Part shown: in pieces, positions 1 through 64,000 of the stretch
How positions within the stretch are numbered: position 1 is the first letter of the stretch
How the letters are laid out: every line of letters begins with the position of its first letter
Origin: an uncultured Chloroflexia bacterium
Lineage (GTDB): Bacteria; Chloroflexota; Anaerolineae; CG2-30-64-16
DNA length: 64,000 bases
Direction of reading: 5' to 3'
NCBI GenBank assembly: GCA_963695715.1
Contig: CAVOHP010000010.1
Span: forward strand, 42,749 to 106,748
The notes under the pieces: generated by a model
Databases searched by the model: none
Seen by the model: only the letters and a program-made list of their open reading frames with translations
Told to the model about the DNA's origin: nothing
Program-made: the position numbers and the translations under genes

Positions 1-41
1 GTTAGCCTGTCCGGACAGCGAAACACCGGAACTCGAAAAGG

Positions 42-551
42 TTGGGAGGCGTCAGGGTGCAGATGATCGAAAGCGGCAAGTTCGGCGATCCCTCCGTGGT
101 CCGCGACTATCGAAGTGAACTGCTGGGCGACGTTTACGTCGAACGCATCATATGGGGTGAATTGCCCGCTCCACGGCGGTCGTCGGGCCATAGCATCGCC
201 GACCGGGGCTTCATCTGGTTTCGCTTCTGGCTCCTCAGCGATGACCAGGTGATCGAACGCTATTACGATGCCGAGGGCCGGCTGATTGTCACGCAGATTG
301 ACGTGTGCGGGCCGCTGTTTTGCAATCAGAATGGCTGTCAGACCGAAGACCTGATCCTGGATATCCGAATTTCGCCGGATGGCGGCGTCACTGTTCACCA
401 TGAGGACGTCTTCGAACGCGCGGTTCTGTCGGGCTCGCTCGAACCCGTGCAGATCGAGCAGCGCGGAAACCCACGTGCGCCGGCTCACGGCGGCCATCTC
501 ACGCGGGCGTTTTCCGCCGCCCCTGGTGCGCAACTGGCAAGTAGACGCTAG
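42..551 (+). CDS. DUF402 (Ntdp/YgaC-like) family protein
   Basis: ORF 169 aa. The C-terminal motif DLILDIRISPDGGVTVHHEDVFERAVLSG..PVQIEQ matches the conserved YIDLDLDL..DEDEF..A core of DUF402. Confidence 0.55.
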   Translation: MGGVRVQMIESGKFGDPSVVRDYRSELLGDVYVERIIWGELPAPRRSSGHSIADRGFIWFRFWLLSDDQVIERYYDAEGRLIVTQIDVCGPLFCNQNGCQTEDLILDIRISPDGGVTVHHEDVFERAVLSGSLEPVQIEQRGNPRAPAHGGHLTRAFSAAPGAQLASRR

Positions 552-559
552 TCGCATCT

Positions 560-1247
560 CCGGCACACTGACCCCTACGCCGACCTGAACTCTCAGGATA
601 CCCGGGCGAGTTGGGCGGAAGAATTCGGCCAACGCCAGCACGGCGGCCGCGCCGAACCCCAGCAGATTGAGCCAGAAACCCCAACCGGGAGCAATCGGGT
701 GATTGTACAGCCCCGCGATGGGCGGCAGCGCCCGCAAGAACCCCCACGCCGGCGCCAGCGCCGCCATGAGACTCAACGCTGCCAGCATGACAAAAACCAG
801 GCGATCGGGGATGCGGCGTATCAGCGGGATGAGCGCAACCGCCAGCAGGCAGGTCGCGATCATAATCACCTGAAGCCTGAATTCCGCTTGCCGCAAGACG
901 GCGGGGCTCCAGGCCGGAGGTAGCATCGCCAGCGCCAGTGGAATCGCGCTCAGCCCCAGGAGCCAGCGCAACCCGCGCGGCAGGGCGTCGCGACTCGCGA
1001 TCAGCGCAGATCCCAGACTGGCCGCCATGAGCGGAAGATAAAACAGTTCGCGCGTCAGGCGGATTTCTCCGCCGGCCACTTGCGGCAGAAATTTCACGTA
1101 TTCGGCCAGATCCAACCCAAGCACGATCAGCCCGGCGGCGCGGTGCGGAACCCAGGGCCCGTAATAGCCGATCAACCCCACCAGCCCCAGGGCAATCAAC
1201 AGCAGCCACTCCAGGCGACGATTGCTGGTGAGTCGAACGCGTCTCAT
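560..1247 (-). CDS. polytopic membrane protein (not in supplied ORF track); start ATG at 1245-1247, 3' end unresolved
   Basis: Manual minus-strand translation in the frame with codon starts divisible by 3: MRRVRLTSNRRLEWLLLIALGLVGLIGYYGPWVPHRAAGLIVLGLDLAEYVKF..IMIATCLLAVALIPLIRR..FVMLAALSLMAALAPAWGF..GWGFWLNLLGFGAAAVLALAEFF. It predicts about 6 hydrophobic helices and has high GC3. This frame has no stop codon down to the window edge, because it runs antisense through the DUF402 gene. That explains its absence from the ORF track. Confidence 0.45.
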
Positions 1248-1251
1248 GGCA

Positions 1252-2377
1252 TCATCCCATCGCCAGCGCGTAGGCTTCGGCCAGCTTTGCGGCTGCCGCG
1301 GCCCAACCGAACGTGGCGGCCTGCGCGCGCCCACGCTCGATGGCCTGCGCACGGCGACCGGAATCGAGCAGACCGGTTTCCATCGCTTGAGACAGCAACG
1401 CCAGATCGTTAGGCGTCACCGTGATCGCCGCATCTCCCACAGTTTCCGGCAGGCTGGACGTATTGCTGCACACGACAGGAATCCCGCACGCCATCGCTTC
1501 GAGTGGGGGCAGCCCAAACCCTTCATAGAGAGACGGGTAGACGAACAGATCGGCCAGACCGTAGAATGCGGGCAAGTCCTCATCGGCGACATATCCCACG
1601 AATTGCACGTCCGAGCCGATGCCCTCCTGCTCGACGCGCGCGTAAATCGGCTCGAACATCCAGCCTTCTTTGCCGGCAATGACGAGGCGGTGAGGCAGAC
1701 CGGTGCGGCGGCGCAAGTCGGCATAAGCGGAGATCAGCGTAGGATAGTTCTTGCGAGGCTCCAGAGTGCCCAGGGAGAGGATGAATTCCGCCGGCAGACC
1801 GTAACGGCTTCGCACCACTTCCAAAGCGTCCGTATCAACGATCGGGGTGAAGCGGTCTTCCACGCCGCCCGGTACGACGCTGATCTTCTCCGTCGCGACA
1901 TGGAGCAGCCCGATCAGGTCATCACGCGTATTCGATGAGTCCGCCAGTACGTGATGCAGCGCGCCCGATAGACTGAGGCACAACACGCTGAAGATAATCG
2001 CGCAGCGTCGGCGGCGCGCATTCCGGCGTTGTGAGAAAGGACAGATCGTGCACCGTCACAAGGCCGCGCGCCCGCGAGAGCGGCGGCAAGGTGAAATCGG
2101 GAGAGTGATAAAGATCGCATGCGCCTGCGAGCCATTCGGCGGGGAGGGGAATCCGCAGCCTTTGCCACAGCCGGGACATGACCGGCTCCGACAGCCGGAT
2201 GTTGCGAACGGCAAAATTGGCCGGCCAGGCAGACGCGTCGAGCGCCGCGCCGTATGAGAGCAACGTATACGCGTGCTCGCGGTCGAGTTCCGCCAGCGCC
2301 GCTACCAGTCCCCTGGTATAGCGCCCGATGCCCGCCGATTGCCGGAGGGCAGGCGTGTAATCAATGGCGACGTGCAC
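1252..2377 (-). pseudogene. GT1/GT4-family glycosyltransferase, split by a frameshift near 1925-1985
   Basis: ORF 1922-2377 is the N-terminal GT-B half (MHVAIDYTPAL..GIGRYTRGL). ORF 1252-1986 is the C-terminal half ([18 protein letters not shown]). The two halves overlap by 65 nt in different frames. Confidence 0.6.
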
Positions 2378-2380
2378 GGC

Positions 2381-2881
2381 TCAATGAATATCTCGATAGG
2401 TCCAGAGTCGGTTTGCGAAGAAGTTCCAGAACAGCACGATGCCGATGGCGATCACTTTGGCCGCAAGGTAAGCGCCGGGGTCCGGTAACACGGTCGAAAA
2501 CACGGGGTGAAGACCCAGCACGACCAGCTCGTTGATGCCCAGACCGATCACATTGACGATGGTGAATTGAACCAGTTGGCGGCCCAGCGGCAGACTGCGA
2601 CTCTCGGGGAAAGTCCAGAGTCGGTTCCAGGTGAAGTTGCTGACGACGGCGAAGCTGAACCCCAGCAACACGGCGACCGCGAGAGAGACGCCAAGAACCT
2701 CACGCGAGAAGGTGAGGATGGAAAGATCCACGACCATCCCGGTGACGCCGACGATCGCGAACTTGATGAATCGCACCAACTCCTGTGGGCGCTGGTCAAG
2801 CCCCAGACGGTTGATCACGGGAAGCCGGACGATGCGATCTAAAAATGGTGACATATGCGTATTGACCACGTTACCTGCCAA
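2381..2881 (-). CDS. GtrA-family polysaccharide-synthesis membrane protein
   Basis: 166 aa with 4 TM helices. Matches the GtrA pattern (RFIKFAIVGVTGMVVDLSIL..NFTWNRLWTF..NFFANRLWTY). Confidence 0.65.
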   Translation of the reverse strand: MAGNVVNTHMSPFLDRIVRLPVINRLGLDQRPQELVRFIKFAIVGVTGMVVDLSILTFSREVLGVSLAVAVLLGFSFAVVSNFTWNRLWTFPESRSLPLGRQLVQFTIVNVIGLGINELVVLGLHPVFSTVLPDPGAYLAAKVIAIGIVLFWNFFANRLWTYRDIH

Positions 2882-2892
2882 GTTGAAACCTC

Positions 2893-4395
2893 TCAGACCG
2901 CTGATGAAGGATCTTCAGAACGCAGGGTTGCTCGCCGGCCTGCCGTTGACGTCATCCGGCTCACGGCGCCCAGCGCAATCAACCCGGCCCAGAGCAGGGC
3001 CAGATTGAGTTGCATGTGTTGTACGTAAAGATAATCAAACATGCCATGAATACTGACGTATACCCATGTCCCAAAGATCCCCAGCGCATAAGCCCGGCGC
3101 GCCGGATCGGAGCGGGAAACCGCCCGGATCGCAGCCCCGGCCAGCGCCAGCCAAAACGCCAGAAATGTCAGGGCGCCGGGCAACCCGGTCTCTGCCAACA
3201 GGTGAATCGAGATGTTGTGCGCGTGCCCCAACGGCTCATACCAGTGCGCGGGCGCATACGCCTCATACGCCACGGCGTAATTGCCGATGCCGACCCCCAG
3301 CCCGGGGTGATCCCAAAACATCGCCAGCCCCGCCCGCCAATGCGCGATCCGCTCGAGCACCGAGAAATTCGCATCCGTGATCTCGGTCCGCGCCGGATCG
3401 AAACCGCCCAGATAGGTTTGCAACTCACTCACCCGAGAGGTCAGGCTTCCCGGCAGCCATGCGGTCCCAAACATCAACAGCAACAGCCCGACGACCAGCA
3501 GACCAACCAGCGAGATCAGCGCCGCGCGCCGGCTGCGAAAGCCGATCACCACGAACAATGCCGCCGCCAGCGCAATCCACGCGCCGCGCGACCAGCTCAT
3601 CCCGATCCCGGCAATCATCATCAAAGCCGCCGCGCCGCACGCCGCGCCGGCCACAACCCACGGCCGCTTCCGTTGCCGCATCCCCGCGCCAAGCGCCATG
3701 ATCGCCAGGCTGACGGCCACGGGGATCAGATAGCCCAGGTAGCCGGCATACGGGTTGGGTTGACGAAACGTGCCATATGCCCGCATGAAACGGCCCAACA
3801 GGATGAAGGCGTCCGGCCCGACCTGTCGCCAGAACTGGTATGCGCCCAGGGCCGCTTCCAACACGCCCGCCGTCAGGAGCGCCGCAACCATCCACCAGGT
3901 TTGTCTACGGCTAAGAACCTGCGCGCCGACAATGTAGATCGCCGCAACCTCGACCCACTTGAGCAACTCCGGCGCGCCTTCGCGCCACGACGGCGCCTGC
4001 GTCAGACTCAAAGCGGCGACCCAGATGAATGCTAACAGCGGCCAGGCCGGAAGCGGAATGGTAATGCTCAGGCTGCGCGCGGCCAGGCCCTTGAGCGCCC
4101 ATGCGCCGATCACCAGCGCAACTAGCAGATCCACGACATTCGCCGGCAGGCCCGGCAGGCTCACCAGCGAGCCGAAGGGCAACGTCAGGGCAAGCACAAT
4201 GATCCCCAGACCCGGTTCGAGCAGGATGCCCAGGCCAAGCGCTATCGCCGCGAATAATGCCGCGCTCCGCGTGAGAGGAAGCACGGTGATGACCGCTGCA
4301 AGCGCCGCCATCAGGCTCGCAACAGCGGGCGTAATTCTTGCGATGGGTTCAGGTTGCCTTGCGCCGGCAATCAGGGCTGGAATAGGAGCCGTCAT
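2893..4395 (-). CDS. O-antigen ligase / Wzy_C family polytopic membrane protein
   Basis: 500 aa with many TM helices and a periplasmic-loop motif GLGVGIGNYAVAYE..HAHNISIHLLAETG, typical of the WaaL/O-antigen polymerase domain. Confidence 0.65.
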   Translation of the reverse strand: MTAPIPALIAGARQPEPIARITPAVASLMAALAAVITVLPLTRSAALFAAIALGLGILLEPGLGIIVLALTLPFGSLVSLPGLPANVVDLLVALVIGAWALKGLAARSLSITIPLPAWPLLAFIWVAALSLTQAPSWREGAPELLKWVEVAAIYIVGAQVLSRRQTWWMVAALLTAGVLEAALGAYQFWRQVGPDAFILLGRFMRAYGTFRQPNPYAGYLGYLIPVAVSLAIMALGAGMRQRKRPWVVAGAACGAAALMMIAGIGMSWSRGAWIALAAALFVVIGFRSRRAALISLVGLLVVGLLLLMFGTAWLPGSLTSRVSELQTYLGGFDPARTEITDANFSVLERIAHWRAGLAMFWDHPGLGVGIGNYAVAYEAYAPAHWYEPLGHAHNISIHLLAETGLPGALTFLAFWLALAGAAIRAVSRSDPARRAYALGIFGTWVYVSIHGMFDYLYVQHMQLNLALLWAGLIALGAVSRMTSTAGRRATLRSEDPSSAV

Positions 4396-4582
4396 GGACC
4401 TCTGTCGCCGCTTCCCAAACGATCCTCGAACCCGGCCTATCTGGAGCGCAGCGACAGGTTATCTTATGGCAAAATCGGGGTAACGGCAAGTTTGACAGCC
4501 GGTTAACGCAGATTGGCCCGTCCATTCAGCTCTCAGCCTTCGTCGCCAAAGTCATATACCACGTTCGCCGCCAGAAATCGTT

Positions 4583-4592
4583 CATGGTATAA
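4583..4592 (+). promoter_or_regulatory. extended -10 promoter element (TGGTATAAT) for the dsbA-like gene, followed by an AAGGAG RBS
   Basis: Sequence catgGTATAATcgtg lies about 45 nt upstream of the ATG at 4635. GAAGGAGAA sits 8 nt before the ATG. Confidence 0.35.
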
Positions 4593-4634
4593 TCGTGCAG
4601 TTGCTCAAATCGCTTCTGAAGGAGAAAACGCCGT

Positions 4635-5336
4635 ATGGCAAAGAAGGCTCAACTACCGAAGTCACAGCCCGGCAAGCAGCCTGCCAAACCGACTTCCAAC
4701 AACTCGCGTTGGCTGCTCCTGGCGCTGGTCGGAGCCGTCGGGGTGTTAGTCCTCGGATTGATCCTGTTGCAGGGACGATCCAATCAACCGACCGTCACCG
4801 AAACGGCGCGCGTCGGTGAGGGGACAAGCTGGGGTCCGGCGGATGCGCTGGTCACGATTAACGACTTCTCGGACTTTGGCTGAAGCTACTGCGCACGGTT
4901 CGGTCTGAACCAGGGCAAACAACTCAGGGAAATGTTCGAGGAAACCGGGAAAGTCCGTTTCAACTACAGGCATTTTATCGTCATTGGGCCGGAATCGGCC
5001 GATGCGGCAAACGCCTCAGAATGCGCAGCCGACCAGGGGCGGTTCTGGGATTATCATGATCTGTTGATGCGCCAGTCGGGCACATCCGCCAATGCGTTCA
5101 GCAAAGCGGCGCTGAAGAGCTACGGCCAACAGCTTGGCCTGGAAACAACGCAGTTCAACAGTTGTGTAGATTCCGACCAGCATCTCGAAAAGGTCTATCA
5201 GGACGTGAACGAGGGGAAACAGTTGGGGGTACAATCCACCCCGACCTTCTTCATCAACGATCAGAAGGTCGAAGGCGCGGCGCCTTTTGAGCAGTTCAAG
5301 TCCATCATCGATGGCTACCTTGCCAACACGCAGTGA
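4635..5336 (+). CDS. membrane-anchored DsbA-family thiol:disulfide oxidoreductase with in-frame TGA (candidate Sec) at the first active-site Cys; UxxC motif
   Basis: ORFs 4635-4883 and 4932-5336 share one frame and are separated only by the TGA at 4881-4883. The sequence FSDFG-TGA-SYCARF aligns to the canonical DsbA/BdbD FSDFQCPYCARF CxxC site. There is an N-terminal TM anchor and a cis-Pro motif GVQSTPTFFIND. Confidence 0.6.
4891..4916 (+). promoter_or_regulatory. candidate bacterial SECIS hairpin downstream of the in-frame TGA
   Basis: gcgcacGGTTCggtctGAACCagggc forms a 5-bp stem GGTTC/GAACC with apical loop GGTCT, beginning 13 nt after the TGA. The loop resembles the GGUC-containing apical loop of the E. 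coli fdhF SECIS. A lower stem with bulges is possible. Confidence 0.45.
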
Positions 5337-5353
5337 ACCGATGATAGCATTCG

Positions 5354-5402
5354 CATAACATCAGGGAGCAGGCAACCATCGCCTGCTCCCTCTGATGTTA
5401 TG
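5354..5402. terminator. long imperfect hairpin between the convergent dsbA-like and mtnP genes (bidirectional terminator)
   Basis: cataacatcagggagcaggc..gcctgctccctctgatgttatg forms an approximately 20-bp stem with a 2-nt bulge, located between stop codons at 5336 and 5415. Confidence 0.5.
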
Positions 5403-5414
5403 CGCCGGGTTGCG

Positions 5415-6311
5415 TTACAGGTATTTCCCGATCAATAGCTCCAGGCGCGCCCGCGTGGCAGACGGGATCAGGGCCGGCTGCGTCATGATCGCGTCGCGCA
5501 ATGAATCGGCGTACTGAGAGGGCGGCGCGTTGCGCAGCGCCTTGATGGCGTTCACCACCGAGGCCTTCGCCACATCGGCATTCGCCAGCAGTTGCCGAAC
5601 GACCATCTCCACCGTCACCGGCGCTTCCGATTCGTGCCATACGTCGTAATCGGTCACATGCGCCATGGCGGCGTAGCTCATCCCGGCCTCACGCGCCAGA
5701 AACACCTCAGGGATCGCCGTCATCCCGATGATGGCAAAGCCCAATTGCTGAAACACCCGGCTCTCCGCTTTGGTGCTGAACCGGGGGCCTTCTACCGTGA
5801 CGAACGTCCCGCCACGATGCACAGCGTGTCCCGTGGCCTCGACAGCCGAGGCGCACACCTCGTTCAGATAATTGCAGAATGGATCCGCCACAGAGACATG
5901 CACGACGACGCCTCCGGCGCCTGCCTCTGGATCATCGAAGAAACTGGTCGGGCGCAACCGCGTGCGATCGAAGACCTGATCCGGCGTCACGATGTCGCCG
6001 GGGCGATATTGCGGTTGCAGGCTGCCGCAGGCGCTGATGGAGATCAGATACTCGACCCCCAGCATCTTGAACCCGTAGATGTTGGCCCGAGAGTTGAGTT
6101 GCGTCGGGCTGATGCGGTGTCCCCGCCCGTGGCGCGGCAAGAACGCCACCGGCTGCCCGTCAATCTCGCCCACGATGTAGGCATCCGAGGGCGCGCCGAA
6201 CGGCGTATCCAGTGTTTGCTCTCGCACATTCTTGAGCTGTGACAGGTCATAGACCCCGCTGCCGCCGATCACGCCAACCCGCACTGTTTCCATCATGACA
6301 ATCCTTTCCAC
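5415..6311 (-). CDS. mtnP: S-methyl-5'-thioadenosine phosphorylase (PNP/MTAP family)
   Basis: METVRVGVIGGSG N-terminus and a conserved PNP-family core. The likely true start is the internal ATG at 6291-6293. Confidence 0.8.
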   Translation of the reverse strand: MERIVMMETVRVGVIGGSGVYDLSQLKNVREQTLDTPFGAPSDAYIVGEIDGQPVAFLPRHGRGHRISPTQLNSRANIYGFKMLGVEYLISISACGSLQPQYRPGDIVTPDQVFDRTRLRPTSFFDDPEAGAGGVVVHVSVADPFCNYLNEVCASAVEATGHAVHRGGTFVTVEGPRFSTKAESRVFQQLGFAIIGMTAIPEVFLAREAGMSYAAMAHVTDYDVWHESEAPVTVEMVVRQLLANADVAKASVVNAIKALRNAPPSQYADSLRDAIMTQPALIPSATRARLELLIGKYL

Positions 6312-7169
6312 GTCCGAAAGCCAAATTCCGGGTCCACGCCCGCCTCGTCAAGGATCTCCGCCAGTTGAGCGGCGACCGCATCGTGTTTGACGTCGTTACT
6401 GGCGAGCAAGCCGAATTGGCGCACAACATCGGACTGATTATAGAGCAACGGCCGATTGAAGCAGTCCGTCATCAGGCCGCCGGCCTCCCGGACGATGATA
6501 TCCGGCCCGCATGTGTCCCACTCCTTGGTGCCTGCGTTGGGGTGGATGTATAGCTCCGCCTGGCCGCGCGCGATCAGCCCGATCTTCAGCCCCACGCTGC
6601 CGATGCTGCGTTCGCGTTTCAACCTGAACCCGCGGATGATCGCGTCGGTGATCGGGACGCGATGCGAACGGCTGACCACCAGCCGGAAGTCTTCGATATT
6701 CTCTACATCCGACACGTGCAGGGGAGTGCGATCGCCAAACTCCTCAACGAATGCTCCCGCGCCCAGCGCAGCCGCGTACAACACGTCGTCAATCGGCTGA
6801 TAGACGACGCCTACCACCGGCGCGCCATCCACGGCCAACCCGATCATGATACAGAACTCGCCGTTATGCGCGATGAACTCCGCCGTGCCGTCCATAGGGT
6901 CAACAATCCAGACGCGCCGTTTCTCCAGGCGCGACAGGTCATCTTTGGATTCCTCCGCCAACATGCCATCAGCGGGAAAGGCCTGGCCGAACTGCTTGAC
7001 GAGATACGCATTGACGGCGCGATCCGCCTCGGTCACCGGTTCCGTGGGATCCTTCCAGCGCACGGTGGGCGGCACGTCATAGAATGCCTTGATGATCTCA
7101 CCGGCCTCGCGCGCCAGGCGCATGGCCACTTCCAGTTCATGTGCATATACCGATTGGGTCACAATCATT
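6293..7169 (-). CDS. inositol monophosphatase family protein (CysQ/SuhB-like phosphatase)
   Basis: Motif WIVDPMDGT and an IMPase fold. Start chosen at MIVTQ (ATG 7167-7169), preceded by GGGAGA. The longer ORF to 7294 has an implausible N-terminus. Confidence 0.7.
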
Positions 7170-7257
7170 CTCCCGGCTGCGTGTGGAAAGGGCGGAAGGG
7201 CGCGGGCAAAGCGCCGACGGTTCGGCATCATAGCATAGGCGCAAAGCAGATGCAAAA

Positions 7258-7288
7258 GGCCCCCAAAGCGCCAGGCGCTTTGGGGGCC
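7258..7288 (-). terminator. intrinsic terminator downstream of ssrA
   Basis: Perfect 15-bp inverted repeat GGCCCCCAAAGCGCC / GGCGCTTTGGGGGCC, followed on the minus-strand transcript by UUUUGCAUCUGCUUUG. Confidence 0.5.
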
Positions 7289-7298
7289 TTTCAATCCA

Positions 7299-7712
7299 GG
7301 TGGAGATGCCGGGAGTCGAACCCGGGTCCGAAACAGACGATCGCACGCATCTACAAGCTTAGTCGCTGATTTGGTTTTCGCCGTCCGGTCCAGCAGCGAC
7401 CACTGTCCACTAGGAAGGCTAGCCGATTGTCTTAGGCCCGTCTATCGGCGTACACGGGCCGCACCCTACGGTATTATGACGACGCTCTCCGTCGCCGCCG
7501 GAACCCGGCGGAGGCGCCGTGGTCACTCTTCAGCGACCAGTTGTTCCCTGCTCCTTCTTACGCGGCCAGCGCGAGCTGGTTGGTGCGAGCGAAGGGGAAG
7601 GTGAACGCTTTGCCTGAGTTGGCAGTTATTGTTTTTGCTCCTGATTTGCGAGGTTGGAGCGCCTCGGCTTGCAACGTACGCCCAATCTGCCCCGTCGAAA
7701 CCATTCATCCCC
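7299..7712 (-). ncRNA. ssrA: tmRNA (transfer-messenger RNA)
   Basis: Reverse complement begins GGGGAUGAAUGGUUUCGACGGGG and ends ..CGGACCCGGGUUCGACUCCCGGCAUCUCCACC (tRNA-Ala-like T-arm and acceptor). An internal ORF ends ..AFTFPFARTNQLALAA-UAA, the classic ALAA degradation tag. Confidence 0.85.
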
Positions 7713-7723
7713 TTTCGCGATTG

Positions 7724-7752
7724 ATATTACCACATTTTGGTCTGCGCAGCAA
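7724..7752 (-). promoter_or_regulatory. putative ssrA promoter (-35 TTGCTG, 17-nt spacer, -10 TAATAT)
   Basis: On the minus strand the sequence tttgctg-cgcagaccaaaatgtgg-taatat-caatcgcgaaa precedes the GGGG 5' end of the tmRNA. Confidence 0.3.
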
Positions 7753-7769
7753 ACTATTTATCTACCAAC

Positions 7770-7797
7770 GTGCAACGCACTTCGAGGTGCGTTGCAC
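7770..7797 (-). terminator. hairpin downstream of smpB (11-bp perfect inverted repeat)
   Basis: GTGCAACGCAC-ttcgag-GTGCGTTGCAC lies immediately after the smpB stop (7811). It may be a terminator or attenuator, but the following U-tract is weak. Confidence 0.35.
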
Positions 7798-7810
7798 GTC
7801 GTCACGCGGA

Positions 7811-8293
7811 TCAGTAATCCTCCTGCCAACCGCCCTTGGTCACGCGCTGCATCTCGCGGTCGGCGTCACGCTCGGCGACGGCATCCTTCTTGTCATAGAG
7901 TCGCTTGCCGCGCACCAGGGCGACCTCCACCTTGGCCCGCCCACCGCTCAGATACATGCTCAGCGGCACGATGGTCCAGCCGCGTTCCGAGACTTTGCTT
8001 TGCAGCTTGCGGATTTCCACGCTGTGCAAGAGCAGTCGTCGCTCACGCCGCGGCTCATGGTTCTCGCGGTTGCCGAAGTCATATGGCGAGATGTGCACGT
8101 TCATCAGCCATGCCGATCCGTTGCGAATCTGCACGTAGCCGTCGCGCAGGTTCACCCACGAGGCGCGCACCGACTTGATCTCCGTCCCCGTCAAGGCGAT
8201 GCCCGCCTCATAGGTATCCTCGATGAAGTACTCATGCAACGCCTTCCGGTTCGTCGCCACCGGCCTCACGCCGCCTTCGCCTCGCTTCGCCAC
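7811..8293 (-). CDS. smpB: SsrA-binding protein
   Basis: 160 aa with ..ALHEYFIEDTYEAGIALTGTEIKS..HISPY.. Sits immediately upstream of ssrA. Confidence 0.85.
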   Translation of the reverse strand: MAKRGEGGVRPVATNRKALHEYFIEDTYEAGIALTGTEIKSVRASWVNLRDGYVQIRNGSAWLMNVHISPYDFGNRENHEPRRERRLLLHSVEIRKLQSKVSERGWTIVPLSMYLSGGRAKVEVALVRGKRLYDKKDAVAERDADREMQRVTKGGWQEDY

Positions 8294-8322
8294 ATCACCC
8301 TCCCGCGACGCTGCCGTCGCGC

Positions 8323-9450
8323 TTATTTGCCTTCCAGCAGATATTCCACGGCCCGGTCGAGTTGCGGGTCGCGATCCGCTTCACGGTCCTCCGCGGTCAT
8401 CTCGACGGCGATATCAGGTTCCAGCCCCAGCTCATGGATGCCCCGATCCTTGGGCGTGAACCAGTGAGCGATGGTCACCCTGAGTTGCGAACCGTCGCTC
8501 AGCGTATTGGGCAACTGCACGGAGCCTTTGCCGTAGGTCTTCTCCCCGATCAGAATACCGGTCCCGGCATCCTGAATCGCGCCGGCCACAATCTCCGACG
8601 CGCTGGCGCTGCCGCCATCCACCAACACGACCAGCGGCGTTCGCCCCAACAGATAGCGCCCGCGGCGCTCATAGTCGCGCTGCTCGCCGTCTTTGGTGCG
8701 CTCCAGCACGATGTTCCCTTCGGGGACGAAGTAACTGCCGATCCGCACGGATGCATCCAGCAGGCCGCCGGGGTTGCCGCGCAGATCGAGGATGATCCCC
8801 CGGGGGTTCTTCGCCACCGCCTTGTTGACCGCTGTGGCAAGCCTTTGCGGGGCGACGCTGCTGAACTCGCTCAAGGCGATATACTCGACCTGCCCGTCCG
8901 CCATGGTCTCCGCCTCGACAACCGGGATTTCGATGCGCGCCCGCGTGAGTTTCACATCGTATGGCTCGCCCGCATCGCGGACGATGGTCAACACCACCTC
9001 GGAGCCGCCCGGCCCGCGGATTTTGCTGATGGCTTCCGTCAAATCCAGCTTCGTGACATCTTCGCCATCCACTTTGAGGATCACATCGCCCACCCGCAAG
9101 CCCGCCTTTTCCGCCGGCTGCTCGGGGAAGAGATACTCCAGCGAGATACCGCCGCCCTCGGCCAGATTGACGCGCGCCCCGATGCCCTCGAAGTGGCCTT
9201 CCATGTCGGAATCGAACAGCGCCGCCGTTTCCGGGTCAACAAACGTCGTGTTGCGGTCGCCCAGCCGATCCACGACGCCCCGAATGGCGTTATAGGTCAA
9301 GTCCTCTTCCGCCGGCAGATCGCCGTAGAACTGATCCTCGAGCAAGTTCATGGCTTCGTCGAAGAGGTTGTTATCGAGGACCAGATCCGGTTCGGCGGTC
9401 GGGGTAGGGGAGACCGCCTCCGCTGCGCCCCCGGTTGTCGCCGATTTCAT
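8323..9450 (-). CDS. S41 family C-terminal processing peptidase (CtpA-like); N-terminal membrane anchor encoded in a different frame
   Basis: Contains LDLRGNPGGLLDASV and LVDGGSASASEIVAGAIQD. A 41-codon ORF (9483-9607, MKSSSSNWARLFLLVTMALILMVAAFGGG..), ending in TGA and out of frame, encodes a typical signal-anchor just upstream. Confidence 0.7.
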   Translation of the reverse strand: MKSATTGGAAEAVSPTPTAEPDLVLDNNLFDEAMNLLEDQFYGDLPAEEDLTYNAIRGVVDRLGDRNTTFVDPETAALFDSDMEGHFEGIGARVNLAEGGGISLEYLFPEQPAEKAGLRVGDVILKVDGEDVTKLDLTEAISKIRGPGGSEVVLTIVRDAGEPYDVKLTRARIEIPVVEAETMADGQVEYIALSEFSSVAPQRLATAVNKAVAKNPRGIILDLRGNPGGLLDASVRIGSYFVPEGNIVLERTKDGEQRDYERRGRYLLGRTPLVVLVDGGSASASEIVAGAIQDAGTGILIGEKTYGKGSVQLPNTLSDGSQLRVTIAHWFTPKDRGIHELGLEPDIAVEMTAEDREADRDPQLDRAVEYLLEGK

Positions 9451-9675
9451 GAAACTTGACAGAGCCGGCAGGCTGGCGGTCTCATCGTCCAGCGGAGATC
9501 AGATCGGCCCCGACCATCATCCCGCCGCCAAAAGCGGCCACCATAAGAATCAGCGCCATGGTCACAAGAAGGAACAGGCGCGCCCAATTCGAGCTACTGC
9601 TTTTCATCTCACCGTCCTGAGTTTACATAACTACGAAACTGCCATTGGCGACGCACACCGGCGGGGCAGGGGAGA

Positions 9676-10969
9676 TTACCTCTCCCCGCGCAACCAGGCC
9701 TCCGCCCTCGCCAATTGCGGATCACGACCGGCATCCCGGTCTTCTGCGCTCACCGATACAGGGACGTCCGGCTCGAGCCCTGCGCCGTCAATCTGCGCGC
9801 GGTTCGGAGTGAGCCAGCGCGCGACCGTCACGTGCAGGGATGAGCCATCCGATAGTTCATGGACTTCCTGCACCGAGCCTTTGCCAAAAGACTTCTCGCC
9901 GATCAACGTGGCGCGGTCGTTATCCCGCAGGGCGCCGGCGACGATCTCAGAAGCGCTTGCCGTGCCGCCGTCGGTCAACACCACGATTTCCCAATCATAC
10001 GCCGGGCTAGTAACCGGCTTAACGGCATAATAACGCTCCTGGCCGTTGCGCTTCATCTCGCGCAGCACATCGCCATCCCGCATCAACAGGCTGGAGACAT
10101 CAACGGCCGACTGGAGCAACCCACCGCCATTGCCGCGGAGATCGAACACCAGCTTTTTGACGCCGGCGTCGTTCAATTCGTCCAGCGCGCTCGCGCAGTT
10201 CCTCGGCGGTGCGCTCGCTGAACAGGTTCAGACGCGCATATCCGATGTGCGCCTGTTCATCCAGCACCCGCCATTCGACGGTCGGCGTTTCGATCCGCTC
10301 ACGCACGACGTCAATTTTGAGCGGCTCGGCCACACCTTCACGCCGCAGCGTCAGGGTCACGGGGTCGCCCACCTCGCCGCGCACCAGCGCCACGACCTCT
10401 TCAACGGTCATTTGCGCCGTGATGGGCGTCTCGTCTGCCGCAAGGAGGATATCGCCATCCTGAACGCCCGCCTTCGCCGCCGGGCGATCTCGCATCACAG
10501 TGACCTGCATATCGCCGGCCTCGTTGCGACCCAGATATGCCCCGATGCCGCCGAAATGGCCGCGCAACTCATCGCGCTCCATCTCGCGTGACACGGGTTC
10601 AACGTAAACCGTGAAACGGTCATTGTAAGCCGAAACCAGACCCCGAATCGCCGAACGTTCCTGGGCTTCTGCATTCGGGATCTCGCCCATGAAGCGCTCG
10701 TCCAGGATCGCCTGCACTTCGGGTAAGATGTGGAATCCCGCGCCGGAAGCTTCGGCCGGCGAGCCGCGGCGCCCGCCCAGCAAGTAGCCGCTCAGAAAAA
10801 CCGCGCCCAAAATCACGACGGCCACGAGGCCGGCACTCAGTCTACGCACTCTCTTGATTCCTTCAACGTGACATAATGTGCATCGCGACTCCCTGATCTG
10901 CCGGGGGAGCGTTAGGCGGCGCATAGTAGCATGGCCCCGCCTCACATACACACGTGTGGATTGTACCAC
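9676..10969 (-). pseudogene. second S41 C-terminal processing peptidase, frameshifted near 10150-10175
   Basis: ORF 10100-10969 has the TM anchor, PDZ region and ..HIGYARLNLFSERTAEEL. ORF 9676-10176 has ..VFDLRGNGGGLL..DGGTASASEIVAGALRD. Removing one base from gagcgcgctggacgaattg restores the reading ..EELREALDELNDAGVKK.. Confidence 0.6.
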
Positions 10970-11227
10970 GGACTATCCCGACTGACAGTAACTCGAATCC
11001 CTCTTTGCAAAAGGGGACGGGCGGGGCTTTTCAGAGCAACTTCGGGGCGCGACTTTCTCGCGGCGAGATATGCGAGGTGGATATGTCGGGGGAGTTGCTG
11101 GAAGAACTTATAACTTATGTCAAGTCAACCCGGCGAAAAGGGGCGTCCTCGCACAACTCTACATAACATATATAGTGTGAATATGAAAGCACGACACAAG
11201 ACCCATCCCCCGGGGACTCCCCCCACT

Positions 11228-11262
11228 TTCGTGACAAAAAAACGACCGGCCTTCGGGGGGCC
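11228..11262 (-). terminator. rho-independent terminator after hflX
   Basis: Plus-strand aaaaaaacGACCGGCCttcgGGGGGCCGGTCgt. On the minus-strand transcript this is a GC-rich stem followed by U8, about 40 nt after the hflX stop. Confidence 0.5.
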
Positions 11263-11302
11263 GGTCGTATGAACGAGATGCGATCGTCACTGAATCCAGC
11301 GT

Positions 11303-12632
<1,330 letters not shown>

Positions 12633-12658
12633 AGCGATAGTTGACCTCCCTCGGTCGT

Positions 12659-13823
12659 TCAGAACCTCAGGGCGCGTAAGCGCCGGACGGCTTCGACGAC
12701 GCGTTCCGTCGTCTGCCCCACCGACACCCGGAGATAGCCCTCGCCGCCCGGCCCGAAGGTCGTCCCCGGCGCCAGGCTCACGCCGGTTTCCAGGAGGACC
12801 TTCTCCGCGCATTGCGCCGAGGTATACCCCGCCGGCACGCGCGGCCACAGATAAAGGCTGGCGCGGGGTTTATGGCAGCGTACGCCCCAATCATTCGTGA
12901 ACAGCATCGTAAAACAGATCCCGCGGTATTCGTATTCTGCGTTCCGCGCCGTCCATCCACGCCGCATCTTCGGTCAATGCCGCAATCGCCGCATCTTGCA
13001 CAGCGAGGAACATGCCGCTGTCTATATTGGTCTTGATCTGCGCCGAGCGCGCCGACCGCCCGCTTGTTACCAACGGCCATCCCCACGCGCCAGCCCGCCA
13101 TGTTGTGCGACTTGGAAAGCGAGTTGAATTCGACGGCGACATCCTTCGCGCCCGGCACAGCCAGCAGGCTGGGCGCAACGTAGCCGTCATAGCAGACGTC
13201 GGCATAGGGCACATCATGGCACAGCAGGATATCGTGGCGCCGGCAGAAATCCACCGCCGCTTCGAAGAAGCTCATGGGCGCAATACTGCCGGTCGGGTTA
13301 TTCGGATAGTTCAGCCACATAATCCGGGCCGTGTCGGCGATCTCCGCCGGAATTGCGGCCAGGTCGGGCAGGTAATCGTTCTCCTCCCGCAGCGGCATAT
13401 AGTACACATCGGCCCCGGCCAGGGCCGCCCCCATGCGATAGGTCGGATATCCGGGGTCGGGGACCAGCGCCAGGTCGCCCGGATCCAGCCAGGCCAACGA
13501 CATATTGGCGATCCCCTCTTTCGACCCGATGAGGGGCAGGATCTCATCGGCCATGCTCACGTCCACCCCGAATCGTCTCCGGTAATAGTCCGCCATGGCC
13601 TGCCGCAGCGCCGGCAACCCCATGAACCCCGGATAACCATGTTGCCCGGATTGCGCGCCGAGGTCGCCAGCGTCTCGATCACCAGCGGCGTCGGCGGCCC
13701 GTCCGGGCTGCCGATATCGAGCCGGATGATGTCCAGGCCTTGCGCCTGCAAGGTCTGAAGCTTGGCGTCCAGCGACGCGAACGCATATACGGGCAGTGAA
13801 TCCAGCCTCCGCGATGGTCTCAT
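12659..13823 (-). pseudogene. class I/II aminotransferase (LL-DAP/Asp aminotransferase-like), three frameshifts
   Basis: Four ORF pieces in different frames join into one protein: ..LPVYAFASLDAKL..NPGN / MGLPALRQAMADYY..SLSKSHNMAGWRVGMAVGN / ..KTNIDSGMFLAVQDAAIAAL..YDAVHE / ..ASLYLWPRVPAGYTS..YLRVSVGQ. Confidence 0.6.
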
Positions 13824-13863
13824 CAAAACGCTCCGGTGAGAGATTCGGACGTGAAATACGGGG

Positions 13864-14802
13864 TCATGGCCCCTCGACCAGCGCTTCGAGGACGCGGCCC
13901 ACACGTTCGAGCGCTTCGGCGGATACTTTGTCGGCCGTATCCTGCGTCGTATGCCAGGGCGGATAATCGAAGTCAATCAGATCCACCGCCGGGATGCCCG
14001 CCTCCAGGAAGGGTACGTGATCGTCGAGGATGGACCACTTATACTCCGGGATGAAGTACTGCTCATAGCCCAGGTCGGCGGCGATGCCCCAAACGCGATC
14101 AATCAACTCCGGCGTCGAGTTGCGCTCCTTGTAGATCTGCTGGTCGGCGTCACCGATCATATCGGCCACCACCACCATCTCGGGCGTGACGTTCAGGTTC
14201 TCCGCCATATAGCGCGACCCCGCCAGGTACTCCCAATCACCAATCCGGCCATTATCTTCCGCATCGAAGAAGGCCAGCCAAACCTCATAGTCGAGTTCGT
14301 CTTTATCCAGCGTTCGGGCCAACTCAAGCAGTACGGCGACCCCACTGGCGCCGTCGTTCGCGCCGATCACCGGTTCGGTCTGTCGCGCCGGGTCGGGGTC
14401 CTTGTCGGCCAGCAGTCGCGTGTCATAATGCGCGCCGAGAATCGCGACCTGGCCTTGCCCGGCCTTCGCGATGATGTTCCGCGCGGCAACGCCCTGGTAA
14501 ACAAAGGGCTGCTCCTCGACGGTCCAGCCCATCTCGCGCAGATGCTCAATGATATAGTCCCCGGTTGCCCGGCCGGCCTCGGAACCCGTGGGCCGCGGGC
14601 CAAACGCAACCTGTTTCAGCACATGCTCATAGGCCGCCTGGCCCACAAACTGATTGGCGACAGGTTGCGGGAACAATGGCTGCGGCAGAAAATCATAGAC
14701 GACCACACCAATCAGGATCAGCAAGCCGACAAAGCCGACGATCAGCGCCGTCTCGAGGCCCCGCTCACGCAGCCAGCTTCTGGCGGTTACTCCTTCTCTC
14801 AC
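13864..14802 (-). CDS. M28 family metallopeptidase (aminopeptidase) with N-terminal TM anchor
   Basis: 312 aa containing ..LGAHYDT..DDGSGVA-like.. and FFDAEDNGRIGDWEYLAGSRYM. Confidence 0.7.
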   Translation of the reverse strand: MREGVTARSWLRERGLETALIVGFVGLLILIGVVVYDFLPQPLFPQPVANQFVGQAAYEHVLKQVAFGPRPTGSEAGRATGDYIIEHLREMGWTVEEQPFVYQGVAARNIIAKAGQGQVAILGAHYDTRLLADKDPDPARQTEPVIGANDGASGVAVLLELARTLDKDELDYEVWLAFFDAEDNGRIGDWEYLAGSRYMAENLNVTPEMVVVADMIGDADQQIYKERNSTPELIDRVWGIAADLGYEQYFIPEYKWSILDDHVPFLEAGIPAVDLIDFDYPPWHTTQDTADKVSAEALERVGRVLEALVEGP

Positions 14803-16175
14803 AGGCTCTCCTTTTTCCGACGCCTGAACTGGAGCCGAATCGGCGTCCCCTTGAATGGATGCACCTCGCGAATCCGATTCTCAAGAAACCGTTCGTAGCT
14901 GAAGTGAATCAATTCCGGGTCATTGACGAAGATCACAAATGTCGGCGGCGCGGTTTCAGGTTGCGTCGCAAACAAGAAGTTCAGCGGCTTCCCTTTTCGG
15001 CTGGGCGCCGGATAGGCAGCCATCGCATCCCTGAGCAGCCTGTTGAGCGTAGATGTGGTTATGCGAAAGTCCCTCTCGGCGGCCACTTCCAGCGCAAGCG
15101 GCAGAAGCCGATCCACACGCTGTCCTTTGAGCGCCGAAACAAACTCAATCGGAACGTAATCCATAAAATTGAGCCGCTCCCGAATCTGGCTCGTATAGAC
15201 GTTCATCGTGTCGCCGGTCTTTTCGGGGACGGCATCCCACTTGTTGACGACCACCACCACGCTCTTCTGGGCTTCAAGGATGAAGTTCGCCACATGCGTA
15301 TCCTGGGTGGTGACGCCGGCAAGCGCATCCACCACCAGGAAAACAACATCTGCACGTTGAATGGCGTTGACGGCCCGCAGAACACTATACTTCTCGATCC
15401 CCGGCTCGACCTTCCCTCGCCGGCGGATGCCTGCCGTATCAATCAGCACGACTTCCTGACCGTCCCATTCGAGCTTCGTGTCAATGGCGTCTCGGGTGGT
15501 TCCCGGGATCGCACTGACAATAGACCGCTCTTCTCCCAGGAACGCGTTGAGCAGCGATGATTTCCCCACGTTGGGTCGCCCGACGATCGCGATTTTCACC
15601 GCGTCGCTCTCCGGTTCCTCTTCCACCACCGGAAGGTGCGCGACGACAGCATCGAGGAGGTCGCCTGTGCCGGTGCCATGCAGCGAAGAGATCGGATACG
15701 GCTCGCCCAGACCCAACTCATAGAAATCCAGCGCCAACTGCCGGCGTTCTTCGTTATCTGCCTTGTTCGCCGCCAGCACCACGGGCCGGTCGGAACGCCG
15801 CAAGATGTCCGCCACATCCTGATCGGCCGATGTGACGCCGTCCTTCGCATCCACCACGAAGATCACGACGTCCGCCTCTTCGATTGCCAGTTCAGCCTGC
15901 TGACGAATCTCGCGCACATAGTCGCGCGAGGAAGCGCCCAGGAGCTCCGGTTGCGCCGACTTCTGGGGCGCTTTCTCGGTCGCGGCGATATCCAGCCCGC
16001 CCGTATCAATCAGGACAAACGGCCGGCTCGTCCACTCAGCGTTCGCATACAGGCGATCACGCGTGGTTCCCGGCACATCTTCTACAATCGCGATCCGCTC
16101 ACCGGCCAACCGGTTGAAGAGCGTAGATTTTCCGACATTGGGTCGCCCTACCAGGGCGACAATAGGTTGTTGCAT
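14799..16175 (-). CDS. der: ribosome biogenesis GTPase Der (EngA)
   Basis: 458 aa with two tandem G domains (GRPNVGKSTLFN ... GRPNVGKSSLLN) and a KH-like C-terminus. Confidence 0.9.
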   Translation of the reverse strand: MQQPIVALVGRPNVGKSTLFNRLAGERIAIVEDVPGTTRDRLYANAEWTSRPFVLIDTGGLDIAATEKAPQKSAQPELLGASSRDYVREIRQQAELAIEEADVVIFVVDAKDGVTSADQDVADILRRSDRPVVLAANKADNEERRQLALDFYELGLGEPYPISSLHGTGTGDLLDAVVAHLPVVEEEPESDAVKIAIVGRPNVGKSSLLNAFLGEERSIVSAIPGTTRDAIDTKLEWDGQEVVLIDTAGIRRRGKVEPGIEKYSVLRAVNAIQRADVVFLVVDALAGVTTQDTHVANFILEAQKSVVVVVNKWDAVPEKTGDTMNVYTSQIRERLNFMDYVPIEFVSALKGQRVDRLLPLALEVAAERDFRITTSTLNRLLRDAMAAYPAPSRKGKPLNFLFATQPETAPPTFVIFVNDPELIHFSYERFLENRIREVHPFKGTPIRLQFRRRKKESL

Positions 16176-16257
16176 AGAATTTCCCTTGTACTACCAGTAC
16201 CATAACTGATCGAGCGTGATAGGGCCGATGCACTCCGGCAGATCACGCGTTCACCGC

Positions 16258-17502
16258 TCAATTTCGCTTCGCCGGTGTTGGACCGGGCGTCGGTGTCAGC
16301 CCGGGCGTCGGCAACAAGCCGATGGTCACTTCGATGGTCTCCGGCGAGATGCCTTCCACCACCACCCCTTCCGGGCCAGGCACCGTCGGAACGATGACGT
16401 GCACGCCGGGCCCGAGGCCGGTCAAGTCCACGATGACCGGCGCATCTTCGGGTCGGAGGGCATCCAGCTTGGGTACCGGGCCCGACAAAAAGAGATTGGC
16501 CGTATCGAGCGTCAACGTGTAGGTCAAGCCCGGGGCCAGGCCCTGTACGGTCGGGCTTCGTTGAACTGACTGGACTCCCGTGATAGGCACAATGGCTACA
16601 CGAACCTCGACGCTTTGCACACCCAACGGCGATACACTCTCAGGGAGTTGCAGCGGCACACGGTCTACCACATCCCGGTTCGCGCCGGTGATGTCTACCG
16701 GAACGGTGATATAGCCGCTGAGACTGCTGATCGTTGCGGGATCGCCCTGCAGTGTCACCAGCTTGGGATCGGCGGTTACCCCGCTCACTGTGTAACCGGG
16801 CGACGGTTCGCCCGCCGGCTCGACAATGATGGCAACCTCTCGATAGCCGGGGAGTTGCACCACCGGCACGCTGACGAACACGTCTTTGGGCGCCACATCC
16901 ACAAAACCCACCGTCTCACCCGCGGCATTGCGCACTGATACCCGCATGGTGCGCTCGACGCTCGAACGCGTCCCCCGCAGATAGAGTTCCACCACCGCAG
17001 AGGCCACCTCGTCAATCAACGGGCCGGAGCCGGTCACAAGAACTTCTGTGGGCGTGATGACCGGCGTCTGCCACTCATAGCCGAACGCCGGCGCATCCAT
17101 GATGTTCGCCAGCACGGGCACTTGCTTCTCTTTCCGCTCCTCGAGACGAACCCGGATCACCGGGGGGTCCACGGCCGTCACGCGTATCTGAGGGTCGGGC
17201 GACTTCACCTGTACCGCAACATCGTATTCACCGGCGCGCAAGTCCGTCAGATCTACCCATGCGGTGAAATCACGCGCCTGCAAATTGCGCCAACGATCCT
17301 TCGGCGCCTGGATTTCGACCCGCACCTCACTCAGGATATCGCCAAAGACGCTCAGATTCTCCGGCAAGCCGAGGCGGCTTACCGAAATCGGCTCGCTATA
17401 TTCGCCCTGCGGATAATCCTGCCGTATCGCCACCACCCATACGGTCATGGCGAGCGCCAGTGCGAGAAGCGCTGAACCCAGATTCGATAGCCAGTTCTTC
17501 AC
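16258..17502 (-). CDS. cdaR: YbbR-domain protein CdaR (diadenylate cyclase regulator)
   Basis: 414 aa with an N-terminal TM helix, repeated YbbR-like beta domains and a Pro/Thr-rich tail. Sits immediately downstream of cdaA. Confidence 0.75.
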   Translation of the reverse strand: MKNWLSNLGSALLALALAMTVWVVAIRQDYPQGEYSEPISVSRLGLPENLSVFGDILSEVRVEIQAPKDRWRNLQARDFTAWVDLTDLRAGEYDVAVQVKSPDPQIRVTAVDPPVIRVRLEERKEKQVPVLANIMDAPAFGYEWQTPVITPTEVLVTGSGPLIDEVASAVVELYLRGTRSSVERTMRVSVRNAAGETVGFVDVAPKDVFVSVPVVQLPGYREVAIIVEPAGEPSPGYTVSGVTADPKLVTLQGDPATISSLSGYITVPVDITGANRDVVDRVPLQLPESVSPLGVQSVEVRVAIVPITGVQSVQRSPTVQGLAPGLTYTLTLDTANLFLSGPVPKLDALRPEDAPVIVDLTGLGPGVHVIVPTVPGPEGVVVEGISPETIEVTIGLLPTPGLTPTPGPTPAKRN

Positions 17503-17505
17503 GGG

Positions 17506-18324
17506 TCAGGATCCATTGCCAAACCACCGCCGCGGCCGGTGAAAGGCTTGCAGCACCCGGCCCAATCGTTGCACATCCAGCCGTCGCGCCAGGCGACCGT
17601 TCCGCGCGACCGAGATCGTGCCGGTTTCCTCCGATACCACAATCGCCAGAGCATCGTTCTGCTCCGTAATCCCTACCGCGGCGCGATGCCGGGTCCCCAA
17701 TGAGGCGTCGGCAAGCTCGCGCCCCGTGAGGGGCAGCACACACGCCGCAGCAATAATCCGCTCGCCGCGAACGATCACGGCGCCATCATGCAGCGCCGTC
17801 CCCGGATAGAACAATGTCTCCAACAGGCGCGCCGACACCATACCGTCCACGCGCTGCCCCGATTCAATGTGTTCCTCAAGCCCGGTATCGCCCTCCAAAA
17901 CGATCAACGCGCCGATTTGCTCACGGGAAAGGGTCTCCACGGCCCGTGTGATTTCGTAGATCACCTGTTGCGCGGCCGCATCGCGGGTGCCGCGCGCCAG
18001 CAAGGGCGTTGTCCGCCCCAGCCGCTCCAACGCGCGTCGCAACTCCGGTTGGAAGATGACCGGTATGGCCACCAGGATCATCGGCAAGGAATTACGGACC
18101 AGCCAGTTGAAGGCGGTGAAACGACTCGCAGCCAGGAGCGCCACGAGAAGCACGACCAGGATGCCGCGCAGCAGCGAAACGGCTTGAGTCCCTTGAAACA
18201 ATCGCAAAACGGCATAGAAAATCAGAGCAACCAGCGCGATATCAACCACGCTCGTCCAGGTTATCTGCTGGAATAGGTTGCCTGCTTCGTTACTGAATCG
18301 CTCGATCAGGGACTCGACCTGCAC
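17506..18324 (-). CDS. cdaA: diadenylate cyclase CdaA (DisA_N/DAC domain)
   Basis: 272 aa with 3 N-terminal TM helices and DAC motifs ..GALIVLEG.. HDGAVIV.. RHRAAVGITE.. Confidence 0.85.
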   Translation of the reverse strand: MQVESLIERFSNEAGNLFQQITWTSVVDIALVALIFYAVLRLFQGTQAVSLLRGILVVLLVALLAASRFTAFNWLVRNSLPMILVAIPVIFQPELRRALERLGRTTPLLARGTRDAAAQQVIYEITRAVETLSREQIGALIVLEGDTGLEEHIESGQRVDGMVSARLLETLFYPGTALHDGAVIVRGERIIAAACVLPLTGRELADASLGTRHRAAVGITEQNDALAIVVSEETGTISVARNGRLARRLDVQRLGRVLQAFHRPRRWFGNGS

Positions 18325-18342
18325 GGATACTGTACAACTCCA

Positions 18343-19198
18343 TTAACCTGGGAATGCCCCCGAGATACGCAAGCCCAACGCCGAAAGCATCATCGCCGCC
18401 CACCACCAGAAGCCGGCGCGCGTGGCGGCATACGCGTTCAGACGACCCATCACACTGAGCGACGACGCCAGCAAGAGGGCCGCCAGCAAGATGATCAGCC
18501 ACGGCGCGCCCATCCCGACTGCCGCGACGAGCACGAGCGCTTGACCCAACCACAGTACGCCGGCGCCCCCGTTTGAGGCCTCGGCGCGCAACACCCCCCA
18601 TTGAAGCACCGTATAGACGGCCGCGAGGATGTAAATCCACACCCCAAGTTGCAACAACTCCGCCGGCGCCCGGCTGTCTGCGGAGGCGCCCAACAACCAG
18701 GGCAACGCGACAGCCAACACCGCCAATGGGAGCGCCGCCGCGCCGCGACTGCGGCTCAACAGCCATGCCGCCAGGCTGACGCCCACCGCCGCCAGGCTGA
18801 GGACCAGCGCGATCTGCCCCAGCAACAAACTCAGTGCGCCGGACAGGACCAACCCGACCGCCAGATCGTGCCACCCCGAACGCACCGCGCCGTCTTCGGT
18901 GCGTTCGATCAGCGCGTCGTTCAGCCTCGCAACAGGCGCGCCCGGCGTCGCATAGGGCAACATCACTCTGCCCGTCCCCGCGCCCCGACGACTCGCCCCT
19001 TTCGCGCTCGAGTCGCCACAATGACCCCCAGGCCAATTCGGCCAGCAGCACCATTGCGAACAACCTGAGCAGTGCGCCTCCTTCAAGATAGGCCGTCCCA
19101 CCGGCAATCGCGCCCGCGAGGACCGACCACGCCGGACTGATGCGCCAGGGCGAACGCGCGACGGACAGCCGCAGACGGACGATCGGCCCCGCGGTCAT
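18343..19198 (-). pseudogene. polytopic membrane protein of unknown function downstream of cdaA-cdaR; apparent frameshift near 18960-19110
   Basis: ORF 18290-19198 gives a plausible N-terminus (MTAGPIVRLRLSVARSPW..LAGAIAGGTAYLEGGALLRLFAMVLLAELAWGSLW). ORF 18343-19107 gives the membrane body (..WHDLAVGLVLSGALSLLLGQIALVLSLAAVG..WIYILAAVYTVLQWG..). The ends of each are low-complexity wrong-frame sequence. Confidence 0.4.
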
Positions 19199-19389
19199 CG
19201 CCTGCGCGAGCTCGGTCCGCCGCCAACGCCGACCGGAGGAGATTGGTTCATGCGACGAGATTTCCGGCCACGCCAGATCGAGTCAATAACTCGCGACGCT
19301 CGGACGCAGCACCCCCACGCGATGTCACAAGCTCGCTTCCAAAGATTGAGATGCGTTGAAAGATATTGTAAATGCGCTGCCGGAGATGG

Positions 19390-20405
19390 TCAAGTGATAT
19401 TGTCGTTTGGCAACGCCGCGCCGGCCGTCAGGAGCGCGATATCATCTTCGGACGCAGGTCCTGCGGGGTATGATTGCATCCCAAAACGAGTCAGGATCAC
19501 CGCGCCGAGACCCAGGGCTGCGATCAAGAGGCCGATCAGGCCGCCGAAGCAGAGCGGCAGACGGGAGAGAAACGTGATGAGGAAGACGCCCACGGCGGCC
19601 TCGAGAAATGAAGCCACATCCCGCATCTTGAACACATGCAGCAGAGATTGTCCGACCCGAGCCCGACGGCGATCCAACCGACTACGATCGCGATGAGCGC
19701 CGCGAGCCAGACGAACAACCCGAGGCAACAACAGATCAGGAGGAAGAGGCCCGCAAACCCGGCAACCGCCAACGCAAACAGACCGACGATGAAGCTCATC
19801 AAGGATTCAGTTGCGACCGTGTTGGCTACCCGCCCCACGTTCCGCGGCGCAATCAACACCGCGAGCACGGCCAGAATCGCCATTAAGAGCGACCACCCCA
19901 GCGCCTGAATCGGCCACAGGATGAGCGACCAGACGTGTGACAGCATCGGGGGACCCGGTTCAGCCGGGGTCGGCGGCGCAATCGGAGGAATGAGACGATC
20001 CGGGACCGGGAACGATTCTGTGTCGAAAAGATCTCCGCCAACCGTCGCGCCCGGCGCGCGGCTGACCGAACTGCCGATGCCGGCCACGCTGCCCCGAACC
20101 ACCGCACCCTCATCCAATGTGACACTGCCGCCAAACACAACAACGTCGCCGGTTACTGTGCCGCTCACGCTCAAATCGCCGCCCAGTACGGCGACATCGC
20201 CATTTACGACACTTTCCGCTTCGAGTTCCGCATCACCGCCGACAACCGCCAGGTTGCCGTTGATCCGGTCTCCCGCAGTCAACACGAAGTTTTCGCCAAT
20301 GACGAGCTTATCCCCATCCGGGCTTTGCGCGAAGACAACCGGAACCGCCCCCAGCAGCAGAACCGCGCACACCAGCACTGCGATCGATACACGCCGATGA
20401 ATCAT
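19390..20405 (-). pseudogene. secreted beta-helix (bactofilin/DUF4097-like polymer-forming repeat) protein with C-terminal TM region; frameshift near 19640-19730
   Basis: Start MIHRRVSIAVLVCAVLLLGAVPVVFA (signal peptide) at 20403-20405, directly after the anti-sigma stop. Repeats GDVAVLGGDLSVSGTVTGDVVVFGGSVTL. The C-terminal TM part continues in ORF 19390-19731 in another frame. Confidence 0.5.
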
Positions 20406-21031
20406 GGGTATGCACTCATCTTTCCGAACGAAGGCTTCCGGCTGTCGCCGCGACTCGAGCGCGCCGTCACCCGGCGCGCCGACCTCGCCTGTGATCGTCC
20501 CACCAAACAGAGCCACGCCACAAGCAAACCACCCGCCAGCGTCAGATAGACGCCGGCGCTCAATGCCACGCCCTGCCAATCCGCGCTGCGCGCCACGGTC
20601 GCCAACCCGCGTAGCGTCCACACAATCCCGGCGGACAATCGCAACATACCAGAGAGAAGCGCTTCGACGATCATAGACTGGCGCGACCAGCCGAGATACA
20701 GGCCGGCCGTTGACAGCATCAACGCGCAGAGCAACAGCCCTACCCCTGTCAACGCGATCGCGACCCATCGAATCCTTTGCCGGCGCGCATCAACCATCTC
20801 AAGGCGCGCCGCCAATCCGGCCAACAGGTCGGGCGAAGGCGCGACGCTCGGAGCTTTCGCAAACAACCGGTCAGCCGCCTTCCAGTCTTCCCAGGTCGTC
20901 GCGCAGGCCGGGCACATCGCCAGGTGCGCCTGCAACCTGGCCTCTTCGGCTGAACTGGCTTCCCCATCCAGCGCCAATGACATCAACAACGTCATATCTT
21001 CGTGCATGTTATCCGGCTCCCAGAACTTCAA
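20402..21031 (-). CDS. anti-sigma factor (zinc-finger HLAMCPAC, single TM)
   Basis: 209 aa. An N-terminal zf-HC2-like motif (H..C..C) and central TM helices. Overlaps the 3' end of the ECF sigma gene. Confidence 0.6.
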   Translation of the reverse strand: MKFWEPDNMHEDMTLLMSLALDGEASSAEEARLQAHLAMCPACATTWEDWKAADRLFAKAPSVAPSPDLLAGLAARLEMVDARRQRIRWVAIALTGVGLLLCALMLSTAGLYLGWSRQSMIVEALLSGMLRLSAGIVWTLRGLATVARSADWQGVALSAGVYLTLAGGLLVAWLCLVGRSQARSARRVTARSSRGDSRKPSFGKMSAYP

Positions 21032-21617
21032 GTAATACAGGCGTCGTCTCTTGCGTCTCTCGCGCCAACTTCTGCCGCGCCCGATGCAGCCGGGTCTTCA
21101 CCGCTTGCGGCGTCAGATTCATCACATCCGCGATTTCTTTATATGACAACCCATGCCAGTAATGGAGGATCACCGGCGCGCGATATTCGGGCGCCAGCGT
21201 CGCCACCAATTCCTGCACCTCATCACGCGCTTCGTGGCGCAACACAGTCTCCTCGGGCAACGGCAGCCGGCTCGGCGGTTCCAGCCCATCCGGCGCCTCA
21301 TCAAGCGAAATCATCGGCCCGCGTCTGCGCCGTAGCCGATCAATGCAGTAATGGGCCGCAATCGAAAGGACCCAGGAAACAAGCGACCGATCCGGGCGGA
21401 ATGTGTGCATCTTGGAGTAGATCCGGACGAAGGTCTCTTGTGTCGCATCTTCGGCGTCGGCGGCATTCCCCAACATCCGATAACACAGGTTGTAGACCGG
21501 CGACGCATAGGCCTCCGCAAGGCGCGTGAATGCCCTCGCGTCTCCGGCCTGGGCCTGCGCCAACCACTCCAATTCCTGCTTACTTACAGGTGTACCCACA
21601 TATCCTCGCTCAACCAC
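21009..21617 (-). CDS. ECF (sigma-70 family) RNA polymerase sigma factor
   Basis: 202 aa with region 2 (..AEDATQETFVRIY..) and region 4 (YKEIADVMNLTPQAVKTRLHRARQKL). Confidence 0.8.
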   Translation of the reverse strand: MVERGYVGTPVSKQELEWLAQAQAGDARAFTRLAEAYASPVYNLCYRMLGNAADAEDATQETFVRIYSKMHTFRPDRSLVSWVLSIAAHYCIDRLRRRRGPMISLDEAPDGLEPPSRLPLPEETVLRHEARDEVQELVATLAPEYRAPVILHYWHGLSYKEIADVMNLTPQAVKTRLHRARQKLARETQETTPVLLEVLGAG

Positions 21618-21738
21618 GAATGGGTTTCACTATAACATACGTCAGATCATCGGCAGAGGTTTCACCACTCGCGGAATTGGCCCAACCTGGCCCCCGCTCT
21701 TATAATGATCGCCCACAGGCCAACCAGCGGAGGACCGC

Positions 21739-22767
21739 GTGAGTTCATCCCATGCATTTATCGCCATCGAAGGCGTCATCGGAGTCGGAAAGACAACCCT
21801 TGCCCGCATTCTTGGCGAGGCGCTGCCCGCCGAAGTGTTGCTGGAAGTGTTCGAGGAGAACCCCTTCCTGAGCGACTTCTACGCTGATCGCGCACGTTAC
21901 GCGTTTCAGACGCAGATTTTCTTTTTACTGAGTCGCTACCGACAACAGCATCGCGTCATCACCAGGGCGCTGCGCACTTCCCCGCTTGTCAGCGACTACC
22001 TGTTCAACAAGGATTGGTTGTTCGCGCACCTCAACCTTGCCGGCGATGAGCTGGCGATGTACGAACGCGTCTATGCGATCCTCGGCGAACAACTCCCGAC
22101 GCCCGCGCTGGTCGTCTATCTCAGAGCATCAACCGACACGCTGATGCAGCGCATTGCGTATCGCGACCGCGCGTTCGAACGGCATATGTCTCGCGACTAC
22201 ATCGAGGCGCTCGGGGTTGAGTATGAGAATCTGTTCACCCACTATTCCGACGCGCCGGTCCTCACCATTGACACAGACTATCTGGATCTGGTGGGCGACC
22301 TGGCCGCTCGCGCCCGCGTCAACAGCCAGGTCACGGAGGCCCTCGAAGGCACGCGCCAACAGCCGCTGTTCCCCGAAATGGCGGAGGACTTGAGCGGGCT
22401 GACCGGCGCGCCCCGGCCCGGTCGCCGTCTCATGGATTATCAACGGCATCGCCGCTCGCTCGGACACGTCAACGGCGATGTTGCCGATATCTTCTACGAT
22501 TACCTGTCGCTTGCGCAGGACATCGGCCGCCTGGGCGACACACTGAAACAGGTTTGGGTGCAACAAGATAGATTCCTCACGAAGCTCGGAAACCGGCAGG
22601 AAGCGCGCGATCTTGCCGTGGAAGCCCTTGCCCCCACGCTGCAAGAAGCGCTGGGAGACACCCTCGATCGCCTGCTCAAAATCGCGAACGACGCCGGTGT
22701 AGACCTGGAGAGCGCATACTTGAGCGCCCTGGAGCGCTCCGACCCCAACAGGGACGAGCCATCATGA
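21739..22767 (+). CDS. deoxynucleoside kinase fused to a C-terminal MazG-like NTP pyrophosphohydrolase domain
   Basis: N-terminal P-loop IAIEGVIGVGKTTL and the dNK core (..ERH..). The C-terminal roughly 120 aa carry ..EALGDTLDRLLKIANDAGVDLESAYLSALER, the MazG EExxE/D signature. Confidence 0.7.
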   Translation: MSSSHAFIAIEGVIGVGKTTLARILGEALPAEVLLEVFEENPFLSDFYADRARYAFQTQIFFLLSRYRQQHRVITRALRTSPLVSDYLFNKDWLFAHLNLAGDELAMYERVYAILGEQLPTPALVVYLRASTDTLMQRIAYRDRAFERHMSRDYIEALGVEYENLFTHYSDAPVLTIDTDYLDLVGDLAARARVNSQVTEALEGTRQQPLFPEMAEDLSGLTGAPRPGRRLMDYQRHRRSLGHVNGDVADIFYDYLSLAQDIGRLGDTLKQVWVQQDRFLTKLGNRQEARDLAVEALAPTLQEALGDTLDRLLKIANDAGVDLESAYLSALERSDPNRDEPS

Positions 22768-23402
22768 TCAAGCGCTTTGTCGCCATTGCCGGCAATATCG
22801 GAGTGGGAAAGTCCACGCTGACGGGTTTGCTAAGCAGCCGGCTCGGCTGGGAACCTTTCTACGAAGCGGTGTCCGATAACCCCTACCTCGCGGACTTCTA
22901 TCAAGACATGCCGCGGTATGCCTTCCACTCGCAGGTGTTTTTCCTCTCGCGCCGCTTGCGTCATCATCGCCGCCTGCTCGATTTCCCAGGCTCCGTCGTG
23001 CAGGATCGCACGGTGTACGAAGACGCTGAGATCTTCGCCCGCGCGCTCTATGAGCAGGGCCACATCTTGCCGCGCGATTATCAGACCTATCGTGAGCTTT
23101 ACGAAGTGCTTACGCTGTTCTTGCCGCCGCCCGATCTGGTCGTCTACCTTCGGGCTTCCACCCCCACCCTCTTGCAGCGCATCACGTATCGCGGTCGAGC
23201 CTTCGAGCGCAACATCGAGCCGGAATACCTGGAACATCTCGGCGCGCTCTACGAATCGTGGCTGGAAGAGTTCGCCATCTGTCCGGTGCTCACCATTCCC
23301 ACCGATGATCTCGATTTCGTCCACAACCATAAGCATCTCGACCTCATCGTTGCCACAATCGAGGAGAAACTCAGCGGCAAAGACGAAATGGTGCTTCCGT
23401 GA
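22764..23402 (+). CDS. deoxynucleoside kinase (dAK/dGK-like), second of a tandem pair
   Basis: 212 aa with VAIAGNIGVGKSTL and a conserved dNK core. Start overlaps the upstream stop (ATGA). Confidence 0.8.
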   Translation: MIKRFVAIAGNIGVGKSTLTGLLSSRLGWEPFYEAVSDNPYLADFYQDMPRYAFHSQVFFLSRRLRHHRRLLDFPGSVVQDRTVYEDAEIFARALYEQGHILPRDYQTYRELYEVLTLFLPPPDLVVYLRASTPTLLQRITYRGRAFERNIEPEYLEHLGALYESWLEEFAICPVLTIPTDDLDFVHNHKHLDLIVATIEEKLSGKDEMVLP

Positions 23403-23546
23403 ATCCGGCAGGTGACTTGCCCCGCGTCGTCTGGCGTGCTAGAATCATCGTGAGTTGAAGAGCAAAGTTGTCCGTCTGCTCATTGGCTTTCTTTTTTCTT
23501 TCATTGACCGGTCACACGCGATCTCCGAGCGCGAGGAGAGGCCGTC

Positions 23547-24614
23547 ATGGCAAACGACAATCCGTGGAGCGCCGCCACGCTGGCGCCTGACGCCGGCGTG
23601 GATAGCCGTGAACCCACGCTGGCCGTCATCGGCGACGCGCTGCATCTCGCCTGGAATCGCAACAAGACGCTCTATCATGCCGTTCTCGACGGCGCTGTGT
23701 GGAGCGCGCCGGTCAGAATCGCCGAGCGGGGAGCAACCGGCCCTGGCCGTCACCCCCGATGGCAGGCTTCACTGTCTCTTCACACACAAATTCATCGGCA
23801 ACTACGAAGTGTATCACGTCTTTCTACAGGGTGGGCGCTGGTCCCTCCCCGAGCCGGTTTCGCGCACACCCGGCATTTCCACCGATCCGGCCGTCGCCGT
23901 GGCCCCCAACGGAAGCCTTCACGCGGCATGGGCCGACACAACATCCGGCGAGTCCGCGATCTATTACGGGACACTCGATGGGTTGTTCTGGACGAGTTCG
24001 CCCATCCCCAGCGGACGAGGCGCTCTCCCCACCATCGCCATCACTTCCAGCGGCAATATTCACGTCGCCTGGCAAGATCGCACCGGCGCAGCCGACCGCT
24101 ATGACATCCTTAGCGCCACCCTACAATGATAAACTCTGGACCGTGCCGCAAATCGTCTCCAACAGTCCGGCCGCCCACTCATTGCGACCGCAACTGCTCG
24201 CCGGCGCTGACACCGACTGCTACCTGGTCTGGCAGGAAGAAGCGGCAAATCTCTATCACATCCGTTATGCAGAGCGCGGCGAGACCGGTTGGCGTTCGCC
24301 CGCCGACCTGTCTCCCGGCTCGAACGATTGCCGCCTGCCCTACCTCAGTCGCAACAGCCAGAACTTCCTGCAGAGTCGTCTGGCTCGAGGGCAAACAGCT
24401 TCGCCACCGCGTGCGCCCGCCGGAAAAACAGGCCGACTGGTGGCCCGCCGAAGTTGCCATGGTCAACAGCGAGGGTCTGAGCGAACTCAGCATGATCATT
24501 GATGCACACAACCGCGTCCACGTCGCGCTGAGCGGGTACCTCGGGGCGGAAACACACGGGGTGTTTTATTGCAGTCGAAAACCCGTCCTCGAATCGGTTG
24601 TCATCACCACATAG
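23547..24614 (+). pseudogene. repeat protein with sialidase/BNR-like beta-propeller blades; three frameshifts
   Basis: Pieces from ORFs 23547, 23455, 23699 and 24126 join as ..LHLAWNRNKTLYHAVLDGAVWSAPVRIA / GEQPALAVTPDGRLHCLF..LHAAWAD..IHVAWQDRTG / ..DCYLVWQEE..YHIRYAERGETGW / ..VVWLEGKQL..VHVALSGY.. A ..hVAW/hLVW.. motif recurs about every 45 aa. Confidence 0.45.
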
Positions 24615-24642
24615 CCGATAGAAGGATACGCCCAATCAAAAA

Positions 24643-24668
24643 ACCCGGCCTTCGCGACCGGGTTTTGC
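24643..24668. terminator. bidirectional terminator between convergent genes
   Basis: aaaaaaCCCGGccttcgcgaCCGGGttttgcttt: a stem flanked by A6 upstream and a T-rich tract downstream. Confidence 0.45.
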
Positions 24669-24736
24669 TTTGCCTGACAACAATCAATAGCGTTATGACT
24701 ACACGAATCAGAACTCGTTGACGAGTCGGGGGACGG

Positions 24737-25945
24737 CTATCTGCGCCGACTTCGCAAGGCAAGCCCACCCAGCACCAGCGCGCCAACGATCGCGCCCGCC
24801 GCAATCGCCGTCGTCCGCGGCTCGACGCCCGGCATCACCACCTTGCCGTCGCCGTAACTCTGGAACATCCGGCCCCACTTCGTATCCAGCGCATCCTCGA
24901 CCCGCTTGCGGCCTACCCGCGGATACCAGTACACGTTGTGGTAGAAGTTAGAAGCGAAATAGCTCCACGGGACGATCGGCGACCGCAGCAAAAGGTTCTC
25001 CGCCGGTTTCAGCGGCCCGTGATAGATCAACTTCTGGCCGCGGCTGGCGAACGTATCCTCCTGGACGAAGCCCCAGTCTTCGGCGGACACATCATACCCT
25101 ACGATCTCGATGTCCCTGGGATCGCCCACCCCGAGACCGAGCTCATGCCCCAACCGGATGAACTTCAAATCCATGGGGTTGAACCCCTGAATCTTGGCCG
25201 AAATCGCATCAATCGCCACCTGATCGGCCGAGGCCAGCAGGATATCCTTCTCGTGCCAGCGCATCGCGCGCGGACCCGGCCCATCGCCGGCGAACGTCCC
25301 ATCCATCACTGCGAACAGGCCGCTATGGATCTCCTGCTGAATCGCGAGCAGATCCACGACCGTCTCATGGATCACGCTGTGCGTCCAATGCCGTTTCTCC
25401 GTCAACAGCCCCCCAAAGGCGTTTTTCATCGCGCCCGTGATCGTGGTGAACACGTGGGTCTTCACGGTCGGCAATTGGATGATGTTCTTATCGAAGAAGT
25501 ACGCCGGCAGCAGGATGCCTTCCGGGAAGATACGGTCCAGGACCAGCATCGGCGTCCTGGGCGTGTAGCGAACCCATGTGATCTCGGGTTCGTACAGGTG
25601 AACGTTCCGGATCCCATACGCATCCACGACCGCTTTGTGCTTGTTGTTCTTCTCACCGACGTAGGCATCTACCACAACCGTCTTATTGTGGGCCGCCGAC
25701 AGATCGCGATACCCGTCGGCCCGCAGCTTCTTGATGACGCCTTCGACCTGCCACGGCGTGCTGGAGCAGGCCGGATACCACGTCTGCCAGGAGATGTTGA
25801 TCTTGAGGATGGTTTCGTGGTCCTGAGGCAGCGCCGCCTTGTAGCCCGCCATATCCATCACGCGGCCGACATCATCCAGCACCGTTTCGGGGCGCGTCTT
25901 CAAGACCGCCACTTTGCCCTTACCCGGAAATTCTTTCGGGATCAT
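24737..25945 (-). CDS. DUF362 domain protein with C-terminal TM anchor
   Basis: 402 aa. The DUF362-like N-terminal region (KVAVLK..ILKINISW..) is a family assignment from memory, so confidence is modest. The C-terminus TTAIAAGAIVGALVLGGLAL is hydrophobic. Confidence 0.45.
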   Translation of the reverse strand: MIPKEFPGKGKVAVLKTRPETVLDDVGRVMDMAGYKAALPQDHETILKINISWQTWYPACSSTPWQVEGVIKKLRADGYRDLSAAHNKTVVVDAYVGEKNNKHKAVVDAYGIRNVHLYEPEITWVRYTPRTPMLVLDRIFPEGILLPAYFFDKNIIQLPTVKTHVFTTITGAMKNAFGGLLTEKRHWTHSVIHETVVDLLAIQQEIHSGLFAVMDGTFAGDGPGPRAMRWHEKDILLASADQVAIDAISAKIQGFNPMDLKFIRLGHELGLGVGDPRDIEIVGYDVSAEDWGFVQEDTFASRGQKLIYHGPLKPAENLLLRSPIVPWSYFASNFYHNVYWYPRVGRKRVEDALDTKWGRMFQSYGDGKVVMPGVEPRTTAIAAGAIVGALVLGGLALRSRRR

Positions 25946-25968
25946 ATTAACCTCCGACGCACGGATAG

Positions 25969-26001
25969 CACCGCCCGCCAGAAAGCATCTGGCGGGCGGT
26001 G
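25969..26001 (-). terminator. perfect 14-bp hairpin downstream of the EF-G paralog (no U-tract)
   Basis: CACCGCCCGCCAGA-aagca-TCTGGCGGGCGGTG lies between the EF-G stop (26021) and the DUF362 start. Confidence 0.4.
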
Positions 26002-26020
26002 AAGATAGCGGATTGCGCGT

Positions 26021-28105
26021 CTATTCGTCTTCGGATTCTTCGCGATCCTGCTTGGACTGTGCGATCACCTGCTCCGCGATGTGGGCCGGCACCGGCTCGT
26101 AGTGCGACAATTTCATCGTGTAAATGCCGCGCCCCTGGGTCATCGAGCGCAAGTCAATCGCATACCGTTGCATCTCAGCCATGGGGACCTGAGCCGTCAC
26201 CACGCCCTTGCCGCGCGTTTGCTCCATACCCTGCACGCGACCGCGACGGGTATTGAGATCGCTCATGATGTCGCCCATGTACTCTTCAGGAACGGTGATG
26301 CGCGCCTCCATGATCGGCTCCAACAGCACGGGGCCGGCCTGCAAGAAGGTCTTCTTGAACACTTCGCGACCGGCGATCTGGAACGCGATGTCTTTCGAGT
26401 CAACCGGATGCATCTTGCCGTCGTAGATCTCACACCGCACATCAACGACAGGATAGCCCGCCAGCGGGCCGGCGTCCAGCCGCGAGCGGATGCCCTTTTC
26501 GATGGACGGGAAGAAGCTGTTGGAAATCGCCCCACCGAAGACGCGGGACGTATCAAACTCGAAACCGGTCCCCCGCTCGACGGGCTTGATCTCCATGTGA
26601 ACTTCGCCGAACTGACCTGCGCCGCCGGTCTGCTTCTTGTGCCGGTGATAATCCGCCGCGCTCCGCGTGATGGATTCGTTGTAGGGCACTTTCGGCATCG
26701 CCGTCGTCAACGCCACGCCGAACTTGCTCTCCATCCGCCGGATTGCGAGATCCAGATGCACCTCGCCCATGCCGGAGAGAATCGTCTCGTTCGTGCCGGG
26801 CTCAAAGCGCACGCTCAAGGTCGGGTCTTCCTCGACGGCCCGCGCCAGCGCAGGGCCCATTTTCGCCGAGTCGCCCTTGGTCTTCGGGCTGACTGCCAGC
26901 GAGAACAGCGGTTCGGGATAGATCACCGGGGGCAAGATGATCTGCGCGGACTTTTCGCATAGCGTATCGCCCGTGTTGGTGTTGACCAACTTCGTCACGC
27001 CGCCAAAATCGCCGGCAACCAGTTGCGCCACCGCCAACTGTTCCTTGCCGCGTGGCACGAAGATCTGGGCCACACGTTCCTCGGTCGCGCCGGGCAGGGT
27101 GTAAACCCGGCTATCCCCGTGGAACTTGCCGGATTGCACGCGGAAATAGGAAATCCTGCCGACAAATGGGTCGGCCACCGTCTTCCAGACGAACACCGCC
27201 AGCGGGCCATCCGCAGAGATCGGCAGCGAAATTTCGCTCTCGTTCGGCTTGTGCGCCGTGATCGCAGGAAACTCCGACGGATTGGGCATGGACGCGACCA
27301 GCGCATTCATCAACGGGATGATTGCGATGTTATTCACCGCCGAACCGCAGAACACCGGGATGACGTTGCCCGCAGCGATTCCCGCCTTCAGGCCCTTGCT
27401 GATCTCCTCAGCGGTGAGGTCGCCGCCGTCCAGGTACTTCATGATGAGATCGTCGTCGCCCTCGGCCGCGGCCTCGATCAGTTGCGTGCGCGCCGTCTCG
27501 GCGGCCTCGACCATATCCGCCGGCACATCAACCGGCGCGGCTGCGTCGCCCAGGTAGGCCTTCATCGAGATAAGGTCTACGACCCCGCGAAAGTCCGAAC
27601 CCTCACCGATAGGAAGCTGTGCCGCCACGATGTTGCCGGGAAACGCCTCGCGCAGAAGGGCCAGCGCGCCGTTGAAGCTGGCATTGTCGCGATCCATCTT
27701 GTTGATGAAGACCGCGCGCGGCAGAGACCGTTCATCGAGGAAACCCCAACCCAGGTCCGTGCCGACTTCAACCCCGGCGACGGGGTCAACCACAACCAGA
27801 CCCGAATCCGTGACGGCGACCGCGCTCTTTGTCTCACCCGAGAAATCTATGAAGCCGGGTGTGTCAACGATGTTGAGTTTGAAACCCTGCCACTCACTGG
27901 GAACCAGGGAAGCCGAGACCGAAATTTGTCGGCGAATCGCTTCATCATCCCAATCGGCGACCGTGGTACCATCCTCGACGCGGCCACGCCGGCTGGTGGC
28001 GCCCGTATTGAAGAGCATCGCCTCAGCCAATGTCGTCTTTCCCGAGCTACTATGCCCGATCAAGGCAACATTTCGCAACCGCTCTGTTGTATAATTCTCC
28101 ATCAC
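26021..28105 (-). CDS. elongation factor G paralog (EF-G2-like translational GTPase)
   Basis: 694 aa with five EF-G domains. The G1 motif is divergent (ALIGHSSSGKTTL), as seen in EF-G-like paralogs. Confidence 0.85.
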   Translation of the reverse strand: MMENYTTERLRNVALIGHSSSGKTTLAEAMLFNTGATSRRGRVEDGTTVADWDDEAIRRQISVSASLVPSEWQGFKLNIVDTPGFIDFSGETKSAVAVTDSGLVVVDPVAGVEVGTDLGWGFLDERSLPRAVFINKMDRDNASFNGALALLREAFPGNIVAAQLPIGEGSDFRGVVDLISMKAYLGDAAAPVDVPADMVEAAETARTQLIEAAAEGDDDLIMKYLDGGDLTAEEISKGLKAGIAAGNVIPVFCGSAVNNIAIIPLMNALVASMPNPSEFPAITAHKPNESEISLPISADGPLAVFVWKTVADPFVGRISYFRVQSGKFHGDSRVYTLPGATEERVAQIFVPRGKEQLAVAQLVAGDFGGVTKLVNTNTGDTLCEKSAQIILPPVIYPEPLFSLAVSPKTKGDSAKMGPALARAVEEDPTLSVRFEPGTNETILSGMGEVHLDLAIRRMESKFGVALTTAMPKVPYNESITRSAADYHRHKKQTGGAGQFGEVHMEIKPVERGTGFEFDTSRVFGGAISNSFFPSIEKGIRSRLDAGPLAGYPVVDVRCEIYDGKMHPVDSKDIAFQIAGREVFKKTFLQAGPVLLEPIMEARITVPEEYMGDIMSDLNTRRGRVQGMEQTRGKGVVTAQVPMAEMQRYAIDLRSMTQGRGIYTMKLSHYEPVPAHIAEQVIAQSKQDREESEDE

Positions 28106-28223
28106 CCCTCCTCGCCCAAATGGCAGATAGTCAACCGCGCCATTTTACGTCCAGGAAGCCGTTCTGTCAAAGAAGCGCCACAATGTGCATTACGCCACAC
28201 CCCGAGAGCGAGGTCTCACGGTC

Positions 28224-29515
28224 TTACACCGCGCCGGAAACCAGGCGCCGGCCACGGCTATGCGCCTCCGCCATGATCGTCTCCTCATCGAGTGTGAGCA
28301 GACGCCGGTCTCGCATCAGCCACTTCCCGGCGACCATCAGGTCGCTCACGTCGCGGCTTTGCGCCGTATAGAGCATGGTCTCCAACAACTCGGTTCCGCC
28401 GCTCAGCCGGGCGGTGTCCCGGTTGATCATCAGCAGATCGGCGGCGAAACCCGGCGCAAGCACCCCACTCTGCCCGAAGCCAAGCGCCGCTGCGGCCACA
28501 TGCGTCGCCATTTGCAGGCTGAACTGATCCACGGCGGCATCACGAACGTCTCTCGCCTGGAACAAGGCTGCCAGGCGCGCCTCATGCAGCATATCGAACC
28601 GGCCGCTCACCGTCGGGCGTTCCGACCCCAGGGCGACCGTGACGCCATCGCTGCGTCAGCGCGGCGACCGGCGTCGCGCCCAATCCGCTCCGGGCCTGAT
28701 ACGTCGGGCATTGCACGCAGACAACGCCCTTCGAAGCCAGGATCTCATGATCGGTTCCCGTCACGTGACTCGCATGAGCTGCAAGCACCGGCACATCCAG
28801 GACGCCGTTCCGATTGAGCATCTCCACAATCGTCATGTCATATCGCGCGAGCGCCTGATCCGCCTCGCGTTGCGTCGCCGCCAGGTGCAGATGGATGCTC
28901 GAACCCAGGCGCGCGGCCACCGCCGCCGTACGCGCCAGGAACACGGGTGAGCATTCGATCGGTGAATGCGGCCCTAATGCGGTGTGCACTCGCCCATCGC
29001 CTGCCCCCTGCCATTCTTCCACAAAGCGCGAGATGCCGGTCAAATCACGACCGAATTCGGTTTCGCGCCCGAAGGTACACCACGACAGATTGGCCCGCAG
29101 ACCGCTCTGTACCACGACCTCGGCCACCCGATCCATGAAGAAATACTGATCCGCAAAGCCGGCCACGCCATTGCGAATCATCTCACACGCAGCCAGTGCG
29201 GCGCCCCAGTAGACATCTTCGCCGGTCAAACCCGAGCCGAGCAGAAATGCCGGGTCTTCCAGCCAGCGAGTCCAGGCCGCCGCCGGGGGCCCATCCTCGA
29301 AACAATGCCATCGGGCTGTGCGTATGCGCGTTGAAAAGGCCCGGCATCACGATATGCCCGCGCGCATCCACCGTCTCATCGGCGATGAAGCCCGCCGGGG
29401 CCGCGCCCACAGCCGTGATGGCGCCGTCGGTGATCGCGATGTCCGCGTCGAACAGCAGCCGGCCATCGGCGTCGAGCGTCAGGATATCGCCATGTTGGAT
29501 GAGGATCTTGCTCAT
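28224..29515 (-). pseudogene. amidohydrolase (MtaD/SAH-MTA deaminase-like), two frameshifts
   Basis: ORF 29183-29515 has the N-terminal ..MPGLFNAHTHSPM motif. ORF 28582-29229 has the middle section. ORF 28224-28610 has the C-terminus (..GFAADLLMI.. metal-binding Asp region). The three are in different frames. Confidence 0.6.
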
Positions 29516-29586
29516 ATTTTCTCCCGAATGATGAGTCTACATCAGGTTCTTGCGTCCGCCGAATCGTCCGGTTGCGCTATCCCGCT

Positions 29587-29612
29587 TTGCATCCTGCCCC
29601 GGCTACCGTATA
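29587..29612 (+). promoter_or_regulatory. putative sigma-70 promoter (-35 TTGCAT, 16-nt spacer, -10 TATAAT)
   Basis: Sequence gcTTTGCATcctgccccggctaccgTATAATgtcc lies about 40 nt upstream of the ATG at 29651. Confidence 0.35.
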
Positions 29613-29650
29613 ATGTCCTTATCTTGACAGACCCGACGGGAGTCCTGTGC

Positions 29651-31489
29651 ATGGGCCAGTACGAAAAGCACATCTTCGTTTGCACTTATGGCCCCTGGTG
29701 TCAACGCGACGGCGACACCGAGGCCCTGACCCGCGAGCTGAAATATGAGATCGCCCGGGCCGGATTGAAAGGCAAGGTAAGGGTCAATAAGTCGGGCTGC
29801 CTCAACCAGTGCGGGCACGGGCCGATGGTGGTTGTCTATCCTGCGGGCCATTGGTATGCCCGCGTCGCCCCGGAGGACGCCCCGGAAATCGTCGCCGAAG
29901 ACATCCTCGGCGACAGGCTCGTCGAACGACTGGCGTATGTAGCTCCCCCCGGCGATAACAAAGACCTCACCGCATATCCCGCCGAACTCGTGGCTGCCGA
30001 ACAGGCCGCCAGGCGCGATGTGAATCGTCAGGCCCCTCAATTGGACACGACTACCCTGATCTTCGTTCGGCATGGCGAATCCCTGCAAAACCGGGGCGAT
30101 GTCAAGACCGAACTCGACAGCGGCCTCACAGAGCTGGGGTGGCGCCAGTCCATGCTGGTCGCGGACTGGCTGGCCCGAACCCACACCCCTGATGTCATCA
30201 TCTCGAGCACGATGCGCCGCGCTCGACAAACCGCCGACCTGATCGGGCGTCGGCTCGGTTTGCCCATCGTCATTCAGTCCGGCCTGGAGGAGGCGGACGT
30301 CAGCTATTGGAACGAATTGCCCGCTGCCCATCCGGCGGGTCCGCTGTCGCTGTGGGATGATTGCTGGCTCCCCACGGTCGAGAATGCCCCCGCGTATACG
30401 GAGTTCCGGGCCAGACTGCACCGCGCGCTGGATGAGATTTTCTCAGTCTATGCCGGAAAGACCGTCGTCATTGTATCGCACGGCGGCTCCATCGGCACCA
30501 TACTGCGCAGCCTTTTCAGCGGACATTCCATGCCGGTCTTCACCCAGAACTCCGGCGTGACGCAGCTTACCTGGAAAGATGGGCGCTGGCAATTGGTCGG
30601 CCAGAATCTGCAAGAACATCTATCTCCGTTCTTTGCCGCTCGAAGCAGCCCGGGAAACGTCGCGGATTCCGGGCGGTTTCCCTGGAACAAACCAAACGGC
30701 TTACAGGGCGTTCAGAACTACTATCGGACGGTGGCGCGCGCGCCGGAAAGTCAAGTCCTATCGGCCGCGAACGACAGCTCCCTGGTCGAGTTGCTTGCTT
30801 CGATCCAGCCCGAAGACTCCGTGCTTGAGGTCGGCTGCGGATCGGGCGCGTTCTCCCTGGCGCTTGCCTCCCGGGCGGGCCACGTCACCGGGATAGATGC
30901 ATCGGCTTCCATGCTCGAGCGCGCCGAGTTGAAACGGATCGAAGCAGGATGCAGCAATCTCGACCTCGTCTGGGCCGACGCCGCCGATCTTCCCCTGCCC
31001 GATGCGTCGCGAGATCTGGTCGCCTCGCGCGATTTGTGGAGCCACCTTGGCGCGCCGCAAGCCTATCTGTCTGAAGTCAAGCGCGTGCTGCGCCCGACGG
31101 GCCGTTTGTTGCTGGATGAACTGATCGGCAGCGCAGAACCGGTCAAGCGCGCCACCCAGGAAGCCATCGAAGTGCGCCGCAATCCGTCCTTTGCGCACTT
31201 GCCCACGCGGGCCGAGATCGAGCGTCTTCTTTCGGAGGCAGGCTTCAGAGTGACGCAGGCCGAAACCTATCCGGTCAGTCTTACGCTTAACGACTGGCTG
31301 GCCGAAGTCGCCGCCGACGAAAACACCCAGGGCGAGGTGCGAAAAATGCTGGAGGCCGGCATGGATGAGGACGCAGCCGGTTTGCACGTCCATCGCAACC
31401 GCGACGGCGCCATCAAGTTCACGCAGCAACGCCTGCGGCTCCTCGCGATCCCTGTGGCGCCCGTGACTTCTGTCAATCAATCACAGTAG
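29651..31489 (+). CDS. tri-domain fusion: thioredoxin-like [2Fe-2S] ferredoxin, histidine phosphatase (PGM family), and class I SAM methyltransferase
   Basis: Start chosen at MGQYEKHIFVCTYGPWCQ..SGCLNQCGHGP (ferredoxin Cys pattern). The middle has IFVRHGESLQN..SHGGSI (RHG phosphatase). The C-terminus has VLEVGCGSGAFSLALA..DLVWADA (Methyltransf_11-like). Confidence 0.65.
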   Translation: MGQYEKHIFVCTYGPWCQRDGDTEALTRELKYEIARAGLKGKVRVNKSGCLNQCGHGPMVVVYPAGHWYARVAPEDAPEIVAEDILGDRLVERLAYVAPPGDNKDLTAYPAELVAAEQAARRDVNRQAPQLDTTTLIFVRHGESLQNRGDVKTELDSGLTELGWRQSMLVADWLARTHTPDVIISSTMRRARQTADLIGRRLGLPIVIQSGLEEADVSYWNELPAAHPAGPLSLWDDCWLPTVENAPAYTEFRARLHRALDEIFSVYAGKTVVIVSHGGSIGTILRSLFSGHSMPVFTQNSGVTQLTWKDGRWQLVGQNLQEHLSPFFAARSSPGNVADSGRFPWNKPNGLQGVQNYYRTVARAPESQVLSAANDSSLVELLASIQPEDSVLEVGCGSGAFSLALASRAGHVTGIDASASMLERAELKRIEAGCSNLDLVWADAADLPLPDASRDLVASRDLWSHLGAPQAYLSEVKRVLRPTGRLLLDELIGSAEPVKRATQEAIEVRRNPSFAHLPTRAEIERLLSEAGFRVTQAETYPVSLTLNDWLAEVAADENTQGEVRKMLEAGMDEDAAGLHVHRNRDGAIKFTQQRLRLLAIPVAPVTSVNQSQ

Positions 31490-31507
31490 AAACAACCGCT
31501 TTGCAAC

Positions 31508-32461
31508 ATGCGACTCGGATTCGTTGTCAAACCCCTCGGCCGGCCCGAACTCAGAAGCCATGACAGCCGGCGCTGGCAGAACTCGCCGCACCTGAGCGTC
31601 AGTCTGGCCTATCTGCGTGACATCTTCGCGTATCTCGATGAGCGTGATCTGCGCATGTATCGCATGTCATCATCGCTCGCGCCTTACGCCACTCATCCCG
31701 AGTTTCCCGGCTTCGCCAACCAGATCGCCGAATGCCGCAACGAGTTAGCGCAATGCGGCCAGACCGCCCATGCGCTCCGTCTGCGCCTGTCGTTTCATCC
31801 GGGTCAATATACGGTCGCCAACAGCCCGAGTCCGGCGACTCTGGCCCTCTCGCTTGCGGATCTCACGCTCCAGGCGGATATCCTGAACGCCATGGATCTG
31901 AGCGCCGAAGCCGTGGTGATCACACATATCGGCGGCGTCTTCGGAGATAAAGAGGCCGCCCGCGAACGCTTTGCAACCAACATCCTTGAACTGCCGGCGC
32001 GCATCCGGCAACGGCTGGTCGTGGAAAACGATGACTCCCGCTTCTCGGTCGCCGACGCCGCCTGGGTTCATGAAAGAACCGGCCTGCGTCTCGTTTTTGA
32101 CAATCTGCATCATCGTCTCAACAATCCCGACGGCGTGTCCATGCGGGACGCCTTGCAGTTATGCCTCGCCACGTGGCCTGCCGATCAGATTCCCAAAGTG
32201 CATTTCAGCACGCCGCGGACGGAATGGCTGAACGAATCCGGCGATGAGGGTGAGCCGCCTCATCTGCGTATCACGAGATGGAGCCGTCACTCTGACTACA
32301 TCAACCCGTTCGAGTTCATAGACTTCCTGGAAACCGCCGACGGACTGCGCGACTTCGATATCATGCTGGAAGCGCGCGCCAAAGACCTGGCCGCAATGCG
32401 TCTGCGCGCCGATGTCTCACAATACGCGCCGGCCCTTGCCGCAAACCGATCGCTCAACTGA
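31508..32461 (+). CDS. uvsE: UV DNA damage endonuclease
   Basis: 317 aa with YRMSSSLAPYATHPE, HIGGVFGDKEAARE and VVENDD. Colinear with B. subtilis UvsE motifs. Confidence 0.75.
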   Translation: MRLGFVVKPLGRPELRSHDSRRWQNSPHLSVSLAYLRDIFAYLDERDLRMYRMSSSLAPYATHPEFPGFANQIAECRNELAQCGQTAHALRLRLSFHPGQYTVANSPSPATLALSLADLTLQADILNAMDLSAEAVVITHIGGVFGDKEAARERFATNILELPARIRQRLVVENDDSRFSVADAAWVHERTGLRLVFDNLHHRLNNPDGVSMRDALQLCLATWPADQIPKVHFSTPRTEWLNESGDEGEPPHLRITRWSRHSDYINPFEFIDFLETADGLRDFDIMLEARAKDLAAMRLRADVSQYAPALAANRSLN

Positions 32462-32484
32462 ACTTCATTGGAGATTATTCACCT

Positions 32485-34521
32485 TGCACATCGCACTTGG
32501 AATTGACACCGGCGGAACGTACACGGATGCGGTCCTTGTAAATCACGACAACGGCGCCGTGCTGGCCGGCGCGAAAGCGCTGACGACCCGGCACAACCTC
32601 ACCGAGGGCATTGCGGCCGCGCTGACCGCCCTGTTTCAGACACCGGCAGCCGGCGCGATCAACCCGCAGGATATCGGCCTGGCGTCTATCTCGACCACGC
32701 TGGCGACCAACGCCCTGGCCGAGGGGCATTCCGGCGCCGTGACGCTGTTTCTGATCGGGTATGACACCGGGCTGATGAAGCAATATGGCTTCGCCGGCCA
32801 ACTCTCCACCGATGACGTGGTCTACGTTCAGGGCGGCCACAACGATCGCGGCGAGGAGATGGCGCCGCTCGACCTGGAGCACGTCGCCCGCGAAGTCGAG
32901 AAACGCGTGGGCAAGACGGAAGCCTACGCCGTCTCCGGTTATTTCAGCGTTCGCAACCCGACCCACGAGCTACAAGTGCGCGATCTGATCGCCCAACACA
33001 CGGACTACCCGGTGAGCTGTGGGCATCAACTGAGCAGCCGTCTCAACGCCGTGCGAAGGGCCACGACAAGCGCCCTGAACGCGCACTTGATCCTGCCGCT
33101 GGACGACCTGATTCGCTCTGTGCGACGCACGCTGCTTGAACGTGGCATCACCGCGCCGCTGATGGTCGTCAAGGGCGATGGATCGTTGATCCGCGCCGAC
33201 GTCGCCCTCGAACGCCCCATCGAAACCATCCTCTCCGGCCCGGCGGCCAGCGTCGTTGGCGCATGGCACCTGGCCGGGCGGCGCAACGTGTGGGTCGTGG
33301 ATGTCGGCGGCACCACCACCGATATCGCCGCCCTCTCCGACGGCGCGCCTCGCCTGAGCCGCGAGGGCGCGCAGGTCGCGGGTTGGCGCACCATGGTCGA
33401 GGCCATTGACGTGCATACCAGCGGGCTCGGCGGCGACAGCTACGTGCGCATTGACAGCGAAGGCGCGCTGCTCATCGGCCCCCGGCGCGTCATCCCCATC
33501 TCGCTGCTCGCAAGCCAGTTTCCCGAGGTCAAGCGGGAGTTGGCGCTGCAACAGGCGATGCCGGGCCGAAAGCACCTGCCGGATGCAGCGCAGTTTCTGA
33601 CGAAGTCTCGCAACCCCGGATACGCGTTATCGGCTGAAGAAAATGAATTCCTGGCGACGCTCCAGGAAGGGCCACAGTCGCTGCTCAATCTCGCCCGGTT
33701 GGCGCGCACGCGCGGCTTCCATCGCCGCGGCCTCGAACAGATCGAACAACGCGGTCTGGCCCGTCGGTCGGCCTTCACGCCAACGGACGCCCTGCACGTG
33801 ATGGGGCTGTTCCAGCGTTGGGATTCCGAAGCGGCGCAACTGGCAGCCGAATTGCTCGCCCGCCGGCAGGGCATCACCGTCTCCGAGTTATGCGAACGCG
33901 TCGTTGCAGGGATGTCGGCCCGCGTGGCGACCGAACTCGTCTCGAAAGTCATCGAGGATTCCGGCGGGGCCGCGAGCGTGGGATCGCGAACCGACGGCGG
34001 CGGCCTTCATGCATTGCGCGCTCAACGGCGATGGCGACGACTCGGGCGAGCTGGAATGCCGGCTCACGCTGCGCCGCCCCGTGGTTGCCATCGGCGCGCC
34101 GGTCGCCGCCTACCTGCCCACAGTCGCCGCAAAGCTCAATACCGAGCTGGTGATCCCCGAATGGTCTGAGGTTGCCAACGCCGTCGGCGCCGTAGCCGGC
34201 AGCGTCACCCAGCGCGCTCGCGTCTCCATCGCGCCGATTGACCAGGGTGAGCGCTATCGCGCCTACCTCCCCGACGGCTTCCACGACTTCGAGCGCCTGG
34301 AGGACGCCGTCTCATTCGCCCGCGCGATGGTGCTGCCTGAGATCGAAAAGCAGGTGCGCATCGGCGGAGCCGAACAGGTCGAGTCGGACATGGTTCGTCG
34401 CGACGAATACGCGCCCGTGTCAGACGATCCTGCCGACCGACTCTATTTGGGCACTGAGTTGGAGTTTAGAGCCGGCGGGCGTCCCTCATTTGCACGCGAG
34501 TCGTCGCCGGTTCGCGAATGA
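32485..34521 (+). pseudogene. hydantoinase/oxoprolinase (HyuA-like) family protein, frameshift near 33905-34000
   Basis: TTG start, then LHIALGIDTGGTYTDAVLV (Hydant_A_N). Central VVDVGGTTTDIAAL. The C-terminal about 170 aa continue in ORF 33904-34521 in another frame. Confidence 0.55.
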
Positions 34522-35282
34522 GCGAGCCGCAGGTGAACCCGGACTTTCTCACCGGCGAACCGGATCCACAGGCGCCCGTCCTCGTTGTGGTCGTCAACAA
34601 CCCGGACGATCTGGCGCGCTTGCGCAGCGCCGGCTGGTATCGCATCCCGCAGGCGCGCGCGCCGCAGCGCACCGCCTCCGAATATCTCGCGTTCTACCAG
34701 ACCGCCGCATTCCCGCCCGACGAACGCTGGCAGATTCGCTGGTGCGCCCCGGTGCGCGGCTATTACCTGGTCAGCCGCAGAGAATTGATCCCCGAGGAGC
34801 CGCATCACCCGCGCGCCGAAGACCTGTATTACAAAGTGACGCTTGGGCCGCTGGTCGCGTTGCCGCGCCCCATTCCCAGCCGGCGGTTGCGCCGGATCAC
34901 CTTCATCCCCACCACAGTGGGGCGATTATCCGCCGCGCACGAGATCAACGATCTGTGGATTCGCGCCGGCGCCCACGAGCGGCTGTGGAATGCCCTGCAA
35001 CAGGCCGCCTGGAAGCCGAATCACGACCTACCAATCGCCGATGACGATGAAGAGCATCGCATTGACTTCGCGTTGCCCTGCCGTGACGGCAAAGTCGCCG
35101 TGATCATCGAAGACGCGCGGGAGACCGCCCGGCTCAACGAAGCCGGCGACCAGGTCATGACCTATCGGCTTGCCGCGCAGGGCTGGAGGACGCTGCGATT
35201 ATCAACCGCCGATATCAATCAGGATGCAACGGCCTGGGCGATCGCGCCTGGCCGAAATCTGCGCAGAACTGGGTGGACTCAC
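34518..35282 (+). CDS. hypothetical protein with C-terminal DUF559/Vsr-like endonuclease-fold motif; no stop codon before patB
   Basis: ATGA overlap with the upstream gene. The C-terminal region ..HRIDFALPCRDGKVAVIIEDARE..YRLAAQGWRTLRLSTADIN resembles DUF559. This frame reads directly into MTQTDYDF of patB without a stop. Confidence 0.4.
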
Positions 35283-36459
35283 ATGACACAGACCGATTAC
35301 GATTTCGATGCCATCATAGATCGCCGCAACACAGGCTCCGAGAAGTGGGACCGCTACGGACCCGACGTGCTGCCCTTCTGGGTCGCCGACATGGATTTTC
35401 GCTCCCCGCCGCCGGTGATCGAAGCCCTGCATCGCCGGGTAGACCAGGGCGTATTCGGCTACTCGTCCGGCGCGCCCGGCCTGAGAGAAGTCCTGGCCGA
35501 GCGCATGGGTCGGCTCTACGACTGGATCGTGGAGCCGGACGCCATCGTCCCGCTGCCGGGCGTCGTGCCGGGCGTCAGCCTCGCGTGTCTTGCGCTCACC
35601 CGCCCCGGCGAGACGGCCATCGCCATGCCGCCGGTCTATCCACCCATCCTGCGCGCGCCCGCGCTGACCGGCCTCATGCGCCTGGATGTCCCCCTGCTAT
35701 GCCGGGGACGACCTGCATTACGAGATGGATCTCGACGCCTTCGAAGCCGCGCTGACGCCGCAGTCGAAGCTCCTGATCCTTTGCAACCCGCATAACCCGG
35801 TGGGACGCGTCTTCACGCGCACCGAGTTACAAAGTTTGGCGGATATCTGTCTGCGGCGCGGCGTGGACATCTGCTCGGATGAGATTCATTGCGACTTGCT
35901 CTTCGCCGGTTACGAGCATACGCCCATCGCCGCCCTCGCGCCGGAGATCGAGGCGCGCACGATCACCCTCATGGCGCCCAGCAAGACCTTCAATATCCCC
36001 GGTCTGAAGTACTCCTTTGCCGTGATCCCGAATGCCGCCGTGCGCGACCGCTTCAATGCAGCACGCGCCCACCTCGTCTCCGAGCCGAATCTGCTGGGAA
36101 CGGCCGCCGCCCTGGCCGCATACGAGGCCGGCGGCGACTGGCTGGCGGCGTGCCTGACTTACCTGGAGGCCAATCGCGATTTCCTGGTGAACTTCATTCG
36201 CAGCCACATGCCGGGTATTGAGGTCGCCGCGCCCGAAGGAACCTATCTGGCATGGCTCGATTGCCGCAAGCTCGACCTGCCCTGCGGGCCGTATCCGTTC
36301 TTTCTGCAAGAGGCGCGCGTTGCGTTAGGCGATGGGGATCACTTCGGGCTGGGCGGCGAGGGGTTCGTCAGGCTCAACTTCGGCTGCCCGCGCGCCATGC
36401 TCACCGAGGGTTTGGAGCGCATGGCCGCCGCGCTGGCCGCGAGCACTGCGACCGCATAA
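35283..36459 (+). pseudogene. patB: MalY/PatB-type cystathionine beta-lyase (PLP C-S lyase), frameshift near 35690-35795
   Basis: N-terminal part MTQTDYDFDAIIDRRNTGSEKWD.. is in the 34518 frame. The remainder ..LLILCNPHNPVGRVF..SKTFNIPGLKYSF.. is in ORF 35686-36459. Confidence 0.6.
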
Positions 36460-36460
36460 C

Positions 36461-36498
36461 GAACAGCGAGCTCCTCGCCATTGAGGAGCTCGCTGTTC
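36461..36498. terminator. perfect 16-bp hairpin between patB and the tRNA cluster
   Basis: GAACAGCGAGCTCCTC-gccatt-GAGGAGCTCGCTGTTC. Confidence 0.5.
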
Positions 36499-36500
36499 AC

Positions 36501-36576
36501 TGGTATCCCAGAGAGGACTTGAACCTCTGGCCTCTTCCTCCGCAGGGAAGCGCTCTATCCACTGAGCTACTGGGAC
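36501..36576 (-). tRNA. tRNA-Arg (anticodon GCG as read; the isoacceptor call needs a covariance search)
   Basis: Reverse complement GUCCCAGUAGCUCAGUGGAUAGAGCGCUUCCCUGCGGAGGAAGAGGCCAGAGGUUCAAGUCCUCUCUGGGAUACCA folds as a cloverleaf with anticodon loop CU-GCG-GA. Confidence 0.7.
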
Positions 36577-36604
36577 CTATTCGCCCTGTCCTGAAGACAG
36601 AGTC

Positions 36605-38241
<1,637 letters not shown>

Positions 38242-38260
38242 CTCCCCTCCCCCAAAGTTC

Positions 38261-39560
38261 TCAAACTGGCTTCTCGCTCGCGGCGATCAATTTCAGGCGT
38301 TGCACGGTCTGGATCATCGAGCGCACCGTGTGATAGCTGATCTTCCAGGCGTGGCCCAACGCGTCATCAATCGGGACGCCGAAACGGTCCAGGCGTTCAT
38401 ACCACTCGCCGCCCGCCGCCAGGTTGACGAACTTGCCAAACACGAAGTCGTAGACGTTGCGAAACGCCGCCCAGTACTTTCTCATCGCCGAACAGCAGAT
38501 ACGCATCGAGCATACCCACCAACAATTCAGCCTGCTGCCAGAACTGCTTTTCCGTGATGGTCGGCGGCGCATCGTGGGGGCCTTCCACATATACCCCGCC
38601 ATACTCGCGGTCAATCCCATACCGCACGCAATGATCGAAGATCGGTCGCACAACCTCCGCATATCGGCTGCGCTCATGTCCCAGAACATCCGCCGCATGA
38701 AGCAGCAACCAGGCAAATTCGACGTTGTGCCCGTAAGACGTATACGACAGTGGGCGCGCCACGCCGTCCTGGGGTTTGGCATCGCGCCCCCATTCCACTG
38801 CAAACATAATCGCGGGCAGCGGGGTGAAGTCCAGTGCAAACTGGATATACCCCGTGCCGGACTCCGGGCGCAGCATCCGGTCGGTGATCAGGGCGATGCT
38901 CTCTTCCAGTCTCCGCCGGTGCGTCGGGCTGCCCGTCAACTCATAGTGCGTGGTCAGCGCCTCCATCATGTGCATGTGCACGTCCATGCTCTTGCGGTCG
39001 CCGCCATACACGCCGGGGCGTTCGGGCTGCCAATCCCGGCGCATGATCTCGTAATATCCGCCATACCGCGTGTCAATCATGTTCTGCGCGATCGCCGCAT
39101 AGGTAGACCCGGCCGTCTCGCGACCCAACGCATGCCCGGTCGCCAGCGCGAACTCGCTGAACGCGTACATGGCAAAGCACTGACCGTAGCCGATCTTGTT
39201 CGTCACCGTGGGCTGCCCGGTGCGGTCCGCGATCCAGAACCAGCCGCCGTCCTGCGCATCCCAGTAGTGCTCGCTGATGAATTCGGCGCCCATCTGCGCC
39301 AGCTCCGCGCACTGACCGCCGCCATATCCCGCGCGATGCGCGCTCGCCATCGTGTAAAGCATCCGGATTTGCATCAGGAAGGTCTTGGTCGTTTCCCCGG
39401 TGGCGCGCCCATCGCGATCAAAATACGTCAGAAAGCCGCCAAACTCCGTATCCGGAGAACGTTCGATCCAGAACGGCAACAACTGATCCGTCAAATATCG
39501 CTCTGTGTCGTTGAGAACGGAGATCACTTCACCAGGTTCGGGCATGTTTGGCCTCCTCAC
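38261..39560 (-). pseudogene. N-acylglucosamine 2-epimerase (AGE) superfamily protein, C-terminal frameshift near 38400-38840
   Basis: ORF 38397-39560 gives the alpha6/alpha6 barrel with HYWDAQDGGWFW and similar repeats. The last roughly 75 aa (..EWYERLDRFGVPIDDALGHAWKISYHTV..) are in ORF 38261-38839. Confidence 0.6.
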
Positions 39561-40259
39561 CAGCGTTCAACATATATGCACAATGCTTTCGCCGCCTATT
39601 CTACCACCGCACGCGCATCCTGCGACAATGTCGCGACAGTGCTTGCATTACCCATCTATTTGACTGGACATAGGCGCTATGTTAAGATGACTTTCGTGTG
39701 TCATGTGCGATGCGGATAGAGACGACTCCGGCTCATCCCGAAGAATCCGGGCATCGCACAACGAATTCTCACAGAAGAGCTTACCCGAAGATGCCTGTTA
39801 CAGGTCAAGCGTCGCCGCTGACCGTTGCACCAAAAAGACCGCCCTGCGCCCTGCTATCGGGGTGATGGAAGGTTGGCGTCAATATTTGGACTCAGCTCGG
39901 GTTGGCTTCATCGCTACCACTTCCACAGCCAAAACCGCTCAGCCGACGTCCCGGTTTATTCATGGCCTACCGGCAAGAAGCGATGCGAACACACAGCGCG
40001 CACGGCGTTGGCGCCTCCTTTGCCGGCCATACGCGTGCATGTTGTAGCTCGCACTTCAGCTCCGGCGCGCCTCACACGACGATACATCAATCACCCGCTC
40101 TTCCGGTGATACGGCAGCGCCTACCCGCCAACCCACCCCATCCAGAGGCAAATGACAGCAGACACTTCCGCGCCAAATCCCAGGCATCAATCCAGCCTGG
40201 GACTGTATATAAGCCGACAGTCGAGCAGCCTGGGCCGCTATATACTCGAACAAACGGTC

Positions 40260-41021
40260 ATGAGCCTGATCGGTTGGATACCGACCGTGATCGGCGTGGG
40301 CGCTCGGGCGGCGCTATACCGGCTGATTCTTCATATGGACGGCGCGGCCGCCATCGAAAACAATGTACGCTTACGCTTCACCGATCATATCCACCTCGGC
40401 AAAGGAAGTTATCTCGACTACGGGGTGTATCTTCATGCCTGCCCGGATGGCATCACCATCGGTGAAGGCGCCTATATCATGCACGGCGCCGTGCTGCACG
40501 TGTACAACTTTCGCGACCTCCCGCATGCCTTCATTCGCATCGGCAAAAACAGCCTGATCGGTGAGCTCAACGTGTTGCGGGGTCAGGGCGGCATCACCAT
40601 CGGCGATCGCGTCTATACGGCCCCGCTGGTTCAATTGCTCGCCGTCAATCATATTTACGATGACCCCACCCGCCCGATGGTGGAACAAGGGATCACCGCC
40701 GACGGCATCGTCATCGAAGATGATGTCTGGATCGGCGCAGGCGCCATCGTGACGGATGGCGTGACGATTGGCAGGGGTTCGGTCGTCGCGGCCGGCGCCG
40801 TCGTCACTTCAGATGTACCCCCGCACACGGTGGTCGGCGGAATTCCGGCCCGTGTACTCAAACAGATCGAGGGCACCGTCGCCCACTCGCACGAAGCCGG
40901 TCTACTACTGATGCCGGAGGATCCGCCCCGGCCCCATGCCAGCCGGCCCGCCCCTCGGGGTGGGCCAGGGGGAGAACCCAAATATGACGACATTGTCCCT
41001 GGTCATTCCTGCACTGAATGA
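40260..41021 (+). CDS. hexapeptide-repeat (LbH) sugar O-acetyltransferase
   Basis: Start at the internal ATG (MSLIGW..). Left-handed beta-helix repeats: [52 protein letters not shown]. Confidence 0.7.
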
Positions 41022-42195
41022 AGAAGACGGTATTGAAGAGGTCATGGCGCGCGTCCTATCCGCAAAGCCGGGGCTGGCGGAGCTTGGCATAGACGATCTG
41101 GAACTGATCGTCGTAGATGACGGCTCCACGGATCGCACGCCGGAGTTAGTCGAAGCCACGCCGGGCGTGACGCTCATTCGCCATGAGGTCAACGGTGGTT
41201 ATGGCGCGGCCCTGAAGACCGGCTTCGCGGCGGCGCAGGGCGAATGGGTCGGCTTTCTCGACGCCGACGGGACGTACCCTCCCGAGTACTTCCCCGCCCT
41301 CTGCGCTGCGGGCCTCGAGCAGGACGCCGACATCGTCATCGGCTCTCGCATGGCCGGCGCAGATAGCGAAATGCCGGCCGTCCGCAGGCTGGGCAACATC
41401 ATCTTCGCCAATCTCGTCAGCATCATCAGCGCCCAGAAGATCACAGACTCGGCCAGCGGGATGCGGATTTTCAAGAAATCTATCCTGGAGCAGCTTTATC
41501 CGCTGCCCGACGGTTTGAATTTGACGCCTGTCATGACGACGCGCGCGCTACACGAAGACCTGAAAATGATCGAAGTCGCCATCCCTTACAGCGAGCGGCT
41601 GGGGCGCAGCAAGCTCAACGTCGCCCGCGATGGCGTCCGCTTCGCCCACTCCATCACCTGGACCGCCATGACCTACAACCCGGTTCGACAACTGGGCATG
41701 GTCGGGCTGGGCGCGCTGGGCATTTCGGCGATCATCGGCCTCATCTTGCTGGTCTTGCGCTTGCAAGGCACCACCACGTTGGGCCCCTGGGGCGTGTTCG
41801 CCGTCTACACGGCGGCCGTCCTGGCCGTGGCGGGCGTCAGCCTCTTCATCCTGGGCACGATGTTCAACTATCTGGTGTCGCTCTTCTATCAACAGCCCAT
41901 CCGGCAAGGCCTGTTCGGCAAACCCATCTTCAACACCCCGCTGGATCGTCGCTTCTGGTGGATGGGCCTGGGGGCAATCGCCGTCGGCGTCATCATGGCC
42001 CTTGTCACGCTGATACTGGGTCTCAACGGCTGGCCGATTTCGCGCCTGTGGTTCTGGCAGCTCATTGCAGCCATGACCTCGCTCATCGGTCTGCAACTTC
42101 TGATCGGCTGGTTCATCATCCGCGTCCTCGAAGACCTGAGCCAGCGCGACCGCCTGGTCGGCTATGATATGCGCCGCACCAAACGCAACGGATAA
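40984..42195 (+). CDS. GT2 polyprenol-phosphate glycosyltransferase (DPM1/GtrB-like) with C-terminal TM domain
   Basis: Contains [27 protein letters not shown], then 4 TM helices. Confidence 0.75.
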
Positions 42196-42264
42196 TTTCC
42201 ATACTTGTAGTCTAGCCCCTTGTGGGCGCAGGCGACGGGGCGTATTATTAATGCACGCTGAGGG

Positions 42265-43985
<1,721 letters not shown>

Positions 43986-43989
<4 letters not shown>

Positions 43990-45787
43990 TCCAACCCATA
44001 GACACCACCGAATCGGCTGCCGCATCCGGGCGCCGGTCACAGGCCAACACGACCCGGGCGGCCGTTACGGATCGCCGATTCGTCTTGTTCTGGCTGGCCG
44101 CGCTGGCCTTCTACGCGGCGACCCTGCTGTCGTTCTGGGCCGCATATGACCGGAGCGCGGCATTCGGTAGGCTTGCCGGCCTGACGGCGGGCCTCGTTGC
44201 GGTCGGGGTGATCGCCTTCCTCGCCCGGCGCAGTCGCTACGCCCTGATTGCATGGGGCGGCATGGCCTGTCTTGCGCTTGCCGCGCTGATCGGCGGCTAT
44301 TTTCTGCTGACCTACGATTGGCAGGCCGCCGGCGCCGGCAAGGTCGCTATCATCTATCGGCTGGGCCTCTGGCTTCAAGCGGGTCGGCCCTCGATACCGT
44401 TGCCGTTCACCGAGGACATCAACGGCAATGTCGCCGGCGGCGCGATGATCCTGCTCCTCCCGCTGGGCCTGGGCGGCGCAGGCTGGCTGATCCGCAACTG
44501 TCCGTGGCCGCGGGCGATCAAAGCCGTGGTCGGCGTCATTGTCGCCATCGTCGCCCTGTTCGTGCTCGCCGCCGTCATGCTGACCCTCTCCCGCGGGAGT
44601 TGGCTCGCCGTTGCCGCGGCCACGGCGGCCGCGATCTATATGGCATGGCGAGGACGTCTGAAGGAGGATCACCTCTGGCTCGACGTGATCGCTTTCGGCG
44701 CCTTCACGGCTGCCCTCATCGGGATTTTCGCGGTCGCCGTGCGCTGGCCCGGTTCGAGCGCCGGGGTCGGCGGGCTCGAGGCGTTACTCGGCGCAGCGAC
44801 CGGCGTCGGCGGCTCCGGGGCCAGCAGAGTATCGCTATGGCGAGATATGCTGCCCCTCGTCGCAGACTATCCCCTGACGGGCGGCGGTCTGGGCAGCACG
44901 ATGATGGTCTTTTCGAGCTACGTGCTGATGCTGCACGTGGGTTTCATCGGCCACGCGCACAATCTGTTTCTGCAGATCGCCGTCGAACAGGGCCTGCCGG
45001 CCATGGCGGCCTTCGGGGTGATGACCGGAACCGCGGCATGGGGCGTCCTACGCAGCGCCGGCAGACCGGGTCGGCGGCAACGGTTCCCTGCGCCGGCGGC
45101 CATGGCGGCCATCGTCGCCATGCTCATCCACGGGATGGTGGATGCCGGACCGTGGACCAGCAAACTTGCGCCGGTAGTCTTTCTGCCGCTCGGCTTCGCC
45201 ATTGCAACGTGGGCGGCCCGATGCCGGAAAGTGTACGCTTACCGCGGAACTCCGCGCGCATGGCATGGGCTGCCGGCGCGCTGGCGCTGGCGACGGCGTT
45301 CATCATCGCCCTGCTGCCGGCCACCCGATCGGTGGTCCAATCCAACCTGGGGGCGGTAGCGCAGACCAAAGCCGAGCTCGGCGTCTATACCTGGCCGGAG
45401 TGGCCGATTCAGGATGCCTTACGACGGTCGAAACAGATTGATCTGACGCCCGCCATCCGTCATTATGAAGCCGCGCTGAAGTTGAACCCGGCCAACGCCG
45501 CAGCAAACCGCCGGCTGGGTCAGATCGAGTTATCTCTGGGAGGATACGACGCGGCCACCGCGCACATCCAGGCCGCCTTCGACGCGGCGCCCGGTCGGCG
45601 CCCGGAACGCCAGCTTCTCGGTGAGATCCGCGCGATCAACGGTTCGCCCGAAGACGCGGCGGCGTTGTGGCGCACGATATCTTTGACCCGGCAGCAATTG
45701 GACGTTCGGCATTGGTGGTACAATGAGATCGGTGAACCGGAAAAAGCCGCGCTCATCGCCGAGGGTGCAAGGCTGGCGGGCCGGTAA
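43986..45787 (+). pseudogene. O-antigen ligase/Wzy_C family membrane protein fused to a C-terminal TPR-like domain; frameshift near 45200-45360
   Basis: TTG start overlapping the rSAM stop. About 10 TM helices with ..LSRGSWLAVAAA.. and ..GHAHNLFLQIAVEQG.. The C-terminal soluble part (..AIRHYEAALKLNPANAAANRRLGQIELSLGGYDAATAHIQAA..) is in ORF 44252-45787. Confidence 0.5.
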
Positions 45788-45799
45788 GCGCTTTCGCCC

Positions 45800-46375
45800 A
45801 TGAATGATCAGCCGATTATCGTCGTCTCGGGCTTGCCGCGGTCGGGCACGTCGCTGATGATGAGCATGCTCGAGGCCGGAGGCGTCGAGCTTCTCACCGA
45901 CGGCGAGCGCGTCGCCGATGCCGACAACCCGACCGGGTATTTCGAGTACGAACGGGTCAAGCAACTCGAATCCGGTGATGACCGTTGGCTCGATGACGCC
46001 GGAGGCAAAGCGGTGAAAGTCGTGTCCGCGCAGATCGAACATCTGCCGGCGAAGTATCATTACGACGTCGTCTTCATGCACCGGCGAATTGCCGAGATTG
46101 TCGCATCGCAGGACAGGATGCTTGCCCGGCGGGGCTTACCCACCAACGCCGCGGATCAGGCGCATATTGCGGAGTTGATGCAGAAACATGTGCGTCGAGT
46201 CCGCGCCTGGCTGTCGGCCCAACCCAATATTCGGACGCTCGATGTAGATTACAACGGATTGTTGGACGACCCGTTGCAGCAAATCAGCGAAGTGAACGGT
46301 TTCCTTGGCAAGTCGCTCCATCATCAACGCATGGTGAATGTCATCCGACCGGATTTATACCGCAATCGCGCGTAA
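45800..46375 (+). CDS. sulfotransferase family protein
   Basis: 191 aa. The N-terminus VVSGLPRSGTSLMMSMLEAGG matches the PAPS 5'-phosphate-binding PxxSGTTxL motif of bacterial sulfotransferases. Confidence 0.6.
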   Translation: MNDQPIIVVSGLPRSGTSLMMSMLEAGGVELLTDGERVADADNPTGYFEYERVKQLESGDDRWLDDAGGKAVKVVSAQIEHLPAKYHYDVVFMHRRIAEIVASQDRMLARRGLPTNAADQAHIAELMQKHVRRVRAWLSAQPNIRTLDVDYNGLLDDPLQQISEVNGFLGKSLHHQRMVNVIRPDLYRNRA

Positions 46376-46402
46376 GCGCACAGCAAAGGAGTCAGTTATC
46401 TC

Positions 46403-47347
46403 ATGCCAGAACGGATCCTGGTGACCGGCGGCGCCGGCTTTATTGGTTCGCACATCGCAGATGCCTTCTTAGCGGCGGGCCACGAGGTCATCGTGGTTGA
46501 CAATCTGCATACAGGGCATCGCGAAAACGTCAATCCGGCGGCTCGCTTCTACGAACTGGACATCCGGGACGCCGAGGGTCTGACGCGCCTGATGCTGGCG
46601 GAAAAGCCCACCGCCATTTCTCACCAGGCTGCCCTGGCCGATGTGCGAGGAAGCCTCAGAGAACCGGCCCTTTACGCGACCGTCAACGTCGTCGGCACCA
46701 TCAACATTCTGGAAGCCGCACGCGCAGCCGGAACGGTGCGCAAGCTGCTCTTTGCTTCCACCGGCGGCGCGATCTACGGCAACCCCGATGAACTCCCGGC
46801 GACGGAAGCCTGCCCGCCCCATCCGCTGGACCCCTACGGATCGAGCAAGCTCTCCAGCGAGCACTTCATTGACAATTATCGGCACAATTACGATCTGGAG
46901 TACTGCATCCTGCGCTACGCGAATATTTACGGCCCGCGCCAGGACCCCCGCGGCGAGGCCGGCGTCGTCGCGATCTTCACCGGCGCGATGCTCGAAAACC
47001 GCCCGACCGTCATCAACGGCGACGGCACGCAACAACGTGACTTCCTGTATGTGGGCGATGTCGCCCGCGCCAATGTGCGCGCCATAGAGGGGGGCCAGGG
47101 CATCTATAACCTGGGCACCGGCGTCCCGACCGATATCAATACGATCTTCCGCGAGCTGGCCAGGTTGACCGAATACGAACAACCGGAGCGCCACGGCCCG
47201 GCGAAGCAGGGCGAAGCCTACGCCGTCTATCTCGACGCGGGCCGCGCGGGCCGCGAACTCGATTGGCAGGCCACCGTCTCGCTGTCCGATGGCCTTTCTC
47301 GCACGGTGGATTTCTTCGCCGGGCAATCCAGCAACCAGAAGCGCTAA
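46403..47347 (+). CDS. galE: UDP-glucose 4-epimerase-like NAD-dependent epimerase
   Basis: Contains VTGGAGFIGSH, YGSSK (YxxxK) and an extended SDR fold. Confidence 0.75.
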   Translation: MPERILVTGGAGFIGSHIADAFLAAGHEVIVVDNLHTGHRENVNPAARFYELDIRDAEGLTRLMLAEKPTAISHQAALADVRGSLREPALYATVNVVGTINILEAARAAGTVRKLLFASTGGAIYGNPDELPATEACPPHPLDPYGSSKLSSEHFIDNYRHNYDLEYCILRYANIYGPRQDPRGEAGVVAIFTGAMLENRPTVINGDGTQQRDFLYVGDVARANVRAIEGGQGIYNLGTGVPTDINTIFRELARLTEYEQPERHGPAKQGEAYAVYLDAGRAGRELDWQATVSLSDGLSRTVDFFAGQSSNQKR

Positions 47348-47362
47348 GGAGAGCATTTCCGA

Positions 47363-48352
47363 ATGCGCTATCTAGTCACCGGCGGCGCCGGTTTCATCGG
47401 CAGCCACCTCTGCGAGCTGTTGCTGAGCCAGGGCCACCGCGTTGTCGCCGTAGACAATCTCGCGACGGGGCAACTGGCGAACATCGCCCACCTCCAGCCC
47501 CTGCCGCACTTTCAGTTCGTGCGCGAGACGATCATGAACACGCAGGTGCTCGACCGTCTCACCAGCGAATCCGACGCCGTGATCCATCTGGCCGCGGCCG
47601 TGGGCGTTCAGCTCATCGTCCAGGACCCTGTCCATACCATCCAGACCAACATCAACGGCACCGAGGCCGTGTTGACGGCGGCGCACCGCTACGGCTGCAA
47701 AGTCGTCATCGCCTCGACCTCGGAAGTCTACGGCAAGGGCGTCCGCGTACCCTTCAAAGAGGACGACGACCGCCTCATGGGTCCGACGACGCGCAGTCGC
47801 TGGAGCTATGCCGCTTCGAAGGCCGTTGATGAGTTTCTGGGCCTGGCCTACTATCACCAGTTCGGCCTGCCGGTCGTCGTCGCCCGGCTGTTCAACACGG
47901 TCGGGCCGCGCCAATCCGGGCAATACGGCATGGTTGTGCCGCGCTTCGTTCGGCAAGCCCTGCGCGGCGAGACGCTCACCGTGTACGGGGATGGGAGCCA
48001 ATCGCGCTGCTTCTCCGACGTGGCCGACGTCATCCGCGCCTTGACGCAACTCGCCGAACACCCCGCGGCCGTGGGCGAGGTCTTCAACGTCGGCTCCAAT
48101 CAGGAGATCACGATTTTGGAGCTGGCGAGGAAGGTGATCGGGATGGCCGGCTCGACCTCTGAGGTCGCCTGCATCCCCTACGATGAAGCCTACGGGCCGG
48201 GGTTCGAGGACATGCAACGCCGGGTGCCGAGCATCGCCAAGATCGGGGCGCTCACCGGATATGCCCCCCGCAATACGCTGGATGACACGCTGCATAAAGT
48301 CATCGCCTATGAGCGAGCCAAACTCGAAGCGCCGGACGATCAGAGAGACTAG
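47363..48352 (+). CDS. NAD-dependent epimerase/dehydratase (UDP-glucuronate decarboxylase/UXS-like)
   Basis: Contains VTGGAGFIGSHL, YAASK and an extended SDR fold. Confidence 0.7.
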   Translation: MRYLVTGGAGFIGSHLCELLLSQGHRVVAVDNLATGQLANIAHLQPLPHFQFVRETIMNTQVLDRLTSESDAVIHLAAAVGVQLIVQDPVHTIQTNINGTEAVLTAAHRYGCKVVIASTSEVYGKGVRVPFKEDDDRLMGPTTRSRWSYAASKAVDEFLGLAYYHQFGLPVVVARLFNTVGPRQSGQYGMVVPRFVRQALRGETLTVYGDGSQSRCFSDVADVIRALTQLAEHPAAVGEVFNVGSNQEITILELARKVIGMAGSTSEVACIPYDEAYGPGFEDMQRRVPSIAKIGALTGYAPRNTLDDTLHKVIAYERAKLEAPDDQRD

Positions 48353-48361
48353 AAAACAGAC

Positions 48362-49255
48362 ATGCCCACTTCGCAAGATATGACGTCGCCTTCGGTGGGC
48401 AGCCCGCTGACCGATATCGGGCCGTTGCAGACAACGCTCATCAAGCCGGACAGCGGCCTGGTTCTGCCCGATCTGCGCGCGGTATGGGAGTATCGGGAGC
48501 TGTTGCTCTTCCTCGTTTGGCGCGATGTCAAAGTGCGCTACAAGCAGACCGCGCTCGGCGTGGGTTGGATTCTGCTCCAACCGCTCCTCAGCGTGGTCGT
48601 CTTCACCGTGATTTTCGGCATGTTGCTGAATGTGCCTTCCGGCGACGTGCCCTATGCGGTCTTCGCGCTGGCCGGTCTGTTGCCCTGGCAATACTTCTCG
48701 AGTTCGTTGAGCCGCGTCGGCACGGGTCTCGTCAACAGCTCACAATTGATCACCAAGGTCTACTTCCCGCGGCTGATCATTCCGGCTTCCGGGGTGCTCT
48801 CCACACTGGTGGATTTCGCGATCGGCTTCATCGTCCTGCTGGCGTTGCTCCTGTTCTACCGCATTCCGCTCACGCCGCGCATCGTCATGATCGGGCCTTT
48901 CTTGCTTCTCGCCATTGTCACGGCGCTGGCGTTTGGTCTTTGGCTCGCCGCCCTCAACGTGCGTTATCGCGATATCAACTATCTGATCCCGTTTCTGCTC
49001 CAGCTCTGGATGTATGTCACGCCCGTGATCTACGGGGCCGCCTTGATTCCCGAGCAGTACCGGTTTTTGCTGGCTCTCAACCCCATGACGGCGGTCGTGG
49101 AAGGCTTCCGCTGGTCTATCATCGGTACGCCCGGCTCCGCAGCGATCTCTTCCATACCGTTGTTCGCCGTCTCGATCTCGATCACACTGGTGACGCTCGT
49201 GACCGGCCTGATCTACTTCCGTAACACCGAGCGCACTTTCTCGGATATCATCTGA
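48362..49255 (+). CDS. wzm: ABC-2 type polysaccharide export permease
   Basis: 297 aa with 6 TM helices. LLFLVWRDVKVRYKQTALGVGW is the Wzm/TagG signature. Confidence 0.75.
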   Translation: MPTSQDMTSPSVGSPLTDIGPLQTTLIKPDSGLVLPDLRAVWEYRELLLFLVWRDVKVRYKQTALGVGWILLQPLLSVVVFTVIFGMLLNVPSGDVPYAVFALAGLLPWQYFSSSLSRVGTGLVNSSQLITKVYFPRLIIPASGVLSTLVDFAIGFIVLLALLLFYRIPLTPRIVMIGPFLLLAIVTALAFGLWLAALNVRYRDINYLIPFLLQLWMYVTPVIYGAALIPEQYRFLLALNPMTAVVEGFRWSIIGTPGSAAISSIPLFAVSISITLVTLVTGLIYFRNTERTFSDII

Positions 49256-49260
49256 TCGTC

Positions 49261-50427
<1,167 letters not shown>

Positions 50428-50542
50428 TGGTTGAGTCGGGCGATTTTTACGGCAGCGGCAAGCTGCCCGATGCATCGTGGGCGGGCTACTTCTACGCTTC
50501 GCAGGCATGGGATGTCAACCCCGCCGCCGAGGTGCGCCAATC

Positions 50543-51499
50543 GTGACGCCGGTGGTTTCCGTCGTTCTACCGACACACAACGGTCGGCGCTACATCCGTC
50601 AGTCCATTGACAGCGTCCTGGCGCAGACCCTCAGCGACTTCGAGTTGATCGTCGTAGACGATGCTTCGACCGATGATACGGCCGATATCGTGAGCGAGTA
50701 CGGCGACCCCAGGCTGCGCCTGGTCCGCCTGACCCGGAACGCCAAGCTGCCGGGCGCGCTGAACATCGGCTTCCGCGAGACCCGCGCGCCGTTTCTCACC
50801 TGGACCTCGGACGACAACTGGTACGCGCCGGATGCGCTGGCGAAGTTGCACGAACGGCTGAGCCGCGGCCCCGATCTGGGGATGGTCTATGCGCACGCCT
50901 ATCTCGTGGATGATACAGGCCAGACCGTGGGCGAGGCCCCGGTGCGCCCGATGTCGGGCTTCGATGAGAACCCCTGGAATCCCGTCGGCGCGTGCTTCAT
51001 GTATACACGCGCGGCCTACGAACGCGTGGGTGACTACAATGAATCGTATCGGCTGGTCGAGGATTTCGACTATTGGCTGCGTATTGCCGCCGCTTTTCCC
51101 ACAGCCATCCTGCCGGAATACCTGTATTATTACCGCGTGCATGCGGGTTCGTTGACCGGCCAGCATAGTTTTCATGGCGCGCGCCTGACGATGGACCTCC
51201 TGCGCGACGGGGGCTACATGTCCCCGGCAGCGCACAAACGGTGGATCGCCTGGCTCGACCACAACCAGGCCTATGACGCCTGGAAGAACAAGCACAACCG
51301 CCGCGAGACGTTTCGCTACGCGTCGAACGCCCTGGCCGGCGACCCATCGTATTGGCAGGACAAAGGGGTGGTGCGAGCATTGGTGTGGGCCGTGATCGGG
51401 GATGGGCTTTACGGGCAACTTCAGCGCCTCAAACCCGGCGAAGATGGCGCCCCGACGTCAACCGGACCGGGCGCCATCGAGGAGAACAGAAAAGCATGA
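50543..51499 (+). CDS. GT2 family glycosyltransferase
   Basis: GTG start. Contains VSVVLPTHNG..VVDDASTDDT..DDN, a GT-A DxD-type fold. Confidence 0.7.
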   Translation: MTPVVSVVLPTHNGRRYIRQSIDSVLAQTLSDFELIVVDDASTDDTADIVSEYGDPRLRLVRLTRNAKLPGALNIGFRETRAPFLTWTSDDNWYAPDALAKLHERLSRGPDLGMVYAHAYLVDDTGQTVGEAPVRPMSGFDENPWNPVGACFMYTRAAYERVGDYNESYRLVEDFDYWLRIAAAFPTAILPEYLYYYRVHAGSLTGQHSFHGARLTMDLLRDGGYMSPAAHKRWIAWLDHNQAYDAWKNKHNRRETFRYASNALAGDPSYWQDKGVVRALVWAVIGDGLYGQLQRLKPGEDGAPTSTGPGAIEENRKA

Positions 51500-52930
51500 A
51501 GCGAACTGCCTGGCTTGCCGCCATGCTGATCGGCCTCTGCCTGCTGCCGCCGGCATGGTCGGTGCAGGCGCAATCAGGGACGGGCTGGAGCGCCCCGGTC
51601 GACATGACGGAAGACACCGATGTGGACAAGGGCGGTTTCAGTTACCTGTTATGCGACCCATACCAGAACGATCATCTCGTCTGGGCATCGCGCATCGGCG
51701 ATCTGGCGTACATCTATTACCAGACCGACAAAGACGGCGAATGGAGCAAACCGAGCGACGTCATCGCCACCAATGACCCCCTCGCCACCGGGCCGGTCGC
51801 CGTCATCTCGCCGGCGGACAATCGCATTCATCTGACCTGGGCCAGCACGATCTTCGGCGGCCGTCTCTACTATAGCAACGCGCCCCTCGATGCCGCTTCC
51901 GACGCCAACGCCTGGTCGAAACCGATCTTGCTCCATCAGGCCGTAGGCGGGCTATTTGCAGCGATGGCCGTTGAACCGTCCGGCGTATTGCACGTCATTT
52001 ACGGCGTGCCCAACGACAACGGGCTGCAACCGACTCTTGAGCATATTCGCTCGACCGACAGCGGCAAGACCTGGTCGCCGCCGGCCACGGTCTTCTCCGG
52101 CAATGTGCCGACGGCTTCAACAATCTACAGCCATGATGACGATTGACGACGCCGGCGTCATGCACCTGACCTACAATATCCGTTCATTCGAATACGGCGC
52201 TTACTCCGAGGCCGGATATCTCACGTCGAAAGACGCCGGGCAGACCTGGACCCAGGATACGCGCATCGGCGGCAAATCAACCACCTCGCCCGGCCTCGAT
52301 TACCTCGGCGTCTATACCTTCGGCGACGAGATTCACCTGACCTGGCACGAGCCGGCCCGGATGCATCAATACTCCACCGATGGCGGCGTCACCTGGAGCA
52401 AGCCGATGGAGATCGTCTCCCTGGGCGCGGCATTTGGCGGTTACAACAAGATCGTGAAGGACAGCGGCGGCAATTTGCGCGCCATCACCGGCGTCGCCGA
52501 TGGCCTCTACGCCGTCCCCTTCCGGAATGGCGGATGGCTCCCCCCCGAGCAGATTGACAATCGCTATCTCGATCCGCATTACTGGAATATGGTCGTGTGC
52601 GGAGGCAACAAGCTCTCCGCTGTTTTCACGGATAGACTCGGCGAAGAACACGTCTGGTATTTCACCCGACAGCTTCCCGTCGCGGCCATTGCCCGGCAAC
52701 CGATTCCAACACCCGCAGCCACATTCACGCCTTCAGCCGTCGCCGAAGCCACGCCCATCGCAACACAACAGGTCGCCGCGATATCGGCGGATGTCTCCGA
52801 TGCATCGGTCACAGAGGCCTCCGCCGCGATTCCGCCGCCATCGAATACATCAACGATGCTGGTTCTCGCCATCGCGATCCTTCCGGTTCTGGCCCTGATC
52901 GCGGGTGTATTCGCGTTCAAGCTCCGTTGA
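51497..52930 (+). pseudogene. secreted sialidase/BNR-like repeat protein with C-terminal TM anchor; frameshift near 52100-52146
   Basis: Signal peptide MKRTAWLAAMLIGLCLLPPAWSVQA. Repeats ..HLVWAS.., ..IHLTWAS.., ..LHVIYGV.. and, in ORF 51956, ..MHLTYNI.., ..IHLTWHE.. The C-terminus has a Pro/Thr/Ala-rich linker then LVLAIAILPVLALIAGVFAF. Paralogous to 23547-24614. Confidence 0.45.
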
Positions 52931-52943
52931 GATTGGATAGCCC

Positions 52944-53492
52944 ATGCAATTCTCCCAAACAGCCATCCCATCCGTCATCCTGGTCGAGCCAAAAGTCTTC
53001 GGCGATGCGCGCGGCTTCTTCATGGAAGCCTACGAGTTGCAGAAATTCGCCCGGGGCGGCATCACCGAGGCTTTCGTCCAGGACAATCAATCCGGCTCAC
53101 ACCAGGGCACGCTGCGCGGCCTGCACTATCAGATCCGCCAGCCGCAGGGTAAACTGGTACGCGCTGTCGTTGGCGAGATCTTCGACGTGGCCGTGGATCT
53201 CCGTCGCTCCTCTCCCACGTTCGGGCATTACGTCGGTGAAATTCTGACCGCCGAAAACAAACGCCAACTTTGGATCCCGCCCGGTTTCGCCCACGGATTC
53301 TACGTGCTCAGCGAGTGGGCCGAAGTTCTGTACAAGGCCACCGACTATTACGCCCCGGAATGGGATCGCACCCTGCGCTGGGATGATCCCCATCTCGGCA
53401 TTCTCTGGCCGCTCATCAATGGGCAGCCCCCGACTCTTTCGGACAAAGACGCGCGCGGCAGGGGCCTTTCCGACGCTGACCTTTTTGTTTGA
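52944..53492 (+). CDS. rmlC: dTDP-4-dehydrorhamnose 3,5-epimerase
   Basis: 182 aa with ..VFGDARGFFME..RGLHYQ..GKLVR.. cupin signature. Confidence 0.85.
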   Translation: MQFSQTAIPSVILVEPKVFGDARGFFMEAYELQKFARGGITEAFVQDNQSGSHQGTLRGLHYQIRQPQGKLVRAVVGEIFDVAVDLRRSSPTFGHYVGEILTAENKRQLWIPPGFAHGFYVLSEWAEVLYKATDYYAPEWDRTLRWDDPHLGILWPLINGQPPTLSDKDARGRGLSDADLFV

Positions 53493-53529
53493 TGCCTGTT
53501 CATCGTTTGCTTTTTAGGAGTTAGCGCAT

Positions 53530-54390
53530 ATGCGTGTTCTCGTTACCGGCGCGCGGGGCATGATGGGGATGGATGTATGTCGGGTCTTCGCCGAACAACA
53601 CGAAGTCATCGCGACGAACATCGAAGAACTCGATGTGCGTGACGCCGAGGCCGTGCTCACGTTTGCGGAACAGGTCGAGCCCGACCTCGTGCTGCACCTG
53701 GCCGCAGCAACCGATGTAGATGAATGCGAACGCAACCCCGATGCCGCCTATCTCGCCAACACGATCGGCACGCGCAATGTGGCCCTGGCCTGCCAGCGCA
53801 CCGACGCCGTGATGGTCTACATCTCCACCATCGCCGTGTTTGACGGGCACAAGACCGAACCCTACACAGAATACGATGAACCAAACCCCCTCAGCATCTA
53901 CGGGCGCTCCAAATACGAGGGCGAGCGCATCGTCCGCAGCCTGTTGAACCATTATTACGTCGTGCGCGCCGGCTGGATGTTCGGGGGCCGTGAACAAGAC
54001 AAGAAATTCGTCGCCAAAATTCTGACGCTGGCGGCTGAGAAGCCCTCGCTCACGGTCGTGGACGACAAATTCGGCTCACCGACATACTCGGTAGACATCG
54101 CCCACGGGCTACTCAACTTGACCGACACGGGCTACTACGGAACCTACCATCTGGTCGGGACCGGGGCATATTGCAGCCGGCTGGCCTTCGCCGAAACCAT
54201 CCTCGAATATGCCGGCGTCACTTCGTGCAAGATCAACCCCATTTCTTCCGCCAGCTTCCCTCTGGCTGCGCCCCGCCCGCGCATGGAGGCGGCGCGCAAT
54301 TACCATCTGGAGTTGATGGGGATGCAGCTCATGCGCCCCTGGCGCGAATCACTGCGCGCCTATGTGACAGAGTTGGGCGTGCGAGGTTAA
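53530..54390 (+). CDS. rmlD: dTDP-4-dehydrorhamnose reductase
   Basis: 286 aa with MRVLVTGARGMMG..YGRSK. Confidence 0.85.
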   Translation: MRVLVTGARGMMGMDVCRVFAEQHEVIATNIEELDVRDAEAVLTFAEQVEPDLVLHLAAATDVDECERNPDAAYLANTIGTRNVALACQRTDAVMVYISTIAVFDGHKTEPYTEYDEPNPLSIYGRSKYEGERIVRSLLNHYYVVRAGWMFGGREQDKKFVAKILTLAAEKPSLTVVDDKFGSPTYSVDIAHGLLNLTDTGYYGTYHLVGTGAYCSRLAFAETILEYAGVTSCKINPISSASFPLAAPRPRMEAARNYHLELMGMQLMRPWRESLRAYVTELGVRG

Positions 54391-54393
54391 CCC

Positions 54394-55594
54394 GTGTCAA
54401 TCCCTAGCGTCAGCGTGGTCATCCCCGCCTACAATCACGGGGCATATCTCACCCGCACCATCCAGAGCGCCCTGGCGCAAACCTGGCAAGACCGCGAGAT
54501 CATCGTGGTGGATGATGGCTCACAGGATGATACCCCGGAGGTGGCCGCGTCGTTCGGCTCCGCTATCCGCTTCATCCGGCAGGCAAACAAAGGGATGGCC
54601 GGCTCGCGCAACACCGGGATCGGCCAGGCGCGCGGAGAGTTCGTCGCTTTCCTCGATGACGATGACCTCTGGGAACCTGAATATCTGGCGCACGTCATCC
54701 CGGCCCTGAAGCAAGACCCCGCCGCCGGCGCGGCGCGCGCCGGTTTCCAGATCATGGACGGCGCGGGAACGCGCCTGCCCCAGACAACTCATCTCGAAGT
54801 CGCGCCCGACCAAATGTACGATCGGTTGATTGACGGTGGATTCTTCCCTCCGTGCACGGTCACCGTTCGCAAAGCCGCCTTCGAGAAGCTGGACGTCTTC
54901 GACACGAACCTGCAAGGGCTGGCCGATTGGGACATGTGGCTGCGCATCTCACGAGAGTATCGCTTCCTCAGTGTGCCGGAAACGCTGGTGCTGTATCGGG
55001 TGCATGGCGGAGGGCTGTCCTCGAATGTCGAGCACATGTTCACCGACCACCTCAAAGCCGTGCGAAAACACTTCGGGCCGGAAGAGGGCGACCCGGTGAC
55101 GTGGCCCACAGACCGTCGGCGCGCGTATGCCGCAGCTTACTTCAGCGCGGCCCTCGCTTACTATCAGAAGGGTGACGCTGACCCTGGGCGATCAGCAACT
55201 CACCAGGGCCCTTCAGATCTACCCACCTCTGGCGCAACGCGTCGATGTGTTCTACGAATTGGCGCTCGCCGATCAGCCCCGCGGCTTTCGCGGGTTCGCG
55301 GCGTCGGACGAGCTGGCCGAACGCGCCGCGTTGCTCTACGCCAGGATCGAGACCGTGCATGCCTCTGCCGGCCCCGAAATGGCCGGCTTTCATACCGTGG
55401 CCGTTGCCAACGCAGATCTCGCCCTGGGCATGTTGGCCGACCAGGCCGGCGATTGGCCGCAAGCCCGGCATTACCTGCTGCGCGCCGCGCGTGCAAACCC
55501 GAGGCTTCTGACGAACGCATCCTTTACACGCCGCCTGGCAAAAGTGACCGCAGGCAAACAGGTCGCCGGCCTGGCGCGCCGGCGTTCAGGCTGA
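54394..55594 (+). pseudogene. GT2 glycosyltransferase with C-terminal helical (TPR-like) domain; frameshift near 55130-55200
   Basis: N-terminus VSVVIPAYNHGAYL..VVDDGSQDDT..DDDD. The C-terminal about 140 aa (..ALQIYPPLAQRVDVFYELALAD..) are in ORF 55127-55594. Confidence 0.55.
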
Positions 55595-55609
55595 CACACC
55601 TCAGGCATC

Positions 55610-56873
55610 ATGAAATTTCTCTTTCTCTCGAACCTTTACCCACCCGCTGAGATGGGCGGACTGGAACAGATCTGCGAAGAAGTCGTGCACGCCGTTCCGC
55701 GCCGCCGGGCACGAAGTCATCGTGCTGACCGCCCGTCACAGCGCCGAACGCGCCCCCGCCGACGAGCAAGGCATCGTCCGCACGCTGCACTTGCAAGCCG
55801 ATGTCAGCCACTATCGGCCCGCGGACTTCTTCTTGCTGCGTAGGTCTCAGGAAGAGGAGAACCGCGCGGAGCTCTCGCGCCTGATCCGTGATTTCCGCCC
55901 CGACATCATCCTGGTGTGGGGCATGTGGAACCTGAGTCGTGCCCTGCCGGCGCTCGCCGAAGCACTAATGCCCGAACGGGTAGCCTACTATATGGCGTCC
56001 TATTGGGCCAACGACCCCGATATCCACGTCGAATACTGGACCAAACCCGCCTCCCGCCCATTGACTCAGCTTGCGTTCAAGCCGTTCCAGCTTGCAGCCC
56101 GGTCACAGCTCCATCACGAAGCCTACCCACCGAAGCTGGCGTTTCGGAACGTGGCCTGCGTCAGTCAATACGTGCGCGAGGCGCTGGTCTCCGGCGGCAA
56201 GATATCCCCCTCTTCCGAAGTGATCTTGCTCGGCATCCACCCCGAGGACTTTGTGTGCGCCGGCGAGGCGCGGCAGCCGGCGGCGGATGGCCGGCTGCGC
56301 CTCCTCTACTTCGGGAGCCTGCTCGAGAAGAAGGGCGTCCACACGGCGGTCGAAGCGCTCGGGCTGCTGAAACAACGCGGACAGCATACCAACCTCCAGC
56401 TCACCATCCTGGGCGGCGGCCACCCCGATTATGAAGCGCACCTGCGCCGCCGGATTGCCGAGCTCGGCCTGCAAGATCACGTATCCATGCACGGGCGTGT
56501 CGCCAGGGATGAAGTTCCCTCCTGGTTGGGCCAGTCGGACGTCTTTTTGTTTACCTCAATTTGGCCCGAGCCGATGGCGCGCAGCGTCATGGAAGCGATG
56601 GCCGCCGGTATGCTCGTCATCGGTACGGAAGTCGGCGGCCAGTCCGAGATGCTCGTCCACGGTCAGAACAGCCTGACGTTTCCGGCCGATGACGCCGCGA
56701 CGCTCGCCGACCGGATCGCGCAGGCCGCCTCCGATCCGGAAGCCGCCCATCGTCTGGCCGCAGCCGGTAAGCAGCTCATCCTGTCTGATTTCGTCATGAC
56801 GCGCTATTTCGACGAACTCGAAGACTGGCTTCGAACCATCAATGACGGGCGCGAGGCGGCCAACCGATCATGA
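55610..56873 (+). pseudogene. GT4 family glycosyltransferase; frameshift near 55700-55845
   Basis: The N-terminal 30 aa MKFLFLSNLYPPAEMGGLEQ.. are in ORF 55610. The remainder ..LLYFGSLLEKKGV..EPMARSVMEAMAAGMLVI.. is in ORF 55722-56873. Confidence 0.6.
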
Positions 56874-56895
56874 TACCGTTTCATCCTGTGACCGC

Positions 56896-58083
56896 ATGAG
56901 AATCCTCCAGCTCAGCCAATTCGGTACGCCAACCGGCGGGGCCGAAGGATACATCACCGATGTCTCCCGCGCCTTGCTGGCCGCAGGCCACGAAACCCGG
57001 CTGGTCTGCTTCCAACCCGGCGACCCGGCAGATCTGATGCCCGGTACCGTATGTGTTCCCGTCTCGCCCGAACACCCCCTCGAAACGACGCTCGCGTCCC
57101 TCGAGGCGATCATTCGCGAGTACAACCCCGACGTGGCATATCTCCACCTCATGTATTCCAACGACGTGCTGGGGTGGGTTTCCGAACGCCTGCCGGTCCT
57201 CGCCTACGTGCATGGACCCTACGTCACCTGCCCCGGCATGGCGCAATATTTGCGGCGCAGCGCGCGGGTATGCCCGCGCAGCGGCAACTGGGGTTGTCTC
57301 TATTATGCCCAGACCGAACGCTGTTGTTTCGGGCGCAGCCCCATGCGGCACATCGAGCGCGTGATCGCCGCGCGGGGCTCGACCGCGGTCTACCGCAAGA
57401 TTCGTTCCGCCGTCGGCAGCGCCTACATGCGCGAGCTGATGGTGCGCAACGGCATCCCCCGTGACCAACTGGAAATCCTGACGCCGGTCCTGATGGACGG
57501 CCCCTTCGCTGTCTACTCACCGGCTCCCGAGCCGCATACCTTTCTCTTCGCCGGGCGCATCTTGCCCGAAAAAGGCATCGGCGTCCTCCTCGAAGCCGCG
57601 GCGGGCTTGACCGGAGATTGGCGCCTGGTCATCGCGGGTGATGGGCCGAAGATGGAAACGTGGCAAGACCAGATCACGGCCCTGCGCATCGCCGATCGGG
57701 TCAGCTTCGCAGGCCGGCAGGCCGGCGCCGGCATGGACCGCCTGTACCGCCAATGTGGATTCACCGTCGTGCCTTCGCTCTGGCCCGAGCCGTTCGGGCA
57801 CGTCGGGCCTGAAGCCTTCGCACGCGGACGCCCGGTCGTCGCCTTCGCGACCGGCGGTATCCCCGACTGGTTGCAGGATGGCGTCAATGGCATCCTGGTC
57901 GAGCCGGGCAGCGTCGAGAAATTGCGCACCGCGTTGTCCACCATGTTGCAATCACCCGCGTTACAAGACGACCTGGGGCGACAGGCCCTCGACATCGCAA
58001 ACACCGCGTGGTCTTCGCAAGAGCATGTTGACCGGCTCATCGAAATGCTGAAGCGGTCACGCGCAGCTTTTCACCCGCGTTAG
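56896..58083 (+). CDS. GT4 family glycosyltransferase
   Basis: MRILQLSQFGTPTGGAEGY..FLFAGRILPEKG..EPFGHVGPEAFARGRPVV (GT-B C-terminal domain). Confidence 0.75.
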   Translation: MRILQLSQFGTPTGGAEGYITDVSRALLAAGHETRLVCFQPGDPADLMPGTVCVPVSPEHPLETTLASLEAIIREYNPDVAYLHLMYSNDVLGWVSERLPVLAYVHGPYVTCPGMAQYLRRSARVCPRSGNWGCLYYAQTERCCFGRSPMRHIERVIAARGSTAVYRKIRSAVGSAYMRELMVRNGIPRDQLEILTPVLMDGPFAVYSPAPEPHTFLFAGRILPEKGIGVLLEAAAGLTGDWRLVIAGDGPKMETWQDQITALRIADRVSFAGRQAGAGMDRLYRQCGFTVVPSLWPEPFGHVGPEAFARGRPVVAFATGGIPDWLQDGVNGILVEPGSVEKLRTALSTMLQSPALQDDLGRQALDIANTAWSSQEHVDRLIEMLKRSRAAFHPR

Positions 58084-58108
58084 CTTCATGCCAGGGTAAA
58101 ATATCGCT

Positions 58109-59317
58109 TTGCGAATCCTCTATCTCTCGACGTGGTGCCCGATTCCGCCTGACAATGGCGCAAAAATCCGCGTGAACTACCTCATGCGCGCCCTCGCGGC
58201 GCGTCATGAAGTCACGCTGGTCGCCTATGCACCCGATGGCTTGTCGGGTGATGAAATCAAGGCCGCAGACCCGACGCTTGCGGAAGCTCACACTGTGCAT
58301 GAAGACGCCTTCGCATACACGAGGCTCCCCGGCATCGCGAAGTTCTTAAGTCCGATGCCCGTTGCTTTCTGGCGGCATCCGGCAATGACGCAGCAACTCA
58401 AGGCGGTCACGGCCCGGATCACCCCCGACGCGATCGTCGCCATGAGTTTGCCCGTTGCCCGCCACGCACTTGAGCTCCCGGCCCCGCGGATACTGGACGT
58501 TGAAGCGTCTTTGAGCCTCCAGATGGAAGAGCGCAGAAAGCAGGCCACAAGCGCCGCCGCCGGCCTGCGCGGCGTTGTCGCCTGGCGCAAATCCACAGGC
58601 GCCGAAACTCGGGCCATTCGCGCGTTCGAAGCGTCTACATTTGTCTCGCAAACCGAAAAAGACTATCACGCGGCCCTGCTGGGCCGCCATGCAAAACGCT
58701 TAAGCGTGATCCCCAATGGCGTGGATCTTGACCACTTGAGGCCGGGCCTGACCCCGAAGCAACCGGCGCATTTGATCTTCAACGGATCGTTGACCTATCG
58801 TGCGAACCTCGATGCGATGCAATACTTCCTTGCGGAAATCTACCCATTGGTGAAGCAGCGTATGCCCGATGTCGAGCTGACGATCACCGGTTCGACAAAG
58901 GATGTTCCGATCTCTGAGCTGTCCATAGACCCCTCAGTTCACTTCAGCGGCCATGTGCCCGACATCCGGCCGCTGGTCGCCGGGGCTACGGTTTGCGTCG
59001 TTCCGTTGCGACAGGGCGCCGGCACACGGCTGAAGATCCTCGAAGCGATGGCTTTGGGCACGCCGGTCGTCTCCACAGGCAAGGGCATCGAAGGGTTGAA
59101 CGCCGTTCCAGAGCGCGATTTCCTGCCGGCCGACGATCCGCAGGGTTTCGCCGCGCAGACCATCCGGTTGCTCGAAGACGCCGACCTGCGCTGCTCACTG
59201 GCGGAAAACGCGCGCGGACTGATCGAACGCGAATATGATTGGACGGACATTGGCGCCAGGTTCTGCCGACTGATCGAAGAAGTCGTCTCAGAGCAAACGA
59301 CGAGGCGTAGTGGATAG
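58109..59317 (+). CDS. GT4 family glycosyltransferase
   Basis: MRILYLSTWCPIPPDNGAKIR..FNGSLTYRANLDAM..GAGTRLKILEAMALGTPVV. Confidence 0.75.
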   Translation: MRILYLSTWCPIPPDNGAKIRVNYLMRALAARHEVTLVAYAPDGLSGDEIKAADPTLAEAHTVHEDAFAYTRLPGIAKFLSPMPVAFWRHPAMTQQLKAVTARITPDAIVAMSLPVARHALELPAPRILDVEASLSLQMEERRKQATSAAAGLRGVVAWRKSTGAETRAIRAFEASTFVSQTEKDYHAALLGRHAKRLSVIPNGVDLDHLRPGLTPKQPAHLIFNGSLTYRANLDAMQYFLAEIYPLVKQRMPDVELTITGSTKDVPISELSIDPSVHFSGHVPDIRPLVAGATVCVVPLRQGAGTRLKILEAMALGTPVVSTGKGIEGLNAVPERDFLPADDPQGFAAQTIRLLEDADLRCSLAENARGLIEREYDWTDIGARFCRLIEEVVSEQTTRRSG

Positions 59318-60749
59318 CATGAGCGTCTTGACGAACCGATCCCGCGCTTTCCCCTGGCGAGTGCTTGTGGTCATCGCGGCTACCCTGGGGCTGGCGGGCT
59401 TGATGGGTTTGCGCCCATCCATCCAACTCCTCGCGGTTGTGATCGCCGGGTTTGGCGCCGTGCTGCTGTTGCTCAAGCCCCAACTCGGCTTGTTGGCGTT
59501 GGTCGTGATGGCCCTCGTCGCTCCGCTCCAGTTCAACACCGGTACCGATGTCGCCGTCAATCCCACGACCCTCTTCGTCCCGGCCTTGATCGGCGTCTGG
59601 CTACTGTCTATGATCGTGCGCAAGGATCTGGTCTTCGTGCATTCGCGCGTCAGCCTGCCGCTGATCCTATTCTTGATCTCGTCAATGTTGTCGCTGGTCA
59701 TCGGGCAAGCAACGTGGGACCCGTTCGTGCCGCAATCCAATAGCTTCGTCCTGGTGCAAATCGCCCAATGGGCCATCTTTGCTTTCTCCGCAGGCGCTTT
59801 CTGGATGGCTGCCAACTTGACCACCGATGAGATCTGGTTGCGCAGGATTCTATTCACATTCATCGGGCTGGCTGCGATCATCGGGCTGGTGCGTTCGATT
59901 CCGGCGGCCTATCCGTTCGTGGTCAAGGCGTTCACCTTCGCCGTATATCGCCCACCCTTCTGGCTCCTGTTGGCCGCCATGGCCGGGGGGCAACTGCTTT
60001 TCAATCAACGCCTGGCGACGCCGGTTCGCGTCCTCCTGGGCATGATCGTCCTGATGACCCTCATCTTAGTCTTTACGATAGAACGTGCAACGCTCTCATA
60101 TTGGATTGGCGTCGCCGCCGCGCTCGCAGTTCTGCTCTGGCTCAAGCTGCAACGCGGGCGCATCCTCATCATCGCCCTGATCGGCCTGCTCCTGCTCACC
60201 GGCCAGGCGCTGCCGCGCGCTTATGATTTTGCCGGCGGCGAAAGCGAATGGGTCGAAAGCGGCGGCTCACGCATCACCCTCGCCGAACGCGTCATCTCCG
60301 TCACCATGCGCAACCCCATCACAGGGCTCGGGCCGGCCGCCTATCGCCCTTATGCCCGGATGAAACCGCTGCCCTACGGCGACGCCTTCTGGGTTGCGCC
60401 TAACGTATCTGCCCATAACAACTACGTGGATCTTTTCGCGCATTCGGGGATCCTCGGGTTGGGCCTGTTCCTCTGGTTCATCGTTGAGTTCATCCTGCTC
60501 TGTCGTCGCGTCAGTCGCAAGAAGCTCAGCGGTTTCTCTCTCGGTTATGTCAACGGCGTTCTGGCAACCGTCGTCGGCGCGCTGGTCCTCATGATGCTCG
60601 CCGACTGGATTCTGCCGTTCGTCTACAACATCAGCTTCATCGGCTTCCAGGCCAGCGTACTGGTCTGGTTGATGATGGGCGGCGTGGTGGCCATTGACCA
60701 GTGGACCGAAGCGAATGACGATTCGGAGCCAGGAGCGGGCACCGCATGA
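59310..60749 (+). CDS. O-antigen polymerase/ligase (Wzy_C) family membrane protein
   Basis: 479 aa with 10 or more TM helices and a periplasmic loop ..ITGLGPAAYRPYARMKPLPYGDAFWVAPNVSAHNNYVDLFAHSGILG (H..N.Y motif). Confidence 0.6.
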   Translation: MDSMSVLTNRSRAFPWRVLVVIAATLGLAGLMGLRPSIQLLAVVIAGFGAVLLLLKPQLGLLALVVMALVAPLQFNTGTDVAVNPTTLFVPALIGVWLLSMIVRKDLVFVHSRVSLPLILFLISSMLSLVIGQATWDPFVPQSNSFVLVQIAQWAIFAFSAGAFWMAANLTTDEIWLRRILFTFIGLAAIIGLVRSIPAAYPFVVKAFTFAVYRPPFWLLLAAMAGGQLLFNQRLATPVRVLLGMIVLMTLILVFTIERATLSYWIGVAAALAVLLWLKLQRGRILIIALIGLLLLTGQALPRAYDFAGGESEWVESGGSRITLAERVISVTMRNPITGLGPAAYRPYARMKPLPYGDAFWVAPNVSAHNNYVDLFAHSGILGLGLFLWFIVEFILLCRRVSRKKLSGFSLGYVNGVLATVVGALVLMMLADWILPFVYNISFIGFQASVLVWLMMGGVVAIDQWTEANDDSEPGAGTA

Positions 60750-61690
60750 GTGAGCAGCCTCCACGCCTCGCCATCGTCATCGTGAGTTGGAATACGCGCA
60801 CGCTGCTTGCCGACTGTCTTGCCGCGGTCTTTCGCACGGTGCATCGGTATCCCTTCGAAGTCTTTGTCGTAGATAACGCGTCGAGCGATGGCAGCGCCGA
60901 GTACATCCGTCGCGAGTTCCCCCAGGTCAACCTGATCGAGACGGGCGCGAATCTCGGGTTTGCGCGCGGCAACAATGTTGCGTTGCGCCAAACCCGGCGC
61001 GAATTCGTGCTGCTCCTCAACCCCGACACGGTCGCCCATGATGGCGCCATAGACGCCCTGTGCGACGTGCTGGATGCCGTCCCCGAAGTCGGCGCAGTCG
61101 GCGCGCAACTCCTCAACCCCGACGGCACGTTGCAGCATTCCTGGGGCCAGTTCCCCTTCGCAGAGCGCGAGGTGCCCCTGCTGCGCACGCGCTTCGCAAA
61201 CGACCCGGATCCGTTCACGGTCTCCGTTAATGGAACGCGCCTATCGCTCTTACGCGTCGATTGGGCCAAAGGCGCGTGCCTGCTGATGCGTGGCGAAGCA
61301 TTGGCCCAGGTTGGTCTCCTCGATGAAGACTATTGGCTCTATACCGAAGAAACAGACTGGTGCTACCGCGCGCGCCAGGTCGGCTGGGAAGTGGTCGGCC
61401 GACCGGACGCCTTCATCACCCACGTCGAGCAAGCGTCTTCGGCGCAACGCCTGGGCAAGAGTTATGTCAACTTTGCGGATTCGCGGGTTCTCTTTGCACG
61501 CAAATATCAGGGCCGGCTGGCCGCCGCCGCCGTCTGGTGCGTCTTCGCCGCCCGCTCGGTTGTTTGGTTCATTTTTCCGCAACGCTCGCATCTGGGCCGC
61601 CCCGAAACGGGCTACGCGGAAAAAGACGTGCGCGCCGCATACAAGACATTTCTCCAGACGACGTTCAGACGCATGATTGGCCGCGCCTGA
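60746..61690 (+). CDS. GT2 family glycosyltransferase (rhamnosyltransferase-like)
   Basis: Contains LAIVIVSWNTRTLL..VVDNASSDGS..NLGFARGNN.. Confidence 0.75.
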   Translation: MSEQPPRLAIVIVSWNTRTLLADCLAAVFRTVHRYPFEVFVVDNASSDGSAEYIRREFPQVNLIETGANLGFARGNNVALRQTRREFVLLLNPDTVAHDGAIDALCDVLDAVPEVGAVGAQLLNPDGTLQHSWGQFPFAEREVPLLRTRFANDPDPFTVSVNGTRLSLLRVDWAKGACLLMRGEALAQVGLLDEDYWLYTEETDWCYRARQVGWEVVGRPDAFITHVEQASSAQRLGKSYVNFADSRVLFARKYQGRLAAAAVWCVFAARSVVWFIFPQRSHLGRPETGYAEKDVRAAYKTFLQTTFRRMIGRA

Positions 61691-61730
61691 TTCCAGGCGC
61701 GCATAAAGACATCACGAAACGCGGGGCCAT

Positions 61731-63110
61731 ATGACTTCACTCTTGCGCCGCCTGAACTTACCGCTCATTATCCTGCTCGCGATCTTGCTGCGGCTGGGGA
61801 TCGGGCTCTACCTCGGCGATACAGTTCCCGACAACACCGATGAAACGTCTTACTCTGCCCTGGGGGCGCGGCTGGCAACGGGGCACGGCTACTCCTTCGA
61901 TCGCGGTTGGTATCCGTTCACGTCACCCGATACGCCCACGGCCCACTGGTCGTTTCTGTACTCTGCGTTTGTGGCGGCCGTCTACAGCGTCACCGGCCCC
62001 CACCCGCTCGCCGCGCGCCTCGTCGGCGCCGTCCTCGGCGGCATCCTTCTCCCGTTGACCATGGTTTTCTTCGCCCGGCGTCTCTACCGCGAAGGTCCCA
62101 CCAATCCCACGTCAGATTCACAGCCGCTCGCGCCTCAAGCCCTGTCGGCTGCGCATATCTTGCCGTTGCTTTCGACCTTGCTCGCGGCGATCTATCTCTT
62201 TTTCGCGATTTTCGCCGCCAGCCTGATGACCGAAACATTCTACATTACGGCGCTGCTATGGTCGCTCGAACGCGGTCTGGCCCTTCAGCAAACGCTCCGC
62301 TCGACCGATGCGCCCCGCCGTCAGGTCTGGTTGATCGGGCTGGGCCTGGGGATCGCGTTGGGAATCGCCACGTTGCTCCGTCAATCCATCTTACCCTGGG
62401 CGCCGATCATGGGCCTATGGTTGCTCTGGCGCGGCTGGCGTCACCAAAGACTCGGCGCGGCCTTTCAAGCGATGACGGTCGCGGCCATCGTCGTCATTGC
62501 GTGTATTCTTCCGTTCACGCTGCGCAATTACCGCGTGTATCACGAATTTCTTCTGCTGAACTCGAACGCCGGCTATGCGATGTACTCCGCGCAGCATCCG
62601 ATGCACGGCGCGAGTTTCAGAGAATACGACGCCGCGCCCATGCCTGAGGGTCTGGGCCAGCTCAACGAGGCGCAGCTCGACAAAATACTCATGGCGCGCG
62701 GGATCGGGTTCATCCTCGAAGACCCAGGGCGCTATGCCCTGTTGTCGCTCAGCCGCGTCCGCGACTATTTCGCCTTCTGGCCGACGCCCAACACGCCGCT
62801 CGTCAGCAACCTGGGTCGGGTCTTCTCCATTGCCCTCTTCCTGCCCTTCATGCTCTACGGCATCTGGCTTGCGGCGCGCAACCCGTCCCGTTCGCCGGCG
62901 CACGCATTATTGCATCGCGAAGATGTCGCGTTCCTGCTGCTCTTCATGGCCTTCTACAGCCTGCTGCACATCCTGACCTGGGCCATGGCGCGCTACCGGT
63001 TGCCTGTAGACGCCGTCGCGTTGCCGTTTGCGGCCCTCGCCTTGCTCGATCTCGCGGCAAGGCTGAAACTCGTCACGCTCGCCCCATCGCCTGGCGCCGG
63101 CGCAGCCTGA
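61731..63110 (+). CDS. GT39/GT83-like (PMT/ArnT family) membrane glycosyltransferase
   Basis: 459 aa. N-terminus ..DETSYSALGARLATGHGYSF.. then about 11 TM helices. Confidence 0.65.
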   Translation: MTSLLRRLNLPLIILLAILLRLGIGLYLGDTVPDNTDETSYSALGARLATGHGYSFDRGWYPFTSPDTPTAHWSFLYSAFVAAVYSVTGPHPLAARLVGAVLGGILLPLTMVFFARRLYREGPTNPTSDSQPLAPQALSAAHILPLLSTLLAAIYLFFAIFAASLMTETFYITALLWSLERGLALQQTLRSTDAPRRQVWLIGLGLGIALGIATLLRQSILPWAPIMGLWLLWRGWRHQRLGAAFQAMTVAAIVVIACILPFTLRNYRVYHEFLLLNSNAGYAMYSAQHPMHGASFREYDAAPMPEGLGQLNEAQLDKILMARGIGFILEDPGRYALLSLSRVRDYFAFWPTPNTPLVSNLGRVFSIALFLPFMLYGIWLAARNPSRSPAHALLHREDVAFLLLFMAFYSLLHILTWAMARYRLPVDAVALPFAALALLDLAARLKLVTLAPSPGAGAA

Positions 63111-63118
63111 ACTGTCGC

Positions 63119-64000
63119 ATGCGGATCATTTACGTCCTCCTGTCGCCCACCTTCGGGATGCACCAATACACCGCCGACCTCGCAAATCGCGCGGCAGCCG
63201 GCGCGTTCAGCAACGGCGCAAAACCGGATGTCCATGTCGTGACGACCACGGGATTCCCCGGCGGCGCCTACGGACCGGACATCACGATTCATACGCCGCT
63301 ATCGTCAACGGGCACGGGCTTCTCATTCGAAGGGGCGGCAATCGGGACATTGCGGCGCACCATCCGCGCCGTCACGCAACTCGCGGCCTGTCAAGCGGGG
63401 AATCACGCGGCCGCCGGACCGGTGATCGTCCATATTACCGGCGTGCATCTCTGGAACGTTGCACTGGTGCGCGCGCTGATCGCGCATGGCATCCCCGTAG
63501 CTCACACGCTGCATGATCTCCAGGCGCACAGTGGCGTCAGATTCGGCGCATTGATCCCACGTTGGAATAACCTGGTCATCAGGGCCGGCGCGCATATCCT
63601 CGTCCACGGCCGGCGCTATCGCGCGCAACTCCTGGATCAGGGGGTCTCGCCCGATCGCGTGACCTGCGCGCCGCTGCTTCACGGGTTTTGGAAATTCGGC
63701 GCAGGGCCGGATGACAATATATCGGCCGGTTTGTATGCTACGGAACTTGACAGCGCCGCGCAACGGTGCCAAGATGACATCCGTAGCGTGGTCCTATTCT
63801 TTGGCCGTGTGGAGGCGTACAAAGGGGTAGACACCTTGCTATCTGCGTGGGCGCATGTATGGTCACAGTCGGGCGATGATTGCCCAGACGTTCGCCTGGT
63901 GGTTGCCGGCGCCTGGCTCCGAGGCGTCGCCCCCCCCACAGACCTCCATAACGTTGAGTTCCGAAATCATCTCATCACCGACGATGAAGCCATTGAATTG
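63119..64000 (+). CDS. GT4 family glycosyltransferase, 3' end beyond window
   Basis: Manual translation from ATG 63119 (MRIIYVLLSPTFGMHQYTADL..HITGVHLWNVALV..VLFFGRVEAYKGVDTLL..) stays open to position 64000. It is absent from the ORF track because no stop falls inside the window. Confidence 0.55.
   Translation, partial: MRIIYVLLSPTFGMHQYTADLANRAAAGAFSNGAKPDVHVVTTTGFPGGAYGPDITIHTPLSSTGTGFSFEGAAIGTLRRTIRAVTQLAACQAGNHAAAGPVIVHITGVHLWNVALVRALIAHGIPVAHTLHDLQAHSGVRFGALIPRWNNLVIRAGAHILVHGRRYRAQLLDQGVSPDRVTCAPLLHGFWKFGAGPDDNISAGLYATELDSAAQRCQDDIRSVVLFFGRVEAYKGVDTLLSAWAHVWSQSGDDCPDVRLVVAGAWLRGVAPPTDLHNVEFRNHLITDDEAIEL

Follow-up and report, generated by a model that had tools for sequence, protein, structure and literature searches.

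Single-base frame breaks in 23 genes of a metagenome-derived contig very probably reflect consensus error and not gene decay

The window, meaning the whole 64,000-nucleotide stretch of DNA that was analysed, contains 43 single-base frame breaks in 23 of its ~60 genes, spanning positions 459-55694. These breaks are very probably one-base sequencing or consensus errors in a noisy, probably long-read metagenome assembly of an uncultured Anaerolineae bacterium (Chloroflexota) and not signs of decaying genes. The organism's own genes are almost certainly intact, and the breaks are almost certainly not a genuine feature of the organism and of low biological interest.

Detection and position of the frame breaks

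A Viterbi frame map based on codon usage returned numerous same-strand frame switches without stops. In conceptually repaired translations, single Pfam domains were continuous over these switches (among them GTP-bdg_M, Peptidase_S41, GlcNAc_2-epim, BNR_2, and Radical_SAM), and the consecutive frames were matched by proteins of relatives. In the repaired aminotransferase, positions 2-361 of Aminotran_1_2 run continuously across three junctions. Individual events were then placed by frameshift-aware protein-to-DNA alignment, with intact orthologues from GCA_038214535.1 (loci L161, L164, and L166) and, for some genes, from loci L002, L003, and L005 as the reference. A DNA alignment of the whole region to GCA_038214535.1 (84% identity) carried too much noise for the inserted base to be identified site by site. 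The split ORFs are confirmed as real features of the window sequence, and their count is far above chance. The original prediction of at least 30 single frameshifts in about 20 genes was correct but an undercount, and its per-gene numbers were about right or low, with five events instead of three in the aminotransferase gene, nine in serS, and six in the radical-SAM gene. Further events lie in the DUF402 gene (459), the 250-aa gene p250 (35238), the hexapeptide transferase gene (40872), and a GT4 gene (55691). All events are given below, with the gene limits in parentheses at first mention; each assignment rests on the alignment, and any further evidence is named.

459..462, + strand: one extra base, DUF402 gene (57-582), aligned to the L166 orthologue
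1957..1960, - strand: one extra base, GT4 glycosyltransferase gene (1255-2179); Pfam Glyco_transf_4 crosses the junction
9490..9493, - strand: one extra base, ctpA-1 (8326-9607), N-terminal membrane anchor severed; homologues of 426-470 aa vs a 375-aa ORF here
10195..10198, - strand: one extra base, ctpA-2 (9679-10825), position ambiguous within ~10175-10198; Peptidase_S41 crosses the junction
12221..12224, - strand: one extra base, hflX (11306-12530), repaired to AQYEYRLPRL; GTP-bdg_M crosses the junction
12905..12908, - strand: one extra base, aminotransferase gene (12662-13823)
12927..12928, - strand: one missing base, aminotransferase gene
12953..12956, - strand: one extra base, aminotransferase gene
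13044..13047, - strand: one extra base, aminotransferase gene; Aminotran_1_2 is one stretch over the junctions
13642..13643, - strand: one missing base, aminotransferase gene
18985..19015, - strand: one extra base, placed to ~30 nt, membrane protein gene downstream of cdaA/cdaR, aligned to the L002, L003, and L005 orthologues
19657..19658, - strand: one missing base, beta-helix/bactofilin-like membrane protein gene (19435-20402)
23721..23724, + strand: one extra base, BNR-like protein gene (23526-24605)
24118..24127, + strand: one extra base, BNR-like protein gene
24371..24377, + strand: one extra base, BNR-like protein gene
28656..28659, - strand: one extra base, amidohydrolase gene (28239-29515); Amidohydro_1 1-345 is one stretch over two junctions
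29266..29272, - strand: one extra base, amidohydrolase gene
30018..30021, + strand: extra G between GAT and the TGA stop, 123-aa gene (29651-30019); separate genes in L161, L003, and L005
33972..33975, + strand: one extra base, hydantoinase-like gene (32484-34509); a single 682-aa gene in the relative
35238..35241, + strand: one extra base near the end of p250 (34557-35283), ORF fused to patB
35697..35700, + strand: one extra base, patB-like aminotransferase gene (35283-36456); Aminotran_1_2 crosses the junction
36966..36969, - strand: one extra base near the 3' end of serS (36948-38241), giving a false C-terminal extension
37426..37429, - strand: one extra base, serS
37475..37478, - strand: one extra base, serS
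37674..37677, - strand: one extra base, serS
37771..37774, - strand: one extra base, serS
37829..37832, - strand: one extra base, serS
37878..37881, - strand: one extra base, serS
37960..37961, - strand: one missing base, serS
37992..37995, - strand: one extra base, serS
38480..38483, - strand: one extra base, N-acylglucosamine 2-epimerase gene (38264-39545); GlcNAc_2-epim crosses the junction
40872..40875, + strand: net +1 near the 3' end of the hexapeptide transferase gene (40152-40908), from either one inserted or two deleted bases
43138..43141, + strand: one extra base, B12-binding radical-SAM gene (42310-43986); 557 aa in the relative
43199..43202, + strand: one extra base within the CxxxCxxC region, radical-SAM gene
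43254..43257, + strand: one extra base, radical-SAM gene
43441..43444, + strand: one extra base, radical-SAM gene
43451..43454, + strand: one extra base, radical-SAM gene, 10 nt past the 43441 event
43875..43878, + strand: one extra base, radical-SAM gene
45216..45217, + strand: one missing base, O-antigen-ligase-TPR gene WzyTPR (44010-45784); a single 599-aa gene in the relative
50413..50414, + strand: one missing base near the 3' end of wzt (49261-50543); Wzt of 428 aa in the relative vs 388 aa here
52129..52132, + strand: one extra base, BNR surface protein gene (51496-52927); BNR_2 crosses the junction
55174..55177, + strand: one extra base, GT2 gene with a C-terminal helical domain (54394-55591)
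55691..55694, + strand: one extra base near the 5' end of a GT4 gene (55610-56864); 420 aa in the relative vs a 383-aa ORF here

One extra base accounts for 37 of the events and one missing base for the other six (binomial p = 1.6e-6). The density is ~0.7 events per kb of coding sequence, or ~Q31 when frameshifting indels alone are counted. The proposed one-base repairs of hflX and ctpA-2 both hold. For hflX, dropping the T after TAC in CAGTACTGAATAT yields AQYEYRLPRL, identical to the relative, and the predicted 'TEY' reading is the less likely repair; for ctpA-2, the site falls within the ~10175-10198 interval. Two ORFs that had been considered intact are not. The one-base deletion at 50413 shortens wzt, and the 723-aa ORF is a false product of the extra G at 30020, which joins the 123-aa gene to the phosphatase-methyltransferase gene. 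What looked like an in-frame stop in the radical-SAM gene (43252-43254) was rejected, as it lies in the wrong frame between two insertions.

Constraint, sequence context, and related contigs

The broken genes show no other form of damage. In the repaired alignments, in-frame stops number 0 in 7,758 codons of broken genes and 0 in 7,577 codons of intact genes, and alignment of the broken genes to the relative revealed one-base indels only, with no larger deletions, truncations, or IS insertions. Both the direction in which the frame changes and the lack of stops are visible in the window sequence, so the statement that the sequence alone cannot decide the cause was too pessimistic. Purifying selection is undiminished: the median dN/dS against the close relative is 0.077 for broken vs 0.096 for intact genes (Mann-Whitney p = 0.74), values that are averaged over a long divergence (dS ~0.8) and insensitive to very recent loss of constraint. 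The most heavily damaged genes rank among the most constrained (dN/dS of 0.094 for serS, 0.057 for the radical-SAM gene, and 0.050 for the aminotransferase gene). Amino-acid identity to the relative is 78-93% for broken and 64-96% for intact genes, and GC3 periodicity continues unbroken through every fragment. Within the window, serS, an essential gene of the single-copy type, has nine events in ~1 kb, and hflX has one. After repair, SerS can nonetheless be aligned over its whole length with solved SerS structures (E = 4e-124), and it shares 86-87% identity with intact orthologues of 429 aa. The tmRNA and three tRNAs, ~0.7 kb in which only ~0.5 events are expected, contain no single-base indels relative to the close relative.

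None of the 43 events touches a homopolymer of at least four bases, and 21% touch a run of at least three, vs 30% of random positions. This lack of homopolymer association makes replication slippage an unlikely source. The events fall into clusters (variance/mean 2.1-3.1, p < 0.0002), with dense patches at 12.2-13.7, 36.9-38.5, and 43.1-43.9 kb and clean stretches of 7-8 kb. AGCG occurs at 14 window sites vs 4.3 expected, and CGCG at 16 sites of two related contigs vs 5.7 expected; this mild enrichment of GCG-rich contexts suggests a systematic error. Two further candidate patterns were rejected. A GANTC/GAGTC methylation-type motif seen at early sites was not significant when pooled (2 vs 0.35 expected, uncorrected p = 0.05), and the idea that the insertions are strain SNPs written twice at third codon positions was unsupported (19 of 31 compatible vs 47% in simulation, p = 0.08).

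The original prediction had proposed comparison with orthologous loci as a check: GCA_038214535.1, whose orthologues have 78-96% amino-acid identity, is fully syntenic over its three loci, every corresponding gene is a single intact ORF, and none of the breaks is present. Portions of these loci are also found as separate Logan contigs from run SRR19962010. A matching pattern of breaks, in different genes and outside homopolymers, was observed in two related public contigs, ERZ25039459 contig_30618 (L163; 35 insertions and 16 deletions) and ERZ25039596 contig_58458 (L165; 13 insertions and 2 deletions). At most two in-frame stops occur across both contigs, both in L163, where serS is intact and the radical-SAM gene has 15 breaks. 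Both come from ENA metagenome assemblies and have Flye-style names. Shared protein clusters and a source listing of 'NCBI, ENA' link the window to these contigs indirectly, and they may have a common origin. Searches of GTDB representatives with EF-G, of JGI metagenomes with the repaired SerS, and of the protein database returned no conspecific genome, with nothing above ~87-93% protein identity.

Competing explanations and the proposed error process

If the lineage were in genome decay, 23 genes would have been inactivated by real frameshifts. This reading is highly improbable, even though the interrupted genes are numerous and several have more than one break, some of those hit are accessory (polysaccharide biosynthesis, BNR proteins, and a duplicated ctpA), and the uneven distribution could in principle mirror gene dispensability. 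The predicted preference for accessory and duplicated functions fails, as serS, hflX, the ABC transporter ATPase gene wzt, and the fusion ORF are hit as well. In bacterial mutation-accumulation studies, substitutions outnumber indels roughly ten to one; at this ratio, 43 neutral indels predict hundreds of substitutions and ~20 stops, yet the 7,758 codons hold no nonsense codons, larger deletions, or truncations. Natural bacterial indels also lean towards deletions. The 37:6 excess of insertions, their absence from runs of at least four bases, and a dN/dS that is not raised all argue against decay, as do related contigs broken in different genes and a third relative that is wholly intact. Decaying genomes, such as those of Mycobacterium leprae and of recent host-restricted pathogens and symbionts, resemble the window in having many interrupted genes (here 23 of ~60, several repeatedly), but they also acquire nonsense mutations, IS insertions, and deletions of every size, while dN/dS relaxes and codon bias is lost; none of these changes was seen in the window. 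Of the two causes originally offered, random assembly indels is therefore strongly supported and pseudogenisation is not, with the correction that the events are clustered and mildly context-biased instead of random. A mixture, in which errors predominate but a few breaks are true mutations specific to the strain (for instance some of the six deletions, or events at the ends of polysaccharide-cluster genes), is unlikely but deserves some weight. Deletions form a separate minority class, and several of them affect variable surface-polysaccharide genes (WzyTPR 45216 and Wzt 50413), where gene content differs between relatives. However, no property separates the candidate sites from the rest, the full-length identity of the repaired proteins to the relative is 79-90%, their dN/dS is 0.06-0.17, and both ERZ contigs also contain a minority of deletions, so deletions belong to the same error profile.

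The conserved, selected reading frames recovered by repair are also what programmed recoding would predict, whether by +1/-1 ribosomal frameshifting, transcriptional slippage, or RNA editing, with the genes functional as encoded. Known programmed sites (prfB +1, dnaX -1, and IS3-family transposases) likewise consist of two overlapping ORFs that jointly encode one conserved protein, but they are conserved in orthologues and lie on defined slippery motifs. The window sites have unrelated contexts with no slippery homopolymers or heptamers, none is common to the orthologues, which are all plain uninterrupted ORFs, and a single gene contains as many as nine, with a spacing that can be as short as 10 nt (43441 and 43451). 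We know of no bacterial mechanism by which single non-templated bases would be removed in dozens of unrelated sequence contexts, and the probability of recoding is vanishingly small. That the extra bases are real and that full-length proteins, including SerS with its nine breaks, are made through a new RNA-level or ribosomal correction of inserted bases is extremely improbable.

Under the preferred reading of assembly error, the breaks would have been introduced during sequencing and assembly of the 160-kb source contig by a process that mostly adds one spurious base at non-homopolymer positions. This process would work in patches, as expected where few reads or several mixed strains underlie the consensus, and low coverage or strain mixing may thus be involved. 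Gene callers would then split the affected genes into overlapping ORFs, and an error at a gene end would fuse or truncate neighbouring ORFs. An insufficiently polished long-read (Nanopore or PacBio-type) metagenome assembly is the probable cause. Literature searches for the ERZ, GCA, and SRR accessions returned no matches, and any link to one particular long-read project is a guess. Gene-fragmenting indels are documented for long-read assemblies (PMC12007338, citing Watson and Warr 2019). As in such assemblies, of which metagenome-derived MAGs are typical victims, single-base indels in the window break conserved genes up into overlapping ORFs, other damage is absent, and the orthologues are intact in accurate assemblies. 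The Nanopore consensus errors described in the literature consist chiefly of deletions in homopolymers (PMC12007338), whereas the window events are mostly insertions, avoid homopolymers, are strongly patchy, and have a mild GCG bias. The dominance of insertions outside homopolymers makes this profile unlike the best-known Nanopore case.

Consequences for annotation

The main value of these observations is as a data-quality warning to annotators, and they hold little biology. Annotating the source contig would produce dozens of false pseudogenes and truncated proteins and would also report falsely fused genes in at least two cases (the 723-aa ORF and p250-patB). Completeness estimates and metabolic inference would be distorted, since seryl-tRNA synthetase and the radical-SAM enzyme would seem to be missing. 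The insertion-biased, non-homopolymer, patchy profile may merit a report to the maintainers of the source assemblies. The same problem affects no fewer than two further related public contigs, so protein databases that draw on them contain fragment sequences, and the truncated CtpA (375 aa) and GT4 (383 aa) of the window are already within a protein collection.

Split genes and the catalogue of frame breaks

The original prediction reported numerous split ORFs in this sequence. The window was examined with a frame map, in which a codon-usage model trained on long ORFs was run as a seven-state Viterbi, and this map revealed numerous switches between frames of the same strand at places without a stop codon. 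When translations along the Viterbi path were scanned against Pfam, a single Aminotran_1_2 match (positions 2-361) spanned three junctions and a single Amidohydro_1 match (positions 1-345) spanned two, while one junction each was spanned by HflX GTP-bdg_M, Peptidase_S41, Glyco_transf_4, GlcNAc_2-epim, BNR_2, Radical_SAM, and a second Aminotran_1_2. Proteins from four moderately related MAG loci likewise match consecutive frames of the window. Because the domains run unbroken across the switches and the MAG proteins match one frame after the next, the split genes are real, confirming that part of the prediction.

After conceptual repair of the breaks, SerS aligned over its full length with solved SerS structures (E = 4e-124), and its best database matches are unbroken proteins of 426-429 aa with 86-87% identity. 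The contig carrying the best match (L161, from GCA_038214535.1) is gene-for-gene syntenic with the window, with each gene as one ORF. This neighborhood was extended by loci L164 and L166 of the same genome, and the three together provide references for window positions 1-16 kb and 27-64 kb; for 16-27 kb, only the more distant loci L002, L003, and L005 served. Synteny with the relative stops just upstream of der (window ~16.2 kb, L166:2392-3420), where a DDE transposase and unrelated dehydrogenase genes take the place of cdaR/cdaA.

Each reference protein was then aligned to the matching window region with a protein-to-DNA dynamic-programming aligner that allowed 2- or 4-nt codons. This mapping resulted in 43 events in 23 genes.

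One-base frame changes per gene
serS: 9
radical-SAM gene: 6
aminotransferase: 5
BNR-like protein: 3
amidohydrolase: 2
DUF402: 1
GT4: 1
ctpA-1: 1
ctpA-2: 1
hflX: 1
membrane protein: 1
beta-helix protein: 1
hydantoinase: 1
p250: 1
patB: 1
AGE: 1
hexapeptide transferase: 1
WzyTPR: 1
wzt: 1
BNR surface protein: 1
GT2: 1
second GT4: 1
123-aa gene: 1 (extra G immediately 5' of the TGA stop)

The extra G in the 123-aa gene joins it to the next gene, creating a 723-aa ORF (29318-31489; ferredoxin-like, histidine phosphatase, and methyltransferase) that corresponds to two genes in all relatives. The upstream 110 codons of this ORF (29318-29650) are probably also spurious, with the true first gene beginning at ATG 29651. 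This fusion had been regarded as intact, as had wzt, which lacks one base near its end and whose counterpart in the relative is 40 residues longer. Both worked repairs, for hflX and ctpA-2, were right, and the relative gives the true reading of hflX as AQYEYRLPRL.

Origin of the frame breaks

One-base gains (37) far exceed one-base losses (6; binomial p = 1.6e-6). None of the 43 events touches a homopolymer of at least 4 bases, and runs of 3 are touched more rarely than expected at random (21% vs 30%). Variance/mean ratios of 2.1-3.1 across 0.5-2-kb bins (p < 0.0002) show that the events cluster, with dense patches at 12.2-13.7, 36.9-38.5, and 43.1-43.9 kb and event-free stretches of up to 7.5 kb. 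GCG-rich tetramers are mildly enriched at the sites (AGCG/CGCT, 14 vs 4.3 expected, raw p = 2e-4; CAGCG, 8 vs 2.1 expected), which may reflect a systematic basecalling or polishing bias; the methylation-type motif GANTC is not significantly enriched at event sites. Strain polymorphisms written twice at third codon positions were considered as the source of the insertions, and 19 of 31 were compatible vs 47% expected, which is not significant (p = 0.08).

Genuine pseudogenisation of most sites is highly improbable. Decay by 5-9 indels per gene under neutrality should bring many substitutions, some stops, and larger deletions, but none of these was seen: repaired genes contain no in-frame stop in 7,758 codons of 19 broken genes, as in 7,577 codons of 24 intact genes. 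Nei-Gojobori dN/dS between window genes and the relative is not elevated in broken genes (median 0.077) over intact ones (median 0.096; Mann-Whitney p = 0.74), with values of 0.05-0.09 for the three most damaged genes, and GC3 periodicity is unbroken through all fragments. Bacterial mutation spectra lead one to expect that neutral decay favors deletions and homopolymer slippage, yet neither tendency is seen here, and the worst-hit gene, serS, is normally essential and single-copy. Programmed frameshifting or slippage is excluded, as slippery contexts are absent and the orthologues are unbroken.

The breaks are best explained, with little doubt, as consensus errors in a noisy metagenome assembly that was probably built from long reads, although a few real mutations might, with small likelihood, be hidden among them. 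Names of the comparison contigs resemble Flye output, and gene fragmentation by indels is a known feature of assemblies from long reads (PMC12007338); a long-read origin is therefore likely. The classic Nanopore profile consists of homopolymer deletions, whereas insertions outside homopolymers dominate in the window. By noting the split genes, the original prediction correctly and usefully picked up an artefact, and the biological interest of the breaks is low.

Related assemblies

Two public contigs of related Anaerolineae, L163 (contig_30618, ENA assembly ERZ25039459) and L165 (contig_58458, ERZ25039596), were compared with GCA_038214535.1. L163 (3000-9900) contains 51 events (35 insertions and 16 deletions) and L165 (500-12900) contains 15 (13 insertions and 2 deletions). 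These are again patchy, outside homopolymers, and enriched in CGCG and AGCG contexts, and they fall in different genes from those of the window: in L163, serS, patB, and p250 are unbroken, whereas 15 breaks lie in the radical-SAM gene and 11 in GT2. That three related contigs are damaged alike at unrelated places, with the assembly of a fourth, close relative undamaged, points to data production rather than lineage. Truncated window proteins are present in the protein collection (source given as a 160,156-bp contig of NCBI and ENA), fragment proteins of L163 and L165 are present in protein databases, and the window GT4 fragment clusters at ≥90% with that of L165. For the window contig, as for relatives from comparable assemblies, polishing or frameshift-aware annotation is needed.

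Gene content and variation among relatives

The window (62% G+C) is gene-dense on both strands and encodes housekeeping genes, a large surface-polysaccharide cluster, a tmRNA, and three tRNAs; its EF-G shares 72-74% identity with those of Anaerolineae and Chloroflexota MAGs. The tmRNA (tag ANSGKAFTFPFARTNQLALAA) adjoins smpB (the pair at 7298-7712 and 7814-8293) and is 96% identical to that of the relative, without indels. No single-base indels separate the tmRNA and tRNAs from those of the relative, sequences too short to be informative. The variable arm of tRNA-Ser(GCU) (36605-36701) exceeds that of the relative by 2 nt, perhaps through natural variation or a further small indel. All 2-kb bins have negative GC skew, independent of gene strand (C 21,442 vs G 18,484), with no switch within 1-64000; the C-rich strand carries the + strand genes at 29-64 kb.

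Gene content of the polysaccharide cluster varies among relatives (window 45800-46375, 55590-55610, and 58083-58109). A sulfotransferase 3' of the ligase-TPR gene is present in the window and L163 and absent from GCA_038214535.1; a 339-aa acyltransferase and a 194-aa hexapeptide transferase occur in that genome but not in the window. Identity to the counterpart in that genome is just 64% for the GT4 at 58100-59311, vs 77-96% for the other compared genes.

Follow-up and report, generated by a model that had tools for sequence, protein, structure and literature searches.

An in-frame UGA followed by a SECIS-like hairpin in a DsbA/BdbD-like gene of Anaerolineae: a probable membrane-anchored UxxC selenoprotein

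Two families of bacterial redox proteins in which selenocysteine (Sec) occupies the first position of the active-site motif (UxxC instead of CxxC), termed "DsbA-like" (COG2761/PF01323) and "DsbG-like" (COG1651), were defined in 2005-2006, and both are covered by a 2026 review (PMC13188914). The DsbA-like selenoproteins first came to light in the Sargasso Sea metagenome, and a subsequent survey counted 41 organisms that have them. The DsbG-like family of Zhang and Gladyshev corresponds to the NCBIfam family NF041057 (PMC13188914, table; PMC1088965; PMC1794560), which has both Sec- and Cys-containing members. The published criteria for the bacterial SECIS element (bSECIS) are an apical loop of 3 to 9 nt, an upper stem of 4 to 16 bp, a spacing of 16 to 37 nt between UGA and loop and a minimum free energy (MFE) of -7.5 kcal/mol or lower; a G is found within the first two positions of the loop, which usually reads N1-G-(G/U)-N-N2 with N1 and N2 paired (PMC13188914). 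Within the Chloroflexi, SelD, SelA, SelB and four selenoproteins are known from Anaerolinea thermophila UNI-1 (PMC5029168, Tables S1 and S2), which provides a precedent at the class level. Three selenoproteins in three families have been reported from the same phylum, Sec-containing formate dehydrogenases have been reported from single cells of its subphylum I, and both unusual tRNA species with a Sec-like architecture and an 8/4-type tRNA-Sec have been described for Chloroflexi (PMC5389517).

The DNA analyzed here, a contiguous stretch of 64 kb referred to as the window, contains on its forward strand a gene at positions 4635 to 5336 which comprises 233 codons in a single frame and the terminator TGA at 5334-5336, and whose sole internal stop upon translation is a TGA at 4881-4883. 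In the ORF list this gene is split into two pieces in the same frame, 4635-4883 (82 aa) and 4932-5336 (134 aa). An earlier, sequence-only reading had proposed that these two ORFs, parted by a single TGA, together make up a complete DsbA/BdbD-like protein; the translation and the ORF list bear out the arrangement of the frame, and the Pfam and PDB matches of the joined product, which run across the TGA, bear out its completeness. The residues INDFSDFG precede and SYCARFGLNQ follow the stop, which is read here as a selenocysteine (U83) that opens a UxxC motif. Taken together, the two ORFs are very probably one gene for a membrane-anchored DsbA-type oxidoreductase in which Sec, specified by UGA and a SECIS element, replaces the active-site Cys that comes first and acts as the nucleophile. 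Two other TGA codons of the window were considered as Sec codons and rejected: the one at 37432-37434 in the seryl-tRNA synthetase gene lies in a stretch where the translation runs out of frame, pointing to two frameshifts, and the same-frame junction at 43252-43254 is a frameshift artefact beside a radical-SAM fragment.

For the Pfam and NCBIfam profile searches, Cys was placed at the stop position of the joined protein. The best Pfam match is PF13462 (Thioredoxin_4; E 2.4e-31, 109.6 bits, cut-off 23.2), which covers residues 63-226 in a single stretch, and PF01323 (DSBA) also matches across the TGA (E 7e-13, 49.2 bits, cut-off 25.6). Like the DsbA-like selenoproteins, the window protein has a DsbA-type domain with a predicted thioredoxin fold, a UxxC motif that would open with Sec, and directly downstream of it a SECIS-type hairpin whose small apical loop contains a G. 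It scores much higher with PF13462 than with PF01323 (110 versus 49 bits), and by these Pfam scores it appears closer to BdbD/COG1651 than to FrnE/COG2761. Residues 65-229 align without a break with solved chains, among them DsbA 4pwp (E 2.4e-16) and BdbD 3eu3 (E 1e-14). This range can be aligned with DsbA 4pwp/4pwo, BdbD 3eu3 and MdbA 6bo0 and takes in the cis-Pro loop as well as the active-site helix and the helical insertion, so that a thioredoxin fold with such an insertion is predicted from the sequence alignment. In contrast to the window protein, these chains all carry CxxC and include no selenoprotein, and it shows little sequence identity to them (E 1e-14 to 1e-16). These DsbA, BdbD and MdbA proteins are exported or membrane-tethered.

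Among NCBIfam models the best match is NF041057, the "Rcas_1661 family thioredoxin-like (seleno)lipoprotein" (E 2e-41, 142.2 bits). The score stays below the equivalog cut-off of 190 bits, and the match, which takes in the thioredoxin domain in full, extends over model positions 72-245 of 247, leaving the N-terminal 71 positions unmatched; a Cys-containing homolog (P0001) reaches 124.5 bits with the same model. The window protein and NF041057 have in common a thioredoxin-like domain with the UxxC/CxxC redox motif, but in place of the lipobox of the NF041057 lipoproteins the window protein carries a predicted signal anchor, and it is therefore not a lipoprotein. Because of the score below the cut-off, the partial model match and the signal anchor, we regard it as a relative of NF041057 and not as a member; judged from these comparisons, it is part of a signal-anchored Anaerolineae sister group of that family, with Sec in one clade. 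The locus-tag prefix Rcas_, from which NF041057 takes its name, we take to be that of Roseiflexus castenholzii, also of the Chloroflexi. Since R. castenholzii is listed without Sec machinery (PMC5029168), Rcas_1661 itself is presumably a Cys form.

In an alignment with 64 full-length homologs, C83, which is the position of the TGA, C86, C130, C177, T202 and P203 are invariant. The TGA thus falls on the first Cys of the CxxC motif, as stated in the sequence-only reading, and Thr-Pro of the cis-Pro motif named there is likewise invariant. Cys130 (5022-5024) and Cys177 (5163-5165) form a second invariant Cys pair and probably represent a structural disulfide. Thr202-Pro203 (5238-5243) are part of the loop TPTFFIN; in thioredoxin-fold proteins the cis-proline loop faces the active site, and by analogy with the family the cis conformation is assumed here as well. 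At the N-terminus, a transmembrane (TM) helix is predicted at residues 27-45 (4713-4769), the hydrophobic core, where the mean Kyte-Doolittle hydropathy over 19 residues reaches its maximum of 3.05, and residues 1-25 contain six K/R and no D/E; the TM anchor noted earlier is thus supported by prediction. A lipobox was sought in the N-terminus and is absent, and there is no Cys ahead of residue 83. Based on the hydropathy peak, the N-terminal charges and the positive-inside rule, the helix is interpreted as a signal anchor with N-in/C-out orientation, which would place the redox domain outside the membrane.

A protein search yielded about 110 full-length CxxC homologs that are at most 60% identical to the window protein, and six short homologs (134-143 aa, 68-96% identical) that cover only its C-terminal 58%. 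DNA was taken from these short homologs, from one match in a genome collection and from two matches of a metagenome pattern scan. A TGA is found at the identical codon in eight further contigs from independent assemblies with 67-96% identity, and hence in all nine members of the clade: besides the window these are L016 (ENA), L001 (NCBI MAG JBBQRS01, Anaerolineae), L022 (Logan) and the JGI contigs L017, L020, L021, L023 and L024, with L018 and L019 repeating L017. In a neighbour-joining tree the Sec forms are a single clade set against 102 Cys forms, with domain identity within the clade going down to 67%. The true terminators of these genes drift, being TGA in the window and L016, TAA in L001, L017, L020 and L021, and TAG in L022, while the internal codon is always TGA. 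The ratio dN/dS amounts to 0.08-0.29 over the 24 codons ahead of the TGA and to 0.07-0.25 over the 76-135 codons compared 3' of the hairpin, with dS in this comparison ranging from 0.8 to more than 2 (saturation). Low dN/dS on both sides of the TGA indicates that both halves are translated and under selection.

Downstream of the TGA, a bacterial SECIS-like hairpin is located at 4890-4917 (forward strand), which is supported by the RNAalifold consensus of the Sec forms, the bSECIS criteria and synonymous constraint. In the consensus structure the lower stem consists of UGC/GCA (4890-4892/4915-4917), with the 5' arm being the TGC codon of Cys86; a single pair C4894:G4913 lies between lower and upper stem, and the upper stem GGUUC/GAACC (4897-4901/4907-4911) encloses the apical loop GGUCU (4902-4906). 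The sequence GGTTC-GGTCT-GAACC, starting 13 nt past the TGA at 4897-4911, is found exactly where the sequence-only reading had described it, and its view of the loop as SECIS-type agrees with the published bSECIS description (PMC13188914): the loop has 5 nt, the upper stem 5 bp, the distance from the UGA is 18 nt, and the loop conforms to N1-G-(G/U)-N-N2 with N1:N2 being G.U, or A-U in L020. The MFE of the Sec-form hairpins ranges from -10.5 to -13.1 kcal/mol (about -10.5 for the window), and the structure in L020, at -6.4 to -7.4 kcal/mol, is marginally short of the -7.5 criterion. Like SelB-dependent bSECIS elements, the hairpin is placed directly downstream of the UGA inside the coding sequence, its small apical loop starts with GG/GU, and its spacing falls in the range of 16-37 nt; compared with the bSECIS model, which is a consensus drawn from many selenoprotein genes, it is short, having a 5-bp upper stem and an interrupted lower stem of four pairs, and it may be bound by SelB.

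The hairpin region is exceptional within the gene with respect to synonymous change. Pairwise synonymous differences are found in 10% of cases in codons +3 to +11 compared with 42-46% in the remaining gene, and seven of the eight lowest-scoring nine-codon segments (of 194) overlap the TGA and the hairpin. As much as 98.8% of cells in the alignment pair, with one compensatory change from C:G to U:A, three one-sided changes that preserve the pair and one break; formal covariation is weak because there is too little variation, and 54 of 500 shuffles match the observed score. Compared with shuffled sequences the hairpin is not unusually stable (z = +0.57; 139 of 200 shuffles fold as well), and the Cys-containing relative L002 also folds locally to about -11 kcal/mol, albeit into a different shape. 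Stability was therefore dropped as evidence, and the significance of the hairpin appears strongly supported by its conservation rather than by thermodynamics. A scan of the window at Rfam gathering thresholds returned only a tmRNA and three tRNAs, and in a permissive Rfam scan of 4800-5000 only chance matches to snoRNA and lncRNA families (E > 1) were obtained, so that no family covers the element.

Four Cys-form relatives (L002, L025, L026 and L027) provide a control for this interpretation. In all four the Sec codon is replaced by TGT or TGC, as the sequence-only reading had anticipated for Cys-containing orthologs, and none of them is able to fold into the hairpin, whose structure has an energy of +0.5 to +11.1 kcal/mol in these four compared with -6.4 to -11.7 kcal/mol in the nine Sec forms. 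The GT4, GtrA and Wzy_C genes also lie upstream in L002, and the neighbourhood of L025 and L026 agrees on either side, with PNP, IMPase, SmpB and the S41 peptidase among the common genes; these three are positional orthologs, whereas the contig of L027 is too short to tell. In L025 and L026 the peptide FGLNQGK is identical to that of the Sec forms but is encoded by other synonymous codons (GGC/GGG, CTC, AAT, GGA). The same peptide is thus made without the hairpin in the Cys forms, which indicates that the constraint in the TGA forms acts on the RNA and not on the protein. The nearest Cys forms retain 5 to 7 of the 10 pairs of the SECIS structure, and the differences between SECIS and Cys state are mostly at synonymous sites. 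Tentatively, and with slightly less than even confidence, we suggest that the Sec clade represents a separate and fairly recent switch from Cys to Sec at a syntenic Anaerolineae locus, in which the SECIS element would have arisen largely by synonymous tuning of a pre-existing FGLNQGK segment.

Signals for expression are found ahead of the first ORF. An extended -10-like box, TGGTATAAT (TGnTATAAT), can be read directly at 4585-4593 on the forward strand, and TG-n-TATAAT/TATACT/TATGCT is kept in all seven aligned orthologs, with the upstream DNA around it diverging. A Shine-Dalgarno (SD) sequence AGGAG at 4620-4624 (forward strand) lies 10 nt before the ATG, and AGGAGA is invariant in the seven orthologs. 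Conservation of both elements places initiation ahead of the first ORF. The sequence-only reading had assigned to the gene its own extended -10 promoter and SD; both elements are present and conserved, but a scan for consensus -35/-10 elements returned no full sigma-70 match and no -35 element fitting TGGTATAAT, which may nevertheless function as a promoter. At the other end, a 22-bp hairpin at 5352-5404 is situated between the convergent DsbA-like and PNP_UDP_1 genes. Its MFE is -42.3 kcal/mol (z = -6.17), and none of 200 shuffles was equally stable; it is terminator-like yet contains no U-tract and was not flagged by a scan for consensus terminators.

Explanations that do not invoke recoding have to account for the conservation of the TGA. 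It might have arisen by nonsense mutation, or by faulty base calling, in a DsbA gene whose product is truncated and non-functional, and the assembly of the window does contain damaged genes, such as a SerRS gene with two frameshifts and an amidohydrolase, an HflX, an S41 peptidase and a radical-SAM/Wzy gene that are all split. This damage is of the indel type, whereas the frame of the DsbA-like gene is intact, and the same TGA recurs in the eight independent contigs; the sequence-only reading, which had called an indel-type error unlikely because the frame is preserved, is borne out in this point. Strong purifying selection 3' of the TGA despite saturated synonymous sites, and an internal codon that stays TGA while true stops drift, are equally at odds with decay or error, an explanation which is effectively refuted and to which we assign next to no probability. 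Alternatively, the locus could encode two separate products, with translation yielding a membrane peptide of 82 residues and, from a start codon inside the gene, a C-terminal thioredoxin fragment of 134 residues. Public gene callers predict exactly these two ORFs and the window has an ATG at 4932, but this ATG is not conserved, its position being a Glu codon in L017, L020, L021, L022 and L024, and no SD-like conservation was noted before it. Moreover, the 16 codons between the TGA and this ATG are conserved at the protein level and contain the essential Cys86, and the C-terminal piece would have neither the first strand nor any part of the active site, whereas the Pfam and PDB matches span residues from about 63 to 229. 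Two separate products are thus very improbable. A global reassignment of TGA was also considered and is ruled out, as most genes in the window end in TGA. In summary, conservation of the TGA, selection, drift of the true stops, the unconserved ATG and the ordinary use of TGA as a stop rule out that the gene is a pseudogene, is split or carries a sequencing error, and that the code is reassigned.

Recoding of the UGA to something other than Sec is a further alternative: the hairpin might stimulate near-cognate read-through, or Cys might be inserted by an opal-suppressing tRNA(UCA) together with a SelB-like factor. In favor of such a mechanism, no Sec machinery was found in the 64-kb window or in the related loci; Pfam searches of all plausible ORFs of the window and of six-frame segments of its unannotated regions returned no SelA, SelB-wing or AIRS (SelD) domain, and no tRNA-Sec was detected in the window or in ten related loci; the tRNA species with Sec-like architecture reported from Chloroflexi (PMC5389517) would also be compatible with it. 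On the other hand, the element agrees with the SelB-type bSECIS consensus, also in its loop Gs and its distance from the UGA, and the site is a redox-active Cys, a position at which known families typically show Sec/Cys pairs. TGA serves as an ordinary terminator in the window, no suppressor tRNA is present within it, and Trp or Arg at residue 83 would inactivate the enzyme. We thus consider recoding without Sec improbable, and insertion of Sec at UGA83, dependent on SelB and the SECIS element, appears highly likely from the sequence evidence. Each sequence-level prediction of the earlier selenoprotein interpretation that could be tested has held.

Based on these features, expression of the gene might proceed as follows. 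Transcription would start from the gene's own extended -10 promoter, and the translating ribosome would meet UGA83 with the hairpin beginning 6 nt downstream. The apical loop GGUCU, 18 nt past the UGA, would then recruit SelB-GTP-Sec-tRNA(Sec), Sec would be inserted in place of termination, and translation would continue as far as the genuine terminator (5334-5336). Its N-terminal helix would hold the mature protein outside the membrane, where a selenenylsulfide between U83 and C86 could be exchanged with substrate thiols. SelB-dependent decoding, incorporation of selenium, topology and redox role are what we infer for this protein from its sequence and its relatives.

UxxC selenoproteins of the DsbA-like and DsbG-like families have been known since 2005, and in this respect the novelty of the protein described here is modest; it is a well-supported further member of this group, and our understanding of Sec decoding itself is unchanged. 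Its recognition corrects a recurrent annotation error, as the gene is called in two pieces in ENA, JGI, NCBI-MAG and Logan data, where it appears as an orphan ORF of 82-85 residues and a truncated "DsbA/protein-disulfide isomerase" of 134-143 residues. The NF041057 model would not rescue this split annotation because the score falls under its cut-off. Pairs of Sec and Cys orthologs from a shared genomic setting are useful for studies of SECIS evolution and for the design of Sec-insertion cassettes. If the proposed recent switch from Cys to Sec is true, these living orthologs would capture the birth of a SECIS element inside the coding sequence of an exported, membrane-tethered selenoprotein oxidase. 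For the Chloroflexota, the selenoproteome would gain a signal-anchored, presumably extracytoplasmic UxxC oxidoreductase.

Many housekeeping genes in the window are disrupted by frameshifts, which affect the regions 36661-38241, 28224-29229, 11306-12869, 9679-10969 and 1252-1986 on the minus strand and 43155-45356 on the plus strand. The seryl-tRNA synthetase gene, for example, loses its frame over about 150 codons and then regains it, and the genes for an amidohydrolase, for HflX and for a second S41 peptidase, together with a radical-SAM/Wzy gene, are each split up over overlapping ORFs; the GT4 gene encodes only 244 aa compared with 374 aa in its orthologs. These frameshifts look like assembly indel errors of the long-read type rather than biology, and gene calls across the window thus need to be treated with care. 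Several long ORFs with coding-like composition (19539-20789 and 6-1415, minus strand; 34470-35792, 42262-43251 and 61707-63107, plus strand) showed no Pfam match, even at an E-value of 0.01.

Directly downstream of the seryl-tRNA synthetase gene, a cluster of three tRNA genes (36501-36809, minus strand) comprises tRNA-Arg(GCG), an unusually long tRNA-Ser(GCU) of 97 nt, and tRNA-Ser(UGA). Neither of the two tRNA-Ser genes is a tRNA-Sec, because both lack the UCA anticodon. The minus strand also carries a tmRNA gene of 414 nt (7299-7712; tag ANSGKAFTFPFARTNQLALAA) directly adjoining smpB (7811-8293), an order found together with a near-identical tag at the related loci L001 (NCBI MAG) and L016 (ENA).

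The DsbA-like and PNP_UDP_1 genes converge, and between them lies a near-perfect inverted repeat of 22 bp (5352-5404; -42 kcal/mol, z = -6.2). It has no U-tract and may be a terminator for both directions or a palindrome to which a protein binds.

A large locus for cell-envelope polysaccharide extends over approximately 38400-63100 and encodes GlcNAc 2-epimerase, a hexapeptide acyltransferase, epimerases/dehydratases, RmlC/RmlD, several GT2 and GT4 glycosyltransferases, a sulfotransferase and three Wzy_C (O-antigen ligase-like) proteins. An ABC-2 exporter of the Wzm/Wzt type (48353-50424) also belongs to it. Another trio of Wzy_C, GtrA and GT4 always adjoins the DsbA-like gene, in Sec and Cys forms alike. 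The Cys-form relatives L025 (2784-4787) and L026 (2807-4798) carry Wzy_C and GtrA as a domain fusion within a single protein, 663-667 residues long; the Sec-form genomes (the window, L001, L016, L017 from JGI and L022 from Logan) have a separate gene for each of the two domains.

Follow-up and report, generated by a model that had tools for sequence, protein, structure and literature searches.

WbdD is the chain terminator and molecular ruler of E. coli O9a. Two radical-SAM enzymes also bear on the locus considered here, namely AprD4, a 1,2-diol dehydratase of aminoglycoside biosynthesis, and HpnJ, which carries out the ring contraction of hopanoid glucosamine. The known export caps are methyl, methyl-phosphate and Kdo (PMC9445017). 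The window that we analysed, a stretch of 64,000 nucleotides, holds a real but fairly ordinary surface-polysaccharide cluster from an uncultured member of the Anaerolineae (Chloroflexota).

Gene content and assembly quality

HMM searches of the window recovered wzm, wzt, rmlC and rmlD, two SDR genes, an LbH acetyltransferase, a 191-aa sulfotransferase, a radical SAM enzyme and, as glycosyltransferases, four GT2, four GT4 and one GT-C-like protein (Table 1), bearing out the gene list of a preliminary description of this DNA; rmlA and rmlB were not found in the locus by these searches. That description had treated the region as a single 24-kb glycan locus. The genes of an ABC-transporter-dependent pathway are indeed present, but more than one glycan system is probable and the locus passes the end of the window, since in a relative, L169, the orthologue of the last GT4 is followed by Bac_transf (an initiating transferase), a further GT4 and a BY-kinase. 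The Acyl_transf_3 and second Hexapep genes of L169 are absent from the window. The 459-aa polytopic protein has no Pfam or NCBIfam match of its own, and among homologues at 55-60% identity about 40% have PF13231 PMT_2 or are labelled GT39/ArnT-like.

Table 1. Features of the glycan locus, in window coordinates
Feature	Coordinates	Strand	Evidence and remarks
LbH (hexapeptide) O-acetyltransferase, first core gene	40152..41021	+	Hexapep 55 bits; WcaF/LacA-like by NCBIfam; 90% identity to L004 orthologue
GT2, polyprenyl-phosphate type (AglJ/DPM1/ArnC/PgfS-like), C-terminal TM helices	40984..42195	+	Glycos_transf_2 116 bits; 96% identity to L004
Radical SAM enzyme, N-terminal Rossmann-like domain	42310..43989	+	Radical_SAM 97 bits after frame repair
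Wzy_C (O-antigen-ligase family) membrane protein with C-terminal TPR	43989..45787	+	Wzy_C 68 bits, TPR matches; one frame break near 45216; intact L004 orthologue 599 aa
191-aa cytoplasmic PAPS-type sulfotransferase, accessory gene	45800..46375	+	Sulfotransfer_3 48 bits, Sulfotransfer_1 31.6 bits
GalE-like NAD-dependent epimerase	46403..47347	+	Epimerase 221 bits; GalE TIGR01179 196 bits (cutoff 262)
UXS/LegB-like SDR (dehydratase or decarboxylase type)	47363..48352	+	Epimerase 202 bits; NCBIfam LegB-like 182 and ArnA-C/UXS-like 144 bits, both below cutoffs
Wzm ABC-2 permease	48362..49255	+	ABC2_membrane 60 bits; galactan/KpsM-type permease matches
Wzt ATPase with C-terminal carbohydrate-binding domain (CBD)	49261..50546	+	ABC_tran 84.5 bits, Wzt_C 29.6 bits; 1-nt deletion near 50413 in assembly, repaired length 428 aa
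GT2 directly 3' of wzt	50543..51499	+	Glycos_transf_2 107 bits; 88% identity to L004
Secreted or anchored BNR (beta-propeller) protein	51496..52930	+	BNR_2/BNR matches; frame break near 52130; intact L004 orthologue 475 aa; recurs in other loci
RmlC, dTDP-4-dehydrorhamnose 3,5-epimerase	52944..53492	+	dTDP_sugar_isom 228 bits
RmlD, dTDP-4-dehydrorhamnose reductase	53530..54390	+	RmlD_sub_bind 284 bits
GT2	54394..55594	+	Glycos_transf_2 125 bits; frame break near 55177, L169 orthologue aligns in two frames
Three GT4	55610-56873, 56896-58083, 58109-59317	+	Glycos_transf_1 / Glyco_trans_1_4; orthologues in L169
Second Wzy_C-family membrane protein (ligase or polymerase)	59310..60749	+	Wzy_C 50.7 bits; 87% identity to L169
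GT2	60746..61690	+	Glyco_tranf_2_3 72 bits
459-aa polytopic membrane protein, probably GT-C (PMT_2/ArnT-like)	61731..63110	+	Homologue annotation
GT4, cut by window end	63119..64000	+	Glyco_trans_4_4 / Glyco_transf_4 matches

The radical SAM gene had been described as frameshifted. Judged by sequence comparison, the breaks are assembly indels that do not exist in vivo and are not specific to this gene, since 8 of 17 genes are frame-broken relative to intact orthologues in the closest relative, L004, the essential serS among them, and since the repaired radical SAM protein shares 93% identity with P0121, an intact orthologue of 557 aa. Gaps that are not multiples of three number 11 in serS and eight in the radical SAM gene (seven single-base insertions and one deletion) and are mostly single-base insertions, while mismatches are strongly biased to the third codon position in every gene compared. 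It is highly improbable that the radical SAM gene is a true pseudogene making no contribution to the glycan here: eight such indels inside 1.3 kb would fit decay, but the heavier damage to serS, the closeness of the repaired protein to its orthologue and the distribution of its substitutions over codon positions (32/14/160, 78% third-position), which is incompatible with neutral decay yielding eight indels, all argue otherwise, as does the related noisy assembly L001, in which frames break at other sites and serS is intact. The assembly of the window is error-prone and probably based on long reads.

A class-wide core and its radical SAM enzyme

Across 80 species-level Anaerolineae loci surveyed, the GT2 lies directly 5' of the radical SAM gene in 62 of 64 loci, Hexapep lies upstream in 58 of 64, and Wzy_C lies downstream in at least 33 of 57; Wzm falls within 10 kb of the radical SAM gene in only 20 of 43. 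The order acetyltransferase, polyprenyl-phosphate-type GT2, radical SAM enzyme and Wzy_C/TPR protein is a module conserved throughout the class, with radical SAM identities of 60-93%. The radical SAM gene is thus part of a conserved core and not a variable chain modifier. By family-level analogy, with all NCBIfam matches far below equivalog cutoffs (the GT2 comes closest to AglJ, dolichyl-P hexose transferase and ArnC but reaches none of their cutoffs), the core would make and use a modified lipid-linked sugar.

The preliminary description had called this enzyme a B12-binding radical SAM protein typical of C-methylation at unactivated sugar carbons. It is a genuine two-domain radical-SAM enzyme, as the HMM search of the repaired protein confirms, but the Pfam B12-binding domain (PF02310) matches neither it nor any of 120 homologues. 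A cobalamin-dependent class B C-methyltransferase acting on an unactivated sugar carbon is therefore a doubtful reading, although the two-domain architecture superposes on TsrM, MgmA, OxsB, CysS and TokK, and some databases label homologues as 'B12-binding domain-containing radical SAM protein'. In the PDB the enzyme comes closest to AprD4 (95 bits by sequence, about 22% identity, Foldseek E 2e-20), which does not bind cobalamin (PMC12931638), and the fold, in a model of moderate quality (pLDDT 61), also resembles MgmA, TsrM and OxsB. The top NCBIfam match is HpnJ, a non-methylase, at 197 bits against an equivalog cutoff of 577 bits; HpnJ, BchE, ApyD and AprD4 lead the matches without any of them coming near its family cutoff, whereas methylase models score far lower still (HpnR, 63 bits against a cutoff of 650). 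The nearest characterised relatives, AprD4 and HpnJ, are sugar-modifying non-methylases. By analogy with AprD4 (deoxygenation) and HpnJ (ring contraction), the enzyme may modify a cytoplasmic sugar moiety, with C-methylation as only one option.

A variable sulfotransferase and the ABC-transporter module

The PAPS-type sulfotransferase stands as first described, with exact coordinates. Both Pfam matches exceed their cutoffs (27 bits for Sulfotransfer_3, 22 bits for Sulfotransfer_1), the motifs GLPRSGTS (5'-PSB), R95 and S103 are invariant, and the AF2 model (pLDDT 91.7) has only sulfotransferases as its top Foldseek matches. The gene does not adjoin wzm and wzt, as had been stated, but lies 2 kb upstream with two SDR genes between. 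The same slot, between the Wzy_C/TPR gene and an SDR gene, is occupied by a sulfotransferase in L001, L037, L089 and L090. All that is left of the ORF in L004, and in L005, an independent assembly, is ~30 nt from its start and ~35 nt from its end, and no sulfotransferase was found anywhere in the ~40-kb L004 locus, where all other genes are intact. The deletion may be a recent event, and the L004 locus may only lately have lost its function. Decoration genes form a mosaic: the window has the sulfotransferase only, L001 has it together with Acyl_transf_3, and L004 has Acyl_transf_3 and a second Hexapep gene. On these comparisons the sulfotransferase looks dispensable, coming and going as the two acyltransferase genes do, and with 69% identity against 83-91% for neighbour genes it evolves, at the sequence level, faster than those adjacent to it.

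The extra C-terminal glycan-binding domain attributed to Wzt was upheld. The window copy falls just under the Wzt_C cutoff of 30.4 bits, its 87%-identical L004 orthologue scores 33.3 bits, and the protein aligns to full-length Aquifex Wzt (8dku/7k2t) through residue 378 (33-355 in the Aquifex alignment). HMM matches to Wzm and Wzt thus support the ABC-transporter-dependent pathway with a CBD-bearing Wzt that had been proposed.

The proposal that the sulfotransferase is an analogue of WbdD fared less well. In this scheme it would sulfate the non-reducing end, stop elongation and provide a cap whose binding by the Wzt CBD is required for export. The gene lies on the same strand and in the same tightly packed string as wzm, HMM searches found no methyltransferase, kinase or Kdo-transferase in the window as a candidate for the cap, and other Anaerolineae loci do place sulfotransferases directly 3' of wzt (one in L081, three tandem copies in L007 and a sulfotransferase-GT4 fusion in L060). 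In Aeromonas salmonicida, too, an ORF with a sulfotransferase domain follows wzt directly, but no sulfate was found in the O-antigen (PMC4483657). The known caps named above do not include sulfate. Given that the gene is a remnant in L004, where the CBD is 86-87% identical to that of the window although CBDs of other Anaerolineae loci diverge to 14-23%, that the 191-aa enzyme is a single domain with no coiled-coil ruler, kinase, methyltransferase or other extra catalytic module, and that family members elsewhere have heterogeneous neighbours unrelated to glycan export, we consider a WbdD-like terminator quite unlikely here. A sulfate cap is possible in those lineages with a sulfotransferase right behind wzt.

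It is also unlikely that the sulfotransferase is a passenger in the glycan operon by chance, acting on something other than a glycan, for instance a small metabolite or a tyrosine in a protein or peptide. In sequence and structure it comes closest to tyrosylprotein sulfotransferases, one family member (L003) has no glycan context, and immediate neighbours over 65 metagenome loci are diverse (Phosphodiest 12, Cys_Met_Meta_PP 8, sulfatase 4, and aminotransferases). However, Foldseek TM-scores of about 0.55-0.6 do not separate acceptor classes, the insertion point between Wzy_C/TPR and SDR is kept in five lineages with sulfotransferase identity down to 49%, and another member (L002) lies in a different polysaccharide locus, beside Wzz/BY-kinase and a flippase.

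As a separate observation, neighbours of this small-sulfotransferase family elsewhere are mostly non-glycan genes, and the acceptor may not be a glycan.

Model and comparison with described systems

We propose a composite locus of three parts: the class-wide core, the ABC-transporter module and a downstream GT4/Wzy_C block. For substrates and the order of steps we infer the following. The ABC module (Wzm, CBD-bearing Wzt, GT2s, RmlC/D, two SDRs and the secreted BNR protein) would build a polyprenyl-linked glycan, probably rhamnose-containing, in the cytoplasm. Wzt would recognise a terminal cap, the glycan would be exported, and a Wzy_C-family protein would ligate it to an acceptor. The downstream block comprises the GT4s, second Wzy_C, GT2 and GT-C-like protein, and in L169 it continues into Bac_transf and BY-kinase genes. 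The sulfotransferase, predicted to be cytoplasmic, PAPS-dependent and co-transcribed with the glycan genes, most likely places sulfate on the glycan, or on its lipid-linked precursor, ahead of export, as a dispensable substituent that varies between strains; we infer sulfate on the glycan only from gene position. It would behave like the variable acyl- and acetyltransferase genes and not as an obligatory export-licensing cap. Of the decorated product first envisaged, acetyl decoration and possibly sulfate are supported, and C-methylation is one option only. We regard the whole account, a composite locus with artefactual frameshifts and a dispensable decorating sulfotransferase, as reasonably probable.

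The radical SAM enzyme shares with AprD4 and HpnJ an N-terminal Rossmann-like domain and a CX3CX2C radical-SAM barrel, and both of those enzymes act on sugar moieties; its setting among a polyprenyl-P-type GT2, an LbH acetyltransferase and Wzy_C/TPR is unlike either pathway. A polyprenyl-phosphate-type GT2 and a GT-C-like protein in one locus recall three-component extracytoplasmic glycosylation (GtrB/ArnC/PgfS-type GT2 with GT-C). In contrast to those systems, 20 kb separates the two genes, no GtrA-type flippase turned up in the window, and this GT2 is invariably paired with a radical SAM enzyme.

With WbdD the sulfotransferase has in common only the idea of a cytoplasmic non-sugar substituent from an enzyme encoded near wzm/wzt; it differs in domain content, in its separation from wzt and in being dispensable in a close relative. 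The wb(salmo) O-antigen cluster of A. salmonicida is ABC-dependent too and has a ~216-aa sulfotransferase-domain ORF and an ArnT-like ORF (PMC4483657), with the differences in gene position and sulfate given above. The Wzm permease and rml genes resemble those of E. coli O9a, K. pneumoniae O12 and the Aquifex aeolicus WzmWzt system. Likewise, cytoplasmic assembly by GT2 and GT4 enzymes, the jelly-roll-type C-terminal extension of Wzt that aligns to Aquifex Wzt and the ligase-like Wzy_C (WaaL-family) protein are features of ABC-dependent O-polysaccharide and S-layer-glycan systems. Unlike these, the window has no recognisable terminator (WbdD kinase/methyltransferase, WbbB Kdo transferase or methyltransferase), its host is probably monoderm and devoid of LPS, and its locus is fused to a class-specific core with a radical SAM enzyme.

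Gene content and integrity of the locus

The locus is a Wzm/Wzt glycan cluster, with a carbohydrate-binding domain (CBD) on Wzt, joined to a conserved, uncharacterised core that contains a radical-SAM enzyme (rSAM), and it carries a probably optional sulfotransferase (ST). What the preliminary description observed thereby holds for the most part, with corrections, and its interpretation holds in part. From 40.1 kb to the end of the window the genes form one tightly packed, same-strand string, whose members were identified by Pfam and NCBIfam searches (see table); 5' of it lie housekeeping genes, namely serS, three tRNAs, EF-G, Der, tmRNA and an S41 protease. These searches bear out the gene inventory of the preliminary description in all essentials, and NCBIfam gave no equivalog-level assignment for ST, rSAM, GT2, either SDR, the second Wzy_C or the GT-C-like protein. 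The earlier tally of nine glycosyltransferases is correct if the polytopic 459-aa protein is taken as a GT-C enzyme, but this protein has no PMT/PMT_2 HMM match of its own at E ≤ 0.1; PF13231 (PMT_2) is precomputed for ~40% of the homologues that share 55-60% identity with it, and GT39 or ArnT-like names occur among these.

Positions of features in the window and in homologous loci (L-handles); strand is given in brackets where recorded
Feature	Position	Remarks
Third Wzy_C gene	2893-4395 (-)	O-antigen-ligase family; far from the glycan locus
tmRNA gene	7298-7712 (-)	
723-aa ORF	29318-31489 (+)	Thioredoxin-like 2Fe-2S region, histidine phosphatase domain and SAM methyltransferase domain; could be an artefactual fusion, given the noisy assembly
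tRNA-Arg(GCG)/tRNA-Ser(GCT)/tRNA-Ser(TGA) cluster	36501-36809 (-)	Just downstream of serS
LbH O-acetyltransferase	40152-41021	
GT2, polyprenyl-phosphate glycosyltransferase type	40984-42195	C-terminal TM helices; closest to AglJ, dolichyl-P hexose transferase, ArnC and PgfS, each scoring under its cutoff
Radical-SAM gene	42310-43989	
Wzy_C protein with TPR	43989-45787	
ST, 191 aa	exactly 45800-46375	Sulfotransfer_3 and Sulfotransfer_1
GalE-like SDR, then UXS/LegB-like SDR		3' of ST, 5' of Wzm
Wzm	48362-49255	PF01061, 60.2 bits (cutoff 26.9)
Wzt	49261-50546	PF00005, 84.5 bits
GT2, secreted BNR protein, RmlC, RmlD		In this order, 3' of Wzt
GT2, three GT4s, second Wzy_C, GT2		In this order, 3' of RmlD
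Site lacking Acyl_transf_3	55598-55615	Relative has one at L169:2222-3241
Site lacking second LbH acetyltransferase	58083-58109	Relative has one at L169:5756-6340
Polytopic 459-aa protein	61731-63110	Candidate GT39/PMT_2 GT-C
GT4		Last gene; cut off by the window end
ST remnant in closest relative	L004:13451-13567	Start codon region and last ~12 codons
Sulfotransferase-GT4 fusion	L060:16650-18701 (CP070764.1)	N-terminal Sulfotransfer_3, C-terminal GT4; candidate bifunctional terminator
Other sulfotransferase types directly after or close to wzt	L007:19264-21725; L081:13926-15182; L006:20014-21216	Three paralogues in L007

Neither rmlA nor rmlB is present in the locus, and no initiating polyprenyl-phosphate phosphoglycosyltransferase lies within the window. 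In a syntenic relative, a Bac_transf gene is found ~1.2 kb past the point matching the window end, where the string continues with a GT4, the Bac_transf initiating transferase, a GT4, a Tricorn-like protein and a Wzz/GNVR/ParA BY-kinase. The 3' block, including the second Wzy_C, looks like a Wzy-type heteropolysaccharide system, and the nine glycosyltransferases should therefore not all be credited to the ABC route; no flippase was seen for this block.

The rSAM gene had been described as frameshifted, and its ORF in the window does change frame repeatedly, but these breaks are assembly noise. The closest relative, the Anaerolineae MAG GCA_038214535.1 (loci L004, L009 and L169), shares ~82-83% DNA identity and has every gene intact. 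Comparison of 17 genes with it showed frame changes in eight of the window copies (hydantoinase, aminotransferase, serS, GlcNAc-2-epimerase, rSAM, Wzy_C/TPR, Wzt and BNR), and two more were found beyond these. In base-level alignment, gaps that are not multiples of three number 11 in the essential serS and 8 in rSAM, and are mostly single-base insertions; insertions cluster at 36967-37991 (serS) and 42615-43878 (rSAM), RmlC and RmlD have none, and the quality of the assembly varies greatly from one part of the contig to another. Third codon positions take the overwhelming share of substitutions in every gene (32/14/160 by position in rSAM), and after manual repair rSAM is 93% identical to P0121, an intact 557-aa orthologue. 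Given that frame breaks are widespread, that substitutions are biased to third positions, that the repaired protein is so close to P0121, and that L001, a second noisy but syntenic contig, has its breaks elsewhere and an intact serS, the rSAM gene is, judging from these comparisons, almost certainly intact in the organism. Genome-wide pseudogenisation was rejected as the source of the frameshifts, since the substitutions reflect purifying selection and the essential serS is the worst-hit gene.

The radical-SAM enzyme and its conserved core

The preliminary description regarded rSAM as a B12-binding radical-SAM enzyme of the kind typical of sugar C-methylation. The radical-SAM part of this assignment stands, with a full-length Radical_SAM match of 97 bits for the repaired protein and an invariant CX3CX2C core (C295, C299 and C302 in P0121 numbering), but B12-binding PF02310 gave no match at E ≤ 0.01 in the repaired window protein, and PF04055 was the sole precomputed domain, with no PF02310, in the 120 homologues listed. 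Three more cysteines of the family, C353, C367 and C387 of P0121, are invariant or near-invariant and could hold an auxiliary Fe-S cluster.

The best NCBIfam match is HpnJ (TIGR03471), at 197.4 bits against an equivalog cutoff of 577.6 and over profile positions 138-444 only, and the further best matches, ApyD, BchE, MCR glutamine methylase and PhpK, are none of them near cutoff. The C-methylase models score far below theirs (HpnR 63 bits against 650, KedN5 48 against 700, Trp 2-C-MT 38 against 500). Among solved structures, AprD4 is the closest in sequence (95 bits). AprD4 combines Rossmann-like and radical-SAM-barrel architecture, yet binds no cobalamin, and HpnJ has been grouped with enzymes of other or unknown transformations (PMC12931638). 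The AF2 model of rSAM is of moderate quality (pLDDT 61), since the aligned homologues show little diversity; with this model, Foldseek placed AprD4 best (E 2e-20, ~510 columns), followed by MgmA, TsrM, OxsB, CysS and TokK, each aligned over ~500 columns. Since these are the structural matches, the modelled rSAM is supported as a two-domain enzyme with a Rossmann-like domain and a radical-SAM barrel. There is no such support for cobalamin dependence or methyl transfer. The two nearest characterised relatives both act on a sugar moiety, AprD4 by deoxygenating it and HpnJ by contracting its ring.

P0121, searched against species-representative genomes, gave 80 loci, whose neighbours were mapped by local phmmer. 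Nearly all are in Anaerolineae-class MAGs (Anaerolineales, Caldilineales, Ardenticatenales, Promineifilaceae and Thermoflexales), and rSAM identity across them is 60-100%; between orders it is 60-93%. An AglJ-like GT2 lies directly 5' of rSAM in 62 of the 64 loci whose flank is long enough, the LbH acetyltransferase is 5' of rSAM in 58 of 64, and the Wzy_C/TPR protein is 3' of it in at least 33 of 57; a Caldilineaceae genome and Ca. Amarolinea dominans keep the core order as well. Within 10 kb of rSAM, Wzm is found in only 20 of 43 loci and Wzt in 14 of 43. Such conservation far exceeds that of a serotype-type modifier and points to a core envelope function.

By analogy with the families of its members, we propose that the core GT2 would make a polyprenyl-phosphate-linked sugar, that the LbH acetyltransferase and rSAM would alter this lipid-linked sugar in the cytoplasm, and that the Wzy_C/TPR protein would work on the outer side. 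The product of the core may be a lipid-linked sugar with a radical-made modification, which would serve as anchor or primer for envelope glycans in Anaerolineae. We know of no characterised pathway that corresponds to this module of acetyltransferase, polyprenyl-P GT2, rSAM and Wzy_C/TPR protein, and a literature search on the Chloroflexi envelope and O-antigen ligases found general reviews and no paper on it.

Wzt and the role of the sulfotransferase

Wzt of the window is one base short near 50413, and repair with L004 as guide brings it to 428 aa. The glycan-binding extension previously ascribed to it is borne out: Wzt matches Aquifex aeolicus Wzt (8dku) at 217 bits, the alignment to full-length Aquifex Wzt (8dku/7k2t) runs from the nucleotide-binding domain (NBD) into the CBD as far as residue 378, and Wzt_C scores 33.3 bits in the 87%-identical L004 orthologue and 29.6 bits in the window, a little under the cutoff of 30.4, a score that unguided manual repair of the C-terminus did not raise. 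An extension of 150-165 aa is present on 15 of 17 Wzt proteins of related Anaerolineae loci, the window included. Identity to the window in the other Anaerolineae loci is only 14-23% over the CBD, against 51-80% over the NBD. The Aquifex alignment is weak in the CBD and ends before Trp362, and no cap specificity is readable from the pocket. That such domains recognise a non-sugar cap, as had been stated, is too narrow, since methyl, methyl-phosphate and Kdo are the known caps (PMC9445017). No kinase, methyltransferase or Kdo-transferase domain was found between 40 and 64 kb, and no alternative terminator in the window; the only non-acyl modifier between 40 and 64 kb is ST, which is dispensable in L004.

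ST is a genuine predicted PAPS-dependent sulfotransferase, as first described. Sulfotransfer_3 (48 bits, cutoff 27) and Sulfotransfer_1 (31.6 bits, cutoff 22) are both above cutoff, and the 5'-phosphosulfate loop GLPRSGTS (G11-S18), which aligns to that of TPST1/2, is invariant in 100 family members, as are R95 and S103, which we infer to form the 3'-phosphate-binding (3'-PB) motif. All top 27 Foldseek PDB matches of its AF2 model (pLDDT 91.7) are sulfotransferases, the best being TPST1/2, heparan-sulfate 3-OST, Teg12, the CurM ST domain and Stf0. The protein is a single domain with no signal peptide, TM segment or further Pfam domain, and its family is very large (>7,800 clusters) and common in Chloroflexota.

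The preliminary description placed ST next to wzm and wzt and likened it to a WbdD-type chain terminator. The distance to wzm is in fact 2 kb, and the comparison with relatives speaks against such a role. All that is left of the ST ORF in L004, and in L005, which was assembled independently, is ~30 nt at its start and ~35 nt at its end, on either side of an internal deletion, and the ~40-kb L004 locus has no ST anywhere, with all its other genes intact and a CBD 86-87% identical to that of the window. Recognition of the same ligand by the CBD after loss of ST is hard to square with sulfate being that ligand. The decoration genes form a mosaic (ST only in the window, ST and Acyl_transf_3 in L001, Acyl_transf_3 and a second LbH acetyltransferase in L004), and ST evolves faster than its surroundings, at 69% identity between the window and L001 compared with 83-91% for its neighbours. 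The order Wzy_C/TPR, ST, SDR recurs in L001, L037, L089 and L090, with ST identity falling from 86% to 49%, and this fixed place in the window lineage speaks for a part of ST in glycan synthesis or export. Given the deletion, the conserved CBD, the mosaic, the faster evolution and the fixed place, ST is probably a dispensable, strain-variable substituent enzyme and not a WbdD-like terminator. Horizontal insertion of ST into the window lineage was rejected, as the L004 remnant marks the gene as ancestral at that site.

The acceptor of ST may instead be something other than a glycan. Its nearest structures are protein-tyrosine sulfotransferases, and outside the window lineage the family's neighbours are heterogeneous, with Phosphodiest, Cys/Met PLP enzymes, aminotransferases and sulfatase most frequent; one family member sits in a Wzz/BY-kinase polysaccharide locus and another lacks any glycan context. 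In the metagenome loci L089-L168, type I phosphodiesterase/nucleotide pyrophosphatase is the top immediate neighbour of the ~200-aa ST family (12 of 99 neighbours), followed by Cys/Met PLP enzymes (8) and sulfatases (4), which hints that in most lineages its role is unrelated to glycan export. With ST of the window read as an optional glycan substituent enzyme, a sulfate cap for ABC-exported glycans may still exist elsewhere in the clade: a different sulfotransferase type lies immediately 3' of wzt in L081, Ca. Amarolinea dominans (L007) has three tandem copies 3' of wzt, and in L060 wzm-wzt is immediately followed by a gene for a 684-aa sulfotransferase-GT4 fusion. A ~400-aa sulfotransferase type is found near wzt in two lineages besides Ca. 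Amarolinea dominans. Sulfate may be a previously unrecognised export-licensing cap in Anaerolineae, with the wzt-adjacent sulfotransferases as candidates, and ST of the window may be a diverged, now optional member of this theme. In Aeromonas salmonicida, a sulfotransferase-domain ORF follows wzt, but no sulfate was found in the O-antigen (PMC4483657); a literature search on sulfotransferases and Wzt returned this cluster and general reviews, and no paper on the present module. We consider these two linked proposals, a sulfate export cap and a core-made, radical-modified lipid-linked sugar that anchors or primes envelope glycans, unlikely.

Relation to known glycan export systems

Anaerolineae are filamentous bacteria abundant in sludge, sediments and soils, and to our knowledge almost nothing is known experimentally about their cell envelope. 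The locus indicates a canonical Wzm/Wzt-CBD export route in this class, joined to a very strongly conserved rSAM-containing core. At present it stands mainly as a well-annotated polysaccharide locus and a lead on a conserved, uncharacterised module; the leads are this core and the wzt-adjacent sulfotransferases of sister lineages. A WbdD-type terminator has kinase/methyltransferase modules and a coiled-coil ruler contacting the polymerase, which are absent from ST. The predicted non-sugar decorations, sulfate and acyl, are exchanged between close relatives in the manner of serotype determinants, and sulfation, if confirmed, would put an anionic substituent among the few modifications known on ABC-exported bacterial glycans.
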